Shown: piece after piece, positions 1-64,000 of the stretch
Position numbering within the stretch: the first letter of the stretch is position 1
Layout: each line of letters opens with the position of its first letter
From: Bugula neritina
Lineage: Eukaryota; Animalia; Bryozoa
Assembly: GCA_964035545.1 (NCBI GenBank)
Contig: OZ037771.1
Span: forward strand, 62,001-126,000
Length of the DNA: 64,000 bases
Direction of reading: 5' to 3'
Program-made: the position numbers and the translations under genes
Notes under the pieces: model-generated
Told to the model about the DNA's origin: nothing
Seen by the model: the letters and a program-made list of their open reading frames with translations, nothing else
Databases searched by the model: none

Positions 1-3000
1 CTAGATCCGTCTGTAAGGCTTGACTCGCTGTCTCTTCGCTGTTCTAAGGCTATACGTCTAAAGTGTTGAATAACAAGTTAATAAACACTAGTAGAATCTG
101 TACTGCCGTAGTAGTAGTAGTAGTAGTAGTAGCAGTAGCACTAGTAGCAGTAGTAGTACTAGTAGTAGTAGTAGTACTAGTAGTAGTATTACTAGTACTA
201 CTACTACTAGTAGTACTAGTATTACTAGTAGTAGTACTAGTAGTACTACTACTAGTACTACTAGTAGTAGTACTACTAATATTAGTAGTAGTACTACTAA
301 TAGTAGTAGTAGTAGTACTAGTAGTACTACTACTAGTAGTAGTACTAGTAATAGTACTACTACTAGTAGTACTACTACTACTACTATTAGTAGTAGTACT
401 ACTAGTAGTACTACTAGTAGTAGTAGTACTAGTAGTACTAGTAGTACTACTACTACTAGTACTACTAGTACTACTACTAGTACTAGTAATAGTACTAGTA
501 GTAGTAGTACAGATTACACTTACTTATTCAACTCATCTATAGGAGTCTGTCGAAGGCAGCGTTGCTGAAGCTGACTTATAGGTGTTTCCTGTCTGTTGGC
601 ATCATAGCCACTATTCACAACTAAAGGACTTTGTCTGATTGCAGGGGACGGCATGGCAAAGCCCGGTGTCTGTGGACTATCTTTTGCTACGTGAGGTTTT
701 GGACTAAGTCTTAGTTGAAGTTTAGAGGTTTCTTGTCTCATGTGTTTTGGTATCATTTGCATTTCTATGTTATCTCCCTTTCTATATCCTGTAAAAGTAG
801 CATAGGGGTAATATAACAATAGCATATTGTATATTACATTATATACACATTACTATAACAGTAGCATATTGTATATTACATTATATACACATTACTATAA
901 CAGTAGCATATTCTATATTACATTATATACACATTACTATAATAATGGCATATTATATATTATATTATATACACATTACTATAACAGTAGCATATTATAT
1001 ATTACATTATATACACATTACTATAACAGTAGCATATTATATATTACATTATATACACATTACTATAATAATGGCATATTATATATTATATTATATACAC
1101 ATTACTATAACAGTAGCATATTATATATTACATTATATACACATTACTATAACAGTAGCATATTATATATTATATTATATACACATTACTATAACAGTAG
1201 CATATTATATATTACATTATATACACATTACTATAATAATGGCATATTATATATTACATTATATACACATTACTATAACAGTAGCATATTATATATTACA
1301 TTATATACACATTACTATAATAATGGCATATTATATATTACATTATATACACATTACTATAATAATGGCATATTATATATTACATTATATACACATTACT
1401 ATAACAGTAGCATATTATATATTACATTATATACACATTACTATAACAGTAGCATATTATATATTACATTATATACACATTACTATAACAGTAGCATATT
1501 GTATATTACATTATATACACAATACTATAACAGTAGCATATTGTATATTACATTATATACACATTACTATAACAATAGCATATTATATATTACATTATAT
1601 ACACATTACTATAATAATGGCATATTATATATTACATTATATACACATTACTATAACAATAGCATATTATATATTACATTATATACACATTACTATAATA
1701 ATGGCATATTATATATTACATTATATACACATTACTATAACAGTAGCATATTATATATTACATTATATACACAATACTATAACAGTAGCATATTGTATAT
1801 TACATTATATACACATTACTATAACAATAGCATATTATATATTACATTATATACACATTACTATAACAATAGCATATTATATATTACATTATATACACAT
1901 TACTATAACAGTAGCATATTATATATTATATTATATACACATTACTATAACAGTAGCATATTATATATTACATTATATACACATTACTATAATAATGGCA
2001 TATTATATATTACATTATATACACATTACTATAATAATGGCATATTATATATTACATTATATACACATTACTATAATAATGGCATATTATATATTACATT
2101 ATATACACATTACTATAACAGTAGCATATTATATATTACATTATATACACATTACTATAACAGTAGCATATTATATATTACATTATATACACATTACTAT
2201 AACAATAGCATATTATATATTACATTATATACACATTACTATAACAGTAGCATATTATATATTACATTATATACACATTACTATAACAATAGCATATTAT
2301 ATATTACATTATATACACATTACTATAACAGTAGCATATTATATATTATATTATATACACATTACTATAACAGTAGCATATTATATATTACATTATATAC
2401 ACATTACTATAACAGTAGCATATTATATATTACACTATATATACATTACTATAACAGTAGCATATTGTATATTACATTATATACACAATACTATAACAGT
2501 AGCATATTATATATTACATTATATACACATTACCCACCTTTATAGTATTTTCTGATATCAACATCAGATGGCGCTATGCTAGCAGACTCATCAAAGTCAT
2601 AGAACTGGTCTGTGTTATATTTTTCAGCAGCGTTGATCCCTCCAGTGACGCTGCCTTCTATGATGACAGTAGAGTCATCTAGCTGAGGGTAGGGGGACGG
2701 CAGGGTGCGTGAAGACTGCTGCCTCAAACCAGGCAGCGCAGGTGACATGTTGTTGAATACTCGAACACTGAAACAGTATTAGTGACTGCAGACTGTATAC
2801 TCAGACTACACACTGTATACTCAGACTAGACACTGTATACTCAGACTACACACTGTATACTCAGACTAGACACTGTATACTCAGACTACACACTGTATAC
2901 TCAGACTACACACTGTATACTCAGACTACACACTGTATACTCAGACTACACACTGTATACTCAGACTACGCACTGTATACTCAGACTACACACTGTATAC

Positions 3001-6000
3001 TCAGACTACACACTGTACACTCAGACTACACACTGTATACTCAGACTACACACTGTATACTCAGACTGCGCACTGTATACTCAGACTACGCACTGTATAC
3101 TCAGACTACACACTGTATACTCAGACTACACACTGTATACTCAGACTACATACTGTATACTCAGACTACACACTGTATACTCAGACTACACGCTGTATAC
3201 TCAGACTACACACTGTATACTCAGACTACATACTGTATACTCAGACTACAGACTGTATACTCAGACTACACACTGTATACTCAGACTACACTTACTCGGG
3301 ATGCTCACTAGCCAAGATATCTGCGTCAGTGAGGTTATCAAGACCCCCTGATGTTTCGTTGCTCTTGCTGAACTGAGGGGTAATGATGGGCAGTGAGCCC
3401 TTCATTGTACCAGAGGACTTCCTGTCAGGTTTCAGTCTGCGACAGCCGTAGACGGTGACCAGGACGACTGCCAGGACAAACACCACCGAGCCAACAATGA
3501 TGACCGCCCACATCCACGGCTTTATTGACTGCTTGGAGGTGTTTGTTCCCTCCATTTGGATACAAGCAGCTGCAATACAGTGCAATATAATGCAATATAA
3601 TACAATATAATACAATATAATATAATACAATATAATGCAATATAATACAATATAATACAATACAATATAATACAATACAATATAATATAATGCAATATAA
3701 TACAATACAATACAATATAATACAATATAATACAATATAATATAATACAATGCAATGCAATATAATACAATACAATACAATATAATATAATACAATGCAA
3801 TATAATACAATACAATATAATATAATACAATACAATATAATACAATACAATACAATATAATACAATGCAATATAATATAATACAATATAATACAATACAA
3901 TATAATACAATACAATGCAATATAATACAATGCAATATAATACAATATAATACAATGCAATATAATATAATACAATACAATATAATACAATACAATGCAA
4001 TATAATACAATGCAATATACTACAATATAATACAATACAATATAATACAATACAATATAATACAATACAATACAATACGATACAATACAGGAATTCTCCC
4101 ACAACATTGCAGTATCAACACATACTAGGAGATGAAACACTAATATGTTAGTTGATGTCATAACATACACTTACCGCTCACAGCATCGCAAGCCTTTCCT
4201 TGCCCACAAATATCAACAGTGAGTGGACATCCATCACATCCGGCCACAACCTGGTCAGCATTTGACACGGAAATAGCAAACTTATCTGTAACGGCAGCAG
4301 ACATTGGCAGCCGATCTCCATTGATTATCAGATCAGAGATACAACCTGAAGTAGAGACAGAGATATAACTTGAAGTAGAGACAGAGAGACAACTTGAAGT
4401 AGAGACAGAGATATAACTTGAAGTATAGACAGAGGTATAACTTGAAGTAGAGACAGAGATATAACTTGAAGTAGAGACAGAGATATAACTTGAAGTAGAG
4501 ACAGAGAGATAACTTGAAGTAGAGACAGAGATATAACTTGAAGTAGAGACAGAGATATAACTTGAAGTAGAGACAGAGATATAACTTGAAGTAGAGACAG
4601 AGATATAACTTGAAGTAGAGACAGAGATATAACCTGAAGTAGAGATAGAGATATAACTTGAAGTAGAGATAGAGATATAACTTGAAGTAGAGACAGAGAT
4701 ATAACTTGAAGTAGAGACAGAGAGACAACTTGAAGTAGAGACAGAGATATAACTTGAAGTATAGACAGAGGTATAACTTGAAGTAGAGACAGAGATATAA
4801 CTTGAAGTAGAGACAGAGATATAACTTGAAGTAGAGACAGAGATATAACTTGAAGTAGAGACAGAGATATAACCTGAAGTAGAGACAGAGATATAACTTG
4901 AAGTAGAGACAGAGATATAACTTGAAGTAGAGACAGAGATATAACTTGAAGTAGAGACAGAGAGACAACTTGAAGAAGAGACAGAGAGACAACTTGAAGT
5001 AGAGACAGAGATATAACTTGAAGTAGAGACAGAGAGATAACTTGAAGTAGAGACAGAGAGACAACTTGAAGTATAGACAGAGAGACAACTTGAAGTAGAG
5101 ACAGAGATATAACTTGAAGTAGAGACAGAGATCCAACTTGAAGTAGAGACAGAGAGACAACTTGAAGTAGAGACAGAGAGACAACATAAAGTAGAGACAG
5201 AAGGTGAATACGCGGCAGATAGTACTGAGAAGTCTGAGGTGGACAATGACCTCTCTACATACCTTGATACACGTCAGCAATGATAATCTGGGACACAGTG
5301 TAGAGATCAAGGAAGTCGTGAGGAGCAGAGGAGTTGTCTGCGGCCACTTTACCATCAACTGAGAGCAGAGTGGACGTGTCTGTCACAACCAAAGAGATGT
5401 CATGCCATTTACCATCTGTCACTGTCGTCTCTGCATTTGTCACACTTCCATACACGACTAATCCATCTTGCAACTTCAACTCTCTGTTGGCAGAGTACGG
5501 AATAGTTGACATGACTACCCCGTCCACTCCAGTTCTTACTCGCACACTCAGTCTACTACTATCAGCCGTAATTTGTCTCTTTATTCGTGATGAGGGCGTT
5601 TTCAGCAGTTGATCTCTGCGATAACTCTCCAGGTATTTGTATATGAAGGCAGATGACTGGCTGACGGAGACATCTGTGTCTATCAGAGCTGAAACATACA
5701 TACACTGTATAGATAACTAACGTACCTTCAGTACAAGAGAGCTGGTACTATGCAGAGAACTAACGTACCTTCAGTACAAGAGAGCTGGTACTATACAGAT
5801 AACTAACGTACCTTCAGTACAAGAGAGCTGGTACTATACAGATAACTAACGTACCTTCAGTACAAGAGAGCTGGTACTATACAGATAACTAACGTACCTT
5901 CAGTGCAAGAGAGCTGGGAGTAGAAATTAGGGCAGGCACAGAGAGTAGAGAACCAATCAGCTCGGCATTCATTCTCCTCTCCACACAAGGAGCTGCAGTG

Positions 6001-9000
6001 AGACGCTGGCTGAGGACAAGTGTTCCTTACATTGAAGGTGCTCTGTGAGTCCTCTATTGTGATTGGACGGCCATCTATTTGTAGGTCACCGATACAGCCA
6101 ATGAATGTTGCTGAGGATAACACAGATCTGAATTGAAGGACCGTGTCTATAGCGGCTGTACCTACAGAATAGAGTAAACAGGTATACTATAGAGTACACA
6201 GGTATACTATACTATACACAGGTATACTACAGAGTACACAGGTATACTATAGAGTACACAGGTATACTATAGAGTACACAGGTATACTATAGAGTACACA
6301 GGTATACTATAGAGTACACAGGTATACTATAGAGTACACAGGTATACTATAGAGTACACAGGTATACTATAGAGTACACAGGTATACTATAGAGTACACA
6401 GGTATACTATAGAGTACACAGGTATACTATAGAGTACACAGGTATACTATAGAGTACACGGGTATACTATAGAGTACACAGGTATACTACAGAGTACACA
6501 GGTATACTATACTATACACAGGTATACTATAGAGTACACAGGTATACTACAGAGTACACAGGTATACTATAGAGTACACAAGTATACTATAGAGTACACA
6601 GGTATACTATACTATACACAGGTATACTATAGAGTACACAGGTATACTATAGAGTACACAGGTATACTATAGAGTACACAGGTATACTATACTATACACA
6701 GGTATACTATAGAGTACACAGGTATACTATACTATACACAGGTATACTATAGAGTACACAGGTATACTATAGAGTACACAGGTATACTATAGAGTACACA
6801 GGTATACTATACCTGCAATGTAGAGAGGATGTGAGCTGGTCGTAAGATCTCCGAGCCCCTGGTTGAGTGAGACGCTACTGTAACAGTCCACCTGCTTATT
6901 ACAGGGTGTGGAGCATTCTGAGGCCGACTTGCAGAACACAACCTCTAGAGTAGCTTCAGTAGAGGTCCGTGTAGCGTGTATTCTATACCAGCTTCCGGAG
7001 GCCACAGTCTACAACACACACTGTCACATGACTTGCTAGTCTGAGTAGTTGGTAACCTAGCAACAGTCTACAACACACACTGTCACATGACTTGCTAGTC
7101 TGAGTAGTTGGTAACCTAGCAACAGTCTACAACACACACTGTCACATGACTTGCTAGTCTGAGTAGTTGGTAACCTAGCAACAGTCTACAACACACACTG
7201 TCACGTGACTTGCTAGTCTGAGTGGGTAGTAACCTAGCAACAGTTTACAACACACACTGTCACATGACTTGCCAGTCTGAGTAGTTGGTAACCTAGCAAC
7301 AGTCTACAACACACACTGTCACATGACTTGCTAATCTGAGTGGGTGGTAACCTAGCAACAGTCTACAACACACACTGTCACATGACTTGCCAGTCTGAGT
7401 AGTTGGTAACCTAGCAACAGTCTACAACACACACTGTCACATGACTTGCTAGTCTGAGTAGTTGGTAACCTAGCAACAGTCTACAACACACACTGTCACA
7501 TGACTTGCTAGTCTGAGTAGTTGGTAACCTAGCAACAGTCTACAACACACACTGTCACATGACTTGCTAGTCTGAATTGTGCTCTTCATACACTGGAGAT
7601 GGTTGACTCAATGGGTTTACCTTAGAAACTGTGACCCCGCTTTGACCTTGATCAGCCCTGAAGGTGAAGGTTACGCTGCCATCAGAGATCTGAAGAGCTA
7701 GGAACTGGGAGTCTACTCCTTGCTGGAACAGGAGTAAAGCGTTCATACTCTTAGTTGCCAAGGTCATCTTAATGTCATTCAAATCAAAGCTCTCAGATGG
7801 CAGCTGCATATACGAGCCATCTTGAAATCCGAAGCTGGACTCATTACAGAGCAGCCCGTAGTATCCATATGCACAGTTACACTGGTATCCTCCAGTGGGT
7901 AAATCTGTAACCAATTGGCAGTAATTATATAGTATAACATATATTACAGTATAGCATATATAGCACATAGTATGGGTGTAATATATATTACAGCATAGCA
8001 TATACAGCATATAGTATGAGTGTAATATATATTACAGTATAGCATATACAGCATATAGTATGGGTGTAATATATATTACAGCATAGAATATATAGCATAT
8101 AGTATAGGTGTAATATATATTACAGCATAGAATATATAGCATATAGTATGGGTACGACACACTCACCAACACACGTAGCTGTCTGATGACAAGGATTTCT
8201 GGTCTCACATCTGATTCTCTCCTCACACCTCACACCACGGTAATGCTCTGTACATGCACACTGGAAGGATCCCTCCACGTTGGTACAGCTGCCTCCATTT
8301 AGACATGTGTCCGGGTCCAGACATTCATCAACATCTTCCTCGCACTGAGCTCCCTGCCAGAACTCTGTGCAAACACACTGGAAGTCTGACTCCCCCACTG
8401 GAAGACATCGAGCGCCGTGCATGCAGGGTGAGCTGATGCAGGCTTTAGCCTCGTCACTGCAGCTCTCCCCGATGTACTGCGGCTCACAGACGCAGAGTGG
8501 CTGCAGAGAGGCGAGTTGGTAGGTGAGGGTAAGAGATGCGGTAGACGTGTAGTCTAGCTGGTCAAACACCACCACCTGTGAGCGACAGTCACCATTGCCG
8601 GAGCAGCTGGCCACTGTGCACACATTCCTGCGGGAGGTGGAGACGGTGACACCACTCTTCCTTGATATGGCTTCCTTGTTGGCAGAGAGGAGAGAGGCTA
8701 AGGAGGTGGATGGTGAGCCATCAGCAGCCTCCAGCACAAGGTAGAGGTCAATGTAATTCCCTGTGGATCTCATTGACAGTAATCTAACACTCTCACCGTT
8801 GAAAGTGAACTCTTCAACACTGGAGATGAACAACTCGGAGAGTTTAACAAACTCCTCGGCGCTAACATCAGATACTCGGGTCACAATAGCGGAGTCTAGA
8901 GTGCGATTAGTGTACGGTTTGACTTTGACATTCACAGTTGACTGCACAGTGTTATGAACACCGTCATGTCCATTAACGGTGAGAGACGTGTCTGATTTGA

Positions 9001-12000
9001 GATCTCTAGCTAGAAGTTGACAGCCAGCCCCTGGGTAAGTAAATGGACAATAGTGAGTACACAGTGAGTACACAGTGAGTGTATAGTGAGTGTATAATGA
9101 GTACACAGTGAGTATACAGTGAGTACACAGTGAGTATACAGTGAGTACACAGTGAGTACACAGTGAGTATACAGTGAGTACATAGTGAGTATACAGTGAG
9201 TATACAGTGAGTATACAGTGAGTATACAGTGAGTATATAGTGAGTACACAGTGAGTACACAGTGAGTACACAATGAGTACACAGTGAGTACACACGCACC
9301 AGGAAGAGAGAAGACAGGATGTGAGGAAATGCTACAAGAATAGTCGCCAACCACGTCAACGTCTAGAGGCTCTACGCTAGCCACAGCACCATCAACGTAG
9401 GGGCCATAACTCTGTATGACTACAGTCAGGTCCCTCGGCTCAGACGGCTCATCGTTCTCATCCTCTACGTTCACCTGAACACAAAGTACACGTCATCTAC
9501 CTTTCTGTCTTACAAACACGGCATCATTACCCTCATTCCACCTTCACAACAGTGTACAGAGGGCAGTACACATCACATGTTGGAGATAGACTCACCTTTG
9601 CTGTCAGCTGTGATGTGCGACCACCGCTGTCAGTTACGTCTACTGTAAGAGAGTAAGACTTGGTCACTTCATAGTCAAAGAGCAGGTTCTTAGTGAACAC
9701 TGTGCCTGAGTTCTGGTTGATGTAGAAGTGCGGTGAGTTGAGACTGTAGGTGTACGGCCCCTGTATGTCACATATATATTATCATAATATACTGTCATCT
9801 CATAACTCTGGTTTCATGTAATAAAGACCGAGCTGAATAAAAGTAAAGACCTGATTGGGAGGAATGTCATCATCATATGTCATGGAGCTGAGTCTAAGAA
9901 CTGGAGTGTCGGCCTCAGCTCCTTCGACAACTGAGCCCTCCGGTGTGGGGGGTAAGAAGTAGGGAGACTCATCATTCACATCAGTGACGTGTACATGAAC
10001 TATGGCTTGTCCGGTGAGAGGGGGACGACCCTGATCTATAGCCTGGGCTACCAACATGTACTCATTCTTTTCCTCTCTGTCCAATGAGCCTATATAAATC
10101 AGTTGATATACATCACATACAATACTATACTACATTATATTATACTATATTATATTATACTATATTATATTATATTATACTATGTTATATTATATCATAC
10201 TATACTATATTATATTATATTATATCATACTATAATATTATATTATTATCAGACTCACGAGTGGTGGAGATACGTCCATTGTCAGAGTCTATAGAGAACT
10301 GGCCAAAATCATCCTCCAGAGCATAGCTGAACTTCCTGTTATTAGCCTGCTGGTCAGAGTCAGTGGCAGAGACGGTCAATATATAAACTGCGGGCTGTTG
10401 ATTTTCCCCCACTGAGCCATTATAGGTCAGCTGGTTGAACCGGGGGCTATCATTAGCATCATCTAGATTTATCCATATCGTCGCCGTATCTGTATCATTC
10501 CCTGTCAGAACAGTTAGTAACAATATAATATGTTATACAATACAATATAATATAATATAATATACTACAATATAATATAATATAATATACTACAATATAA
10601 TATAATACATAATATAATATAATGCACTGATATTTATACATAGCCTACCTTTCACAGGTCCGGGATTTTTCACCAGAGCATGCAGTATTACGGTTGCCAC
10701 ACTTTCCCGATCTAATATTTCTGCCACTGTCAGTCTCCCGGTGGTTATGTCGAGAGAGAATCCCTTCTCGTTGCTCTCCCCAGTAAGTATGTACAGGAGC
10801 TGACCGTCTGCCCCTTCATCCTCGTCAGTCGCTGTCAGGTCTCCCAACACATGTCCAACTTGAGCTGATTCACTGACGTCAAATGTGTACGTCTTCTGCA
10901 GAACATATACAGAGCATATAGTAATATACAGAGCATATAGTAATATACAGAGCATATAGTAATATACAGAGCATATAGTAATATACAGAGCATATAGTAA
11001 TATACAGAGCATATAGTAATATACAGAGCATGTAGTAATATACAGAGCATATAGTAATATACAGAGCATATAGTAATATACAGAGCATATAGTAATATAC
11101 AGAGCATGTAGTAATATACAGAGCATATAGTAATATACAGAGCATATACATATAGTAATATACAGAGCATATACATATAGTAATATACAGAGCATATAGT
11201 AATATACAGAGCATATACTAGTACGTATAATACCATTATGTAACAGCTGATAAAACATACCTGTATGAATTTGGGTGAATATTCGTTGACTCCTCTCACA
11301 TAAACAGTAAGCAGAGCTGTACTAGTATATGCACTACTTTTAGGATTCACTGCTTTCACTGAGAGTCTGTATTCACTGCTCTCTTCATAGTCAAACACTG
11401 TTTTAGCAATGATCTCTCCGGACACACTGTCTATACTGAATAGTCTGTGGGACGAGCCATCCTCAATGATTGAGTATCTGAAAAAGTGACAGTAGTGCTA
11501 GTAGTAGTGACAGTAGTGCTAGTAGTAGTGCTAGTAGTAGTGACAGTAGTGCTAGTAGTAGTGACAGTAGTGCTAGTAGTAGTGACAGTAGTGCTAGTAG
11601 TAGTATATGCCTACCTTACAATGCCATTATCACCCTCGTCAGCGTCAACAGCGCTGACCTTGGTAACAAAGGAGTCAGGGTCAGAATTCTCAGAGAGGTA
11701 CGCAGTATAAGAGCTGGAGGTGAAGACTGGAGGATTGTCATCCGTGTCAAGGACATTGAGGGTTAGTACTGTGTATATCTTCTCAGGGTAGAACGCTTTG
11801 TCTTGTGCTCTCAGTGTAACCTGGTGCTGTGTTGATTTCTCGTAATCTATTAGTGAGGGATATATTACACAGACAGTGTATTCTCTCGTAATCTATTAGT
11901 GAAGGATATATTACACAGACAGTGTACTCTCTCGTAATCTATTAGTGAAGGATACATTACACAGACAGTGTACTTTCTCGTAATCTATTAGTGAGGGATA

Positions 12001-15000
12001 TATTACACAGACAGTATATTCTCTTGTAATCTATTAGTGAGGGATATATTACACAGACAGTGTACTCTCTCGTAATCTATTAGTGAGGGATATATTACAC
12101 AGACAGTGTACTCTCTCGTAATCTATTAGTGAGGGATATATTACACAGACAGTATATTCTCTCGTAATCTATTAGTGAGGGATATATTACACAGACAGTG
12201 TACTCTCTCGTAATCTATTAGTGAGGGATATATTACACAGACAGTATATTCTCTCGTAATCTATTAGTGAGGGATATATTACACAGACAGTGTACTCTCT
12301 CGTAATCTATTAGTGAGGGATATATTACACAGACATACCCAGAGCCTTAGAGAGGATGATTTGTCCAGTCTGAGGGTCAATACTCAACAAGTCAGCATCA
12401 TGGCTGCCAGAGACTATGGAGTAGATAATAGCAGAGTTGATGCCTTCATCCGAGTCCCCTGCTCTAACTACAGCTATCTCGTAGCCTGCTTCCTCACTCT
12501 CCGATACATCATATTCCAGGGGCGTTGGTGTCACCCACTATATATACAGTCAGTAGGACAGTATTCATACACTATATAACACCTACACTATACACACACC
12601 TATACATGTATGTATATCATGTAATATAAAGTATTTGAGTCTTACCCGAGGAGAGAACCTGTTCTCTGGAGTTATGAGTACAGTAACAGTCACATGACTC
12701 GACTGAACTGGCTGCCCGTGATCAGCTGCTTGTAGAGTCAGCGTGCGGTACTCGCCTGTTTTACCAACCACAGACTTGCTGACAGACACTTTCCCGGTGC
12801 TGCCTTCTACTTTAAACAGGGAGCTGCCATTCCCCCCGACTATAGAGTAGGAGACTAGGGCGTTGTCATGGTAGTCGACATTGTCAGCAGCGTTTACAGT
12901 CACCACCTCAGTATCCAGCGCAATGTCATCAGGAACAGCTGTCAAAATATAGCAGTGTGCTGTAGGTAGATACAGTGTGCTGTAGGTAGATACAGCGTAC
13001 TGTAGGTAGATACAGTGTGCTGTAGGTAGATACAGTGTGCTGTAGGTAGATACAGCGTACTGTAGGTAGATACAGTGTGCTGTAGGTAGATACAGTGTGC
13101 TGTAGGTAGATACAGTGTGCTGTAGGTAGATACAGTGTGCTGTAGGTAGATACGGTGTGCTGTAGGTAGATACAGTGTACTGTAGGTAGATACAGTGTGC
13201 TGTAGGTAGATACAGTGTACTGTATGTAGATACAGTGTGCTGCAGGTAGATACAGTGTGCTGTAGGTAGATACAGTGTGCTGCAGGTAGATACACTAAGC
13301 TAGGTGCTAGGTGGTAGGTGCTAGGTGGTAGGTGCTAGGTGGTAGGTGCTAGGTGGTAGGTGGTAGGTGCTAGGTGGTGGTACAGGGAAGAAATTAACAC
13401 TCACCAACAAAGTAACTGGTCTGTGAGAACTGCGGGGCGTGATCATTAGCATCCACTATAGAAATGTTTACTAGGGCTACGGCTGTGTGGCTGGGCACCC
13501 CGTGATCCCGTGCCTCAACATGGAGCATGTAAGAATTGTGGATCTCAGTGACATCAAACTCAAGGACATCCTTAGACTTAATTTCCCCCGTCATCGGGTC
13601 TATGAGAAAGAAGGAGCTGGGGCTAACGAGTTGATACTTTACCTGCAAGCAGTGTAACCATACAATACTATACTCATACAGTGTAACCATACAATACTAG
13701 ACTCATACAGTGTAACCATACAATACTAGACTCATACAGTGTAACCATACAATACTAGACTCATACAGTGTAACCATACAATACTATACTCATACAGTGT
13801 AACCATACAATACTAGACTCATACAGTGTAACCATACAATACTAGACTCATACAGTGTAACCATACAATACTATACTCATACAGTGTAACCATACAATAC
13901 TATACTCATACAGTGTAACCATACAATACTATACTCATAACGTAGTGTCAGACTAACCAGGGAGTTGGGTCCCTCCTCGTCCTCATCCTGTGTGTGGAGT
14001 TGTCCCACTACTGAGCCGACTGGCTGCTGCTCAGTGAAAGTAAAACTGTATGTTGGAGACGGGAGGAATTCTGGGGCATTATCGTTAACATCCGTCACCT
14101 GCAGTATATTGCTTTAATATAATACAATATAATACAGTATAACATAGTATAATACAATATAACATAATATAATATAACACAATATAACACAGTATAACAT
14201 AATATAACACAGTATAACACAATATAAAACAAGACAATAGACTACACAGCACCTGTATCTGTATGGTTGTAGAACCAGATATTCCATTCTCTCCTTGCAC
14301 ATTCTTAGCACTGACCACCACCTCATAGCTACTCACATTCTCTCTATCTAGTTTGGCTGTCAGAGTGACGTTACCGCTAGGAGTAATAGCGAAGTGGGAA
14401 CTTGGGCTATGCATTGAGTATAAAATCTCAGCATTTATTCCCACGTCTGCGTCTGTGGCGCTGACAGAGGAGATGATGCTGCCTACCAGCATATCCTCAG
14501 CAACACTCCATCTGTAGGCAGAGTCAAACCTGGGGAACATGTCGTTGATATCCTCCACGTTGACAATGACTATGGTGGTGGATGTGAGCCCTCCCCCGTC
14601 ACTAGCCTGTATAAGTAAGGAGTACCTGGCTATTCTCTCTCTGTCCAAGCTCTTAGTTCTCACCAGAGAGCCGTCTGGCTCCAGAATGAAAGGGTCGTCC
14701 ACGTTGCCAGACAGCAGGCTGTAGGTGACGGTGCCGTTCACACCAGAGTCCCTGTCTGTGGCTGTCACCTTGAGAAGGAGTCCTGCGTCAAACACATTCT
14801 CCTCCTCCACAACAGACACCACGTACAGAGCTTGCTCAAACTCCGGAGTGTGATTGTTCTCATCTGCTACCATGATTACCAGCTTCTCATACGACTTCGC
14901 CTCAGTGCTCACATCTCTCGCCTCTATCCAGAGGTCAAATGTCGGGGTGAGCGAGTAATCTAGAGGTCTAGTAAGAAGGAGTTGCCCGTCCACCCCTACC

Positions 15001-18000
15001 ATGAATGTATTGGCAGTGTTCCCACCAGCTATTGAGTAGAGTATAGTGTTGCCAGGGACAGAGGGAGTAGCAGTAACCCTCGACACTTGACTATTCACAG
15101 CTTTACCTTCTGACAGTCTAATATTAGATACCAAGTCTTGGAAGACAGGCTGTGCGGAAGTAGCGTAACGTCTGAAGGTTATGTTAACGCTGAGTTCAGA
15201 AGATTTACCACCTCCATCTGTGGCTCTGATGGTAAAGAAACTGGAAGAAGAGCTGGTAAGTCTCTGGGCTGACAGTACCACACCTGCAATACAACAGTAG
15301 AGTATTAGTAAAGTATCAGTAGAGTACTAGTAGAGTAAGAGTAGAGTATTAGTAGAGTATCAGTAGAGTATTAGTAGAGTAACAGTAGAGTATTAGTAGA
15401 GTAACAGTAGAGTATGAGTAGAGTATTAGTAGAGTAATAGTAGAGTAATAGTAGAGTATCAGTAGAGTATTAGTAGAGTAATAGTAGAGTAATAGTAGAG
15501 TAATATTAGAGTAATAGTAGAGTATCAGTAGAGTATTAGTAGAGTAATAGTAGAGTAATAGTAGAGTATCAGTAGAGTATTAGTAGAGTAATAGCAGAGT
15601 ATTAGTAGAGTATCAGTAGAGTATCAGTAGAGGAATAGTAGAGTATATAGTAGAGTATCAGTAGAGTAATAGCAGAGTAATAGTAGAGTATTAGTAGAGT
15701 AAGAGTACGGACCTGTGGAAGTATCGAGATTAAACAGGCCATCGCTGACTCCATGTAGAGAATAAATTATGCTGCCGTTAGCACCAAAATCATAATCCAC
15801 AGCTGTGCTGCCCACCACAAACTGGCCAGCCTCAGTTGGGTCTTGCAGCTCCACGCTCAACTGCTCTTGTGTGAAAGAGGGAGCATTGTCATTTATGTCC
15901 CTCAGAATAACCTGTATGATTGTATCATGATACATACACTTCTCGTTACAATAAATCAATGCAAACACTCACTCAGTATATAGTTACACAGTTACACTCA
16001 CTTAGTATATAGTTACACAGTTACACTCACTCAGTATATAGTTACACAGTTACACTCACTCAGTATATAGTTACACAGTTACACTCACTCAGTATATAGT
16101 TACACAGTTACACTCACTCAGTATAATGTTACACAGTTACACTCACTCAGTATATAGTTACACAGTTACACTCACTCAGTATATAGTTACACAGTTACAC
16201 TCACTCAGTATATAGTTACACAGTCACACTCACTCACTCTGTCAAACCTTATATCAATGACTTGTAACATCAGTACTTGCCAAATCTAAATAATAATCTA
16301 AGAAATACCTTGACATTAGCCATTGAGCTTTGGGATACATCACCGAGATCATGGGCTATGACAGTCAGTTCGTAAGTTTCATTAACTTCACGATCGAGAG
16401 TCTGCACATTGGTAATCCAGCCTACAGATATCATATAGTAGTGTAGATATCATATAGTAGTGTAGATATCATATAGTAGTGTAGATATCATATAGTAGTG
16501 TAGATATCATATAGTAGTGTAGATATCATATAGTAGTGTAGATATCATATAGTAGTGTAGATATCGTATAGTAGTGTAGATATCGTATAGTAGTGTAGAT
16601 ATCATATAGTACTGTAGATATCATATAGTAGTGTAGATATCATATAGTACTGTAGATATCATATAGTAGTGTAGATATCATATAGTAGTGTAGATATTGT
16701 ATAGTAGTGTAGATATCATATAGTAGTGTAGATATCATGTAGTAGTGTAGATATCATATAGTAGTGTAGATATCATATAGTAGTGTAGATATCATACAGT
16801 AGTGTAGATATCATATAGTAGTGTAGATATCATGTAGTAGTGTAGATATCATACAGTAGTGTAGATATCATATAGTAGTGTAGATATCATATAGTAGTGT
16901 ACACATCGCCATCTAACCTGTGACGTAGTCGATAGTGAAGTATTCTGCTGCAGAGTCATTGTAGAGGGCGTAGCGCACTTCCCCGTTACTTCCAAGGTCA
17001 AGGTCACTGGCTGTAACTTGTATTATTTCTCTGTGTAGCTGAGGCCCCTCGACTATTTTAGTCGAGTAAATTGGAAGGTCAAAGATAGGGGGGTGATCGT
17101 TGATGTCCCGCACTGTAACCTCCACAATGGCTTCTCCACTCAGCTCTGAAGAACCTAATGCAAAATTACTCACCAAGTCAGTCTATATGATACTGAATGT
17201 ATGTAGGATAATGACTTGCATAATATGATAACGTACTATACTATACTCATACAGGATGCAACTTGGTAATAATACAATACAGTAAAATACAGGTTTATGA
17301 TGAGATTCATTCTGCTAGTTTTACCGGCTACAATATTTCGGGCTACGACTTTCAGAGTGAACTTGGAAGTCTTTTCTCTGTTAACCGGTTTACTGGCAAA
17401 AATGACTCCAGTGGTTGAGTTAATAGAGAAGATACTGCGACTTAGTTGAGAGTCATCGTCCAATCCAAACACTAGTTCGTAGTATGACTCATTGTAAGGG
17501 GCGGAGTCTGGGTCGTATACTTCTACCTGTGATATCGTACATATGATATATTATATATAATAGTTACTATACATATGATATATTATATAATAGTTACTAT
17601 ACACATGATATACTGTATAATAGATACTATACACATGATATACTATATAATAGTTATTATACATATAATATATTATATATAATAGATACTATACATGTGA
17701 TATACTATATAATGGATAATATACATATAATATATTATATAACAAACTTAGTAGGAATTGTCTCACCTTAGTAAGTTGTACTGGTGAGTGACGAGATTCT
17801 TCTTGCAGATACACATTATAAGGGGAATGTAGAAACACAGGAGGGGAGTCATTCCAGTCTAAAACACGGACATCTACGTCTATTGTAGAGGACTGGGAGC
17901 TGACACCTAGGTCTTCAGCCTGAATGAAATATGGAGTATATAGGTCACACTTACTTGTATGGTTAGAATATATAGGTCACACTTACTTATATGATTAGAG

Positions 18001-21000
18001 TATATAGGTCACACTTATTCGTATGGTTAGAGTATATAGGTCACACTTACTTGTATGGTTAGAGTATATAGGTCACACTTACTTGTATAGTCAAAGTATA
18101 TGATTTAATTCTCTCATAATCCAAACCACGATTGATAGACAATTTTCCGGAGAACTGGTCAAGATGAAAGTCTTCATTTGGGTCTCCACCAATTATGTAG
18201 TAGCGAATTTCTGCAGCAAGTCCTTTCAACACAACAACACATTGTTATTCAAAGGTTTCATTGATCTCTAGAATGGAAGTATGTGGTTTTACAGAAGAGA
18301 TATCATTGAATAGAGTGATGTGTCAATGAGTATATTGAATAAACTACAGAGACATAAGTTTATTGGGACAGGGGAGTAACTCCACAAGTATATATTGTAT
18401 ATACTAGAATACATTATATACTGTATTATAGCGATACAGTGAGCATGCATAAGAAAATGTGCTGCAATCAGCTATCTAACGAATGTTATCACAAAGTCAC
18501 CTAAACACTCGGTTATTATGATCACAATGATTACAATGCAGTAGTTAAAATTGCAGTGCTCAGTCACTCAACAGTTCAACACTCACTATACCTTTTTTGT
18601 AATCTAAAATTCAAATATTACATTTTAAATAGCAGTAGAAAAAACTGACCATGTAAATTCAACAGAAATAAATAACACTTTATACAGAGAATCTTTACAG
18701 CTGGCAGCGACACATTTAAAGTAGTAGTTAGAGTAGTAGTTAGAGTAGTAGAGTAGTAGTTACAGTAGTAGTTAGAGTAGTAGTTAGAGTAGTAGTTAGA
18801 GTAGTAGTAAAGTAGTAGTTAGAGTAGCAGTTAGAGTAGTAGTTAGAGTAGTAGTTAGAGTAGTAGTAGAGTAGCAGTTACCAGTGTCAAGTTAGAGTAG
18901 TAGTTAGAGTAGTAGTTAGAGTAGTAGTTAGAGTAGTAGTAGAGTAGTAGTAGAGTAGTAGTAGAGTAGTAGAGTAGTAGTTAGAGTAGTAGTTAGAGCA
19001 GTAGTTAGAGTAGTAGTAGAGTAGTAGTTAGAGTAGTAGTTAGAGTAGTAGTTAGAGTAGTAGTTAGAGTAGTAGTTAGAGTAGTAGTCACAGTAGTAGT
19101 TAGAGTAGTAGTTAGAGTAGTAGTTAGAGTAGTAATTAGAGTAGTAGTAGAGTAGCAGTTAGAGTAGTAGTTAGAGTAGTAGTAGAGTAGTAGTAGAGTA
19201 GTAGTAGAGTAGTAGTAGTTAGAGCAGTAGTTAGAGTAGTAGTAGAGTTGTAGTCACAGTAGTAGTTAGAGTAGTAGTAGAGTAGTAGTAGAGTAGTAGT
19301 AGAGTAGTAGTTACCAGTGTCAGCATCCTCTGCGGAGAGAGTCAGCAGCACCTCCCCAGCCACCTGGTCTTCTCTCACTTCTACACTAGTCAGTTGAGTG
19401 GCAGAGAAGACTGGAGGATTGTCATTAGCATCCTCAACTATGACTGTGTAGTCTACAGTAGAGGACAAGGCCGGGGTGCCTCCGTCCACCGCCCTCACTT
19501 TCAGCTCATAGGCGGACCTACCCTCTCGGTCTAGGGTCTGCAGCAACTGCAAGTAAGTACAACTTATTATATTTACTATATTCACTATACTTACTAAACT
19601 TACTATATACTTACTAAACTTACTATATACTTACTATATACTCACTATATACTCACTATATACTCACTATATACTCACTATATACTCACTATATACTTTC
19701 CATATGCGCTGTATATTTAAGCAAAGTACCTTTAGTTCACCACTGGATGGGTTGAGACTGAACATCGGCGTAGTCGTGAGAAGAGTGTAGGTGACAACAG
19801 CATTGGTTCCTAGGTCAAGGTCTTCAGCCGTTACCGTAGCAACAACTGTGTCTGGAGCAGTGAGCTCACTAACATAGAACTTGTGTGGCAGCTGTAATGA
19901 TGGTTCGTTGTCATTAATGTCGCCAACCATTACTTTCACCTGCAAAATTTAATATCAGCTTATAGTATTGTTAGCAGATCTCAACAATAAACAATGCTGG
20001 TCTTAGCCTTACTCTGCTAGTCAGGTATGGCAACTGCCAGCTCTGGCAAAGTGCCCAGAGTAAAAAACTGAGAAATTGATTAAACATCAAGAATAAATTA
20101 TCAATAAAAGGTGCATTGTCAACTGTCAATGTAGAGAGGAATGATTGTGTTGTATTGTAACTTTAGGCATCTGACGTGGCTGCTTGGCGTGCAAATGATC
20201 CCATTTGACTTGCAAAAGTCTTGACAAAAGATGCAAAAATGTGTATAAAGAATTTGTTGATAAATTTAAGCAAATGACATCAAACTACAGTAAAAGCATT
20301 GTGTTTGTTTGAATGTGTGGAGGTTTGCATGCATTTCCTGTATTTATAAAGATTATCACATGTTTGTATACTCAAGGAGTGTAAACTGGGGGTGTATACT
20401 CAAGGAGTGTACACAGGGGGTGTATACTCAAGGAGTGTAAACCGGGGGTGTATACTCAAGGAGTGTACACCGGGGGTGTATACTCAAGGAGTGTACACCG
20501 GGGGTGTATACTCAAGGAGTGTACACCGGGGGTGTATACTCAAGGAGTGTACACCGGGGGTGTATACTCAAGGAGTGTACACCGGGGGTGTATACTCAAG
20601 GAGTGTACACTGGGGGGTGTAATTAGGGGGAATGTATAACTCACTTCAGCTGTACTACTCAGAGCCCCCTTAGTGGCGTAGTCTTCAGCCTTCACGATTA
20701 TCATGTATTCACTCAACTCTTCCCAGTCCAAATGACGACTTGTATAGATGCTACCATTTCTACTGTCTATGACAAACGGCACGTCATTGGAAAGGATTGT
20801 GTATTCCACCTCTCCATTCATCCCTGCAGAGTGAAGTATATTTCAATATATAGTAGACTATGAGTCATGACTATGTAGTAGTAAGTAGACTATGAGTCAT
20901 GACTATGCAGTAGTAAGTAGACTATGAGTCATGACTATGTAGTAGTAAGTAGACTATGAGTCATGACTATGCAGTAGTAAGTAGATTATGAGTCATGACT

Positions 21001-24000
21001 ATGTAGTAGTAAGTAGACTATGAGTCATGACTATGTAGTAGTAAGTAGACTATGAGTCATGACTATGCAGTAGTAAGTAGATTATGAGTCATGACTATGT
21101 AGTAGTAAGTAGACTATGAGTCATGACTATGTAGTAGTAAGTAGACTATGAGTCATGACTATGCAGTAGTAAGTAGACTATGAGTCATGACTATGTAGTA
21201 GTAAGTAGACTATGAGTCATGACTATGCAGTAGTAAGTAGATTATGAGTCATGACTATGTAGTAGTAAGTAGACTATGAGTCATGACTATGTAGTAGTAA
21301 GTAGACTATGAGTCATGACTATGCAGTAGTAAGTAGATTATGAGTCATGACTATGTAGTAGTAAGTAGACTATGAGTCATGACTATGTAGTAGTAAGTAG
21401 ACTATGAGTCATGACTATGTAGTAGTAAGTAGACTATGAGTCATGACTATGTAGTAGTAAGTAGACTATGAGTCATGACTATGTAGTAGTAAGTAGATTA
21501 TGAGTCATGACTATGTAGTAGTAAGTAGATTATGAGTCATGACTATGTAGTAGTAAGTAGACTATGAGTCATGACTATGTAGTAGCAAGTAGACTATGAG
21601 TCATGACTATGTAGTAGCAAGTAGACTACCTACCAGCATCGTCATCAAATGCTGTCACAGTTATCACTGATTCCCCTCTCATCACATCTTCACTAACCAA
21701 GGCAGAGTAGGAGGACGGACTGAACACTGGCGCATTGTCATTCTCATCAATGACATTTATATAAACAGTAACATTAGAGGTTAATGGAGTTACAGGATCT
21801 TGGTCTGCCGCTTCCACTTGTATGACATACAGTTGCACCTGTAACACAACCCACACTTTTGGCTTTACATTCACTCAAGTTTGCTCCAATAGGAGACACG
21901 CCCACACTCATCTCCGCAACAAGGAGACACGCCCACACTCACCTCTGTAATAAGGAGACACGCCCACACTCACCTCTGCAATAAGGAGACACGCCCACAC
22001 TCGCCTCTGCAATAAGGAGACACGCCCACACTCACCTCTGCAATAAGGAGACACGCCCACACTCATCTCTGCAATAAGGAGACACGCCCACACTCATCTC
22101 TGCAATAAGGAGACACGCCCACACTCACCTCTGCAATAAGGAGACACGCCCACACTCACCTCTGCAATAAGGAGACACGCCCACACTCACCTCTGCAATA
22201 AGGAGACACGCCCACACTCACCTCTGCAATAAGGAGACACGCCCACACTCACCTCTTCAAAGTCCAGACTTCCTTCTAGTGTGATGAGACCAGTGTGAGA
22301 GTTGATGCTGAAGAGATCACTGCCCCATGTACTCAGTATCCTGTATTTCACCTCCCCACCCACGCCCAGATCTTCATCCACTGCTTTCACTGAGCCCACT
22401 GTCACACCGGGAGTTGCCTTCTCAGATACGGACAAAGAATATTGAGCTCTAGAGAAGACTGGCATTTCATCATTGATGTCTAGTAGCGACACAATGAGCT
22501 CTGTAGAGGAGGAGTATGTAGAGTCTGAGGCTGATATGGTGACATGGTAGACTGGAGTTGTCTCCCTGTCTAGTGCTTTATTTACTCTGACTTCACCTGT
22601 AAATATATAGTATATACTATATAGTATAGAGATAGAGTAGTGTATAGTATAGAGATAGAGTAGTATATAGTATAGAGATAGAGTAGTATATAGTATAGAG
22701 ATAGAGTAGTGTATAGTATAGAGATAGAATAGTATATAGTATAGAGATAGAGTAGTATATAGTATAGAGATAGAGTAGTATATAGTATAGAGATAGAGTA
22801 GTATATAGTATAGAGATAGAGTAGTATATAGTATAGAGATAGAGTAGTATATAGTATAGAGATAGAGTAGTATATAGTATAGAGATAGAGTAGTATATAG
22901 TATAGAGATAGAGTAGTATATAGTATAGAGATAGAGTAGTATATAGTATAGAGAGAGAGTAGTATATAGTATAGAGATAGAGTAGTATATAGTATAGAGA
23001 TAGAGAGTATATAGTATAGAGATAGAGTAGTATATAGTATAGAGATAGAGTAGTATATAGTATAGAGAGAGAGTAGTATATAGTATAGAGATAGAGTAGT
23101 ATATAGTATAGAGATAGAGTAGGATATAGTATAGAGATAGAGTAGTATATAGTATAGAGATAGAGTAGTATATAGTATAGAGATAGAGTAGTATATAGTA
23201 TAGAGATAGAGTAGTATAGTATAGAGATAGAGTAGTATATAGTATAGAGATAGAGTAGTATATAGTATAGAGATAGAGTAGTATATAGTATAGAGATAGA
23301 GTAGTATATAGTATAGAGATAGAGTAGTATATAGTATAGAGATAGAGTAGTATATAGTATAGAGATAGAGTAGTATATAGTATAGTATAGAGTAGTATAT
23401 AGTATAGAGATAGAGTAGTATATAGTATAGAGATAGAGTAGTATATAGTATAGCTAGTATAGATTAGTATATAGTAAATACCTCGGTCGCTGACAGTAAA
23501 CTGAGTGTGAGGAGAGATGGTGTAAGAGAGCTGAGCGTTCTCATCCGGGTCGACAGCAGTGACTGTGGTGAGCAAGTAGCCAACGGCAGCACCCTCGTCA
23601 CACTCCACAGTGTAGGTGTCAGCAGAAAACTTTGGAATACTATCATTAACGTCTAACAGTGTGATGGTAACCTACATAGACATAGTAGAATGTAATATAG
23701 TGACAGAATGTAATATAAATATAGTATATATTAAATAGCACTATATTACTTGTAATTTGGTAAAGTATAATTAAAGGTGGACACCCTTCATATAAGAACT
23801 GGTCATTTACATGAATTGGCATAATTCTACTCATTAATCAGATGTTTTAATTTGTTATTCATTGCAGCCTCAGCTAATACTAATACTATAACTATGACTA
23901 GTACTTCTACTATAATACTATTACTATAACTATGACTAGTACTTCTACTATAATACTATTACTACAACTATGACTAGTACTTCTACTATAATACTATTAC

Positions 24001-27000
24001 TATTAACTATGACTAGTACTTCTACTATAATACTAATACTATAACTATGACTAGTACTTCTACTATAATACTATTACTACAACTATGACTAGTACTTTTA
24101 CTATAATACTATAACTACAACTATGATTAGTACTTCTGCTATAATACTATAACTACAACTATGACTAGTACTTCTACTATAATACTATTACTACAACTAT
24201 GACTAGTACTTCTACGATAATACTAATACTACAACTATGACTAGTACTTCTACTATAATACTATTACTACAACTATGACTAGTACTTCTACTATAATACT
24301 ATAACTACAACTATGATTAGTACTTCTGCTATAATACTATAACTACAACTATGACTAGTACTTCTACTATAATACTATTACTACAACTATGACTAGTACT
24401 TCTACTATAATACTATTACTACAACTATGACTAGTACTTCTACTATAATACTATAACTACAACTATGACTAGTACTTCTACTATAATACTATTACTATAA
24501 CTATGACTAGTACTTCTACTATAATACTATAACTACAACTATGATTAGTACTTCTGCTATAATACTATAACTACAACTATGATTAGTACTTCTGCTATAA
24601 TACTACAACTACAACTATGACTAGTACTGCTACTATAATACTATTACTACAAATATGACTAGTACTTCTACTATAACACTAATACTAACACTGTAACTAG
24701 TATTTACATAAACACTGACAACATAAAGTACTCACATATGCCTTAGCAGTGCGTGGGCTCACTGAGACCTTGTCCCTAGCATAGACCTCCACTATGTATG
24801 TAACAAAGCCCTGGTCCCTGTCTAATGGCATAGCCCTTTGAATCTGCCCTGATCCAGGAGATATACTGAAGAGAGTGGGCTGGGACTGGCCAAGGGAGCT
24901 AACTCTAGTGATGTAGTACTCCACATTAGATTCTGTGGCTTGCACTTGAATGATGTTCTTGTTAGCTTGGAAAGTCTCGAGAATATCTTTCTGGTAAGAA
25001 GGCTGTGTGAACTGAAGAGTAGATAAACTTTCAGCTGCTGTACTATGATATGGTGTTGTATGGTGTTGTATGGTATAGTGTTGTATGTTATGGTGTGGTA
25101 TTATGTGGTATGGTGTGATGTGGTGTGGTATAGTGTGGTGTGATGAGTTGTGGTAGTATGTACTGACGTACTAAAGAATGATGGCCTCTAAGAAAATATA
25201 AGTATGAAAAACAAAACATAAAATAAAATATGATAACGCAAAAATTTATAATAAATAACTTACTGCGAGCCCAGAATCCACGGATGAGGATGTGATGATG
25301 TTAATACTTTGTTCAGTGCTACGCTGAGGCTGGCCATTGTCGGCGGCTCTCACTGTTATACTTTGTATCACAGGAGACAAGGGAATTGGTTTAATCAGAG
25401 TTATGAGCCCAGAAGTAGCGTCAATGTAGAACAAGCCGGTGCCTGACCTCAGTGAATATGTTATCTGTGGGTAAACAAGTGTGACTGACTACTAAATGAG
25501 TGTTACTGACTCACTGAGTAACTGACTCACTGAGTAACTGACTCACTGAGTAACTGACTCACCGAGTAACTGACTCACTGAGTAACTGACTCACTGAGTA
25601 ACTGACTCATTGAGTAACTGACTCACTGAGTAACTGACCGACTTTCAGTTCATAATGTACAAGGCAATAAAATCAAGCAGATTGCAGCAGTCAAGGAACA
25701 TTTCATAAGATAACTAAATATATGTGACTGTAATAGGAAGTTCAACAGCATTTTATCACTATGATCAAGTAATGTCAGTTGTCATTGTCAAATCAGACTC
25801 TGGGTAAACAGTGGCTGTAGATTAGGAAATCAATGATGTTTGAAGAGGCTATGATTACTGTCATAACATTTCAATATAAAGTAATAGGTTTGTCTTTATT
25901 GTTTATCAATCTTGGAATAGCTCCAAACAAGCTGAATACATTATAATGACTGTATTAACTGAACACATGTTATAGCATGGGAGTAAATGTTTCCAACAGC
26001 ATAAGTTTTTGATAAGATGCTAGATTAGTAAATGGGAAACAGAGAAATATAGGCGACCAGGTGAGCAACAGGTAGACATGTGAGTGACAGGTGAGTGACA
26101 GGTAGGCAAATGAGTGACAGGTAGGCAAATGAGTGACAGGTAGACAGGTAAGCAACAGGTAGACAGGTGAGTAACAGGTAAGTGACAGGTAGACAGGTGA
26201 GTAACAGGTAAGTGACAGGTGAGCGACAGGTGAGTGACAGGAAATTGATGAGTAAATATGAGTTGCTATTGGTTGACGTATCTTATGAATCCCAAGGATC
26301 ATTGGCTAAGCAGCTATTGTGTATGATTTTGGGTGTAAACCTGTTCACTATTCTATTTCAGAAGAGCAGTACTAAGAGTTTGAAAGATCTAAACTTGTAA
26401 TATGAATTAGGTTTGATAACGAAAAATGCAAGCTTTTGTATCATTCCTAATTGCATCCCAGTGAGACTGAGAGAGTGAAACTGAGTGAGTGAGGCTGAAT
26501 GAGTGAGACTGAGTGAGTGAGACTGAGTGAGTGAGACTGAGTGAGTGAGACTGAGTGAGTGAGACTGAGTGAGTAGTGAGTGAGACTATGGGAGTGAGAC
26601 TGATAAGAGTGAGTGACTAGCTGAGTGAGTGAGACTGAGTGAGTGAGTGACTGAGTGAGTGAGTGTAACTATGCATAGCACTCTCACTTGTTGATTACGT
26701 CCTTTATCCTTGTCTCTAGCCTGCACAGTCATAACTTCAGTGCCAGAGACTGAGTTCTCCAGTATAACGCCGGTAGAAGGAGACACAAAGTAAGGGGCGT
26801 TGTCATTTATATCCGTGATCATTATAATGATAGTCCTCTTAGCAGACCGCCTACTTGATGCTGGGATAGCCTGGTCTGTTGCCTCTATCTCAAGCTGCAA
26901 GCATGTCATTCAAATATAACAGCAGTCCACTGCACGATACTATACATAGAGTATACTACACTACACTATATATACACTATACTATATACTATACTGTATA

Positions 27001-30000
27001 CTGTATACTATACTATATACTATACTGTATACAATACTATACTACATATACACTATACTATATACTATACTGTATACTATACTATACTACATATACACTA
27101 TACTATATACTATACTATATACTGTGCTGTATACTATACTATGCTATATTCTACTATAATATACTATAACATAATATCTGGTATCTACTGTTCGTCTTAC
27201 TGTATATCTCTCAGTGACTTCATCCGTATCAGAACTCTCTCTGTCAACAGAGGAACTGGCAAATATCACTCCATTGTTATTTATACTAAACTTGGCTGGC
27301 TGAGGCTGGCTTGTTATCGAGTATAAAACTTTACCATTTACTCCGCTGTCACTGTCATTAGCTGACACAGTTACCACCTGAAGTGTACAGTGACGTATAG
27401 AGAGTGTAATATAGAGAGTGTAATATAGAGAGTGTAATATAGAGAGTGTAATATAGAGAGTGTAGTATAGAGAGTGTAGTATAGAGAGTGTAATATAGAG
27501 AGTGTAGTATAGAGAGTGTAGTATAGAGAGTGTAATATAGAGAGTGTAATATAGAGAGTGTAATATAGAGAGTGTAATATAGAGAGTGTAGTATAGAGAG
27601 TGTAATATAGAGAGTGTAGTATAGAGAGTGTAGTATAGAGAGTGTAATATAGAGAGTGTAATATAGAGAGTGTAATATAGAGAGTGTAATATAGAGAGTG
27701 TAATATAGAGAGTGTAATATAGAGAGTGTAATATAGAGAGTGTAGTATAGAGAGTGTAATATAGAGAGTGTAATATAGAGAGTGTAATATAGAGAGTGTA
27801 ATATAGAGAGTGTAATATAGAGAGTGTAATATAGAGAGTGTAATATAGAGAGTGTAGTATAGAGAGTGTAATATAGAGAGTGTAATATAGAGAGTGTAGT
27901 ATAGAGAGTGTAGTATAGAGAGTGTAGTATAGAGAGTGTAGTATAGAGAGTGTAATATAGAGAGTGTAATATAGAGAGTGTAATATAGAGAGTGTAATAT
28001 AGAGAGTGTAATATAGAGAGTGTAATATAGAGAGTGTAATATAGAGAGTGTAATATAGAGAGTGTAATATAGAGAGTGTAGTATAGAGAGTGTAGTATAG
28101 AGAGTGTAGTATAGAGAGTGTAGTATAGAGAGTGTAATATAGAGAGTGTAATATAGAGAGTGTAATATAGAGAGTGTAATATAGAGAGTGTAATATAGAG
28201 AGTGTAATATAGAGAGTGTAATATAGAGAGTGTAATATAGAGAGTGTAGTATAGAGAGTGTAGTATAGAGAGTGTAATATAGAGAGTGTAATATAGAGAG
28301 TGTAGTATAGAGAGTGTAGTATAGAGAGTGTAGTATAGAGAGTGTAATATAGAGAGTGTAATATAGAGAGTGTAATATAGAGAGTGTAATATAGAGAGTG
28401 TAATATAGAGAGTGTAATATAGAGAGTGTAATATAGAGAGTGTAATATAGAGAGTGTAATATAGAGAGTGTAGTATAGAGAGTGTAGTATAGAGAGTGTA
28501 GTATAGAGAGTGTAGTATAGAGAGTGTAATATAGAGAGTGTAATATAGAGAGTGTAATATAGAGAGTGTAATATAGAGAGTGTAATATAGAGAGTGTAGT
28601 ATAGAGAGTGTAGTATAGAGAGTGTAATATAGAGAGTGTAATATAGAGAGTGTAATATAGAGAGTGTAATATAGAGAGTGTAATATAGAGAGTGTAATAT
28701 AGAGAGTGTAATATAGAGAGTGTAATATAGAGAGTGTAATATAGAGAGTGTAATATAGAGAGTGTAATATAGAGAGTGTAATATAGAGAGTGTAATATAG
28801 AGAGTGTAATATAGAGAGTGTAATATAGAGAGTGTAATATAGAGAGTGTAATATAGAGAGTGTAATATAGAGAGTGTAATATAGAGAGTGTAATATAGAG
28901 AGTGTAATATAGAGAGTGTAATATAGAGAGTGTAATATAGAGAGTGTAATATAGAGAGTGTAATATAGAGAGTGTAATATAGAGAGTGTAATATAGAGAG
29001 TGTAATATAGAGAGTGTAATATAGAGAGTGTAGTATAGAGAGTGTAATATAGAGAGTGTAATATAGAGAGTGTAATATAGAGAGTGTAATATAGAGAGTG
29101 TAATATAGAGAGTGTAGTATAGAGAGTGTAGTATAGAGAGTGTAATATAGAGAGTGTAATATAGAGAGTGTAATATAGAGAGTGTAATATAGAGAGTGTA
29201 ATATAGAGAGTGTAATATAGAAAGTGTAATATAGAGAGTGTAGTATAGAGAGTGTAATATAGAGAGTGTAATATAGAGAGTGTAATATAGAGAGTGTAAT
29301 ATAGAGAGTGTAGTATAGAGAGTGTAATATACAGGGCGCTATGCAAGGTGCTTCCAGTGTCAGTAGGTGTTTTAATGCAGATTACACTAATGCAATTTGA
29401 GTTTTTTGTCAGGTGTGGGGAGTGTTTATGTTTGGTTGGTAGACTAACAAACTGAGTCTGTATTGACAGGCATTGTCTAAATAAACGTATTGCTAGTTGA
29501 AACAGTGCCAATGGAAGAGGATGTCCAAACACACAGACAGAGAGACAGAGAGACAGAGAGACAGAGAGACAGAGAGAAAAAGAGACAGAGAGACAAGCCA
29601 ACTCACAGGTGTAGAAGTATTGGTGTTTTCAGGTATAGACACTGAGACTATGTCGTTAGTAAATCTCGGACTATTGTCATTGACATCTAGGACATTGATA
29701 CTGAGTCTAGTCTGTGCGGTGAGAGACTCTGGGGATCTGTTAGCTGCCACTATGCTCAGTATATACAGCTGCTTATTCTCATAGTCCAGCTTCCTTGCCA
29801 ACTTCACTTCTCCTGTTCCCTCCACAATCTCAAACACCTCTTCAGCATTACCTAGAGATAGATTATAATATCTAGTCTACTCTATCAACATAAACCACAT
29901 TGTGTATACAATATAACTGCATGCAATGTAATACTGAAGAGTTGAGATGGTATTAGCTAATCCAGCAGTGGGCGTAGACAGGGTAAGCTATTAATCATCA

Positions 30001-33000
30001 TTATCATTCAGCTTCAGTATAATATATTCTCTCTAGTTATATCATAAGTATATATTCTCTCTAGTTATATCATAAGTATATATTCTCTCTAGTTATATCA
30101 TAAGTATATATTCTCCCTCTAGTTATATCATACGTATATATTCTCTCTAGTTATATCATAAGTATATATTCTCTCTAGTTATATCATATGTATATATTCT
30201 CTCTCTAGTTATATCATATGTATATATTCTCTCTCTAGTTATATCATATGTATATTCTCTCTCTAGTTATATCATAAGTATATATTCTCTCTCTAGCTAT
30301 ATCATATGTATATATTCTCTCTCTAGTTATATCATATGTATATATTCTCTCTCTAGTTATATCATATGTATATTCTCTCTCTAGTTATATCATAAGTATA
30401 TATTCTCTCTAGTTATATCATACGTATATATTCTCTCTCTAGTTATATCATATGTATATTCTCTCTCTAGTTATATCATAAGTATATATTCTCTCTAGTT
30501 ATATCATAAGTATATATTCTCCCTCTAGTTATATCATATGTATATATTCTCTCTCTAGTTATATCATATGTATATATTCTCTCTCTAGTTATATCATAAG
30601 TGTATATTCTACCTTGGGTTATGGAGTAGTGAATGATAGCATTGACTCCTAAGTCACCATCAGTAGCTGTTATAGTGGCGACCACCGCCCCCACCTCGGC
30701 ATCCTCATTCACATTGACTGAGTAACTGGGTCTATCAAATTCAGGGCTCTGGTTGTTAGCATCAAGGAGTGTGATGTGCACAGTGGTGACAGAGGAGAGG
30801 GGGGGTTGGCCACCGTCCCTAGCCTCTACCATCAACTTGTAGTCACTCTGTCTCTCTCTGTCCAACACTCCCTCCACTGACAGAGAGCCGGTATCTTCGT
30901 CTATCCTGAAGTGACCTTTCTCATTACCACCAATAATATAGTATTCCACAGCACCATTGAGCTCTAAGTCCTCATCCTCAGCACTCACAGGGTTAATCTA
31001 CAGTAGAGATCAAGCATCAGTTTACTTGCATATCACAACGCAATGTAGAATACACTGTACAACACAATGTAGAATACACTGTATAACACAATGTAGAATA
31101 CACTGTATAACACAATGTAGAGTACACTGTATAACACAATGTAGAGTACACTGTATAACACAATGTAGAGTATACTGTACAACACAATGTAGAGTATACT
31201 GTATAACACAATGTAGAATACACTGTATAACACAATGTAGAATATACTGTATAACACAATGTAGAATACACTGTATAACACAATGTAGAGTATACTGTAC
31301 AACACAATGTAGAATACACTGCATAACACAATGTAGAGTACACTGTACAACACAATGTAGAGTACACTGTATAACACAATGTAGAATACACTGTATAACA
31401 CAATGTAGAGTGGCTCTCCTTACCATCTGCCCTGGATAAGCAGCCTCTGATATCTGTATGTCATAATCTGTTTTTGTAAACTTCGGTTTGTTATCATTTA
31501 CATCTTCAACAATGACAGACACCTTGGCTTGTGTGGATCGCTTGGTTATACCATTGTCAACTGCCTATAAACATATAAGCATTGTCAACTGCCTATAAAC
31601 ATATAAGCATTGTCAACTGCCTATAAACATATAAGCATTGTCAACTGCCTATAAACATATAAGCATTGTCAACTGCCTATAAACATATAAGCATTGTCAA
31701 CTGCCTATAAACATATAAGCATTGAACTCGACGGGCAATAAGCTACTATAGCTAAGGTCAGTTCACGCTGTAGCTGTCCCAAGTGCTACTAACCAAGACA
31801 TTGAAAATATATTAATCCCAAAGCTTGATCACTTAGAAAAAGGATATGAAGTTTGACTTTAAGCTGTGGTGTGAATGGTGCATTGTGTAGAAGAATAGTA
31901 ACTAATAATACCACAATAATATAATTACATTATATAACATATAATAACATAATATAATATAATAATATAATATAATCAAGCAGCTACATACCCGAACTGT
32001 GAGGTCATACTTAGAGACTGCTTCTCTATCAAACTCTTTCTTTGACCTAATTTCTCCAGTAAATGGGTCAAGGTCAAAGCTATGCTGATTAGTTGTAAAA
32101 AAGTACATGAGATCAGAATTTCTACCAACATCATCATCACGGGCACTGACAGACCCTACAAACAATCAAAAGAACTGTCCACACTAACACTCCTTATTTC
32201 ACACACTGTATACACCACTGTCCACACTAACACCCCTTAGTTCACACACTGTATACACCACTGTCCACACTAACACCCCTTAGTTCACACACTGTATACA
32301 CTACTATCCACACTAACACCCCTTAGTTCACACACTGTATACACTACTGTCCACACTAACATCCCTTAGTTCACACACTGTATACACTACTATCCACACT
32401 AACACCCCTTAGTTCACACACTGTATACACTACTGTCCACACTAACATCCCTTAGTTCACACACTGTATACACTACTGTCCACACTAACACCCCTTAGTT
32501 CACACACTGTATACACCACTGCTGACAATACTCACCAATGTAGACACCAGCCGCACGACCTTCCAACACTCTGAACTCGTAAGAGGCGGAGCTAAACTCT
32601 GGGTAGTTGTCATTGTTGTCGAGTATCTTCACATGAACCAGGGCAATGTCGGTACGGGGTGTGGGTCGCCCCCCATCTGTAGCTTGCACTAGCAGCCGGT
32701 ACCGCCCTTTAGATTCCCGGTCAAGTTTTTGAGCTACATAGAGAGAGCCGTCAGGGAACACTCCAAACTCCGGTCTACTTGAACTAACCCCACTTATGAG
32801 AGAGTAAGTGACGTGTGCATTCTCCCCTACAACATATACACCCCCTTTATATCACACACTGTACTCTCTCTATACCACACACTGTACCCCCTCTATACTA
32901 TACACCCTCTCTAAATCATACACCCTCTCTATACCATACACCCCCTCTATACTATACCCCCTCTATATCATACACCTCTCTATACCATACACCCTCTATA

Positions 33001-36000
33001 CCATACATCCCCTCTATACTATACCCCCTCTATATCATACACCCCCTCTATACTACACACCCCCTCTATACTATACACCCCCTCTATATCATACACCTCT
33101 CTATACCATACACCCTCTCTATACCATACACCACCTCTATACCATACACCCCCTCTATACCATACACCCCCTCTATACTATACACCCCCTCTATACCATA
33201 CACCCCCTCTATTTCATACACCAGGAGCGTAAGTACTACCTTCATCGTCATCCGTAGCAGTAAGCCGAAGGAACTGGTGGTTAATAAGAGAGCTCTCATT
33301 CACTGCTACGCTATATTCTCTGTGTTCAAATACTGGAGAATGATCATTGACATCTTCGGCTATTAGCACTACTTCAGCAGAGTTGAATCTATCAAAGAGA
33401 TCAACGTGAATACTGTAATATATAAATATATAAAGTATTTATACACATACTATACAATATATACACATACTATACAATATATACACATACTATACAATAT
33501 ATACACATACTATACAATATATACACATACTATACAATATATACACATACTATACAATATATACACATACTATACAATATATACACATACTATACAATAT
33601 ATACACATACTATACAATATATACACATACTATACAATATATACACATACTATACAATATATACACATACTATACAATATATACACATACTATACAATCA
33701 ACTACTATATCATTACATAAAACCCTCACCTAGGAACAGCTCCCCTGTCTGTAGCAGTCACCGTAAACTTCACGGTATTTCCAACCTGCAGCTTATCTCT
33801 CAGACTTACAGCCCCATTTACTTGGTCTATAACCAGGCTGTCCACAGCATTAGCAGATATACTGTAGGTTACTTTGGCATTTTTACCTGCATCTCTGTCT
33901 TTAGCCTGTTGAGATACAAACCAACTTTATGTAGATATTACTAAAGTGTAGATATTACTCAAGTGTAGATATTACTAATATATATATAAATATGCACAAC
34001 AGGTAGTCAACAAACCTGAGCAACAAACACAACGCTGTGAGGTGGGGTGTCTTCAGGAACCCGTATTGTGTATTTTGATTGAGTGAATTCTGGGCTATTG
34101 TCATTCTCATCTTCTATGATGATGTTGACAGAAGCAAAGGCTAGTTTGCTAATTCCTCGGGCTACAACAGTAAGGCGGTACGCTGCTACGTCATCTCTAT
34201 CCAGACTTTTTGTGGTGGTTATCTCTCCCGACCTCGTACCAATGGTAAATACACCATCTGGATCTCCATCAAGTATGGCATAAGTGATGACTGTTTCAGC
34301 CCTAGCTGATATCTACAGTGTACATACAGTATAGTAAGTATAGTATAGTAAGTACAATATATAGTAAGTACAGCAGAGCTAGTATAGTATAGTAAGTGCA
34401 GTATAGTAAGTAGAGTATAGTAAGTACAGTACAGTAAGTACAGTAGAGCTAGTATAGTATAGTAAGTACAGTATATAGTAAGTACAGTAGAGCTAGTATA
34501 GTACAGTAAGTACAATATATAGTAAGTACAGCAGAGCTAGTATAGTATAGTAAGTACAGTATATAGTAAGTACAACAGAGCTAGTATAGTATAGTAAGTA
34601 CAGTATATAGTAAGTACAACAGAGCTAGTATAGTATAGTAAGTACAGTATATAGTAAGTACAACAGAGCTAGTATAGTATAGTAAGTACAATATATAGTA
34701 AGTACAGTAAAGCTAGTATAGTACAGTAAGTACAGTATATAGTAAGTACAGTATACAGTAAGTACAACAGAGATGTGAGACAGCCCAGACAGAGGAAGGA
34801 CTCTGAAGGAAACTGTGGTTGAAGGACCTGGAAATGATAACAGAGTAGACACTTTCCCAGTTATCACTCTGAGGTCAGATATATTTATACTTTGTGGCAT
34901 TTCATCTATTTTAGACCTGCAGTCCGAAAAGTTATAGCCAGTGATTCAAACAAACCGTTTGCAGCGAACCAGTGGGGCCTATACCCCATACCCCAGTGTC
35001 TAGCAGGGAAAATAGCAGGGAGAACTGAGACTAATACTGAGGGAGTACAAAGTTTACAAGCCAAGAAACCAAAATATAAACTCGCTCTCCCTGGCATACG
35101 CAGGAATGGGGGAAAGGCAAGTTGGAAACTTCTAGTCTGAACCAGAGCTATTTCTATCAATATTTGAGATTTTCTAGTATTTGATTATAAGAAGAATAAT
35201 GCAGACATACAGAGTTAGATTTGGGAGTAATAAATATTGAACAACATAGGGGAGGAGGGTAGAGGGCAGTATAGCTAGTATATAATTATATGAACAACAT
35301 AGGGGAGGAGAGTAGAGGGCAGTATAGCTAGTATATAATTATATGAACAACATAGGGGAGGAGAGTAGAGGGCAGTATATCTAGTATATAATTATATGAA
35401 CAACATAGGGGAGGAAAGTAGAGGGCAGTATAGCTAGTATATAATTATATGAACAGTAGAAAAGCATTCTATACCCTGCACTGCAGAGTAGAGTGTGTTT
35501 TTCACCCCCAGGCATCTCATTTTGAAAAAATTAATTCCAATTTCATGGTTGGACAGTGGCATACATAGAGAGTGACTTGAATAAACACACATATTCATTG
35601 TATGAAGATTGTGAGAAGATTGTACACACACAGGTGTATAACATAATGCTGACTCAAGTAACAATCTAAACAATCACCTGTGTTGGCTTCAAGTGGGGTA
35701 ACTTAGATATTTAATGAAATGAAAATATACATTATAAAACTATTCAATAGAGGTTAGCAAGTGAGATCCTGGGGTAAAGTGTACAGTATAGTGTAATATA
35801 AAGGTACAGTAGTATAGTGTAATATAAAGGTATAGTAGTATAGTGTAATATAAAGGTACAGTAGTATAGTGTAATATAAAGGTATAGTATAGTGTAATAT
35901 AAAGGTACAGTAGTATAGTGTAATATAAAAGTATAGTATAGTGTAATATAAAGGTATAGTAGTATAGTGTAATATAAAGGTACAGTAGTATAGTGTAATA

Positions 36001-39000
36001 TAAAGGTATAGTAGTATAGTGTAATATAAAGGTATAGTAGTATAGTGTAATATAAAGGTATAGTAGTATAGTGTAATATAAAGGTATAGTAGTATAGTGT
36101 AATATAAAGGTATAGTAGTATAGTGTAATATAAAGGTATAGTATAGTGTAATATAAAGGTACAGTAGTATAGTGTAATATAAAGGTATAGTATAGTGTAA
36201 TATAAAGGTATAGTAGTATAGTGTAATATAAAGGTACAGTAGTATAGTGTAGTATAAAGGTATAGTAGTATAGTGTAATATAAAGGTACAGTAGTATAGT
36301 GTAATATAAAGGTACAGTAGTATAGTGTAAGATAAAGGTATAGTAGTATAGTGTAATATAAAGGTATAGTAGTATAGTGTAATATAAAGGTATAGTAGTA
36401 TAGTGTAATATAAAGGTACAGTAGTATAGTGTAATATAAAGGTACAGTAGTATAGTGTAATATAAAGGTATAGTATAGTGTAATATAAAGGTATAGTAGT
36501 ATAGTGTAATATAAAGGTACAGTAGTATAGTGTAGTATAAAGGTATAGTAGTATAGTGTAATATAAAGGTACAGTAGTATAGTGTAATATAAAGGTATAG
36601 TAGTATAGTGTAGTATAAAGGTACAGTAGTATAGTGTAATATAAAGGTATAGTAGTATAGTGTAATATAAAGGTACAGTAGTATAGTGTAATATAAAGGT
36701 ATAGTAGTATAGTGTAGTATAAAGGTACAGTAGTATAGTGTAATATAAAGGTACAGTAGTATAGTGTAATATAAAGGTATAGTAGTATAGTGTAGTATAA
36801 AGGTACAGTAGTATAGTGTAATATAAAGGTACAGTAGTATAGTGTAATATAAAGGTATAGTATAGTGTAATATAAAGGTATAGTATAGTGTAATATAAAG
36901 GTATAGTAGTATAGTGTAATATAAAGGTACAGTAGTATAGTGTAATATAAAGGTATAGTAGTATAGTGTAGTATAAAGGTATAGTAGTATAGTGTAATAT
37001 AAAGGTATAGTAGTATAGTGTAGTATAAAGGTACAGTAGTATAGTGTAATATAAAGGTATAGTAGTATAGTGTAATATAAAGGTACAGTAGTATAGTGTA
37101 ATATAAAGGTACAGTAGTATAGTGTAGTATAAAGGTACAGTAGTATAGTGTAATATAAAGGTACAGTAGTATAGTGTAATATAAAGGTACAGTAGTATAG
37201 TGTAATATAAAGGTACAGTAGTATAGAGTAATATAAAGGTACAGTAGTATAGTGTAATATAAAGGTACAGTAGTATAGTGTAATATAAAGGTATAGTAGT
37301 ATAGTGTAGTATAAAGGTACAGTAGTATAGAGTAATATAAAGGTACAGTAGTATAGTGTAATATAAAGGTATAGTAGTATAGTGTAATATAAAGGTATAG
37401 TAGTATAGTGTAATATAAAGGTACAGTAGTATAGAGTGACGTATAGTAGTATAGAGTGACGTATAGTAGTATAGAGTGACGTACAGTGCCCACGAGTTGA
37501 CCAATATTAGGGGTGGTGCCACTAGCGTCCTCTAACACAGAGTATGCATAAGTTGAGTTGGTGAACACTGGGTCTCTCTCTTCAGGGTCACCAATCTTCA
37601 CTTCTACTGTGCAAGTGGCCTTGTTAGTAGTTCCAGGGGTGTCTGCCGCATTAATCTACACAGAGGTATATACCAATTACCTCTAGCACATAAGAACTTG
37701 GTGATATTACCTCTAGCACATAAGAGCTCAGTAATATTACCTCTATAACATAAGAACTTGGTGATATTACCTCTAGGACATGAGAGCTTGGTAATATTAC
37801 CTCTAGCACATAAGAACTCGGTGATATTACCTCTAGCACATAAGAACTCGGTGATATTACCTCTAGCACATAAGAACTCGGTGATATTACCTCTAGCACA
37901 TAAGAACTCGGTGAAGCAGGTAGAGTAGCGAGGAGTGAAAGCTCGCCAGTTGCAGCATCAACAGAGAAGAGGTGATTGACCTGGCTGTGTGAAGCTAAGC
38001 TGTAGATTACTCTGCCATTGTCACCAACATCATTGTCATGTGCTGACACAAACAGAACAGAGTGCCCAACACTCGCTGACTTAGGTACGACAGCGTAGTA
38101 ACGAGAGGGGTAGAATATGGGTCTGTTGTCATTCTCATCGGTCACATTGATATATAGGGTGGCCTGCAACAACACTAGTGTGTGTATATATATATAATAT
38201 ATGAGAGTAGTTAGTTATATAATATATGAGAGTAGTTAGTTATATAATATATGAGAGTAGTTAGTTATATAATATATGAGAGTAGTTAGTTATATAATAT
38301 ATGAGAGTAGTTAGTTATATAATATATGAGAGTAGTTAGTTATATAATATATGAGAGTAGTTAGTTATATAATATATGAGAGTAGTTAGTTATGTAATAT
38401 ATGAGAGTAGTTAGTTATGTAATATATGAGAGTAGTTAGTTATATAATATATGAGAGTAGTTAGTTATATAATATATGAGAGTAGTTAGTTATATAATAT
38501 ATGAGAGTAGTTAGTTATATAATATATGAGAGTAGTTAGTTATATAATATATGAGAGTAGTTAGTTATATAATATATGAGAGTAGTTAGTTATATAATAT
38601 ATGAGAGTAGTTAGTTATGTAATATATGAGAGTAGTTAGTTATATAATATATGAGAGTAGTTAGTTATATAATATATGAGAGTAGTTAGTTATATAATAT
38701 ATGAGAGTAGTTAGTTATATAATATATGAGAGTAGTTAGTTATGTAATATATGAGAGTAGTTAGTTATGTAATATATGAGAGTAGTTAGTTATATAATAT
38801 ATGAGAGTAGTTAGTTATATAATATATGAGAGTAGTTAGTTATATAATATATGAGAGTAGTTAGTTATATAATATATGAGAGTAGTTAGTTATATAATAT
38901 ATGAGAGTAGTTAGTTATATAATATATGAGAGTAGTTAGTTATATAATATATGAGAGTAGTTAGTTATATAATATATGAGAGTAGTTAGTTATATAATAT

Positions 39001-42000
39001 ATGAGAGTAGTTAGTTATATAATATATGAGAGTAGTTAGTTATATAATATATGAGAGTAGTTAGTTGTATAATATATGAGAGTAGTTAGTTATATAATAT
39101 ATGAGAGTAGTTAGTTATATAATATATGAGAGTAGTTAGTTATATAATATATGAGAGTAGTTAGTTATATAATATATGAGAGTAGTTAGTTATATAATAT
39201 ATGAGAGTAGTTAGTTATATAATATATGAGAGTAGTTAGTTATATAATATATGAGAGTAGTTAGTTATATAATATATGAGAGTAGTTAGTTATATAATAT
39301 ATGAGAGTAGTTAGTTATATAATATATGAGAGTAGTTAGTTATATAATATATGAGAGTAGTTAGTTATATAATATATGAGAGTAGTTAGTTATATAATAT
39401 ATGAGAGTAGTTAGTTATATAATATATGAGAGTAGTTAGTTATATAATATATGAGAGTAGTTAGTTATATAATATAGAAGTACAAGAGGTGCACATGCCA
39501 CAGAGTGTCAATCTAGTGACAAGCTAATGACATGTTCACATGGCTGTAGGAGATGTCAGGTGAAATAACCAACATTCTCTATTTACAAATGGTAAGAATT
39601 TATCAGGTGACACCATTTAATGAAGACCATCCAGCTGATAGTATAATTCATATAAATAAAGTGTAACTTGTGTATACGGGCCATTAGATGTTATCAGTAT
39701 ACTAATAGCTGTCTATAGTATACACAGTATATAGTATACACAGTATATAGTATACACGGTATAGTATATAGCACACAGTATAGTATATAATACACAGTAT
39801 AGTATACACAGTATAGTATATACTATACTGTGTATAGTATATACTATACTGTGTATAGTATATACTATACTGTGTATAGTATATACTATACACAGTATAT
39901 AGTATACACAGTATATAGTATACACAGTATATAGTATACACAGTATAGTATATAGCACACAGTATATAGCACACAGTATATACTATACACAGTATATAAA
40001 ACACAGTATAATAGGGAAAGAAAACTAATAGAAAGAGCTGCAAGGACACAAACCTGAGAGCTGAGAGAGATTACAGTTCCCTGATCATAAGCCACAACCT
40101 GCACAGCATAAGAGTCTCTCTCTTCCCTGTCCAGACTCTTGGAGATGCTGAGAACTCCAGTGTCTGGGTGAATGTGGAACAGTCCAGGGTATGTGTTGGT
40201 AGTGACTTCACTGATTCTATACTTCACACTACCATTTGCTCCTTTATCACTGGTAACATTCATAATATATTACATGTTATACACAACACAGTATATATTA
40301 CATGTTATACACAATACAGTATATATTACATGTTATACACAATACAGTATATATTACATGTTATACACAATACAGTATATATTACATGTTATACACAATA
40401 CAGTATATATTACATGTTATACACAATACAGTATATATTACATGTTATACATAATACAGTATATATTACATGTTATACATTTAAATTCCTCAAATTACAA
40501 ATGGCGTGTGCAGAATTCAAGTGGCTTGCCACACCCCAAATTTTATAGGTACTTTAAAAAATGCCACCCTTTTGATAATTTATGCTAATTTTCCATCACT
40601 AAAGCTGGTATTAGCAGGAAACATAAGATTATACCGATCAATAGCATCCATTGTTATCAAGGTCATGTTAATGTCATTGTTTTCAGTCACGTCTCTGTAA
40701 TACTCCAGCTGTGTGAATGTCGGCACTTCATCATTCTCATCTATGATGTTTACTGTTAGAGTGGTTTCAGTCCGCAACACTTTACTTCCTGTGAAACAAA
40801 TTAACAATATACTTAACTACACCCCAACTGCTGCTACACTCCTGCTACAACTACACCCCTTCCATTACACCTGCTATTACACTCCTGTTGCTACACCCCT
40901 ATTGCTGCTACTACACCCCTGTTGCTACACCCTTGCTACTACACTCCTGCTGCTACACCCTTGCTACTACACCCCTACTTACCATGATCAGAGGCGGATA
41001 CATTGAGGATAATCTGGGGTACATCTAGCTGGTCGCTATCCACTCTTCTATTAACAGTCACCAGCCCCGAATCACTGTTAATCTTAAAGAATTGGTAATT
41101 GTTTCCTTGAGATATCTGGTAGGTGATTCTGCCATTTTCATCTGAAACAGTTGACATGTATTTAAACACTCCATATATGTTTTACTTACCTACCCCTTAT
41201 ATGTTATACCTACCCATTCACCTACTCTTAATGTTTGTTGTGGAAATTATTGAATACAAATAGGAGATTGTAATTCTATTTAAAAGACCAGTAGATACAG
41301 ATGTACAGGATTCCAGTGTACAAGTAATGTATGTGTCATGATAAGGACTACAAGTGTAGGATTATGGAATATACATCAGGAGGTTATGCATACATTGGCT
41401 TTAACCTCCACACTTGGCATATAAACTAACTAAACAGACCACCAAATGTTTTGATAAATTGCTACGTCTGCTGAGAGTCAATGAGAAATTAATGATGATA
41501 ATTACAGAAAGATTGTAGAGTCAGAGGTCTAACCACTATTTAGTGGGTACCACCAAACACATGATTAGAGAGAATTAAGTTTAATTCATCAGTTGAGAAA
41601 TTCTTCAAGAGTAATGGATTATAATCACGCTAGTAGTAATGATGAATTACAATGTAACTTAATGCAGACGTACATTAGGGATATAATTTAATATGATTAG
41701 GTGCCATGTATTGTATACAAATGTCGCCTGTAGAAATGGGGAAAGCATAATATGTGTTTGTTAGCACCCAGTTCAACTACTACCTTAGATGGAATATGCT
41801 GTACAAAGCAAATGAAATAACATTGGGGCTGAGAGCCATTGACTGCATACTAAATCATAGATGACAGAGCCATCAGCAATAAATCATGTCATTAGGAAGT
41901 AGGAGTAGTAATAGTAGAACTGAGAAGAGAGTAGTAATAGTAGAACTGAGTAGTAATAGTAGAACTGAGTAAGGAGTAGTAATAGTAGAACTGAGTAGGG

Positions 42001-45000
42001 AGTAGTAATAGTAGAACTGAGTAGAGAGTAGTAGTAGTAGAACTGAGTAGGGAGTAGTAGAACTGAGTTGGGAGTAGTAATAGTAGAACTGAGTAGTAAT
42101 AGTAGAACTGAGTAAGGAGTAGTAATAGTAGAACTGAGTAGGGAGTAGTAATAGTAGAACTAAGTAAGGAGTAGTAATAGTAGAACTGAGAAGAGAGTAG
42201 TAATAGTAGAACTGAGAAGAGAGTAGTAATAGTAGAACTGAGTAGTAATAGTAGAACTGAGTAAGGAGTAGTAATAGTAGAACTGAGTAAGGAGTAGTAA
42301 TAGTAGAACTGAGTATGGAGTAGTAGTAGTAGAACTGAGTAGGGAGTAGTAGAACTGAGTTGGGAGTAGTAATAGTAGAACTGAGTAGTAATAGTAGAAC
42401 TGAGTAGTAATAGTAGAACTGAGTAAGGAGTAGTAATAGTAGAACTGAGTAGGGAGTAGTAATAGTAGAACTGAGTAAGGAGTAGTAATAGTAGAACTGA
42501 GTAGGGAGAGGGAAAGGGTTGTTTTCCTCAAGTAAACCCGGGTTAATTTCTCTGCCATAGAGCATAGACCGTGAAGCTCAATTTTATACCCATGACAAAT
42601 CATCAAAACACAAATTCAATAACATGTAAGCAAGAATAAATCTGACAAAGAAAATAAATTGTTAATTTTCTATACCTTTTCAATCTAGAACTTTTTTTAA
42701 ACAATAGCACAAACAAAAGCATTAATTTTTGTGACTTTATCTGATGAAGAATGAACAAAAGAGCTGGCATACAGGGTACTGCACCTATGAACAGAACCTA
42801 TGCCAGCAGGCTTGAACTGACATGAATGTGACTATGTTTTGCGTAGTCTGTGAGAATACTATTAATCCCAGCTCAATTACCAACTATCTTGACCCTTGAA
42901 CAATTTATCTGTTCCCAGTCTTTTAGATTTACTATATTTTGTTCTAATTAGACACTCGAGCAGTAAAACACCTCAATTCAAACAGCAGAAAGTGGCTGGA
43001 ATGGCTAGAAATAATTACTTTTTGATCACTTTAGTGCCAGGCAGATAGATTTAGTTAGATGGCAGTAGTATATAATCTCAGTGCAGTTTTCTATGGCTTA
43101 TTCATCACCACTTTTGATCTATACTGACTGTGCCGTATACTATACTGTATACTGACTACTGACTACGGTTAGTAGCAGCACACTCACAATGAAATAATCA
43201 ATTAAAAGGGAGGCCAATATTTACATTTAAACTGCAAAGTATACATGATGAGTAAATATGAGCAAACAAATAAGAAACAAAACCACTGAAAAATATTCAA
43301 GGGGAAAAGCTATGGCTATGGTCTATAGCTAACCATCACAGCGCATGCGTTTTCTCAGTCACACTGATTACTTAAAATCTATAAACTGCAAATGTTGCAA
43401 AATTTCTTGATTCACAAAGTCATCTAAATGACACTTTCAACTTTGAAATCACAGTTACCCATACCCATAATTTACAATGATCCTGAAAACACTAATTGGG
43501 TAGTTAACATTTAACTAATAACATATTATACAATAAATCATAATATGGGTTATTTAGATAGACTTTAGTTGAATACAACCAACCTTCATCAGCGTCAGTA
43601 GCAGTGACTGCAGCGACAAAGCTGTTCACAGGCTCCAACTCACTAACCACAGCGAAATATGCTGCTGATGAAAAGACTGGACTGTGGTCATTGGCGTCCA
43701 AAACAATCACAGTTATACTGATTGTAGAACTTAAACTATTGACACCATAATCACTAGCAACAAATGTCAAGTTATAAGAAGATATTTGTTCCTTGTCCAT
43801 CAACTCTTTAGTAAATAAAAAACAGAATTTTGATATGCATATAGGAGGTTTGAAATGTCCAAGCTCGTTTCCAGATAGAATAGCGAGACTGACACGACCG
43901 TTCTCTCCTTTATCTTCATCCCTAACAACAAAACTAACAGCACGAGAATCGATTGGTGCATCTTCAGAAACAGTTGGTGGTTGTTTACCAGAGACGATAA
44001 CTACGGGAGCATGGTCATTAACATCTTCCACAATTATTTTCACCCGACTTTGGTCTCGGAGTTGGGTAGATCCAAGGCCGTCCTGATCTACCACCCATAT
44101 CTCTAGGACACACACTGTGAGACACAGAGTAGTATTACAGTAACTTGATTGGCAAGATGTTTCAGATGAGTAATCTGAATTATGTAGAGCCGCCTTTAGC
44201 AATACTTCTCCTGTAAAGCTGTCTATGCTAAACAGCTTGTTCTGTGTCATGGAGTAGACAAGAGCAGAGTTGAGGCCTTCATCAGGATCATCGGCTTGCG
44301 TTTCAAGTACCTTGGAGCCTACCGTAGCGTTTTCAAGGACCACCCCATGATATAAACTTAAGTCAAATGTTGGATGATTGTCGTTCAGGTCTCTAACAAC
44401 AATATTAACAACTGCTGTACCAGTTTTAGCAGAAACAGCACCGTCTCTAGCTTCAACAACAAGACGGAAAGACGGAATTTCCTCTCGGTCAACTTGTTTC
44501 AGCAGCGTCAACGCACCCGTTTTCTGACCAGAGCTGGTACTGGTAGTTAACTTCCAATAACCTTTTTCATTGCCAGATATTATGGAGTAAGTCAATGATC
44601 CATTAACACTGAAATCAGCATCATTGGCTGTCAATGTGAAAGGTTGAATAGGTACATCATTCTCAGTAATAGTATAATTTAAAGTGTTGGATGTAAATCT
44701 TGGGCTATTGTCATTTATATCAATGATGAGCACTATCACTTCAATGAAGATGGAAGGAGATGACGGATGATTCTGCTTCACCACAAATTTAATCTCATTG
44801 CTGATCAATCGCTCTCTGTCGATAATCTTTTTAACACTGATTTCTCCTGATAACTGGTTTACAGAGAAATATTGAGTCTGAGTGGCAAGATCATACGTGT
44901 ATCCAGAGCTATTGCTAATCCCACCAATCAAACTGCCAGCAGGCAAGTTTTCTTCTATACTAAAATGCCTTTTAAGGCCTTCCTGGCAAACTGCAGGTGA

Positions 45001-45156
45001 GATTAATGATTGAAATACGACAAAGGCTATTAGAAGCTGGAGGCGTTGATTAGGTGACCTGCATGCTTTCCAACCAAGTGGCAAACTGCTCAAACGTGTA
45101 AAATATTTTGTTTTTCCATATAGATGTTGTGCCAGACAACTGTTCCATGGACGCAT
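1..45156 (-). CDS. FAT4: Protocadherin Fat 4-like / Fat giant cadherin, 52 coding exons in window, 3' end outside window
   Basis: Exons (5'->3', minus): 43584-45156, 40983-41141, 40635-40788, 40054-40249, 37891-38163, 37485-37655, 34016-34312, 33730-33905, 33240-33388, 32536-32826, 31992-32155, 31424-31564, 30613-30997, 29607-29851, 27201-27377, 26688-26894, 25264-25464, 24736-25011, 23482-23671, 22253-22596, 21634-21838, 20645-20823, 19730-19939, 19315-19546, 18083-18222, 17767-17919, 17325-17526, 16918-17154, 16309-16421, 15713-15911, 14253-15283, 13958-14098, 13405-13642, 12646-12938, 12339-12537, 11615-11846, 11261-11477, 10649-10895, 10259-10501, 9851-10089, 9596-9760, 9300-9474, 8167-9030, 7621-7904, 6813-7008, 5898-6161, 5263-5688, 4175-4345, 3296-3569, 2538-2767, 524-788, 1-57. 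All introns are GT-AG, phases are consistent, total ~14,090 nt. Repeated DxNDNxPxF, LDRE/LDYE and AxDxDxGxN cadherin motifs; EGF repeats (exon 8167-9030); two LamG-like regions; TM WMWAVIIVGSVVFVLAVVLVTV; cytoplasmic YDFDESASIAPSDVDIRKYYKGYR resembles the conserved Fat/FAT4 SSIAPSD motif. Confidence 0.93.
108..510. repeat. Degenerate (TAG/CTA)n microsatellite, intronic
   Basis: gtagtagtacta-type run filling intron 58-523. Confidence 0.9.
820..2533. repeat. 42-bp minisatellite, ~41 copies
   Basis: unit agcatattatatattacattatatacacattactataacagt. Confidence 0.95.
2790..3291. repeat. 20-bp minisatellite, ~25 copies
   Basis: unit cactgtatactcagactaca. Confidence 0.95.
3572..4089. repeat. 5-bp microsatellite
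   Basis: mixed tacaa/tataa/tgcaa. Confidence 0.9.
4334..5200. repeat. 24-bp minisatellite spanning splice acceptor, ~36 copies
   Basis: unit cagagatataacttgaagtagaga matches the junction at 4345/4346. Confidence 0.95.
5708..5917. repeat. 43-bp minisatellite spanning splice donor, 5 copies
   Basis: sense unit ccagctctcttgtactgaag|gtacgttagttatctgtatagta. Confidence 0.95.
6168..6810. repeat. 20-bp minisatellite, ~32 copies
   Basis: unit ggtatactatagagtacaca fills nearly the whole intron. Confidence 0.95.
7004..7574. repeat. 59-bp minisatellite spanning splice acceptor, ~10 copies
   Basis: sense gtgtgttgtag|actgt recurs every 59 bp. Confidence 0.95.
7938..8153. repeat. 44-bp minisatellite, ~5 copies
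   Basis: tattacagcatagcatatatagcatatagtatgggtgtaatata-like unit. Confidence 0.85.
9052..9293. repeat. 12-bp minisatellite, ~20 copies
   Basis: unit acagtgagta(c/t)a. Confidence 0.9.
10906..11217. repeat. 19-bp minisatellite, ~16 copies
   Basis: unit atacagagcatatagtaat. Confidence 0.9.
11486..11604. repeat. 21-bp minisatellite
   Basis: unit agtgacagtagtgctagtagt. Confidence 0.85.
11838..12335. repeat. 46-bp minisatellite spanning branch point and acceptor, 11 copies
   Basis: sense ccctcactaatag|attacgaga recurs every 46 bp from 11847 to 12307. Confidence 0.95.
12953..13380. repeat. 20-bp minisatellite (~17 copies) plus taggtgg/taggtgc run
   Basis: unit tacagtgtgctgtaggtaga, then a 7/14-bp repeat at 13299-13380. 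Confidence 0.9.
13650..13939. repeat. 29-bp minisatellite, 10 copies
   Basis: unit cagtgtaaccatacaatacta(g/t)actcata. Confidence 0.95.
15296..15700. repeat. 11-bp minisatellite
   Basis: unit agtagagta(tt/at/tc). Confidence 0.9.
15965..16237. repeat. 29-bp minisatellite, ~9 copies
   Basis: unit acactcactcagtatatagttacacagtt. Confidence 0.95.
16426..16900. repeat. 19-bp minisatellite, ~25 copies
   Basis: unit agatatcatatagtagtgt fills intron 16422-16917. Confidence 0.95.
17538..17740. repeat. ~30-bp degenerate minisatellite, ~6 copies
   Basis: tacacatgatatactatataatagttacta-like unit. Confidence 0.75.
17934..18100. repeat. 32-bp minisatellite spanning splice donor, 5 copies
   Basis: sense tatactctaaccatacaa|gtaagtgtgaccta versus exon end tatactttgactatacaa|gtaagt. 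Confidence 0.9.
18721..19312. repeat. 11-12-bp repeat (agtagtagttag)
   Basis: direct inspection; contains an embedded copy of the donor junction. Confidence 0.9.
20365..20620. repeat. 28-bp minisatellite with G5 tract, 9 copies
   Basis: unit tgtatactcaaggagtgtacaccggggg. Confidence 0.95.
20852..21628. repeat. 32-bp minisatellite, ~24 copies
   Basis: unit agtagactatgagtcatgactatgtagtagta. Confidence 0.95.
21887..22256. repeat. 31-bp minisatellite spanning splice donor, ~12 copies
   Basis: sense unit gtgagtgtgggcgtgtctccttattgcagag. Confidence 0.95.
22620..23452. repeat. 23-bp minisatellite, ~36 copies
   Basis: unit agtatagagatagagtagtatat. Confidence 0.95.
23876..24690. repeat. 38-bp minisatellite, ~21 copies
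   Basis: unit actatgactagtacttctactataatactattacta(c/t)a. Confidence 0.95.
25505..25638. repeat. 16-bp quasi-palindromic minisatellite, ~8 copies
   Basis: unit actgactcactgagta. Confidence 0.9.
26056..26241. repeat. Degenerate acaggt(g/a)ag repeat
   Basis: gacaggtgagtgacaggtag variants. Confidence 0.8.
26461..26665. repeat. 14-bp repeat
   Basis: unit gagactgagtgagt. Confidence 0.85.
27396..29331. repeat. 14-bp minisatellite, ~138 copies
   Basis: unit tatagagagtgta(a/g). Confidence 0.97.
30022..30610. repeat. 28-30-bp minisatellite, ~20 copies, abutting donor
   Basis: unit tatatattctctctctagttatatcata(a/t)g. Confidence 0.9.
31041..31410. repeat. 24-bp minisatellite, ~15 copies
   Basis: unit acacaatgtagaatacactgtata. 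Confidence 0.95.
31552..31724. repeat. 28-bp minisatellite spanning splice acceptor, 6 perfect copies
   Basis: sense cttatatgtttatag|gcagttgacaatg. Confidence 0.95.
32174..32520. repeat. 43-bp minisatellite, 8 copies
   Basis: unit ctgtccacactaacaccccttagttcacacactgtatacacta. Confidence 0.95.
32836..33222. repeat. ~20-bp degenerate minisatellite
   Basis: ccccctctataccatacac variants. Confidence 0.85.
33440..33698. repeat. 20-bp perfect minisatellite, 13 copies
   Basis: unit atacacatactatacaatat. Confidence 0.95.
34325..34772. repeat. ~44-bp minisatellite, ~10 copies
   Basis: agagctagtatagtatagtaagtacagtatatagtaagtacaac. Confidence 0.85.
35240..35455. repeat. 53-bp minisatellite, 4 copies
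   Basis: gaacaacataggggaggagagtagagggcagtatagctagtatataattatat. Confidence 0.9.
35781..37435. repeat. 26-bp minisatellite, ~63 copies
   Basis: unit agtagtatagtgtaatataaaggta(c/t), with 23-bp deletion variants. Confidence 0.97.
37677..37914. repeat. 30-bp in-frame minisatellite spanning splice donor, 8 donor copies
   Basis: sense tcaccgagttcttatgtgctagag|gtaata, reads VISPSSYVLE. Confidence 0.95.
38191..39476. repeat. 25-bp minisatellite, ~51 copies
   Basis: unit aatatatgagagtagttagttatat. Confidence 0.97.
39715..40010. repeat. Degenerate ~16-bp repeat
   Basis: tatacacagtatatag variants. Confidence 0.8.
40266..40479. repeat. 28-bp minisatellite, ~7 copies
   Basis: unit tacatgttatacacaatacagtatatat. 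Confidence 0.9.
40816..40978. repeat. Degenerate ctacaccc/ctgcta repeat
   Basis: fills intron 40789-40982. Confidence 0.75.
41902..42507. repeat. ~19-25-bp minisatellite with higher-order block
   Basis: unit gagtagtaatagtagaactgagtaag variants. Confidence 0.9.
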
Positions 45157-48100
45157 GATCTACAAGCCCACTGAGTGATTTACTATTTCTCAGTCACTAA
45201 TCCATCAGATCATCAGCCAAACTCCTCTTCAAGTCCAGATTCCACAACTAACTATACAACACAATAAGAGCATATCCAGTGAGCACAACTAACTATACAA
45301 CACAATAAGAGCATATCCAGTGAGCACAAATTACATAGAGTGTAAATAGCACTTTAACTCAATACTGTCCAGAATACCTAATTTTATTCACTTATAAAAT
45401 AGTTTTTCCACTTTTTAATTCAGAAATAAAGTGCACATGCAAATAAATCATTCCAACAATATGAGCATAGCCTTTCACTGATCAATCTGTTGACCGCAAG
45501 TTGAAGAATTTCATTACAATAAGTTACAAGTTACATGCAAACTAGAAAATATTTTAACGAAAGATCAAACGACACAATGAGCATATTACTTTCTGTTATT
45601 TAAAATTAAGAATATCCGAATGACAGATCACAGAAAGTTTACTATAATAATTCACAAGCCCAAGTAGAGTTAGTATTCAAATCACAATTTTTATTTACAA
45701 TTCGATTCATTATTGTTTGTAGATGTATCAAATTAATTATTCAATATCTTCACAGCAACTTCTTTCGAGTTAGATTAGAGCAGGAAAATTAAAAGTGAAT
45801 CTAAGCAGCTTTTTCACAATTACAATATTATCATAAACTCAGTATTCAATATTAACATCAAAACAATGAAAGATACAGGTCTGACTTCACTGGTTTTCAT
45901 TAGCCATACTATACTATTACTATTAGTATATCAAAACAATTTGCTATAATTATTTGACATAAACATATAAAACTAAGCATAATATTAATAATATCACTAT
46001 GCAAAAAGAAATTAAATAAAAGTATATATTAGCGACATCAGATATCAACCAAGAGCTACTATGACTGTCACTACCAAGTACCACTATGAGTAAAACTATG
46101 ACTATGAGTAAAACTATGAGTCTATGAGTAGCCTATAACCATGATTACAACTACAAGAAATTAGTGATTAGACTTGAAGTTGATACTATGTAGTATTATT
46201 ACTAATAATATTAATTATTAAAACTATCATAATAAAAAATAAATAACCATTAGTTAACTACTAGCTCTACTCTTATCTATAACTATAAGTATACGTACAA
46301 GAGTAAAACTAAGTATAAACTTAAAAACTATAGGTATAGCAATAACTATAACTATAAAGTATAAGTATTAGTATTTGTTTTTAGTTTGACTCTTTTACTT
46401 CTAGTATAACTATAAGTATTCAATTTGAAGTTCAACTTCAAGTTGAACTGTTGAAGTTCAACAGACTGAGACAATCTGAATCACAGGTGACAATATGAAT
46501 ATAAATATTAATAGTAATACTAACATTATTGTTAATAGTAATAGAATAAACATAACCATAATAGTATTAATATTATTACTATTACTATTAGTATTACCAT
46601 TGGTAATACTAATATTATTATTATTAGTATTATTATCAGCATTACTAATACTAATACTAATAATAATACTCAATGAACTAAAAATTATAGTTCACAGGTT
46701 ATAGTTCAATGCTGATAATAATACTAATAGTAATACACTAATAGTAATAGTAATACTAATAGGCAGACAGTGTAATATTTATCTTCATCTTGTGTTCATG
46801 TTGAATGGTATGATAATGATCTAAAAGACTTACTAGTACTTAGTTAGAGTTACTAGTAGTAGTTATACTTACTAGGCTGCTTTTTCTTTTGCAAGAGGAA
46901 AGTTACTTTCCACAATTCTAGTCAAGCAGGTTATGATAATAGGGCAAAAGCAGAAAAAAAATAAAAAGATATTGCGAAATGCGAATTACGCAGACGAAGT
47001 CAACATCGATTGAATAACATGTTGTATCCTATGTACACAATGAAACTAACAGGTAGCAGCGAACACCTGCAGTAGTCAGTTATTGGTTAGTGCAAAATTT
47101 AAGACTCCGCCTATTGTTTGGGCAAGTTGTAGTGGAAGAGAAAATAACTCCAGTCTTGACTTGAATTGCTCATTACATGATAAAATGTTGCAGGTGCATC
47201 CATCATTTGGACTTGAAAAAATTAATTAATACAATATTTTCAGCACTAATTATGATCAATAATACTATTGGATAGCCTGTTTGTTCTTGCATTTAAGTTT
47301 ATCAATGTTTATGTAATGATTTCTCCATTTAAATCTTTGCTACTGTTAGTACTGTACTTGCATTGCGAGACTGAGAGTGAGTGAGTGTCACACTCACAGT
47401 CACGGTCAGTCTGTTAGAGTAGTTAGAGTATGACATTGAATATGAGTGTGAGACTGAGTCTCAGTAATGCCGCTATTAGTAGACATAGTATTAGCAGTAC
47501 CAGTAGTAGTGCTTCCAGTTCTTTAATGTTGAAAAATATAATTAACTATAAGTATAACTATAAGACTAAGTATAACATTAACTATAACTATAAGTAAATA
47601 AATCTCTTGGTAAGACCAACTCTAACTCTAAGAGATTTACTTTTACTTTTATTAACCATATGAGTAATAATATGATTGTCATTATGAGTCAAATCCTAAT
47701 CTATGAGATTGAATATAAGTTGAGTAAATATAAGTAAATAACTAACTTACAGTTAATGTTTCATTTTTTAGTTACTATTAGTATTAGTATTACTATTAGT
47801 ATAACAATTAGTATTCCTCAACTCCAACTGAAAGAATAACTTATTATTTATGTGAATTATCAGTATCACAATTAGTATTACATTTACTCAAAGTAATAAC
47901 ACTGAAGATCAATATGAATATGGTAATAAGTGTAAGAATAAATTGTAATTGATTTTATTCACGTGATTAAGAATCTGACTATCACTATGACTATGAGTAT
48001 CAGTATAATAAAATTTATTAGTAATTAAAATTATTACTAGTACTACTAGACACCAATTTAGTGACTAATAGTAATTAGTAACCAGGGGAAAGTATGTAAT

Positions 48101-48723
48101 ATTGTAATATTTGATATAAATATAATATATCATTCATATGAATGAAAGCTATAAGTCAAAAACTTAGATTAAATTTAAATAGTTGGGATTATACCTTATG
48201 CTAATGTGCTTGCAATATCCATACTGATTATTTTACAGTCAATAATTGGTATAAAATTTAAATATATTGATTTGAATATTTAATATAATTCATGCTGTGA
48301 ACATCAGTGGCTTCAATATTTTAATACTAATTGGCAGCAGTATTATTTGTGGTTAAAAATATCTTGAGCTGAATTTTATAAGTTTATGCTGATGTTTGTT
48401 GTTCACTATAAGTTATTTGATTTATTGACCAAGTCTAATAGCAGGACGTGTTAGCATGTTGTTCATAAGTAGCAACTAAAATATCACTTCACAAAAAGTT
48501 TTATAAAACAATGTATTGATATTAAATTAGTCACTTGGTCATCACATTGATTTGCAAGTTACCTAATAGACAAGAGTTAACAGGTCATACAAATGTCAGT
48601 GGATGAAATTTCTATTTCATTGCTGATAATAAATTTAAACAGGCAGTTATTGTTTGATACAGGGCAAAATTTTCTTTATGCAAGCCAAGTCATTTTTGCT
48701 CTAATTTATGTAGATTTTGGAAA

Positions 48724-51231
48724 ATGGCTGGCTTTATCCGTAATATTTGTCCTAAGCTACTACATTCTCGACATTTCTCCAAGTTGCTTCCCAAACAGCA
48801 TGTGTTTGAGTTCACTAATTCTTGCGTCCACCAGCCCATAATCTTTTCATCAAGACTACTCAACACAACTACTCAAGCACCTGCTAAAAAGAAAAACAAA
48901 AAACCTGTTGGCAGTAAATCAAAAGACCAAAAACTACAGAATGAGGTTAGTAAGTTTATATGTAGCGCTTGCTTTTAGTTAGAGCTTGTACTATCATAGT
49001 TCATACATTTATATTTCATACCTTGGCATTTCGTTATTCTTAATCTTGTCATTTCAACAAGGATAGACCTTCTAGTTTGGATGAAATTGTCAACATGGAG
49101 GAGGTAGACAGATTGTTTGCTGAAGTCTTGGCTGACTTTCACAATGAGCTGGTCAGTAGAACAAGTATTAGGGCCAGTCAAGCATCACTTAGCCAACTTT
49201 CTATTGATATTGACAGTGGCAAAACCATAGATCTACAATATATAGGTAACTATACTGATTAGTATATCAATATATAGGTAACTATACTGATTAGTATATC
49301 AATATATAGGTAACTATACTGATTAGTATATCAATATATAGGTAACTATACTGATTAGTATATCAATATATAGGTAACTATACTGATTAGTATATCAATA
49401 TATAGGTAACTATACTGATTAGTATATTAATATACAGGTAACTATACTGACTAGTATATCAATATATAGGTAACTATACTGATTAGTATATCAATATATA
49501 GGTAACTATACTGATTAGTATATCAATATATAGGTAACTGTACTGATTAGTATATCAATATATAGGTAACTATACTGATTAGTATATCAATATATAGGTA
49601 ACTATACTGATTAGTATATCAATATATAGGTAACTATACTGATTAGTATATCAATATATAGGTAACTATACTGATTAGTATATCAATATACAGGTAACTA
49701 TACTGATTAGTATATCAATATATAGGTAACTATACTGATTAGTATATCAATATATAGGTAACTATACTGACTATTATATCAATATACAGGTAACTATACT
49801 GATTAGTATATCAATATACAGGTAACTATACTGATTAGTATATCAATATATAGGTAACTATACTGATTAGTATATCAATATATAGGTAACTATACTGATT
49901 AGTATATCAATATATAGGTAACTATACTGATTAGTATATCAATATATAGGTAACTATACTGATTAGTATATCAATATATAGGTAACTATACTGACTATTA
50001 TATCAATATACAGGTAACTATACTGATTAGTATATCAATATATAGGTAACTATACTGATTAGTATATCAATATACAGGTAACTATACTGATTAGTATATC
50101 AATATACAGGTAACTATACTGATTAGTATATCAATATACAGGTAACTATACTGATTAGTATATCAATATATAGGTAACTATACTGATTAGTATATCAATA
50201 TATAGGTAACTATACTGATTAGTATATCAATATATAGGTAACTATACTGATTAGTATATCAATATATAGGTAACTATACTGATTAGTATATCAATATATA
50301 GGTAACTATACTGACTAGTATATCAATATATAGGTAACTATACTGACTCCTCTTGTGGGTTCTCATTCATCCATTTTGTTGAAAAATTTGCTTACTTTTA
50401 GCCCAAGTTTCAGTAAAGCCTCCAAACTTGGTTCACATAAACTTAGCCTCCCACCCGCAGTATATTGCAAGTGTAAGAAAAAGGCTACAGAGAGCTGACC
50501 TCAGCCTGAATCCTCGAGTTGATGGAACTTCACTCTTCATAGAAATACCTAAAGTGACGAGGGATCACAGAGAGAAGCTGAGTAAAGCAGCCAAAGTGAG
50601 TATATACTAGGTGCTATACTATACTGTACTAGGTGCTATACTACACTACACTACGTGCTATACTATACTGTACTACGTGCTATACTACGTGCTATACAAC
50701 ACTATACTACACTACGTGCTATACTATACTACACTACGTGCTATACTACACTATACTATGTGCTATACTATACTACACTACGTGCTATACTATACTATAC
50801 TATATGCTATACCAGGTGCTATACTACACTATACTGTGTGCTATACTACAATATACCATGTGCTATACTACAATATACCATGTGCTATATTACGTGCTAT
50901 ACTATGTGCTATAATTTCCTAGAAACATTTCAGATAATTTCTGACCAGCATAAAGTCAAGGTACGACAGGTACAAAACTCTAATGTCAAAGTTATCAACA
51001 AATGGAAGGATTACTTCAGCATTGATGATTTGCGGAGACTGGAAAATAAAGTTTTAGAGGTGATGAATTTTCAATATTTTATAACTCAACAGTTTTGACT
51101 TTGTTGGCTTTTAGTGGTAACAACTAACCTGTTATATGCTATCTTTATTTCTACAGTTGGGAAAACTTCAAAATCGAAAGATAGATGAAATGTTGAAGTC
51201 CCGGCAGAAAGAGCTTTTGAATGACCAATAG
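48724..51231 (+). CDS. MRRF: Mitochondrial ribosome recycling factor (~266 aa, 5 coding exons)
   Basis: Exons 48724-48945, 49062-49245, 50402-50595, 50934-51059, 51157-51231; GT-AG, in phase. Basic N-terminal transit-like peptide followed by AKKK; RRF motif LNPRVDGTSLFIEIPKVTRDHREKLSKAAK; C-terminal KIDEMLKSRQKELL. Confidence 0.9.
49236..50347. repeat. 32-bp minisatellite spanning MRRF exon 2 donor, 35 copies
   Basis: unit caatatatag|gtaactatactgattagtatat. Confidence 0.97.
50603..50912. repeat. Degenerate gtgctatactacactatactac repeat
   Basis: fills MRRF intron 3. Confidence 0.8.
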
Positions 51232-51326
51232 ACGAATCATCTGCTTTCAACACCTGTCAACATTGGTCAACACCTGTCAACATTGGTCAACACCTGTCCT
51301 TCCATCCTTCTTTTCTAGTCGGCACC

Positions 51327-51785
51327 TACATGTGTCATATAACATTATATTACATGTGTTGTATAACATTATATTACATGTGTTGTATAACATTATATTA
51401 CATGTGCCGTATAACATTATATTACATGTGCTGTATAACATTATATTACATGTGTCGTATAACATTATATTACATGTGTTGTATAACATTATATTACATG
51501 TGTCGTATAACATTATATTACATGTGTCGTATAACATTATATTACATGTGCCGTATAACATTATATTACATGTGTCGTATAACATTATATTACATGTGCC
51601 GTATAACATTATATTACATGTGTTGTATAACATTATATTACATGTGCCGTATAACATTATATTACATGTGTTGTATAACATTATATTACATGTGCCGTAT
51701 AACATTATATTACATGTGTTGTATAACATTATATTACATGTGTCGTATAACATTATATTACATGTGCCGTATAACATTATATTAC
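51327..51785. repeat. 24-bp minisatellite, ~19 copies, just 3' of MRRF stop
   Basis: unit tacatgtg(t/c)(t/c)gtataacattatat. Confidence 0.95.
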
Positions 51786-53085
51786 AACTTACTACTGATG
51801 AAGTGTTATTTCTTTCTCCTCAAACCAACTAGTTACAATAAATACAACCTGATATACAGTGTTTATTCTTATGATATAATACACTATGATATAATATACA
51901 ACAATATAATAGGTACAGTAGACTATAATGTAATACACTACACTATATTACAATACAGTACACTATAGTATAATGCAGTGCACTCTAGTGTAATACACTA
52001 TAGTATAATAGGTACAGTACACTATAATACAACACAGTATACTATAGTATAATGCAGAATATTTAGTAATATAATGCAGCGCACGATAATAATATATTGC
52101 CGTACACTGTATTGGAGGCACACGATGTGATTATGCCTGGAGTTGTTTGTTCCTGACGGAGTGTTGTTACGCTGTATGTAGAGAGAGCACAACTTTAAAT
52201 TAAATCAATTGTTCTGCAACAATTAATATGGAGTATGGTGTAGGTGTGGCCTGTGTGGTAATGATAGGGTGGGTATAGAATATAATTGTGTGTGTTCAGT
52301 GGAGAGAGTGTAGAAAAGAGACTGCAGCAGTGTGAATGGAGGAGAGACTGAAACATCAACTAGGATTCTGTAATACTGAGTGCTCAACCTAGAGGTCTGA
52401 CCAAGATAGGATCTGAAGCTAACGTCTAAGCATAACATATTAATACCCAAACCTCCAGCTGGCTGTACAGTGAGTTGATAAACAAGTTGGACTAACAAAT
52501 ACAGTTAAAACATAAATACTAAATTTTTTTCTAAACCTGGATAGGCCGATGATATGATCACCATTATCATTATGATTCTTAAATAACTATAATCATATAG
52601 AATGCTAACTACTATTTATGATTTATACATAATAATACTAATACAGTAATAGTGGTACTGCACTCAGCTGTGCTATCTTTAAGAGAGTTTCTAGCTATAT
52701 AATTAGATATAAAGGTGGTGTTGGCAACTGGGTAAATGAAATATGTGAGTTGATAGTAGGCAGCAAAAGTGTTGGGAGTTTATTCCAATTTTTGTTGCAG
52801 TTTACAAAAGCAAAGTATACAATTCTAGGTTTCAATTTTGATCAATGCTCCAGATCACTTCTATTGCTATTCCTAACACCAATTATCTACTATTTATGCC
52901 TGAAAGCAACCAAATAGCTAAATTCATGTGTGCTGTTATTAAATGCCTTTTTTAAAGTTTAAAGCATTTTTGAAGACTTTCAATCTAAATAATTAAAACC
53001 AGTTAATGCTACCCTCTGCACAAAACAGCATAAAACAAGTGTAAAACAAAACATATTTGTATTACTAGATATTCTTATGCAAGCA

Positions 53086-53513
53086 TGTAGTTGGCTATAG
53101 TGTTAGTTATATGTTAGCTATGTAGTTAACTATAGTGTTAGTTATATGTTAGTTATGTAGTTGGCTATAGTGTTAGTTAAATGTTAGTTATGTAGTTGGC
53201 TATAGTGTTAGTTATGTAGTTGGCTATAGTGTTAGTTATGTAGTTGCTATGTAGTTGGCTACAGTGTGAGTTATGTAGTTGCTATGTAGTTGACTATAGT
53301 GTTAGTTAAATGTTAGTTATGTAGTTGGCTACAGTGTGAGTTATGTAGTTGTTATGTAGTTGGCTATAGTGTTAGTTAAATGTTAAGTTATGTAGTTGCC
53401 TATAGTGTTAGTTATATGTTAGCTATGTAGTTGGCTATAGTGTTAGTTAAATGTTAGTTATGTAGTTGGCTATAGTGTTAGTTATATGTTAGTTATGTAG
53501 TTGGCTATAGTGT
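53086..53513. repeat. Degenerate tgtagttggctatagtgttagtta repeat
   Basis: direct inspection. Confidence 0.85.
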
Positions 53514-54451
53514 AAGGTACAAGCTGGTACAAATCGATATTGGTTTAACATGGATTCTATAGAGTTTAAAAGGATTTGCTGAGACTTGATAGAAAGTATT
53601 ACATAATCATGAAAATATGAATATACAAGTATTCTACTTGTAGTTAAAAGGACTGAAGGGCACTCATACACTGAAACACACACTATTTATAGTAAATGCC
53701 TCCCCCCCTCCCCCCCACTTTTTGTTTTTGTAACTTTCGCACAGCAAAGTAATTGGGTCACCGGCAGTATTAGAGCAGCAGACGACAATCAGTCATTATA
53801 AAGTTGTATTTATCTTAAAGTTAGTCAAGCAGAGTTATATTCATCTTAAAGTTAGACAAATAGTTAACATTTCATGAGATTAAGGAGAAGTAAAAGTATG
53901 TTTTTTCTAAATAAAATAATTTGAATATCTTGTCAATTTGAGTACTTGAATAGATTAACCTGTATTTGTAATATGTTTTTAGTAATAAATGCCATCAATT
54001 TATATAGTTATCAATTTATATCAGTTTTAGTTATAGATATTATCAATGTTATTAGCATAATTTTTTGTTGTGTGTATATAAATCTTGTTGTCAGCTAAGT
54101 TATACTAGTGTAGCGTAAGCAATGTTGTCTCTCTTTTAAACTTCACGGAGTTTAAAATAATAAAGTAAATACATCATCAGTGAACTTCATCCCCAAAGTC
54201 TCTGAATTGCTACACAGTGATTCGAATCAGTTTTTGTTCTGCAAATATTTTGGTGTTGTTGATTCAGATACTACACTTTTGTCTACTACATGGGTATTTG
54301 AAGGAGTTAAAGTTGAGAGTTAATAGTCGACAGAATTGAAATACAGCCTCCAGTTGACAAGTTCAGCTTACACTAACCATGATATGACCCAACTTAAGCA
54401 AGTCTAAAGTTGCATTCCTACTTGCTTTCACTGTCCAGCCAGCAGCTAATC

Positions 54452-57167
54452 ATGGAGGTACCTATCAACAGCATTTCCATGCACTTAAGGACCTAGTACT
54501 AGTACTATAAGGAACAATACACTAACTGTGCGGCTAGCTGAAGTTATGTAACACCATGCTATTTTAGGTAGAGTTATGTAATGCTATTCACACCCTTAGA
54601 ATATTGCAAACCCCTTTCCCCTACTTGTTTAGCCATTTCTTATATATTCTGATGGCAATGATTTCCACCACTACTGAGATTACAAAAGAGGCTATTTTAT
54701 TACTAGTCATGTCTGATCTATTCACTGATATACTAGTACACTTATGCACTGTAACTACTTTCTGCACACTGTAACTACTCACTATACACTGTAACTACTC
54801 ACTATACACTGTAACTACTCACTATACACTGTAACTACTCACTGTACACTGTAACTACTCACTATACACTGTAACTACTCACTATACACTGTAACTACTC
54901 ACTATACACTGTAACTACTCATTGTACACTGTAACTACTCACTGTACACTGTAACTACTCACTATACACTGTAACTACTCACTATACACTGTAACTACTC
55001 ACTATACACTGTAACTACTCACTGTACACTGTAACTACTCACTGTACACTGTAACTACTCACTGTACACTGTAACTACTCACTATACACTGTAACTACTC
55101 ACTATACACTGTAACTACTCACTATACACTGTAACTACTCACTATACACTGTAACTACTCACTATGCACTGTAACTACTCACTATACACTGTAACTACTC
55201 ACTCTATTCTCAAACTATTGACCAATACTGTAGATTTAATTGTAGAGTTCAAGGTTACTAAGACGAAAGTTCTGGCTCTTTGCAGTGATAACTATATTTG
55301 TTATATATACATTCTCCCTTTACACAAAGCATACCAAAGGTAAGTCAACTTTACCTCTCAGTCCTACTATGAAACTATCCTATATCTACTGTTACTATAT
55401 ATATTACTAGTATATCTACTGCTACTGCTACTATATATATCTACTGATGTGTATTACTAATATATTTACTGTTCCTATATATTACTAGTATATATACTGC
55501 TACTATATATTACTAGTATATCTACTGTTACTATATATTACTAATATATCTACTATTGTTACTATATATTAGTAGTATATCTACTGTTACTATATATTAC
55601 TAATATATCTACTATTACTATATATATATATTACTAGTATATCTACTGTTACTATATATTACTAATATATCTACTGTTACTATATATTACTAGTATATCT
55701 ACTGTTACTATATATTACTAGTATATCTATACTGCTACTATATATTACTAATATCTCTACTACTGCTACTATATATTACTAATATATATCAATTTGTATT
55801 TCAATTCGTAGATAAATTAGATCATATAGATACTTTAAAAGGTAAGAAAGCTGACAATAAAGTGAAGGTTCAAGCACATGATAACCAATCAGCCAAAATA
55901 GTCAACACTGAAACAAAACAGTCAGGTATTTAGTTACAGCGGCGTGTGTGTGCTCATGCATGCGCTCGCGCGTGCGTGCATGCGTGTGTGCGTGTGTAAA
56001 AGTGTATTGCTGCATACTTTATACTATATTATATTGTACACTACATGTTGTTATATTTCAAAATAATAATTAAGTGCTTTACATTTTAGTCAGTCAGAGA
56101 GTTGAGAGTAAAAATACAGAGCCTGTGAGAAGAGTTATGTTGGCTGTAGCCCCAAGTGAGTAACACAAGAATGGCTATACTCTGTATATGATATTCTCAG
56201 TAAATTTGATGCTATACATAATATATACTCAGTATATATTATTATGATATGTAATGTATATTATACTCACAACATATGATGCTATATATATACTATATAC
56301 GCAAAATATAATACAGGTTGGATCTGTAACGAAGGAAGACTGGGAAACAAAATGTACATGACCGCCTCCACTTATGTCACTGCCATGAGACTCAACGCTA
56401 CATTTGTCTCGGCTGCCGATGGTTGTGAATGGCCAAAAATATTTGCTGACTTGTTTACTGCCTTCTCCTCTTCAGTCAAGCTTTTGCCAACTTCAGAGTT
56501 GAATAAGTGGACTTTGGTAAAGGAGAAAGCGTTCACAGAATTTGAGCCCATTCTTTCACACGATGGCCACAACATCATCGTCGGCGGTTTCAGACAGACA
56601 TGGAAATATTTTGACAAAGACCATGAAGTTACAGCCCTGAGGCAACTATTAATTTTCACTGAGAAATATGAATCGAGTAGCAGACAGACACTGGATCGTA
56701 TTCATGGCCTTTTCCCCAACATCCATCAGCCCATCTTTGTGGGGGTTCATATACGAAAGGGAGATCTGACAAAGCCAGGGCCTGCAAAGTTTGGTTACCA
56801 GGCAGCGGATATACGTTTTTATCAATCAGCCATGAGGCGTATGACATCCGTGTTGAACAATTCTAGCTCTATTATATTTGTTGCTGGCTCCGACAGTCTT
56901 GTGGAAGCAAAGCAGCTCCTCTCTAATTTGAGTAAAACATATAATATTGCCTGGCTAAGTGGAACAGCATACGAAGATTTTGCAGCTTTATCCAAGTGTA
57001 ACCACACTATCATAAGTGGTGGCACATATGGTTTCTGGGCTGCGTGGATGGCCAATGGTAAAACTATTTACTTCTCTCAGTTTGCCCGTGCAGGATCTCA
57101 GTTTGAACAAGAATACAATAAGCAGAACTTTTTCTTGCCATCGTGGACTCCAGTAGCTTGGAACTAG
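54452..57167 (+). CDS. Alpha-1,2-fucosyltransferase (GT11, FUT1/FUT2-like), intact copy, ~376 aa
   Basis: Exons 54452-54457 (ATG GAG), 55246-55339 (type II TM FWLFAVITIFVIYTFSLY), 55812-55925 and 56090-56155 (stem), 56317-57167. GT11 motifs GRLGNKM, FVGVHIRKGD, EDFAALSKCNHTIISGGTYGFWAAW. Confidence 0.88.
54747..55203. repeat. 20-bp minisatellite, ~23 copies (FUT copy 1 intron)
   Basis: unit cactgtaactactcacta(t/g)a. Confidence 0.95.
55381..55790. repeat. ~28-bp degenerate minisatellite
   Basis: tatatctactgttactatatattactag variants. Confidence 0.8.
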
Positions 57168-57432
57168 GTTCAGTAGTAGTACATTAGGAGTTAACCAACC
57201 AACTGCTAAATAATTATTACAATGCTACTTTCCCTTTAACATGTATAATAAATGCCAATGCTTCTCTAACGTGATTTATTCTAGTAGCAAGGCGCTGTTG
57301 TTCAAATAAATCAGTGTTAGTTTTTTGTCCAATTTAATTGTAACAAATAAATTTAAATAGTTCAATGAAATGTCTAAACAATATACCTATTTATTGCAGT
57401 ATTTATAAAATTTATTTTTTGATACTCTTTTG

Positions 57433-57917
57433 CAGGGTTGGAGTCAATTACATGTAAATGTAACTACTTACAATTACATGAAAGATTGTCAATTACAATT
57501 ATAACTACAGTTAAATAATGTAATTAATTGAAATTACATGGCAATGTAATTAATTACAATTACTTCTGTTCTCACAAGAGATAAATAGAAGTTATGCAAT
57601 CTCACTTCTAGGGTCCAAATACTAGGGGCAATTTTGACAGTAGTGAACCTCTTTTGTTCTCAACAGTGATACTAGGCCACATTGACTTAATTTGAACTTG
57701 TTATTTAACAGTAGGCATGGTAGGAAAAGTATGACATTTTTAAGACTTTAAAGTTCGAAATAATTGACTTGTAATTACAAAGTAATTGTAAGAATCAGTT
57801 ACATTACATGTGAAATCAATTACAATTACATTTTCATACATCAATTACACATGTATTACATTCAATTACTTGAAAAAATGTAATTAATTACAACAAATTA
57901 CAATTACCCCAACCCTG
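57433..57917. mobile_element. MITE, probably hAT-derived, 485 bp
   Basis: Ends CAGGGTTGG...CCAACCCTG; subterminal AATTAC/GTAATT repeats at both ends; flanks ctcttttg and atctcttg (6/8 match, possible decayed 8-bp TSD). Confidence 0.7.
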
Positions 57918-58893
57918 ATCTCTTGTAGGTTTTTTGTATGTTGTGTTTTGCAGTTGTATTATAGTTATTAATATAGTTCAAGTAAAGTCACACTAACATA
58001 GTATTAATAGTCACCTTTGGTCACCTTTCATCACTGTGGTCCTGGTACCAAGCCCTACCAGACATAGTCTTAATACCTATGTCTATTAGTAGCTACCTAA
58101 CCTATTGCCTACTTAACATAGTATTAATATAGTGTAGAGCTTCCTTGGAGTTCTAGTTCTACTATGCCTACATTTCATGAGGTTAGTAATTGTTCTTATA
58201 CACATATGTCTACAATCTACAGCAGAAACAGCACCTGACACTGGACTGTTCACTCAGAAGTACTCTGTACAGTCTGTAGCATTTACTAGTCTGCTCAAAA
58301 TTAGTAAGGGTTTCTGTATTGTTCTAACTACAATGTTTGGACTACCTAGTAACAGGTGAGATAGCCTAACAGTACAGATGGGGATTCACTGATATGGAAA
58401 CTACATGAGTAATTCACAAACAGAATTTACATTAGCCCAAGTATTAACATGTGTAGTGTAAAACTAAACAAGGGAAGAAATGTTATATAGGGCCTATCAG
58501 TATGTTCATTTTGTTAATTGACAGTCATTCTTTTTGTTGTGTAGAGAGAGAGCACAACTCTAAATTAAATCAATTGTTCTGCAACAAATAATATGGAGTA
58601 TGGTGTAGGTGTGGCCTGTGTGGTAATGATAGGGTGGGCATAGAATATACTAGTGCATGTTCAGTGGAGAGAGTGCTCAACCTAGATTATGTTAGGGTGT
58701 ATCAGTGAGTTCCCCACACATCAAGATAGGAGCTGGAGCTAAAGTCACAGCTAAACAAAGAATACTATGATAAACAATAACTTAGTGAAATGATCAACAA
58801 GTGTACAACCTACTTGTAATACTTATAAAACTATATTATAATAAAATACAACGCATTGGCTTTCATTTACATTTTTATATGTTTGTATCATCT

Positions 58894-59297
58894 ATTATGA
58901 ATAAGTATTCGAAAAAAAAAATTGTGGTTTTATTACTTTATTAGGCAAAGTAATTATTAACAAATATTTCGGGCACCACTGTGCCCATCTTCAGAGTAAC
59001 AATTAATGTGGAAAATTCAACAGTTATGACGTTGCGATAAACTTGTTTTTTATATTACATGAGTCAAAAAGTATACTGATTTCTTTGCATAAAAATTACT
59101 TAGAGTTGACAAAATATAAATATCTGTATTATATATAAAAACAACATGGGTTCGTGAAAAGTGTTTGGAAGTTGCGAAGTGTAAAACATACTGGTAGGTA
59201 TAGTTTTAGTGGTATGGAGTAATTTAGTAATATTAGTTAATTGCTTTGCCTAATAAAGTAATAAAGCTACAATGTTTCTCGTATACTTATTTATAAT
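58894..59297. mobile_element. Element with ~60-bp imperfect inverted repeats, probable Penelope-like relic
   Basis: 58894-58955 is the reverse complement of 59239-59297 (core tttattactttattaggcaaag); a hammerhead-like core abuts the left arm. Confidence 0.5.
58952..59004 (-). ncRNA. Minimal type I hammerhead ribozyme-like motif (possibly degenerate)
   Basis: Minus strand: aattgttact-CTGAAGA-t-GGGCAC-agtg-GTGCCC-GAAA-tattt-gttaataatt. Conserved core, perfect 6-bp stem II, imperfect stem I, only a minimal palindromic stem III. Confidence 0.55.
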
Positions 59298-60219
59298 TAC
59301 ATTTTTAGCTAGTAAAGATATATTTATATTATCTATTAGTATTATCATAATTAATAATTTTAGCCCTAAATATTATAAAAATTGTAAAGGTTGGTTGCTA
59401 CACGCCTATGATTTATTGAAGTGCTATGTTGAGTTACATTAGAGTTAAGCTAGCTTTCCAAAGATGAACTTATTGATAAAACAAAAAGCCACTCAGTCAC
59501 AAATACATTGCATAACCACATGCCTGTTGGGCGTATTATTAGCTGGCATTGGTTTGGTAGCCCACCCACTGGTTGCATAAGCCTGGTACTGGGGTTCCAC
59601 AGCTATTCAATAAGCTATTCTGGAAACATTTAGCACCACCAACAGTACGAAGTTGGTGAGTTTAGTAATGTGATAAGGTACCACTGTACAGCAAATGTTC
59701 CAGCTACATCACTAAGGAGGAGCACGGGTACTCATATCATTGTGGATATTATGCTTATAATTTATTGCAGTTTTGCTGAAGTAGCTTATAAACTCTATTG
59801 TCCATTGTGTTTTTTGAATAGTTAAGCAGTCAATGGTACTAAGATTGGTGAAACCTATTCTGTGGCACTGACACAGTTCAAGTTTATTTAGTTGTAAAGC
59901 TACAAATACTATCACAGTTATTAAAGAATAATTATAAACTCACTTTGGCAGACACATAATATAAAGACAGATTCTAAATTCCTTTAGGCTTTCATTTAAT
60001 CTAAGTTGAAGACAAATTTCTTTATCCTTCTAAAGAAAATAACTTTAAAAATAATATTAATTTTATATTTTGATCAAATTGTATTATTACTTCATTTAAC
60101 TAACTGTACAGTTTAAGTTGTCTGCAGCTTATTCCTATTGTCAGGTGCAAGCAATGGGTTAACACACTGTTTGCTCCTTATAGTAAAGCAGTGAATCACC
60201 TTCCAGCCAGAAGCTAATC

Positions 60220-63200
60220 ATGGAGGTACATTATTTACTAGCTCCATTATATACATCCGTTCCTGTATTTAGTGTTCCATTGTGAATAATACATTAGCTA
60301 TGCCTAGACTAGATGGTAACACTGTAACTACTCACTATGCACTGTAACTACTCACTATACACTGTAACTACTCACTATGCACTGTAACTACTCACTATAC
60401 ACTGTAACTACTCACTATACACTGTAACTACTCACTATGCACTGTAACTACTCACTGTAAACTGTAACTACTCACTATACACTGTAACTACTCACTGTAC
60501 ACTGTAACTACTCACTATACACTGTAACTACTCACTATACACTGTAACTACTCACTGTACACTGTAACTACTCACTGTACACTGTAACTACTCACTGTAC
60601 ACTGTAACTACTCACTATACACTGTAACTACTCACTATACACTGCAACTACTCACTATACACTGTAACTACTCACTATACACTGTAACTACTCACTATAC
60701 ACTGTAACTACTCACTATACACTGTAACTACTCACTATACACTGTAACTACTCACTATACACTGTAACTACTCACTATGCACTGTAACTACTCATTGTAC
60801 ACTGTAACTACTCACTATACATTGTAACTACTCACTATACACTGTAACTACTCACTACACACTGTAACTACTCACTGTACACTGTAACTACTCACTGTAC
60901 ACTGTAACTACTCACTGTACACTGTAACTACTCACTGTACACTGTAACTACTCACTATACACTGTAACTACTCACTGTACACTGTAACTACTCACTATAC
61001 ACTGTAACTACTCACTATACACTGTAACTACTCACTATACACTGTAACTACTCACTATACACTGTAACTACTCACTATACACTGTAACTACTCACTATAC
61101 ACTGTAACTACTCACTATACACTGCAACTACTCACTATGCACTGTAACTACTCACTATGCACTGTAACTACTCACTATACACTGTAACTACTCACTGTAC
61201 ACTGTAACTACTCACTATACACTGTAACTACTCACTACACACTGCAACTACTCACTATACACTGTAACTACTCACTATACACTGTAACTACTCACTATAC
61301 ACTGTAACTACTCACTATACACTGTAACTACTCACTGTACACTGTAACTACTCACTATACACTGTAACTACTCACTATACACTGTAACTACTCACTGTAC
61401 ACTGTAACTACTCATTATGCACTGTAACTACTCACTATACACTGTAACTACTCACTATACACTGTAACTACTCACTATGCACTGTAACTACTCACTATGC
61501 ACTGTAACTACTCACTATACACTGTAACTACTCACTATGCACTGTAACTACTCACTATACACTGTAACTACTCACTATACACTGTAACTACTCACTATAC
61601 ACTGTAACTACTCACTATGTACACTGTAACTACTCATTGTACACTGTAACTACTCACTATGCACTGTAACTACTCACTGTACACTGTAACTACTCACTGT
61701 ACACTGTAACTACTCACTATACACTGTAACTACTCACTATACACTGTAACTACTCACTATACACTGTAACTACTCACTATGTACACTGTAACTACTCATT
61801 GTACACTGTAACTACTCACTATGCACTGTAACTACTCACTATACACTGTAACTACTCACTCTATTCTTAAACTATTGACTAATACTTAAACTCTTAACTA
61901 TTTACTTATCCTGCAGATTTATTTGTAGAATGCAAGAATACTAAAGTTCTGGCTCTTTGCAGTGATAATCATATTTGTTGTATATACATTCTCCCTTTAC
62001 ACAAAGCATACCAAAGGTAAGTCAACTTTACCTCTCAGTCCTACTATGAAACTATCCTATATCTACTGTTACTATATATATTACTAGTATATCTACTGTT
62101 ACTATATATATTACTAGTATATCTACTGCTACTGCTACTATATATATATCTACTATATACTATATATAAGTGCTTTACATTTTAGTCAGTCAGAAAGTCA
62201 AGAGTAAAAATACAGAGCCTGTGAGAAGAGTTATGTTGGCTGTAGCCCCAAGTGAGTAGCACAAGAATGGCTATACTCTGTATATGATATTCTCAGTAAA
62301 TTTGATGCTATACATAATATATACTCAGTATATAATATTATGATATGTAGTGTATATTATATTATACTCACAGCATATGATGCTATATATATACTATATA
62401 CGCAAAATATAATACAGGTTGAATCTGTAACGAAGGGAGACTGGGAAACAAAATGTACATGACCGCCTCCACTTATGTCACTGCCATGAGACTCAACGCT
62501 ACATTTGTCTCGGCTGCCGATGGTTGTGAATGGCCAAAAACATTTGCTGACTTGTTTACTGCCTTCTCCTCTTCAGTCAAGCTCTTGCCAACTTCAGAGT
62601 TGAATAAGTGGACTTTGGTAAAGGAGAAAGCGTTCACAGAATTTGAGCCCATTCTCTCACACCATGGCCACAACATCATCGTCGGCGGTTTCAGACAAAC
62701 ATGGAAGTATTTCGACAAAGACCATGAAGTTACAGCCCTGAGGCTACTGTTCATTTTCACTGAGAAATATGAATCGAGTAGCAGACAGACACTGGATCGC
62801 ATTCATGGCCTTTTCTCCAACATCCATCAGCCCATCTTTGTGGGGGTTCATATACGAAAGGGAGATCTGACAAAGCCAGGGCCTGCAAAGTTTGGTTACC
62901 AGGCAGCGGATATACGTTTTTATCAATCAGCCATGAGGCGTATGACATCTGTATTGAACAATTCTAGCTCTATTATATTTGTTACTGGCTCCGACAGTCT
63001 TGTGGAAGCAAAGCAGCTCCTCTCTAATTTGAGTAAAACGTATAATATTGCCTGGCTAAGTGGAACAGCATACGAAGATTTTGCAGCTTTATTCAAGTGT
63101 AACCACACTATCATAAGTGGTGGCACATATGGTTTCTGGGCTGCGTGGATGGCCAATGGTAAAACTATTTACTTCTCTCAGTTTGCCCGGGTAGGATCTC

Positions 63201-63268
63201 AGTTTGAACAAGAATACAATAAGCAGAACTTTTTCTCCCCATTGTGGACTCCAGTAGCTTGGAACTAG
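60220..63268 (+). pseudogene. Second GT11 alpha-1,2-fucosyltransferase paralogue with premature stop (probable young pseudogene or null allele)
   Basis: Exons 60220-60225, 61929-62016, 62186-62251, 62418-63268. 10 of 271 aa differ from copy 1 in the catalytic ORF. In-frame TGA at 62420-62422 where copy 1 has TGG (Trp). The 114-nt stem exon is absent. Confidence 0.75.
60320..61860. repeat. 20-bp minisatellite, ~77 copies (FUT copy 2 intron)
   Basis: same unit as 54747-55203. Confidence 0.97.
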
Positions 63269-64000
63269 GATCAGTAGTAGTACGTATGTAAATTTAACCT
63301 ATCAACTGTTAAATAATTATTACCATGTTAATTTTTGTCCAACATGTGTAATAAATGCCAATGAACTCAAATAACTAATATTAACAAGTGATAAGCTTCT
63401 GATATTTTGATTATCATTATGATTATATTAATATTATTATATTGATATTTTAGTAGCAAGTTATTGTTGTCTAGAAGTAAAAGCAAATGATTATTAATCA
63501 CTATGACTATCACTTATCACTTTTAGTATCCAGTTTTATCTGACTTCTTTTTATTTAGTTTTACAAGATACAGTAATATTAATACTAGTAGTAATGCTAG
63601 TAGGGGCTGTGAGGCAAATTCTATTGATATTGATAAAATGATATTCATATTGATATTATTAATACTGATTACTTAAACCGAAACTCATCAACATGAAAAT
63701 GGTAATGGTTCAACTCTGGCATGACCATGATTATCATTATGATAACAACTGATATTTAGTATTTTCATTGTGATTGTGGTTGTTAATCGTTGTGTTCTAA
63801 ATCTATAATATTAATGCTAAATCTAATAAAATACTCAAGTCTGCTCTAGCCTCTATAAGTTTTGTTAGTTTAGTAAAATTTTCAACTAAAAAGTAAAAAG
63901 CAAAGCTCTCACAAGCTTGTTGTATTATTATAAAAATGTGTTTATTACTGCCACTTACAAAACTTTCAAGTTTTGTATTACAAACTTACCAAGTTACAGA

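Follow-up and report, generated by a model that had tools for sequence, protein, structure and literature searches.

What was an intron before a tandem array came to fill it from one splice site to the other? The question is raised by a stretch of Bugula neritina DNA (the window, 64,000 nt, analysed as a whole), in which several introns of a giant cadherin gene carry arrays whose repeat unit spans a splice site, and in which reducing some of these arrays to their innermost copy leaves only 25-37 nt. The original prediction was that the arrays had not simply been added to intact introns, and it offered three origins: that the arrays overwrote the intron interior, that the ancestral introns were ultra-short, or that the introns arose by tandem duplication. 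We consider it probable that these introns are old, that each array started beside a splice site and that the interior was likely lost stepwise, with the 25-37 nt as its likely remnants.

The cadherin gene, which is Fat4-like, lies on the minus strand (1..45156) and has 52 exons, 51 introns and 4702 open codons, its last exon being truncated by the window start. The gene model is an automatic prediction followed by hand curation, in which spurious exons within long introns were removed. No stop codon occurs across any of the 51 junctions, and at the 3' end a donor at 2537 and two further exons maintain the open frame. Outside support for the splice sites is confined to introns 4, 5 and 24 (acceptor only) to 35. 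The Pfam domains are cadherin, EGF and laminin G, and the best named matches of the product are Fat4 and cadherin-related tumor suppressor. For intron 8, a second acceptor that also keeps the frame lies 24 nt off.

Table 1. Array-bearing introns and related features of the window. Collapsed, length after reduction of the array to one copy.
Feature	Coordinates	Strand	Length (nt)	Content	Collapsed (nt)
Intron 5	37656..37890	-	235	30-nt unit, 8 donors	25
Intron 9	32827..33221	-	395	internal array, 13 nt unique	35
Intron 11	31565..31991	-	427	28-nt acceptor array, copies 100% identical	251 (287 when junction array alone collapsed)
Intron 20	21839..22252	-	414	31-nt donor array, 12 positions, 4 inner without GT	73
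Intron 25	17920..18082	-	163	32-nt unit, 5 donor copies (one GT lost)	35
Intron 35	11847..12338	-	492	46-nt unit, 11 acceptor copies	32
Intron 42	9031..9299	-	269	internal 11-nt array	38
Intron 44	7009..7620	-	612	59-nt acceptor array, 10 positions	81
Intron 45	6162..6812	-	651	internal-only 20-nt array, from +2 to 7 nt from end	31
Intron 46	5689..5897	-	209	43-nt unit, 5 donors, 15 nt unique	37
Intron 47	4346..5262	-	917	24-nt acceptor array, 33/35 inner positions without AG	77
Intron of neighbouring plus-strand gene	49246..50401	+	1156	32-nt donor array, 35 donor copies	68
Fucosyltransferase paralogue 1	55340..56089	+	750 (donor to acceptor)	28-nt array, then 284 nt unique (55788-56072)	
Candidate exon in 284-nt block	55812-55841	+	30	in frame, AG/GT-bounded	
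Fucosyltransferase paralogue 2	62017..62185	+	169	donor and acceptor ends as paralogue 1; 284-nt block absent	

Arrays that span splice sites

Nine arrays span a splice site: the cadherin gene accounts for eight, and the ninth belongs to its plus-strand neighbour (Table 1). The four distances first reported were measured correctly (5689-5725, 37 nt; 12307-12338, 32 nt; 17920-17954, 35 nt; 37656-37680, 25 nt), and all four intervals read GT..AG on the minus strand. However, they are not representative, being the four shortest of the nine; the other five collapse to 68-287 nt (73, 77, 81 and 251 nt in the cadherin gene and 68 nt in its neighbour). For introns 35 and 44 the values are taken from the innermost splice site, the automatic collapse of whole units having overestimated them (78 and 140 nt).

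In introns 5, 25, 35 and 46, which have the shortest collapse, the unit does not take in the opposite splice site, which lies in a non-array remainder of 3-20 nt, nor is the unit continued in the next exon. The unit of intron 5 consists of 24 nt of exon and 6 nt of intron and is in frame and stop-free; about 71% of this intron is copied exon, with 20 nt of unique sequence ahead of the acceptor. Unique sequence amounts to 14 nt in intron 25, where exon and intron share a 7-nt microhomology, and to only 3 nt in intron 35. In intron 46, one substitution is common to all four inner array copies. GT or AG is retained in every copy in introns 5, 11, 35 and 46, and is lost from inner copies in introns 20 (4/11), 25 (1/4), 44 (1/9) and 47 (33/35). 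AG/GT occurs within the units of introns 5, 20 and 46, where the inner copies might act as recursive splice sites. The array of intron 11, with its identical copies, is probably the youngest; there the exon-intron microhomology is 5 nt and the interior is intact.

Whether a collapsed array can stand for an ancestor depends on the origin of its unit. The flanks account fully for the units of introns 5, 25 and 46 (with 1, -2 and 3 nt, respectively, left over), and the microhomology of intron 25 fits plain duplication out of a 35-nt intron. An orphan segment of 18 nt in the unit of intron 44 occurs neither in the exon nor in the collapsed intron, and its similarity to the flanks on either strand is no better than that of shuffles. 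The unit of intron 35 holds 8 nt absent from both flanks, which could be a drifted exon copy. Neither segment could come from duplicating today's flanks once. Judged from the orphans, collapsing is invalid as a reconstruction of the ancestor in two of the eight junction arrays.

Arrays across the gene and near splice sites

Short collapse was described for junction arrays, but it is a gene-wide property: a tandem array is present in 48 of the 51 introns, and 7 of the 40 with internal-only arrays also collapse to 31-49 nt. Collapse to <=40 nt, a cut-off picked post hoc with the data already seen, is found in 4/8 junction versus 4/40 internal arrays (Fisher p = 0.018). The enrichment is weaker at <=50 nt (Fisher p = 0.068), and it disappears when the unit's exonic portion is included (3/8 versus 9/40, p = 0.39). 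Among all array-bearing introns, 26/48 collapse to <90 nt and 11/48 to <=50 nt; no actual intron (0/51) is <90 nt. The lengths originally listed for the shortest actual introns are right (9761-9850, 90 nt; 51060-51156, 97 nt; 12538-12645, 108 nt; 9475-9595, 121 nt), but a 110-nt intron at 33906-34015 is missing from that list. The array-free introns of the window measure 90, 97, 121 and 170 nt, and the minimum intron length given here is drawn from only about 55 introns of the species.

The arrays are biased towards splice edges. In the 13 introns having at least 120 nt of non-array DNA, 16 of 20 arrays lie <=45 nt from a splice site where 6.3 are expected (0/100000 simulations), and a threshold-free test of closeness gives P = 8e-5. 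Array size and leftover unique DNA are not correlated in the 40 single-array introns (Spearman 0.04, p = 0.82), which counts against stepwise loss. A common transposon source of the arrays was considered and rejected; a 16-mer is shared by just 4/861 array pairs, all with AT-rich simple units.

Evidence for and against loss of the interior

Comparison with an orthologous contig, L001, supports the age of two of the four introns. All 11 introns from 25 to 35 have counterparts in L001 that interrupt the same codon in the same phase, measure 191-292 nt (median 246) and contain no TRF array; the median non-array DNA in the window counterparts is 25 nt. Because introns 25 (243 nt in L001) and 35 (246 nt) share codon and phase with L001, they are not new. 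L001 is distant (57% amino-acid identity, 96/283 four-fold sites identical), and the greater length of its introns may be derived. The alignment of orthologous introns that was initially proposed bears on introns 25 and 35; for introns 5 and 46, which L001 does not cover, the contig search gave no ortholog and the laminin G exon no homolog match. No array-free close relative of introns 5, 25, 35 or 46 was seen.

A sibling lineage, about 8% diverged in exons (34 differences per 442 nt in contig X8), speaks to the age of the arrays. X8, which we guess to be RNA and which as a contig may lose rare forms, omits exactly 37656..37890, with its join at the outermost of the intron-5 donors. DNA runs X3 and X5 of the same lineage yield high-depth 31-59-nt contigs of the intron-5 unit, those of X3 being array contigs without exon coverage. 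By its presence in this lineage, the intron 5 array is old, which gives time for erosion. The intron 42 array is also shared, with implied lengths of 253 and 256 nt versus 269 nt in the window. Two acceptor-side flank codons of intron 42 are common to the window and P0136, and array residues stand in their place in P0309, a translated short-read contig spanning the array in which mis-assembly is possible.

A further case comes from two fucosyltransferase paralogues that are 95% alike. Between paralogues, an internal array also varies from 23 to 77 copies. They differ by the 284-nt block, which abuts the array directly at one end and stops about 19 nt short of the AG at the other, and in paralogue 2 the array adjoins these last ~19 nt. 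The in-frame candidate exon in the block favours loss over gain in this comparison, which is made without an outgroup. ESM atlas matches for the fucosyltransferase are generic GT11 clusters only. The orphans in two units, the array-flush paralogue indel and the flank loss in P0309 speak against simple addition of arrays to introns left intact, as first claimed, and among the origins offered, overwriting of the interior fits best.

The stepwise loss that we favour would begin when 10-60 nt that adjoin or straddle an exon edge are duplicated. The edge position is observed, and slippage at short microhomologies of the kind seen in intron 11 is its likely cause; a stretch that crosses the edge would take the splice site along in its copies. 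The array would then expand and contract and its copies would be homogenised, as is seen for internal arrays between paralogues and between lineages. The length that the array provides would next make array-to-flank deletions tolerable, as three cases suggest, and the array edge would shift until only the donor hexamer and some 7-30 nt ahead of the AG lie outside the array. In the end the array is predicted to hold at least 11 of the 48 introns above spliceable size. The outermost copy of the site appears to be used in intron 5, restoring the frame, according to the sibling-lineage contig, and the frame points to the same elsewhere; such use would need an exon-side definition of splice sites.

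The interior might instead have been replaced in one step, by a single template switch that copied an exon end or start over it, keeping the length at about 55-80 nt, with copies added later. One event would then suffice rather than a series, and the orphan segments could be templated inserts. The two-copy lengths of the four introns (55, 67, 78 and 80 nt) also approach the 50-90 nt typical of the shortest animal introns (PMC13644364), but they fall under every actual cadherin intron (minimum 90 nt). Moreover, intron 11, with what is probably the youngest array, still has an intact interior, and the paralogue and P0309 cases are flank loss once an array was already present. We regard one-step replacement as rather unlikely.

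That the ancestral introns truly measured 25-37 nt and were lengthened by plain tandem expansion is doubtful. The flank-explained units of introns 5, 25 and 46 require no lost sequence; intron medians of 22-27 nt are on record for some animals (PMC13644364), and introns of 47 nt are reported from one sponge gene (PMC3078890). However, introns with such medians are confined, among 51 genomes, to parasitic myxobolids and a dicyemid (PMC13644364), while here the array-free introns are all at least 90 nt, the orthologs are far longer, and the orphans invalidate collapse in two junction arrays. This origin is left unsupported, though it keeps some probability for introns 5, 25 and 46. The Rogers model, in which new introns arise from tandem duplication of AG/GT exon sequence and draw donor and acceptor from separate copies, is very improbable: it was put forward for mirages (PMC3087553), and it suits the AG/GT in the units of introns 5 and 46 and the copied exon in intron 5, but the opposite splice site is outside the unit in all four introns, repetition of the unit does not carry on into the following exon, and for introns 25 and 35 it is refuted by the codon and phase shared with L001. 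That assembly error removed unique sequence is scarcely credible, arrays being difficult to assemble and no single contig covering the entire intron-5 stretch, but a contig of run X1 (possibly the assembly's own sample) matching 37490-37695 without a difference through exon 6, the acceptor, 25 nt and the innermost donor, so that the extreme case of intron 5 is not a mis-assembly, the sibling lineage having the same wall-to-wall intron 42 array, and the frame being open across 51 junctions.

Under stepwise loss, it is plausible that the arrays are now required for spliceable length. A genome-wide process in this lineage, in which private minisatellites seeded at exon edges replace the interior and many introns come to depend on "load-bearing" arrays, is a tentative extension. 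If arrays are load-bearing, copy number would have a selected floor, the minimum spliceable length; up to 35 identical decoy sites would be ignored through strict exon-side definition; and thousands of natural, mutable length series would be available for the study of minimum intron size and splice-site choice. Intron sequence could then turn over completely with position kept, a neutral ratchet making an unstable repeat necessary, and the copy-number floors of alleles would test the lower limit of animal intron size and the choice among identical sites. For reconstruction there is a caution: array collapse does not rebuild the ancestral intron. The exon-edge bias of the arrays suggests that some mutational process acts where exon meets intron.

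Comparison with known systems

The closest known system is the mirage minisatellites of lancelets, found in Adh3, the globins BflGb6 and BflGb9, troponin C and PGBD5, with units of 10-160 bp spanning a 5' or 3' exon-intron boundary (PMC3087553, PMC3902484; accessible text). As in the accessible accounts of mirages, the present arrays lie across exon-intron boundaries (unit 24-59 nt), and GT or AG is kept by many but not all copies. Mirages are further described as correctly spliced at the outer site and as varying in copy number with concerted evolution; here, use of the outer site is suggested for intron 5 by X8 and for other introns by the frame, copy number differs in internal arrays (the paralogues and intron 42), and the substitution shared by the inner copies of intron 46 would fit homogenisation in a junction array. 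The host here is a bryozoan; for a neighbouring gene, the closest named match comes from Bugula neritina at 44% identity, a weak pointer. Unlike mirages as described there, a single gene here has 8 junction arrays and 48 array-bearing introns, and the arrays are biased to splice edges and often fill the intron from end to end. The mirage papers propose intron gain, and their accessible text does not describe interior loss (PMC3087553, PMC3902484). Similar to intron gain after Rogers, as far as it is cited in the accessible text of PMC3087553, much of an intron may be copied exon sequence; unlike it, the unit lacks the opposite splice site, and L001 has two of the four introns as well. In the literature searched, from which subscription papers mostly fall outside, the mirage papers alone were relevant, and there was no report of such array density, edge bias or interior replacement. 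Junction-spanning arrays as such are already known. As to size, myxobolid myxozoans and Dicyema japonicum show that some animals can splice introns as short as 22-30 nt (PMC13644364); unlike the present gene, whose introns have a median of 397 nt and none <90 nt, these reduced parasites have such lengths as genome-wide medians.

Collapsed lengths across the cadherin gene

The best named matches of the cadherin gene are Fat4 and cadherin-related tumor suppressor, and its domains are cadherin, EGF and laminin G. The model, curated by hand, places 52 exons and 51 introns within the window and leaves 4702 codons open. The original prediction held that reducing four arrays to their innermost splice-site copy leaves implausibly tiny introns. 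The four lengths are confirmed (Table), each interval running from GT to AG, but they were selected from a gene-wide pattern and are not peculiar to these introns. Tandem arrays (TRF score at least 50) are present in 48 of the 51 introns, and arrays make up 46% of the window. The units are private: of the 861 pairings of 42 arrays, 4 have a 16-mer in common. Eight arrays of the gene cross a splice site by at least 5 nt; these collapse to 25, 32, 35, 37, 73, 77, 81 and 251 nt. In the plus-strand neighbour gene, a ninth such array collapses to 68 nt. Seven of the 40 internal arrays collapse to 31, 35, 38, 40, 44, 48 and 49 nt. At a post hoc cut-off of 40 nt, junction arrays are in excess (4/8 versus 4/40, p = 0.018), which is in doubt because the exonic part of the unit drops out of the count. 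When non-array DNA plus one unit is compared at 50 nt, the two classes show no difference (3/8 versus 9/40, p = 0.39). No real intron of the gene is shorter than 90 nt, and 26 of the 48 array introns collapse below that length, 11 of them to 50 nt or less. The short collapsed lengths are thus a real puzzle, but one that extends through the whole gene.

Introns with the four shortest junction-array collapses, and genes neighbouring the cadherin gene
Feature	Coordinates	Strand	Unit (nt)	Splice-site copies	Collapsed (nt)	Real (nt)	Remark
Intron 46		minus	43	5	37	209	
Intron 35		minus	46	11	32	492	
Intron 25		minus	32	5	35	163	
Intron 5	37656-37890	minus	30	8	25	235	
Small multi-exon gene	~48720-51230	plus					head to head with cadherin gene, ~3.5 kb apart
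GT11 fucosyltransferase tandem pair	54718-57260 and 60319-63363						95% alike

Some arrays are compound, their unit types grading from 23 to 18 nt (32840-33222), 26 to 20 nt (37421-37487) and 20 to 7 nt (12953-13376), possibly a sign of one array succeeding another. The small plus-strand gene has 35 donor copies in one intron, and its N-terminus looks, by eye, like a mitochondrial presequence.

In introns 46, 25 and 35 the unit is not a multiple of three, and use of inner splice sites would therefore change the reading frame. The intron-5 unit is in frame and stop-free, and inner donors would add one to seven ten-residue repeats in a cadherin domain. On established splicing models, picking the outermost site among as many as 11 near-identical acceptors would require the sites to be defined from the exon side. 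In intron 47 (4346-5262), a 24-nt acceptor array has lost AG at 33 of 35 inner positions and kept it at the outer one, as if decoy acceptors had been purged or a silent variant had spread.

Array position and the probable loss of intron interior

Arrays lie close to splice sites far more often than chance predicts in the introns of the cadherin gene (58-43583). In the 13 introns with at least 120 nt of non-array DNA, 16 of 20 arrays are no more than 45 nt from a splice site versus 6.3 at random placement (0 of 100000 simulations), and the threshold-free mean relative distance is 0.13 versus 0.25 (P = 8e-5). Five of the 13 (introns 4, 6, 11, 14 and 16) carry arrays at both ends. Across the 48 array introns, arrays stop a median of 14 nt short of the donor and 20 nt short of the acceptor. 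One guess is that stalled replication or repair synthesis at the border of conserved exon and divergent intron gives this preference.

Collapse does not always recover the ancestral intron, as three kinds of evidence indicate. First, in the 59-nt unit of intron 44, 5 nt come from the exon and 36 nt also occur at the innermost end of the intron; the other 18 nt match the flanks, on either strand, no better than shuffled sequence does. An 8-nt segment of this kind is present in the 46-nt unit of intron 35 and could be a drifted exon copy. One duplication of the present flanks could not supply these segments; introns 5, 25, 46, 20, 11 and 47 have none. Second, the fucosyltransferase paralogues have donor end, array and acceptor end in common, and 284 nt of unique DNA separates array from acceptor in one and is absent from the other (750 versus 169 nt). 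Loss of this block appears favoured over insertion in a comparison confined to the two paralogues, because it holds an AG/GT-bounded, in-frame candidate micro-exon of 30 nt (55812-55841, in paralogue 1, missing from paralogue 2). Third, at the intron-42 acceptor, two read-through translations of a sibling lineage, from contigs whose DNA was not seen, differ: P0136 has two flank codons in common with the window, and P0309 has array residues there. The original interpretation, whose main inference is that arrays were not simply added to normal introns, is supported in part. Array size does not predict the remaining unique DNA, which counts against a simple ratchet.

On balance we favour a route in which a stretch at the exon edge would be duplicated, the edge array would expand, and unique interior would be lost once the array supplied length. 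Intron 11 looks like its starting state because the copies are identical, exon and intron have 5 nt of microhomology, and the interior is intact at 287 nt. Duplication and deletion in one step, the main rival, is rather unlikely. Arrays following the favoured route are predicted to be currently required for intron length; that such load-bearing arrays occur genome-wide is doubtful.

The neighbouring fucosyltransferase has a Bugula neritina protein as nearest named relative (44% identity, versus 32-34% for a bivalve), by which the organism, a marine invertebrate, is probably a bryozoan, a weak placement. In the fucosyltransferase pair, the upstream 20-nt array has 23 versus 77 copies, and a 131-nt dispersed duplicate (52180-52310 and 58545-58675, 95% alike) is probably part of the duplication behind the pair.

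Age of introns and arrays

The intron positions are old. An ortholog of exons 25-36 with ~57% amino-acid identity is present on L001, a metagenome contig that was one of 90 candidate stretches, and all 11 introns from 25 to 35 occupy the same column of the alignment in the same phase. These introns measure 191-292 nt there (median 246; intron 25, 243 nt; intron 35, 246 nt), and TRF finds no arrays in them. L001 dates position and not ancestral length because it is distant (four-fold sites identical at 96/283). Ultra-short ancestral introns are improbable, less credible than the one-step rival, even with introns of 47 nt reported for a sponge gene in the available part of the source (PMC3078890). 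Introns newly made by tandem duplication, as the prediction also allowed, are very improbable: the L001 positions exclude this for introns 25 and 35, and since the unit does not include the opposite splice site in 4/4 introns (5, 25, 35 and 46), such gain is unlikely for introns 5 and 46.

Public runs contain a lineage having ~15% of sampled words in common with exon 1; intron 5 was compared with 4 of 22 runs. In run X8, a 16,553-nt contig, by guess RNA, differs from the window at 34/442 exon positions, skips exactly 37656-37890 and continues into exon 4, and therefore joins at the outermost intron-5 donor. Runs X3 and X5 yield 31-59-nt contigs of the intron-5 unit at several-fold the X5 exon depth (21.6), as expected of a tandem loop. 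Because the same unit occurs in this diverged lineage, the intron-5 array is older than a split of ~8% exon divergence. Copy number varies: P0136 and P0309 contain the same 11-nt intron-42 array, which reaches from the donor to the acceptor. The lengths they imply are 253 and 256 nt, versus 269 nt in the window, and this array would likewise predate the split. Assembly error is barely credible. Most of the public runs that contain the cadherin gene, including ones with the same organism label, are ~8% off the window in exons (37490-38175; X3, X5, X8), which suggests cryptic sibling lineages.

Comparison with lancelet mirages

Junction-spanning arrays are already known, and the literature searches made found no prior description of arrays in nearly every intron, of edge bias or of interior replacement. 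According to the available portions of two papers, lancelet mirages are arrays across exon-intron boundaries with units of 10-160 bp, carry splice signals in most copies without disturbing splicing, are unstable in length and evolve in concert, and have been put forward as a path to intron gain (PMC3087553; PMC3902484). The junction arrays of the window have both structural features of mirages, a unit across the boundary and splice signals in many but not all copies.

Follow-up and report, generated by a model that had tools for sequence, protein, structure and literature searches.

The tandem repeat arrays that run across exon-intron junctions near the scaffold end of Bugula neritina contig OZ037771.1 raise the question whether duplication is directed to splice junctions, and which of the many repeated splice sites is used. 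We addressed it with two genes within a stretch of 64,000 nucleotides (hereafter the window). One encodes a FAT4-like protein with the layout cadherin repeats, EGF, laminin G, likely transmembrane segment and cytoplasmic tail, for which exon-by-exon searches gave Pfam matches to Cadherin, Cadherin_FAT4_N, EGF and Laminin_G, and bilaterian FAT4 proteins were the best colinear homologues. Its gene model is GT-AG and free of stops, and 42-45 of the 50 introns were recovered exactly by an independent protein-guided aligner. The other gene is MRRF, of which exon 3 matched Pfam RRF (E=6.5e-12). For both genes the homology searches were run per exon, never on the joined model, and a search for a full-length near-identical transcript protein found none.

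Among the 108 junctions of the 54 introns in these genes, nine are crossed by an array (Table 1), each overlapping a junction of the stop-free GT-AG model, and the coordinates and periods given for them in the original prediction were all reproduced. Its claim of a systematic pattern beyond one gene is borne out by two further cadherin genes, which add five cases, and in all 14 arrays the unit consists of exon, splice signal and intron. The splice dinucleotide is kept at 101 of 142 decoy positions, thus in many copies but not all. Of the 4 to 35 near-identical decoys predicted per array, those of introns 47, 20 and 25 are partly dead, AG being kept in intron 47 in only 2 of 35 inner copies (CAG to CAA). 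Selection against decoy dinucleotides was considered and is not established, since a single array contributes 33 of the 41 dead decoys and the losses are mainly G-to-A changes, also expected from AT-biased mutation. The expectation that only the exon-adjacent copy gives a clean frame fails at introns 5 and 47: all seven intron 5 decoys and the two intact intron 47 decoys are in frame without stops, so that frame alone cannot single out the outermost copy. Each of the five decoys of intron 11 gives a frameshift or stop.

Table 1. Junction-straddling arrays, background arrays and host genes in the window. Exact, exon overlap identical to the neighbouring copy.
Feature	Coordinates	Strand	Location or description	Junction	Exon overlap (nt)	Exact (nt)	Intact decoys
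30-bp x8 donor array	37676..37914	-	FAT4-like intron 5	37891	24	24	7, all
28-bp x6.2 acceptor array	31552..31724	-	FAT4-like intron 11	31564	13	13	5, identical
31-bp x12 donor array	21887..22260	-	FAT4-like intron 20	22253	8	4	7/11
32-bp x5 donor array	17934..18101	-	FAT4-like intron 25	18083	~19, loose	6	3/4
46-bp x10.8 acceptor array	11838..12335	-	FAT4-like intron 35	11846	9	9	10
59-bp x9.7 acceptor array	7004..7575	-	FAT4-like intron 44	7008	5	5	8/9
43-bp x5 donor array	5704..5917	-	FAT4-like intron 46	5898	20	7	4
24-bp x36 acceptor array	4334..5201	-	FAT4-like intron 47	4345	12, loose	3	2/35
32-bp x34.7 donor array	49236..50346	+	MRRF intron 2	49245	10	10	34
Non-straddling intronic arrays, about 48	812..50913		Locus-private; background class				
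FAT4-like protocadherin	520..45156	-	51 exons, ~4,680 aa; contains 8/9 junction arrays				
MRRF (mitochondrial ribosome recycling factor)	48724..51231	+	5 exons, 266 aa; stop-free model				

Private minisatellites were found in 49 of the 54 introns, and about 40 introns of the two genes besides the nine of Table 1 carry arrays off the junctions, a class absent from the original prediction. Approximately three quarters of the intron DNA in the window is array (32,296 intron bases, 7,870 of them unique). Array-free introns have a median of 116 nt in the window, the smallest array-free intron has 85 nt, and 35 of 89 array introns would, if collapsed, be shorter than this smallest one. Repeats take up 52% and 31% of the DNA 0.06-0.13 Mb from the scaffold end. 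Farther in, their share is 18% at 1.6 Mb and 16% at 2.6 Mb, then about 3% at 5.5-6.4 Mb, a gradient of five loci with distances taken from scaffold ends, since a search that passes over simple repeats found no telomere motif. The steep climb of array density toward the scaffold end resembles that of human VNTRs, which are enriched 21-fold in the outermost 5 Mb of chromosome arms (PMC7608644), but the human subtelomeric VNTRs are GC-rich while the arrays here are AT-rich, AA-poor and TA-rich, and the likeness refers to scaffold ends at five loci only. An origin of the arrays from a common mobile or satellite family was rejected: among 63 units compared, only a segmental-duplicate pair was identical, and the other best unit-to-unit matches, low-complexity 20-mers, reached only 80-85%.

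Orthologous arrays are present in a relative (L030; independent JGI assembly, about 5% diverged) with other copy numbers and unit lengths. The 46-bp array of intron 35 is common to L030 and the window, with lineage-specific variants, and neighbouring arrays hold 25 versus about 6 and 8 versus 16 copies, respectively, the short-read copy numbers being approximate and the comparison spanning lineages, not alleles. That the arrays are an artefact of assembly or long reads, as the very high repeat density and the near-perfect repetition of some arrays could suggest, is practically inconceivable, because short-read contigs of run X17 (possibly the source sample) show 0 differences to the intron 5 array over 61-242 nt, and because L030 has the same arrays with variants of its own in another lineage; this rejection applies to the presence of the arrays, the copy numbers being those assembled. 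In more distant relatives the intron positions are the same and the arrays are mostly missing. The position of intron 5 is kept in a distant relative without the array, the acceptor position of intron 44 in a relative without the array, and the acceptor position of intron 11 and the donor position of intron 46 each in a relative; in one distant relative the orthologous introns are longer. The intron positions are older than the arrays. The Rogers model of intron gain (discussed in PMC3087553) likewise has a duplicated sequence that includes AG/GT signals, but here no new intron has arisen, and intron gain by tandem duplication is ruled out by the conserved positions of introns 5, 11, 44 and 46 in distant relatives. 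No array crossing both junctions of one intron was found.

The placement of arrays was analysed for 107 arrays and 155 introns in three regions, nearly all the introns being from three cadherin genes and the junctions of both genes outside the window being predicted. Fourteen arrays straddle a junction and about 87% do not. The expected number of straddlers is 27.2 if introns are collapsed (P(<=14)=1e-4), 26.5 if entire arrays are slid along, 22.6 if introns are given a minimum of 85 nt, 20.3 if their lengths are sampled from array-free introns (P<=0.06) and 13.9 if the minimum is 200 nt. A weak excess appears with a 400-nt floor (8.3 expected, P=0.03). All these values hinge on the intron length when each array arose, a caution to which the longer orthologous introns of one distant relative add. 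The units of straddling arrays are longer than those of the others (medians of about 32 and 20 nt, P=2e-4), in agreement with the geometric expectation, and the exon overlap of straddlers is skewed to short (KS P=0.012). Junctions are not targeted, and straddling is no commoner than expected if local duplications fall at random in short introns. The proposal that a mutational process seeds duplications at junctions is therefore not sustained: straddling is at or below chance under every realistic null, and junction overlap no higher than chance is the very outcome that the original prediction had named as speaking against itself. A junction-targeted process (e.g., splicing-linked R-loops or breaks with local duplication), whose products selection would prune to about chance, could be argued from the recurrence across genes, from the weak excess if introns were at least 400 nt at array birth, and from the many array edges within 15 nt of a junction, but we regard it as quite unlikely, since six other nulls give no excess, near-junction edges are mostly intronic (30 on the intron side versus 14 on the exon side), the offset from the junction is not fixed, array density follows the distance from the scaffold end, and the great majority of arrays do not straddle.

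Turning to splice-site use, RNA contigs of three runs join only 37655-37891, the outermost donor of intron 5, as predicted for splicing in general; this is one donor junction, read from RNA of a lineage 6-7% diverged and from contigs that lose rare isoforms. For the remaining eight arrays we infer the use of the exon-adjacent copy from frame or homology only. Run X1 gave low-depth pieces over two intron 5 units (depth 55-88 vs 1594), which may be DNA or pre-mRNA, and none spanning two such units was found in runs X2 and X4. Frequent use of inner copies, either as tolerated isoforms (a ladder of 10-aa insertions at intron 5) or as NMD substrates tuning expression by copy number, would accord with the seven in-frame, stop-free decoys of intron 5, with the X1 pieces and with the nearest pseudo-sites used in human CBS and 6-16, but appears unlikely in view of the sole joint in the three runs and the X1 pieces' possible DNA or pre-mRNA origin and absence from X2 and X4. 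Highly improbable, in our estimate, is the predicted recursive use, in which AG-preceded repeated donors would serve as ratchet sites and some arrays would be removed stepwise to leave normal mRNA. AG precedes GT in the copies of MRRF intron 2 and FAT4-like intron 46, and splicing to such an AG|GT copy would restore the junction without trace in mRNA; among real acceptors these copies rank at the 25th and 21st percentile, a weak score. However, only four of nine donor arrays have AG|GT, versus 87 of 155 ordinary donors with exon-final AG, none of the five acceptor arrays regenerates a donor, and at 30-43 nt the units are much shorter than any array-free intron. A strong acceptor directly before the donor (YAG|GT) was not found, only two of nine donor arrays scoring even weakly, so that recursion falls for all acceptor arrays and is left, weakly, for these two.

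Most probably the arrays are ordinary locus-private intronic minisatellites of a repeat-rich distal region, straddling junctions by geometry, with the outer copy used and some selection. A short tandem duplication (about 20-60 bp) would start anywhere within a short intron or at its edge, and slippage or unequal exchange would then amplify and homogenise it, copy-number turnover being the part observed. With short introns and units of 20-60 nt, a fair share of seeds cross a junction by geometry alone, and straddling arrays would persist because the spliceosome keeps to the copy joined to the full exon. Inner copies, with 3-24 nt of exon, would lose either by exon definition or because donors are scanned 5' to 3', as human F7 suggests, and selection may purge some straddling seeds, chiefly exon-rich ones, as the straddler deficit and the short-overlap skew indicate.

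The original prediction knew of no description of the pattern, but it has been reported as 'mirages' in amphioxus (PMC3087553, PMC3902484) and from several genes in humans (PMC1557585), and the window arrays are of the amphioxus mirage or human F7/CBS/LMNB2 junction VNTR type. Amphioxus mirage minisatellites occur in Adh3, the globins BflGb6 and BflGb9, troponin C and PGBD5 (PMC3087553, PMC3902484), and somatic length instability is reported for Adh3. Mirages resemble the present arrays in AG/GT kept in many copies, not all, in haplotype length variation, in a terminal unit that is not homogenised and in normal mRNA (PMC3087553, PMC3902484), and the copy-number variation and concerted evolution by which mirages are recognised were found between L030 and the window. 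The present arrays differ in belonging to another phylum, in comprising nine cases in two adjacent genes with arrays in 90% of introns, and in that their frequency was quantified, at or under chance; gene-wide quantification of junction-spanning arrays was not found in the literature searched. The human junction VNTRs are in F7 IVS7 (37 bp), CBS IVS13 (31 bp), IFI6/6-16, LMNB2 (100 bp) and PDGF intron 4 (81 bp) (PMC1557585). There too the first monomer lies across the exon-intron border and the donor is reiterated, the LMNB2 repeat fills most of an intron (that of intron 35 here fills all but 3 nt), and in F7 the most upstream donor is chosen though pseudo-sites would be in frame (PMC1557585). 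Each human case is a donor array standing alone, while here acceptor arrays with intact decoys are also found (introns 11, 35 and 44), at which scanning for the first AG would lead to a wrong site.

As a mutational mechanism the arrays have little weight, being expected from dense minisatellite birth in short introns, whereas for splicing they offer a ready-made competition between identical sites, and the acceptor arrays in which 5-10 intact decoys lie upstream are the more informative, as correct splicing there is not what first-AG scanning would give. It is unlikely, taken as a whole, that the unique intron DNA of distal genes has been mostly replaced by private minisatellites and that the spliceosome passes over as many as 10 upstream acceptors and 34 donors, all identical, with recursive steps in some donor arrays (MRRF intron 2); if true, these compact short-exon genes would let exon definition and the choice of the 3' splice site be studied in a natural experiment on the scale of a genome. 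Junction arrays are also possible raw material of intron gain, and they mislead gene predictors, the protein-guided aligner having put false micro-exons inside them.

All nine arrays of the original prediction, intronic minisatellites whose tandem unit crosses the exon-intron junction of the host gene (straddlers), were identified at their predicted positions, eight in introns 5, 11, 20, 25, 35, 44, 46 and 47 of the FAT4-like gene and one in intron 2 of MRRF. These nine straddlers, among 57 arrays and 108 junctions, cross the junction by 5-24 nt, with an exact match to the adjoining copy over 3-24 nt; arrays are present in 49 of the 54 introns of the two genes, in which unique DNA makes up 7,870 of 32,296 bases. 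Two further arrays, which begin 0 or 3 nt ahead of a donor, were not counted because the exon part is too short. The FAT4-like model comprises 51 exons, free of internal stops and separated by GT-AG introns, and its best colinear homologues are bilaterian FAT4/fat proteins. Homology searches were run exon by exon, and the joined models were translated for frame check only. Using a purpose-written protein-guided spliced aligner, trained on half of the introns, 42-45 of the 50 FAT4 introns were recovered exactly with each of three distant proteins as guide; the boundaries of introns 9 and 17 were set after the aligner result, both being confirmed at the locus of a relative.

Table. Coordinates of features in and around the two genes (window positions unless prefixed)
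Feature	Position	Detail
Window on its scaffold	C7:62001-126000	15.8-Mb scaffold; 216-Mb animal genome
FAT4-like gene	45156 to ~520	minus strand
MRRF	48724-51231	plus strand; 5 exons, 266 aa
Intron-47 acceptor array	4334-5201	
Intron-35 acceptor array	11838-12335	compare L030:1-309
Intron-5 donor array	37676-37914	
Intron-5 RNA joint	37655 to 37891	outermost donor
Introns collapsing below 85 nt (examples)	37656-37890, 17920-18082, 6162-6812, 11847-12338	
Uncounted donor arrays	6169-6812, 37421-37487	
Two-copy duplication	45243-45329	41 bp, perfect
Intron 41, missing in a distant relative	L031:1987-1988	
Tandem segmental duplicate	54718-57260, 60319-63363	
GT11 fucosyltransferase ORFs	56352-57167, 62453-63268	271 aa each; 95% identical
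Dispersed 131-bp repeat	52180-52310, 58545-58675	95% identical

A mutational process that seeds duplications at splice junctions had been proposed, and this predicts more straddlers than chance. The sample was extended to four other cadherin regions (200 kb); two genes there, with 43 and 58 introns placed by the consensus of three guides (junctions predicted), gave five straddlers among 50 arrays, making 14 of 107 together with the window. The null model placed seed duplications, as long as the observed repeat units, uniformly over all intron-overlapping positions and took an exon overlap of at least 4 nt as straddling. The expected number was 27.2 if every array in an intron was reduced to a single unit (P(<=14)=1e-4), 26.5 if arrays were slid in full, and 20.3 when birth lengths were sampled from the genome's own array-free introns (median 116 nt in the window, 193 nt overall). 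With an intron-length floor it was 22.6 (85 nt), 19.0 (120 nt), 13.9 (200 nt), 10.4 (300 nt) and 8.3 (400 nt; P(>=14)=0.03), and therefore straddling is not enriched unless introns at array birth were about 400 nt or longer; the orthologous introns are about 150-320 nt in one relative and longer in another. Straddling frequency is thus at or below chance; a mild deficit is probable, but we limit the claim because later loss of unique DNA would inflate it. The longer repeat units of straddlers than of other arrays (P=2e-4) are what the geometry of random placement predicts, and the skew of exon overlap toward short values (P=0.012) fits selection against decoys (the inner splice-site copies) having much exon context. 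We read the straddlers as accounted for by chance plus selection, and targeted seeding is not supported.

The decoys had been described as near-identical splice sites, and GT or AG is indeed kept at 101 of 142 decoy positions, but in the intron-47 array only 2 of 35 decoys remain intact. Decoys elsewhere shift the frame or add a stop, but all seven decoy donors of the intron-5 array, like the two intact decoys of the intron-47 array, are in frame and stop-free, and frame alone therefore does not choose the site in these arrays. For intron 5, the one case with an uninformative frame and every decoy intact, three RNA-like runs gave contigs that join the exons at the outermost donor and whose loose ends bear out the adjacent joints; the source lineage of these runs is about 6-7% diverged, and rare forms are lost in such contigs. 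Low-depth pieces on the same array in run X1 may be DNA or pre-mRNA. The predicted choice of the outermost site is thus observed for this donor; for acceptor arrays, reading frame and homology point to the outer site. The alternative of recursive use of the copies is impossible for acceptor arrays and weakly possible for two donor arrays only, in intron 2 of MRRF and intron 46 of FAT4. In the duplicated-site experiments of Reed and Maniatis (1986), a site with a truncated adjacent exon reportedly loses to the outer site. By analogy with the human F7 VNTR, the outer donor would likely be chosen by exon definition or by oriented 5'-to-3' donor selection; in F7, in-frame pseudo-sites are likewise silent and oriented donor selection was shown (PMC1557585).

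The intron-5 array was found with 0 differences, in stretches up to 242 nt, in contigs of the sequencing run X17, which perhaps derives from the source sample. In an independently assembled JGI contig of a related lineage (L030; exon identity 91-97%), the arrays of introns 35-39, 42 and 43 have orthologues, with unequal copy numbers (25 against about 6; 8 against 16) and, for one array, a changed unit length (35 against 44 bp). Its intron-35 acceptor scores 5.3 against 2.1-3.4 for the decoys, from which it has diverged, whereas in the window this acceptor is identical to the decoys and no stronger, which looks as though homogenisation has spread to the site in use. Introns 5, 11, 44 and 46 occupy an identical or neighbouring codon position in relatives of 40-65% protein identity, where they carry no straddling arrays; the introns are therefore older than the arrays, and intron gain is ruled out for these four. 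FAT4 intron 41 is missing in one distant relative.

The original prediction knew of no description of such arrays as a systematic, gene-wide pattern. Border-spanning tandem repeats of amphioxus, termed "mirages", are known from Adh3, globins, troponin C and PGBD5, where they occur at donor and acceptor borders alike and with no aberrant mRNA (PMC3087553, PMC3902484); others are known from human F7, CBS, 6-16, LMNB2 and PDGF (PMC1557585). The window arrays work alike, every testable defining feature being found, and are an unusually dense new instance of these repeats; what they still offer is a natural setting in which to study how splice sites are chosen, acceptors foremost.

Tandem repeats cover 52% of the FAT4 gene and 31% of the remaining window, which lies 62-126 kb from the scaffold end, and 18% at 1.6 Mb, 16% at 2.6 Mb and 2.6-3.1% at 5.5-6.4 Mb from an end; these five loci are only suggestive of array density rising toward scaffold ends, a gradient that parallels the VNTR enrichment of human subtelomeres (PMC7608644). 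Units are private to each locus and compositionally biased, being poor in AA (obs/exp 0.37) and rich in TA (1.7) relative to array-free introns, with more purine/pyrimidine alternation (0.65 against 0.51), hinting at a sequence preference in which seeds expand. Among array-holding introns, 35 of 89 collapse below 85 nt, the smallest array-free intron, some to 26-40 nt; arrays seem to have displaced unique DNA and now to provide obligatory intron length. The perfect two-copy repeat of 41 bp that precedes the FAT4 start codon may be a young seed array. The two segmental duplicates, each with a fucosyltransferase ORF, share a 20-bp array of 23 and 77 copies, which serves as a gauge of array turnover against substitution. 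A dispersed 131-bp repeat is also present in two copies.
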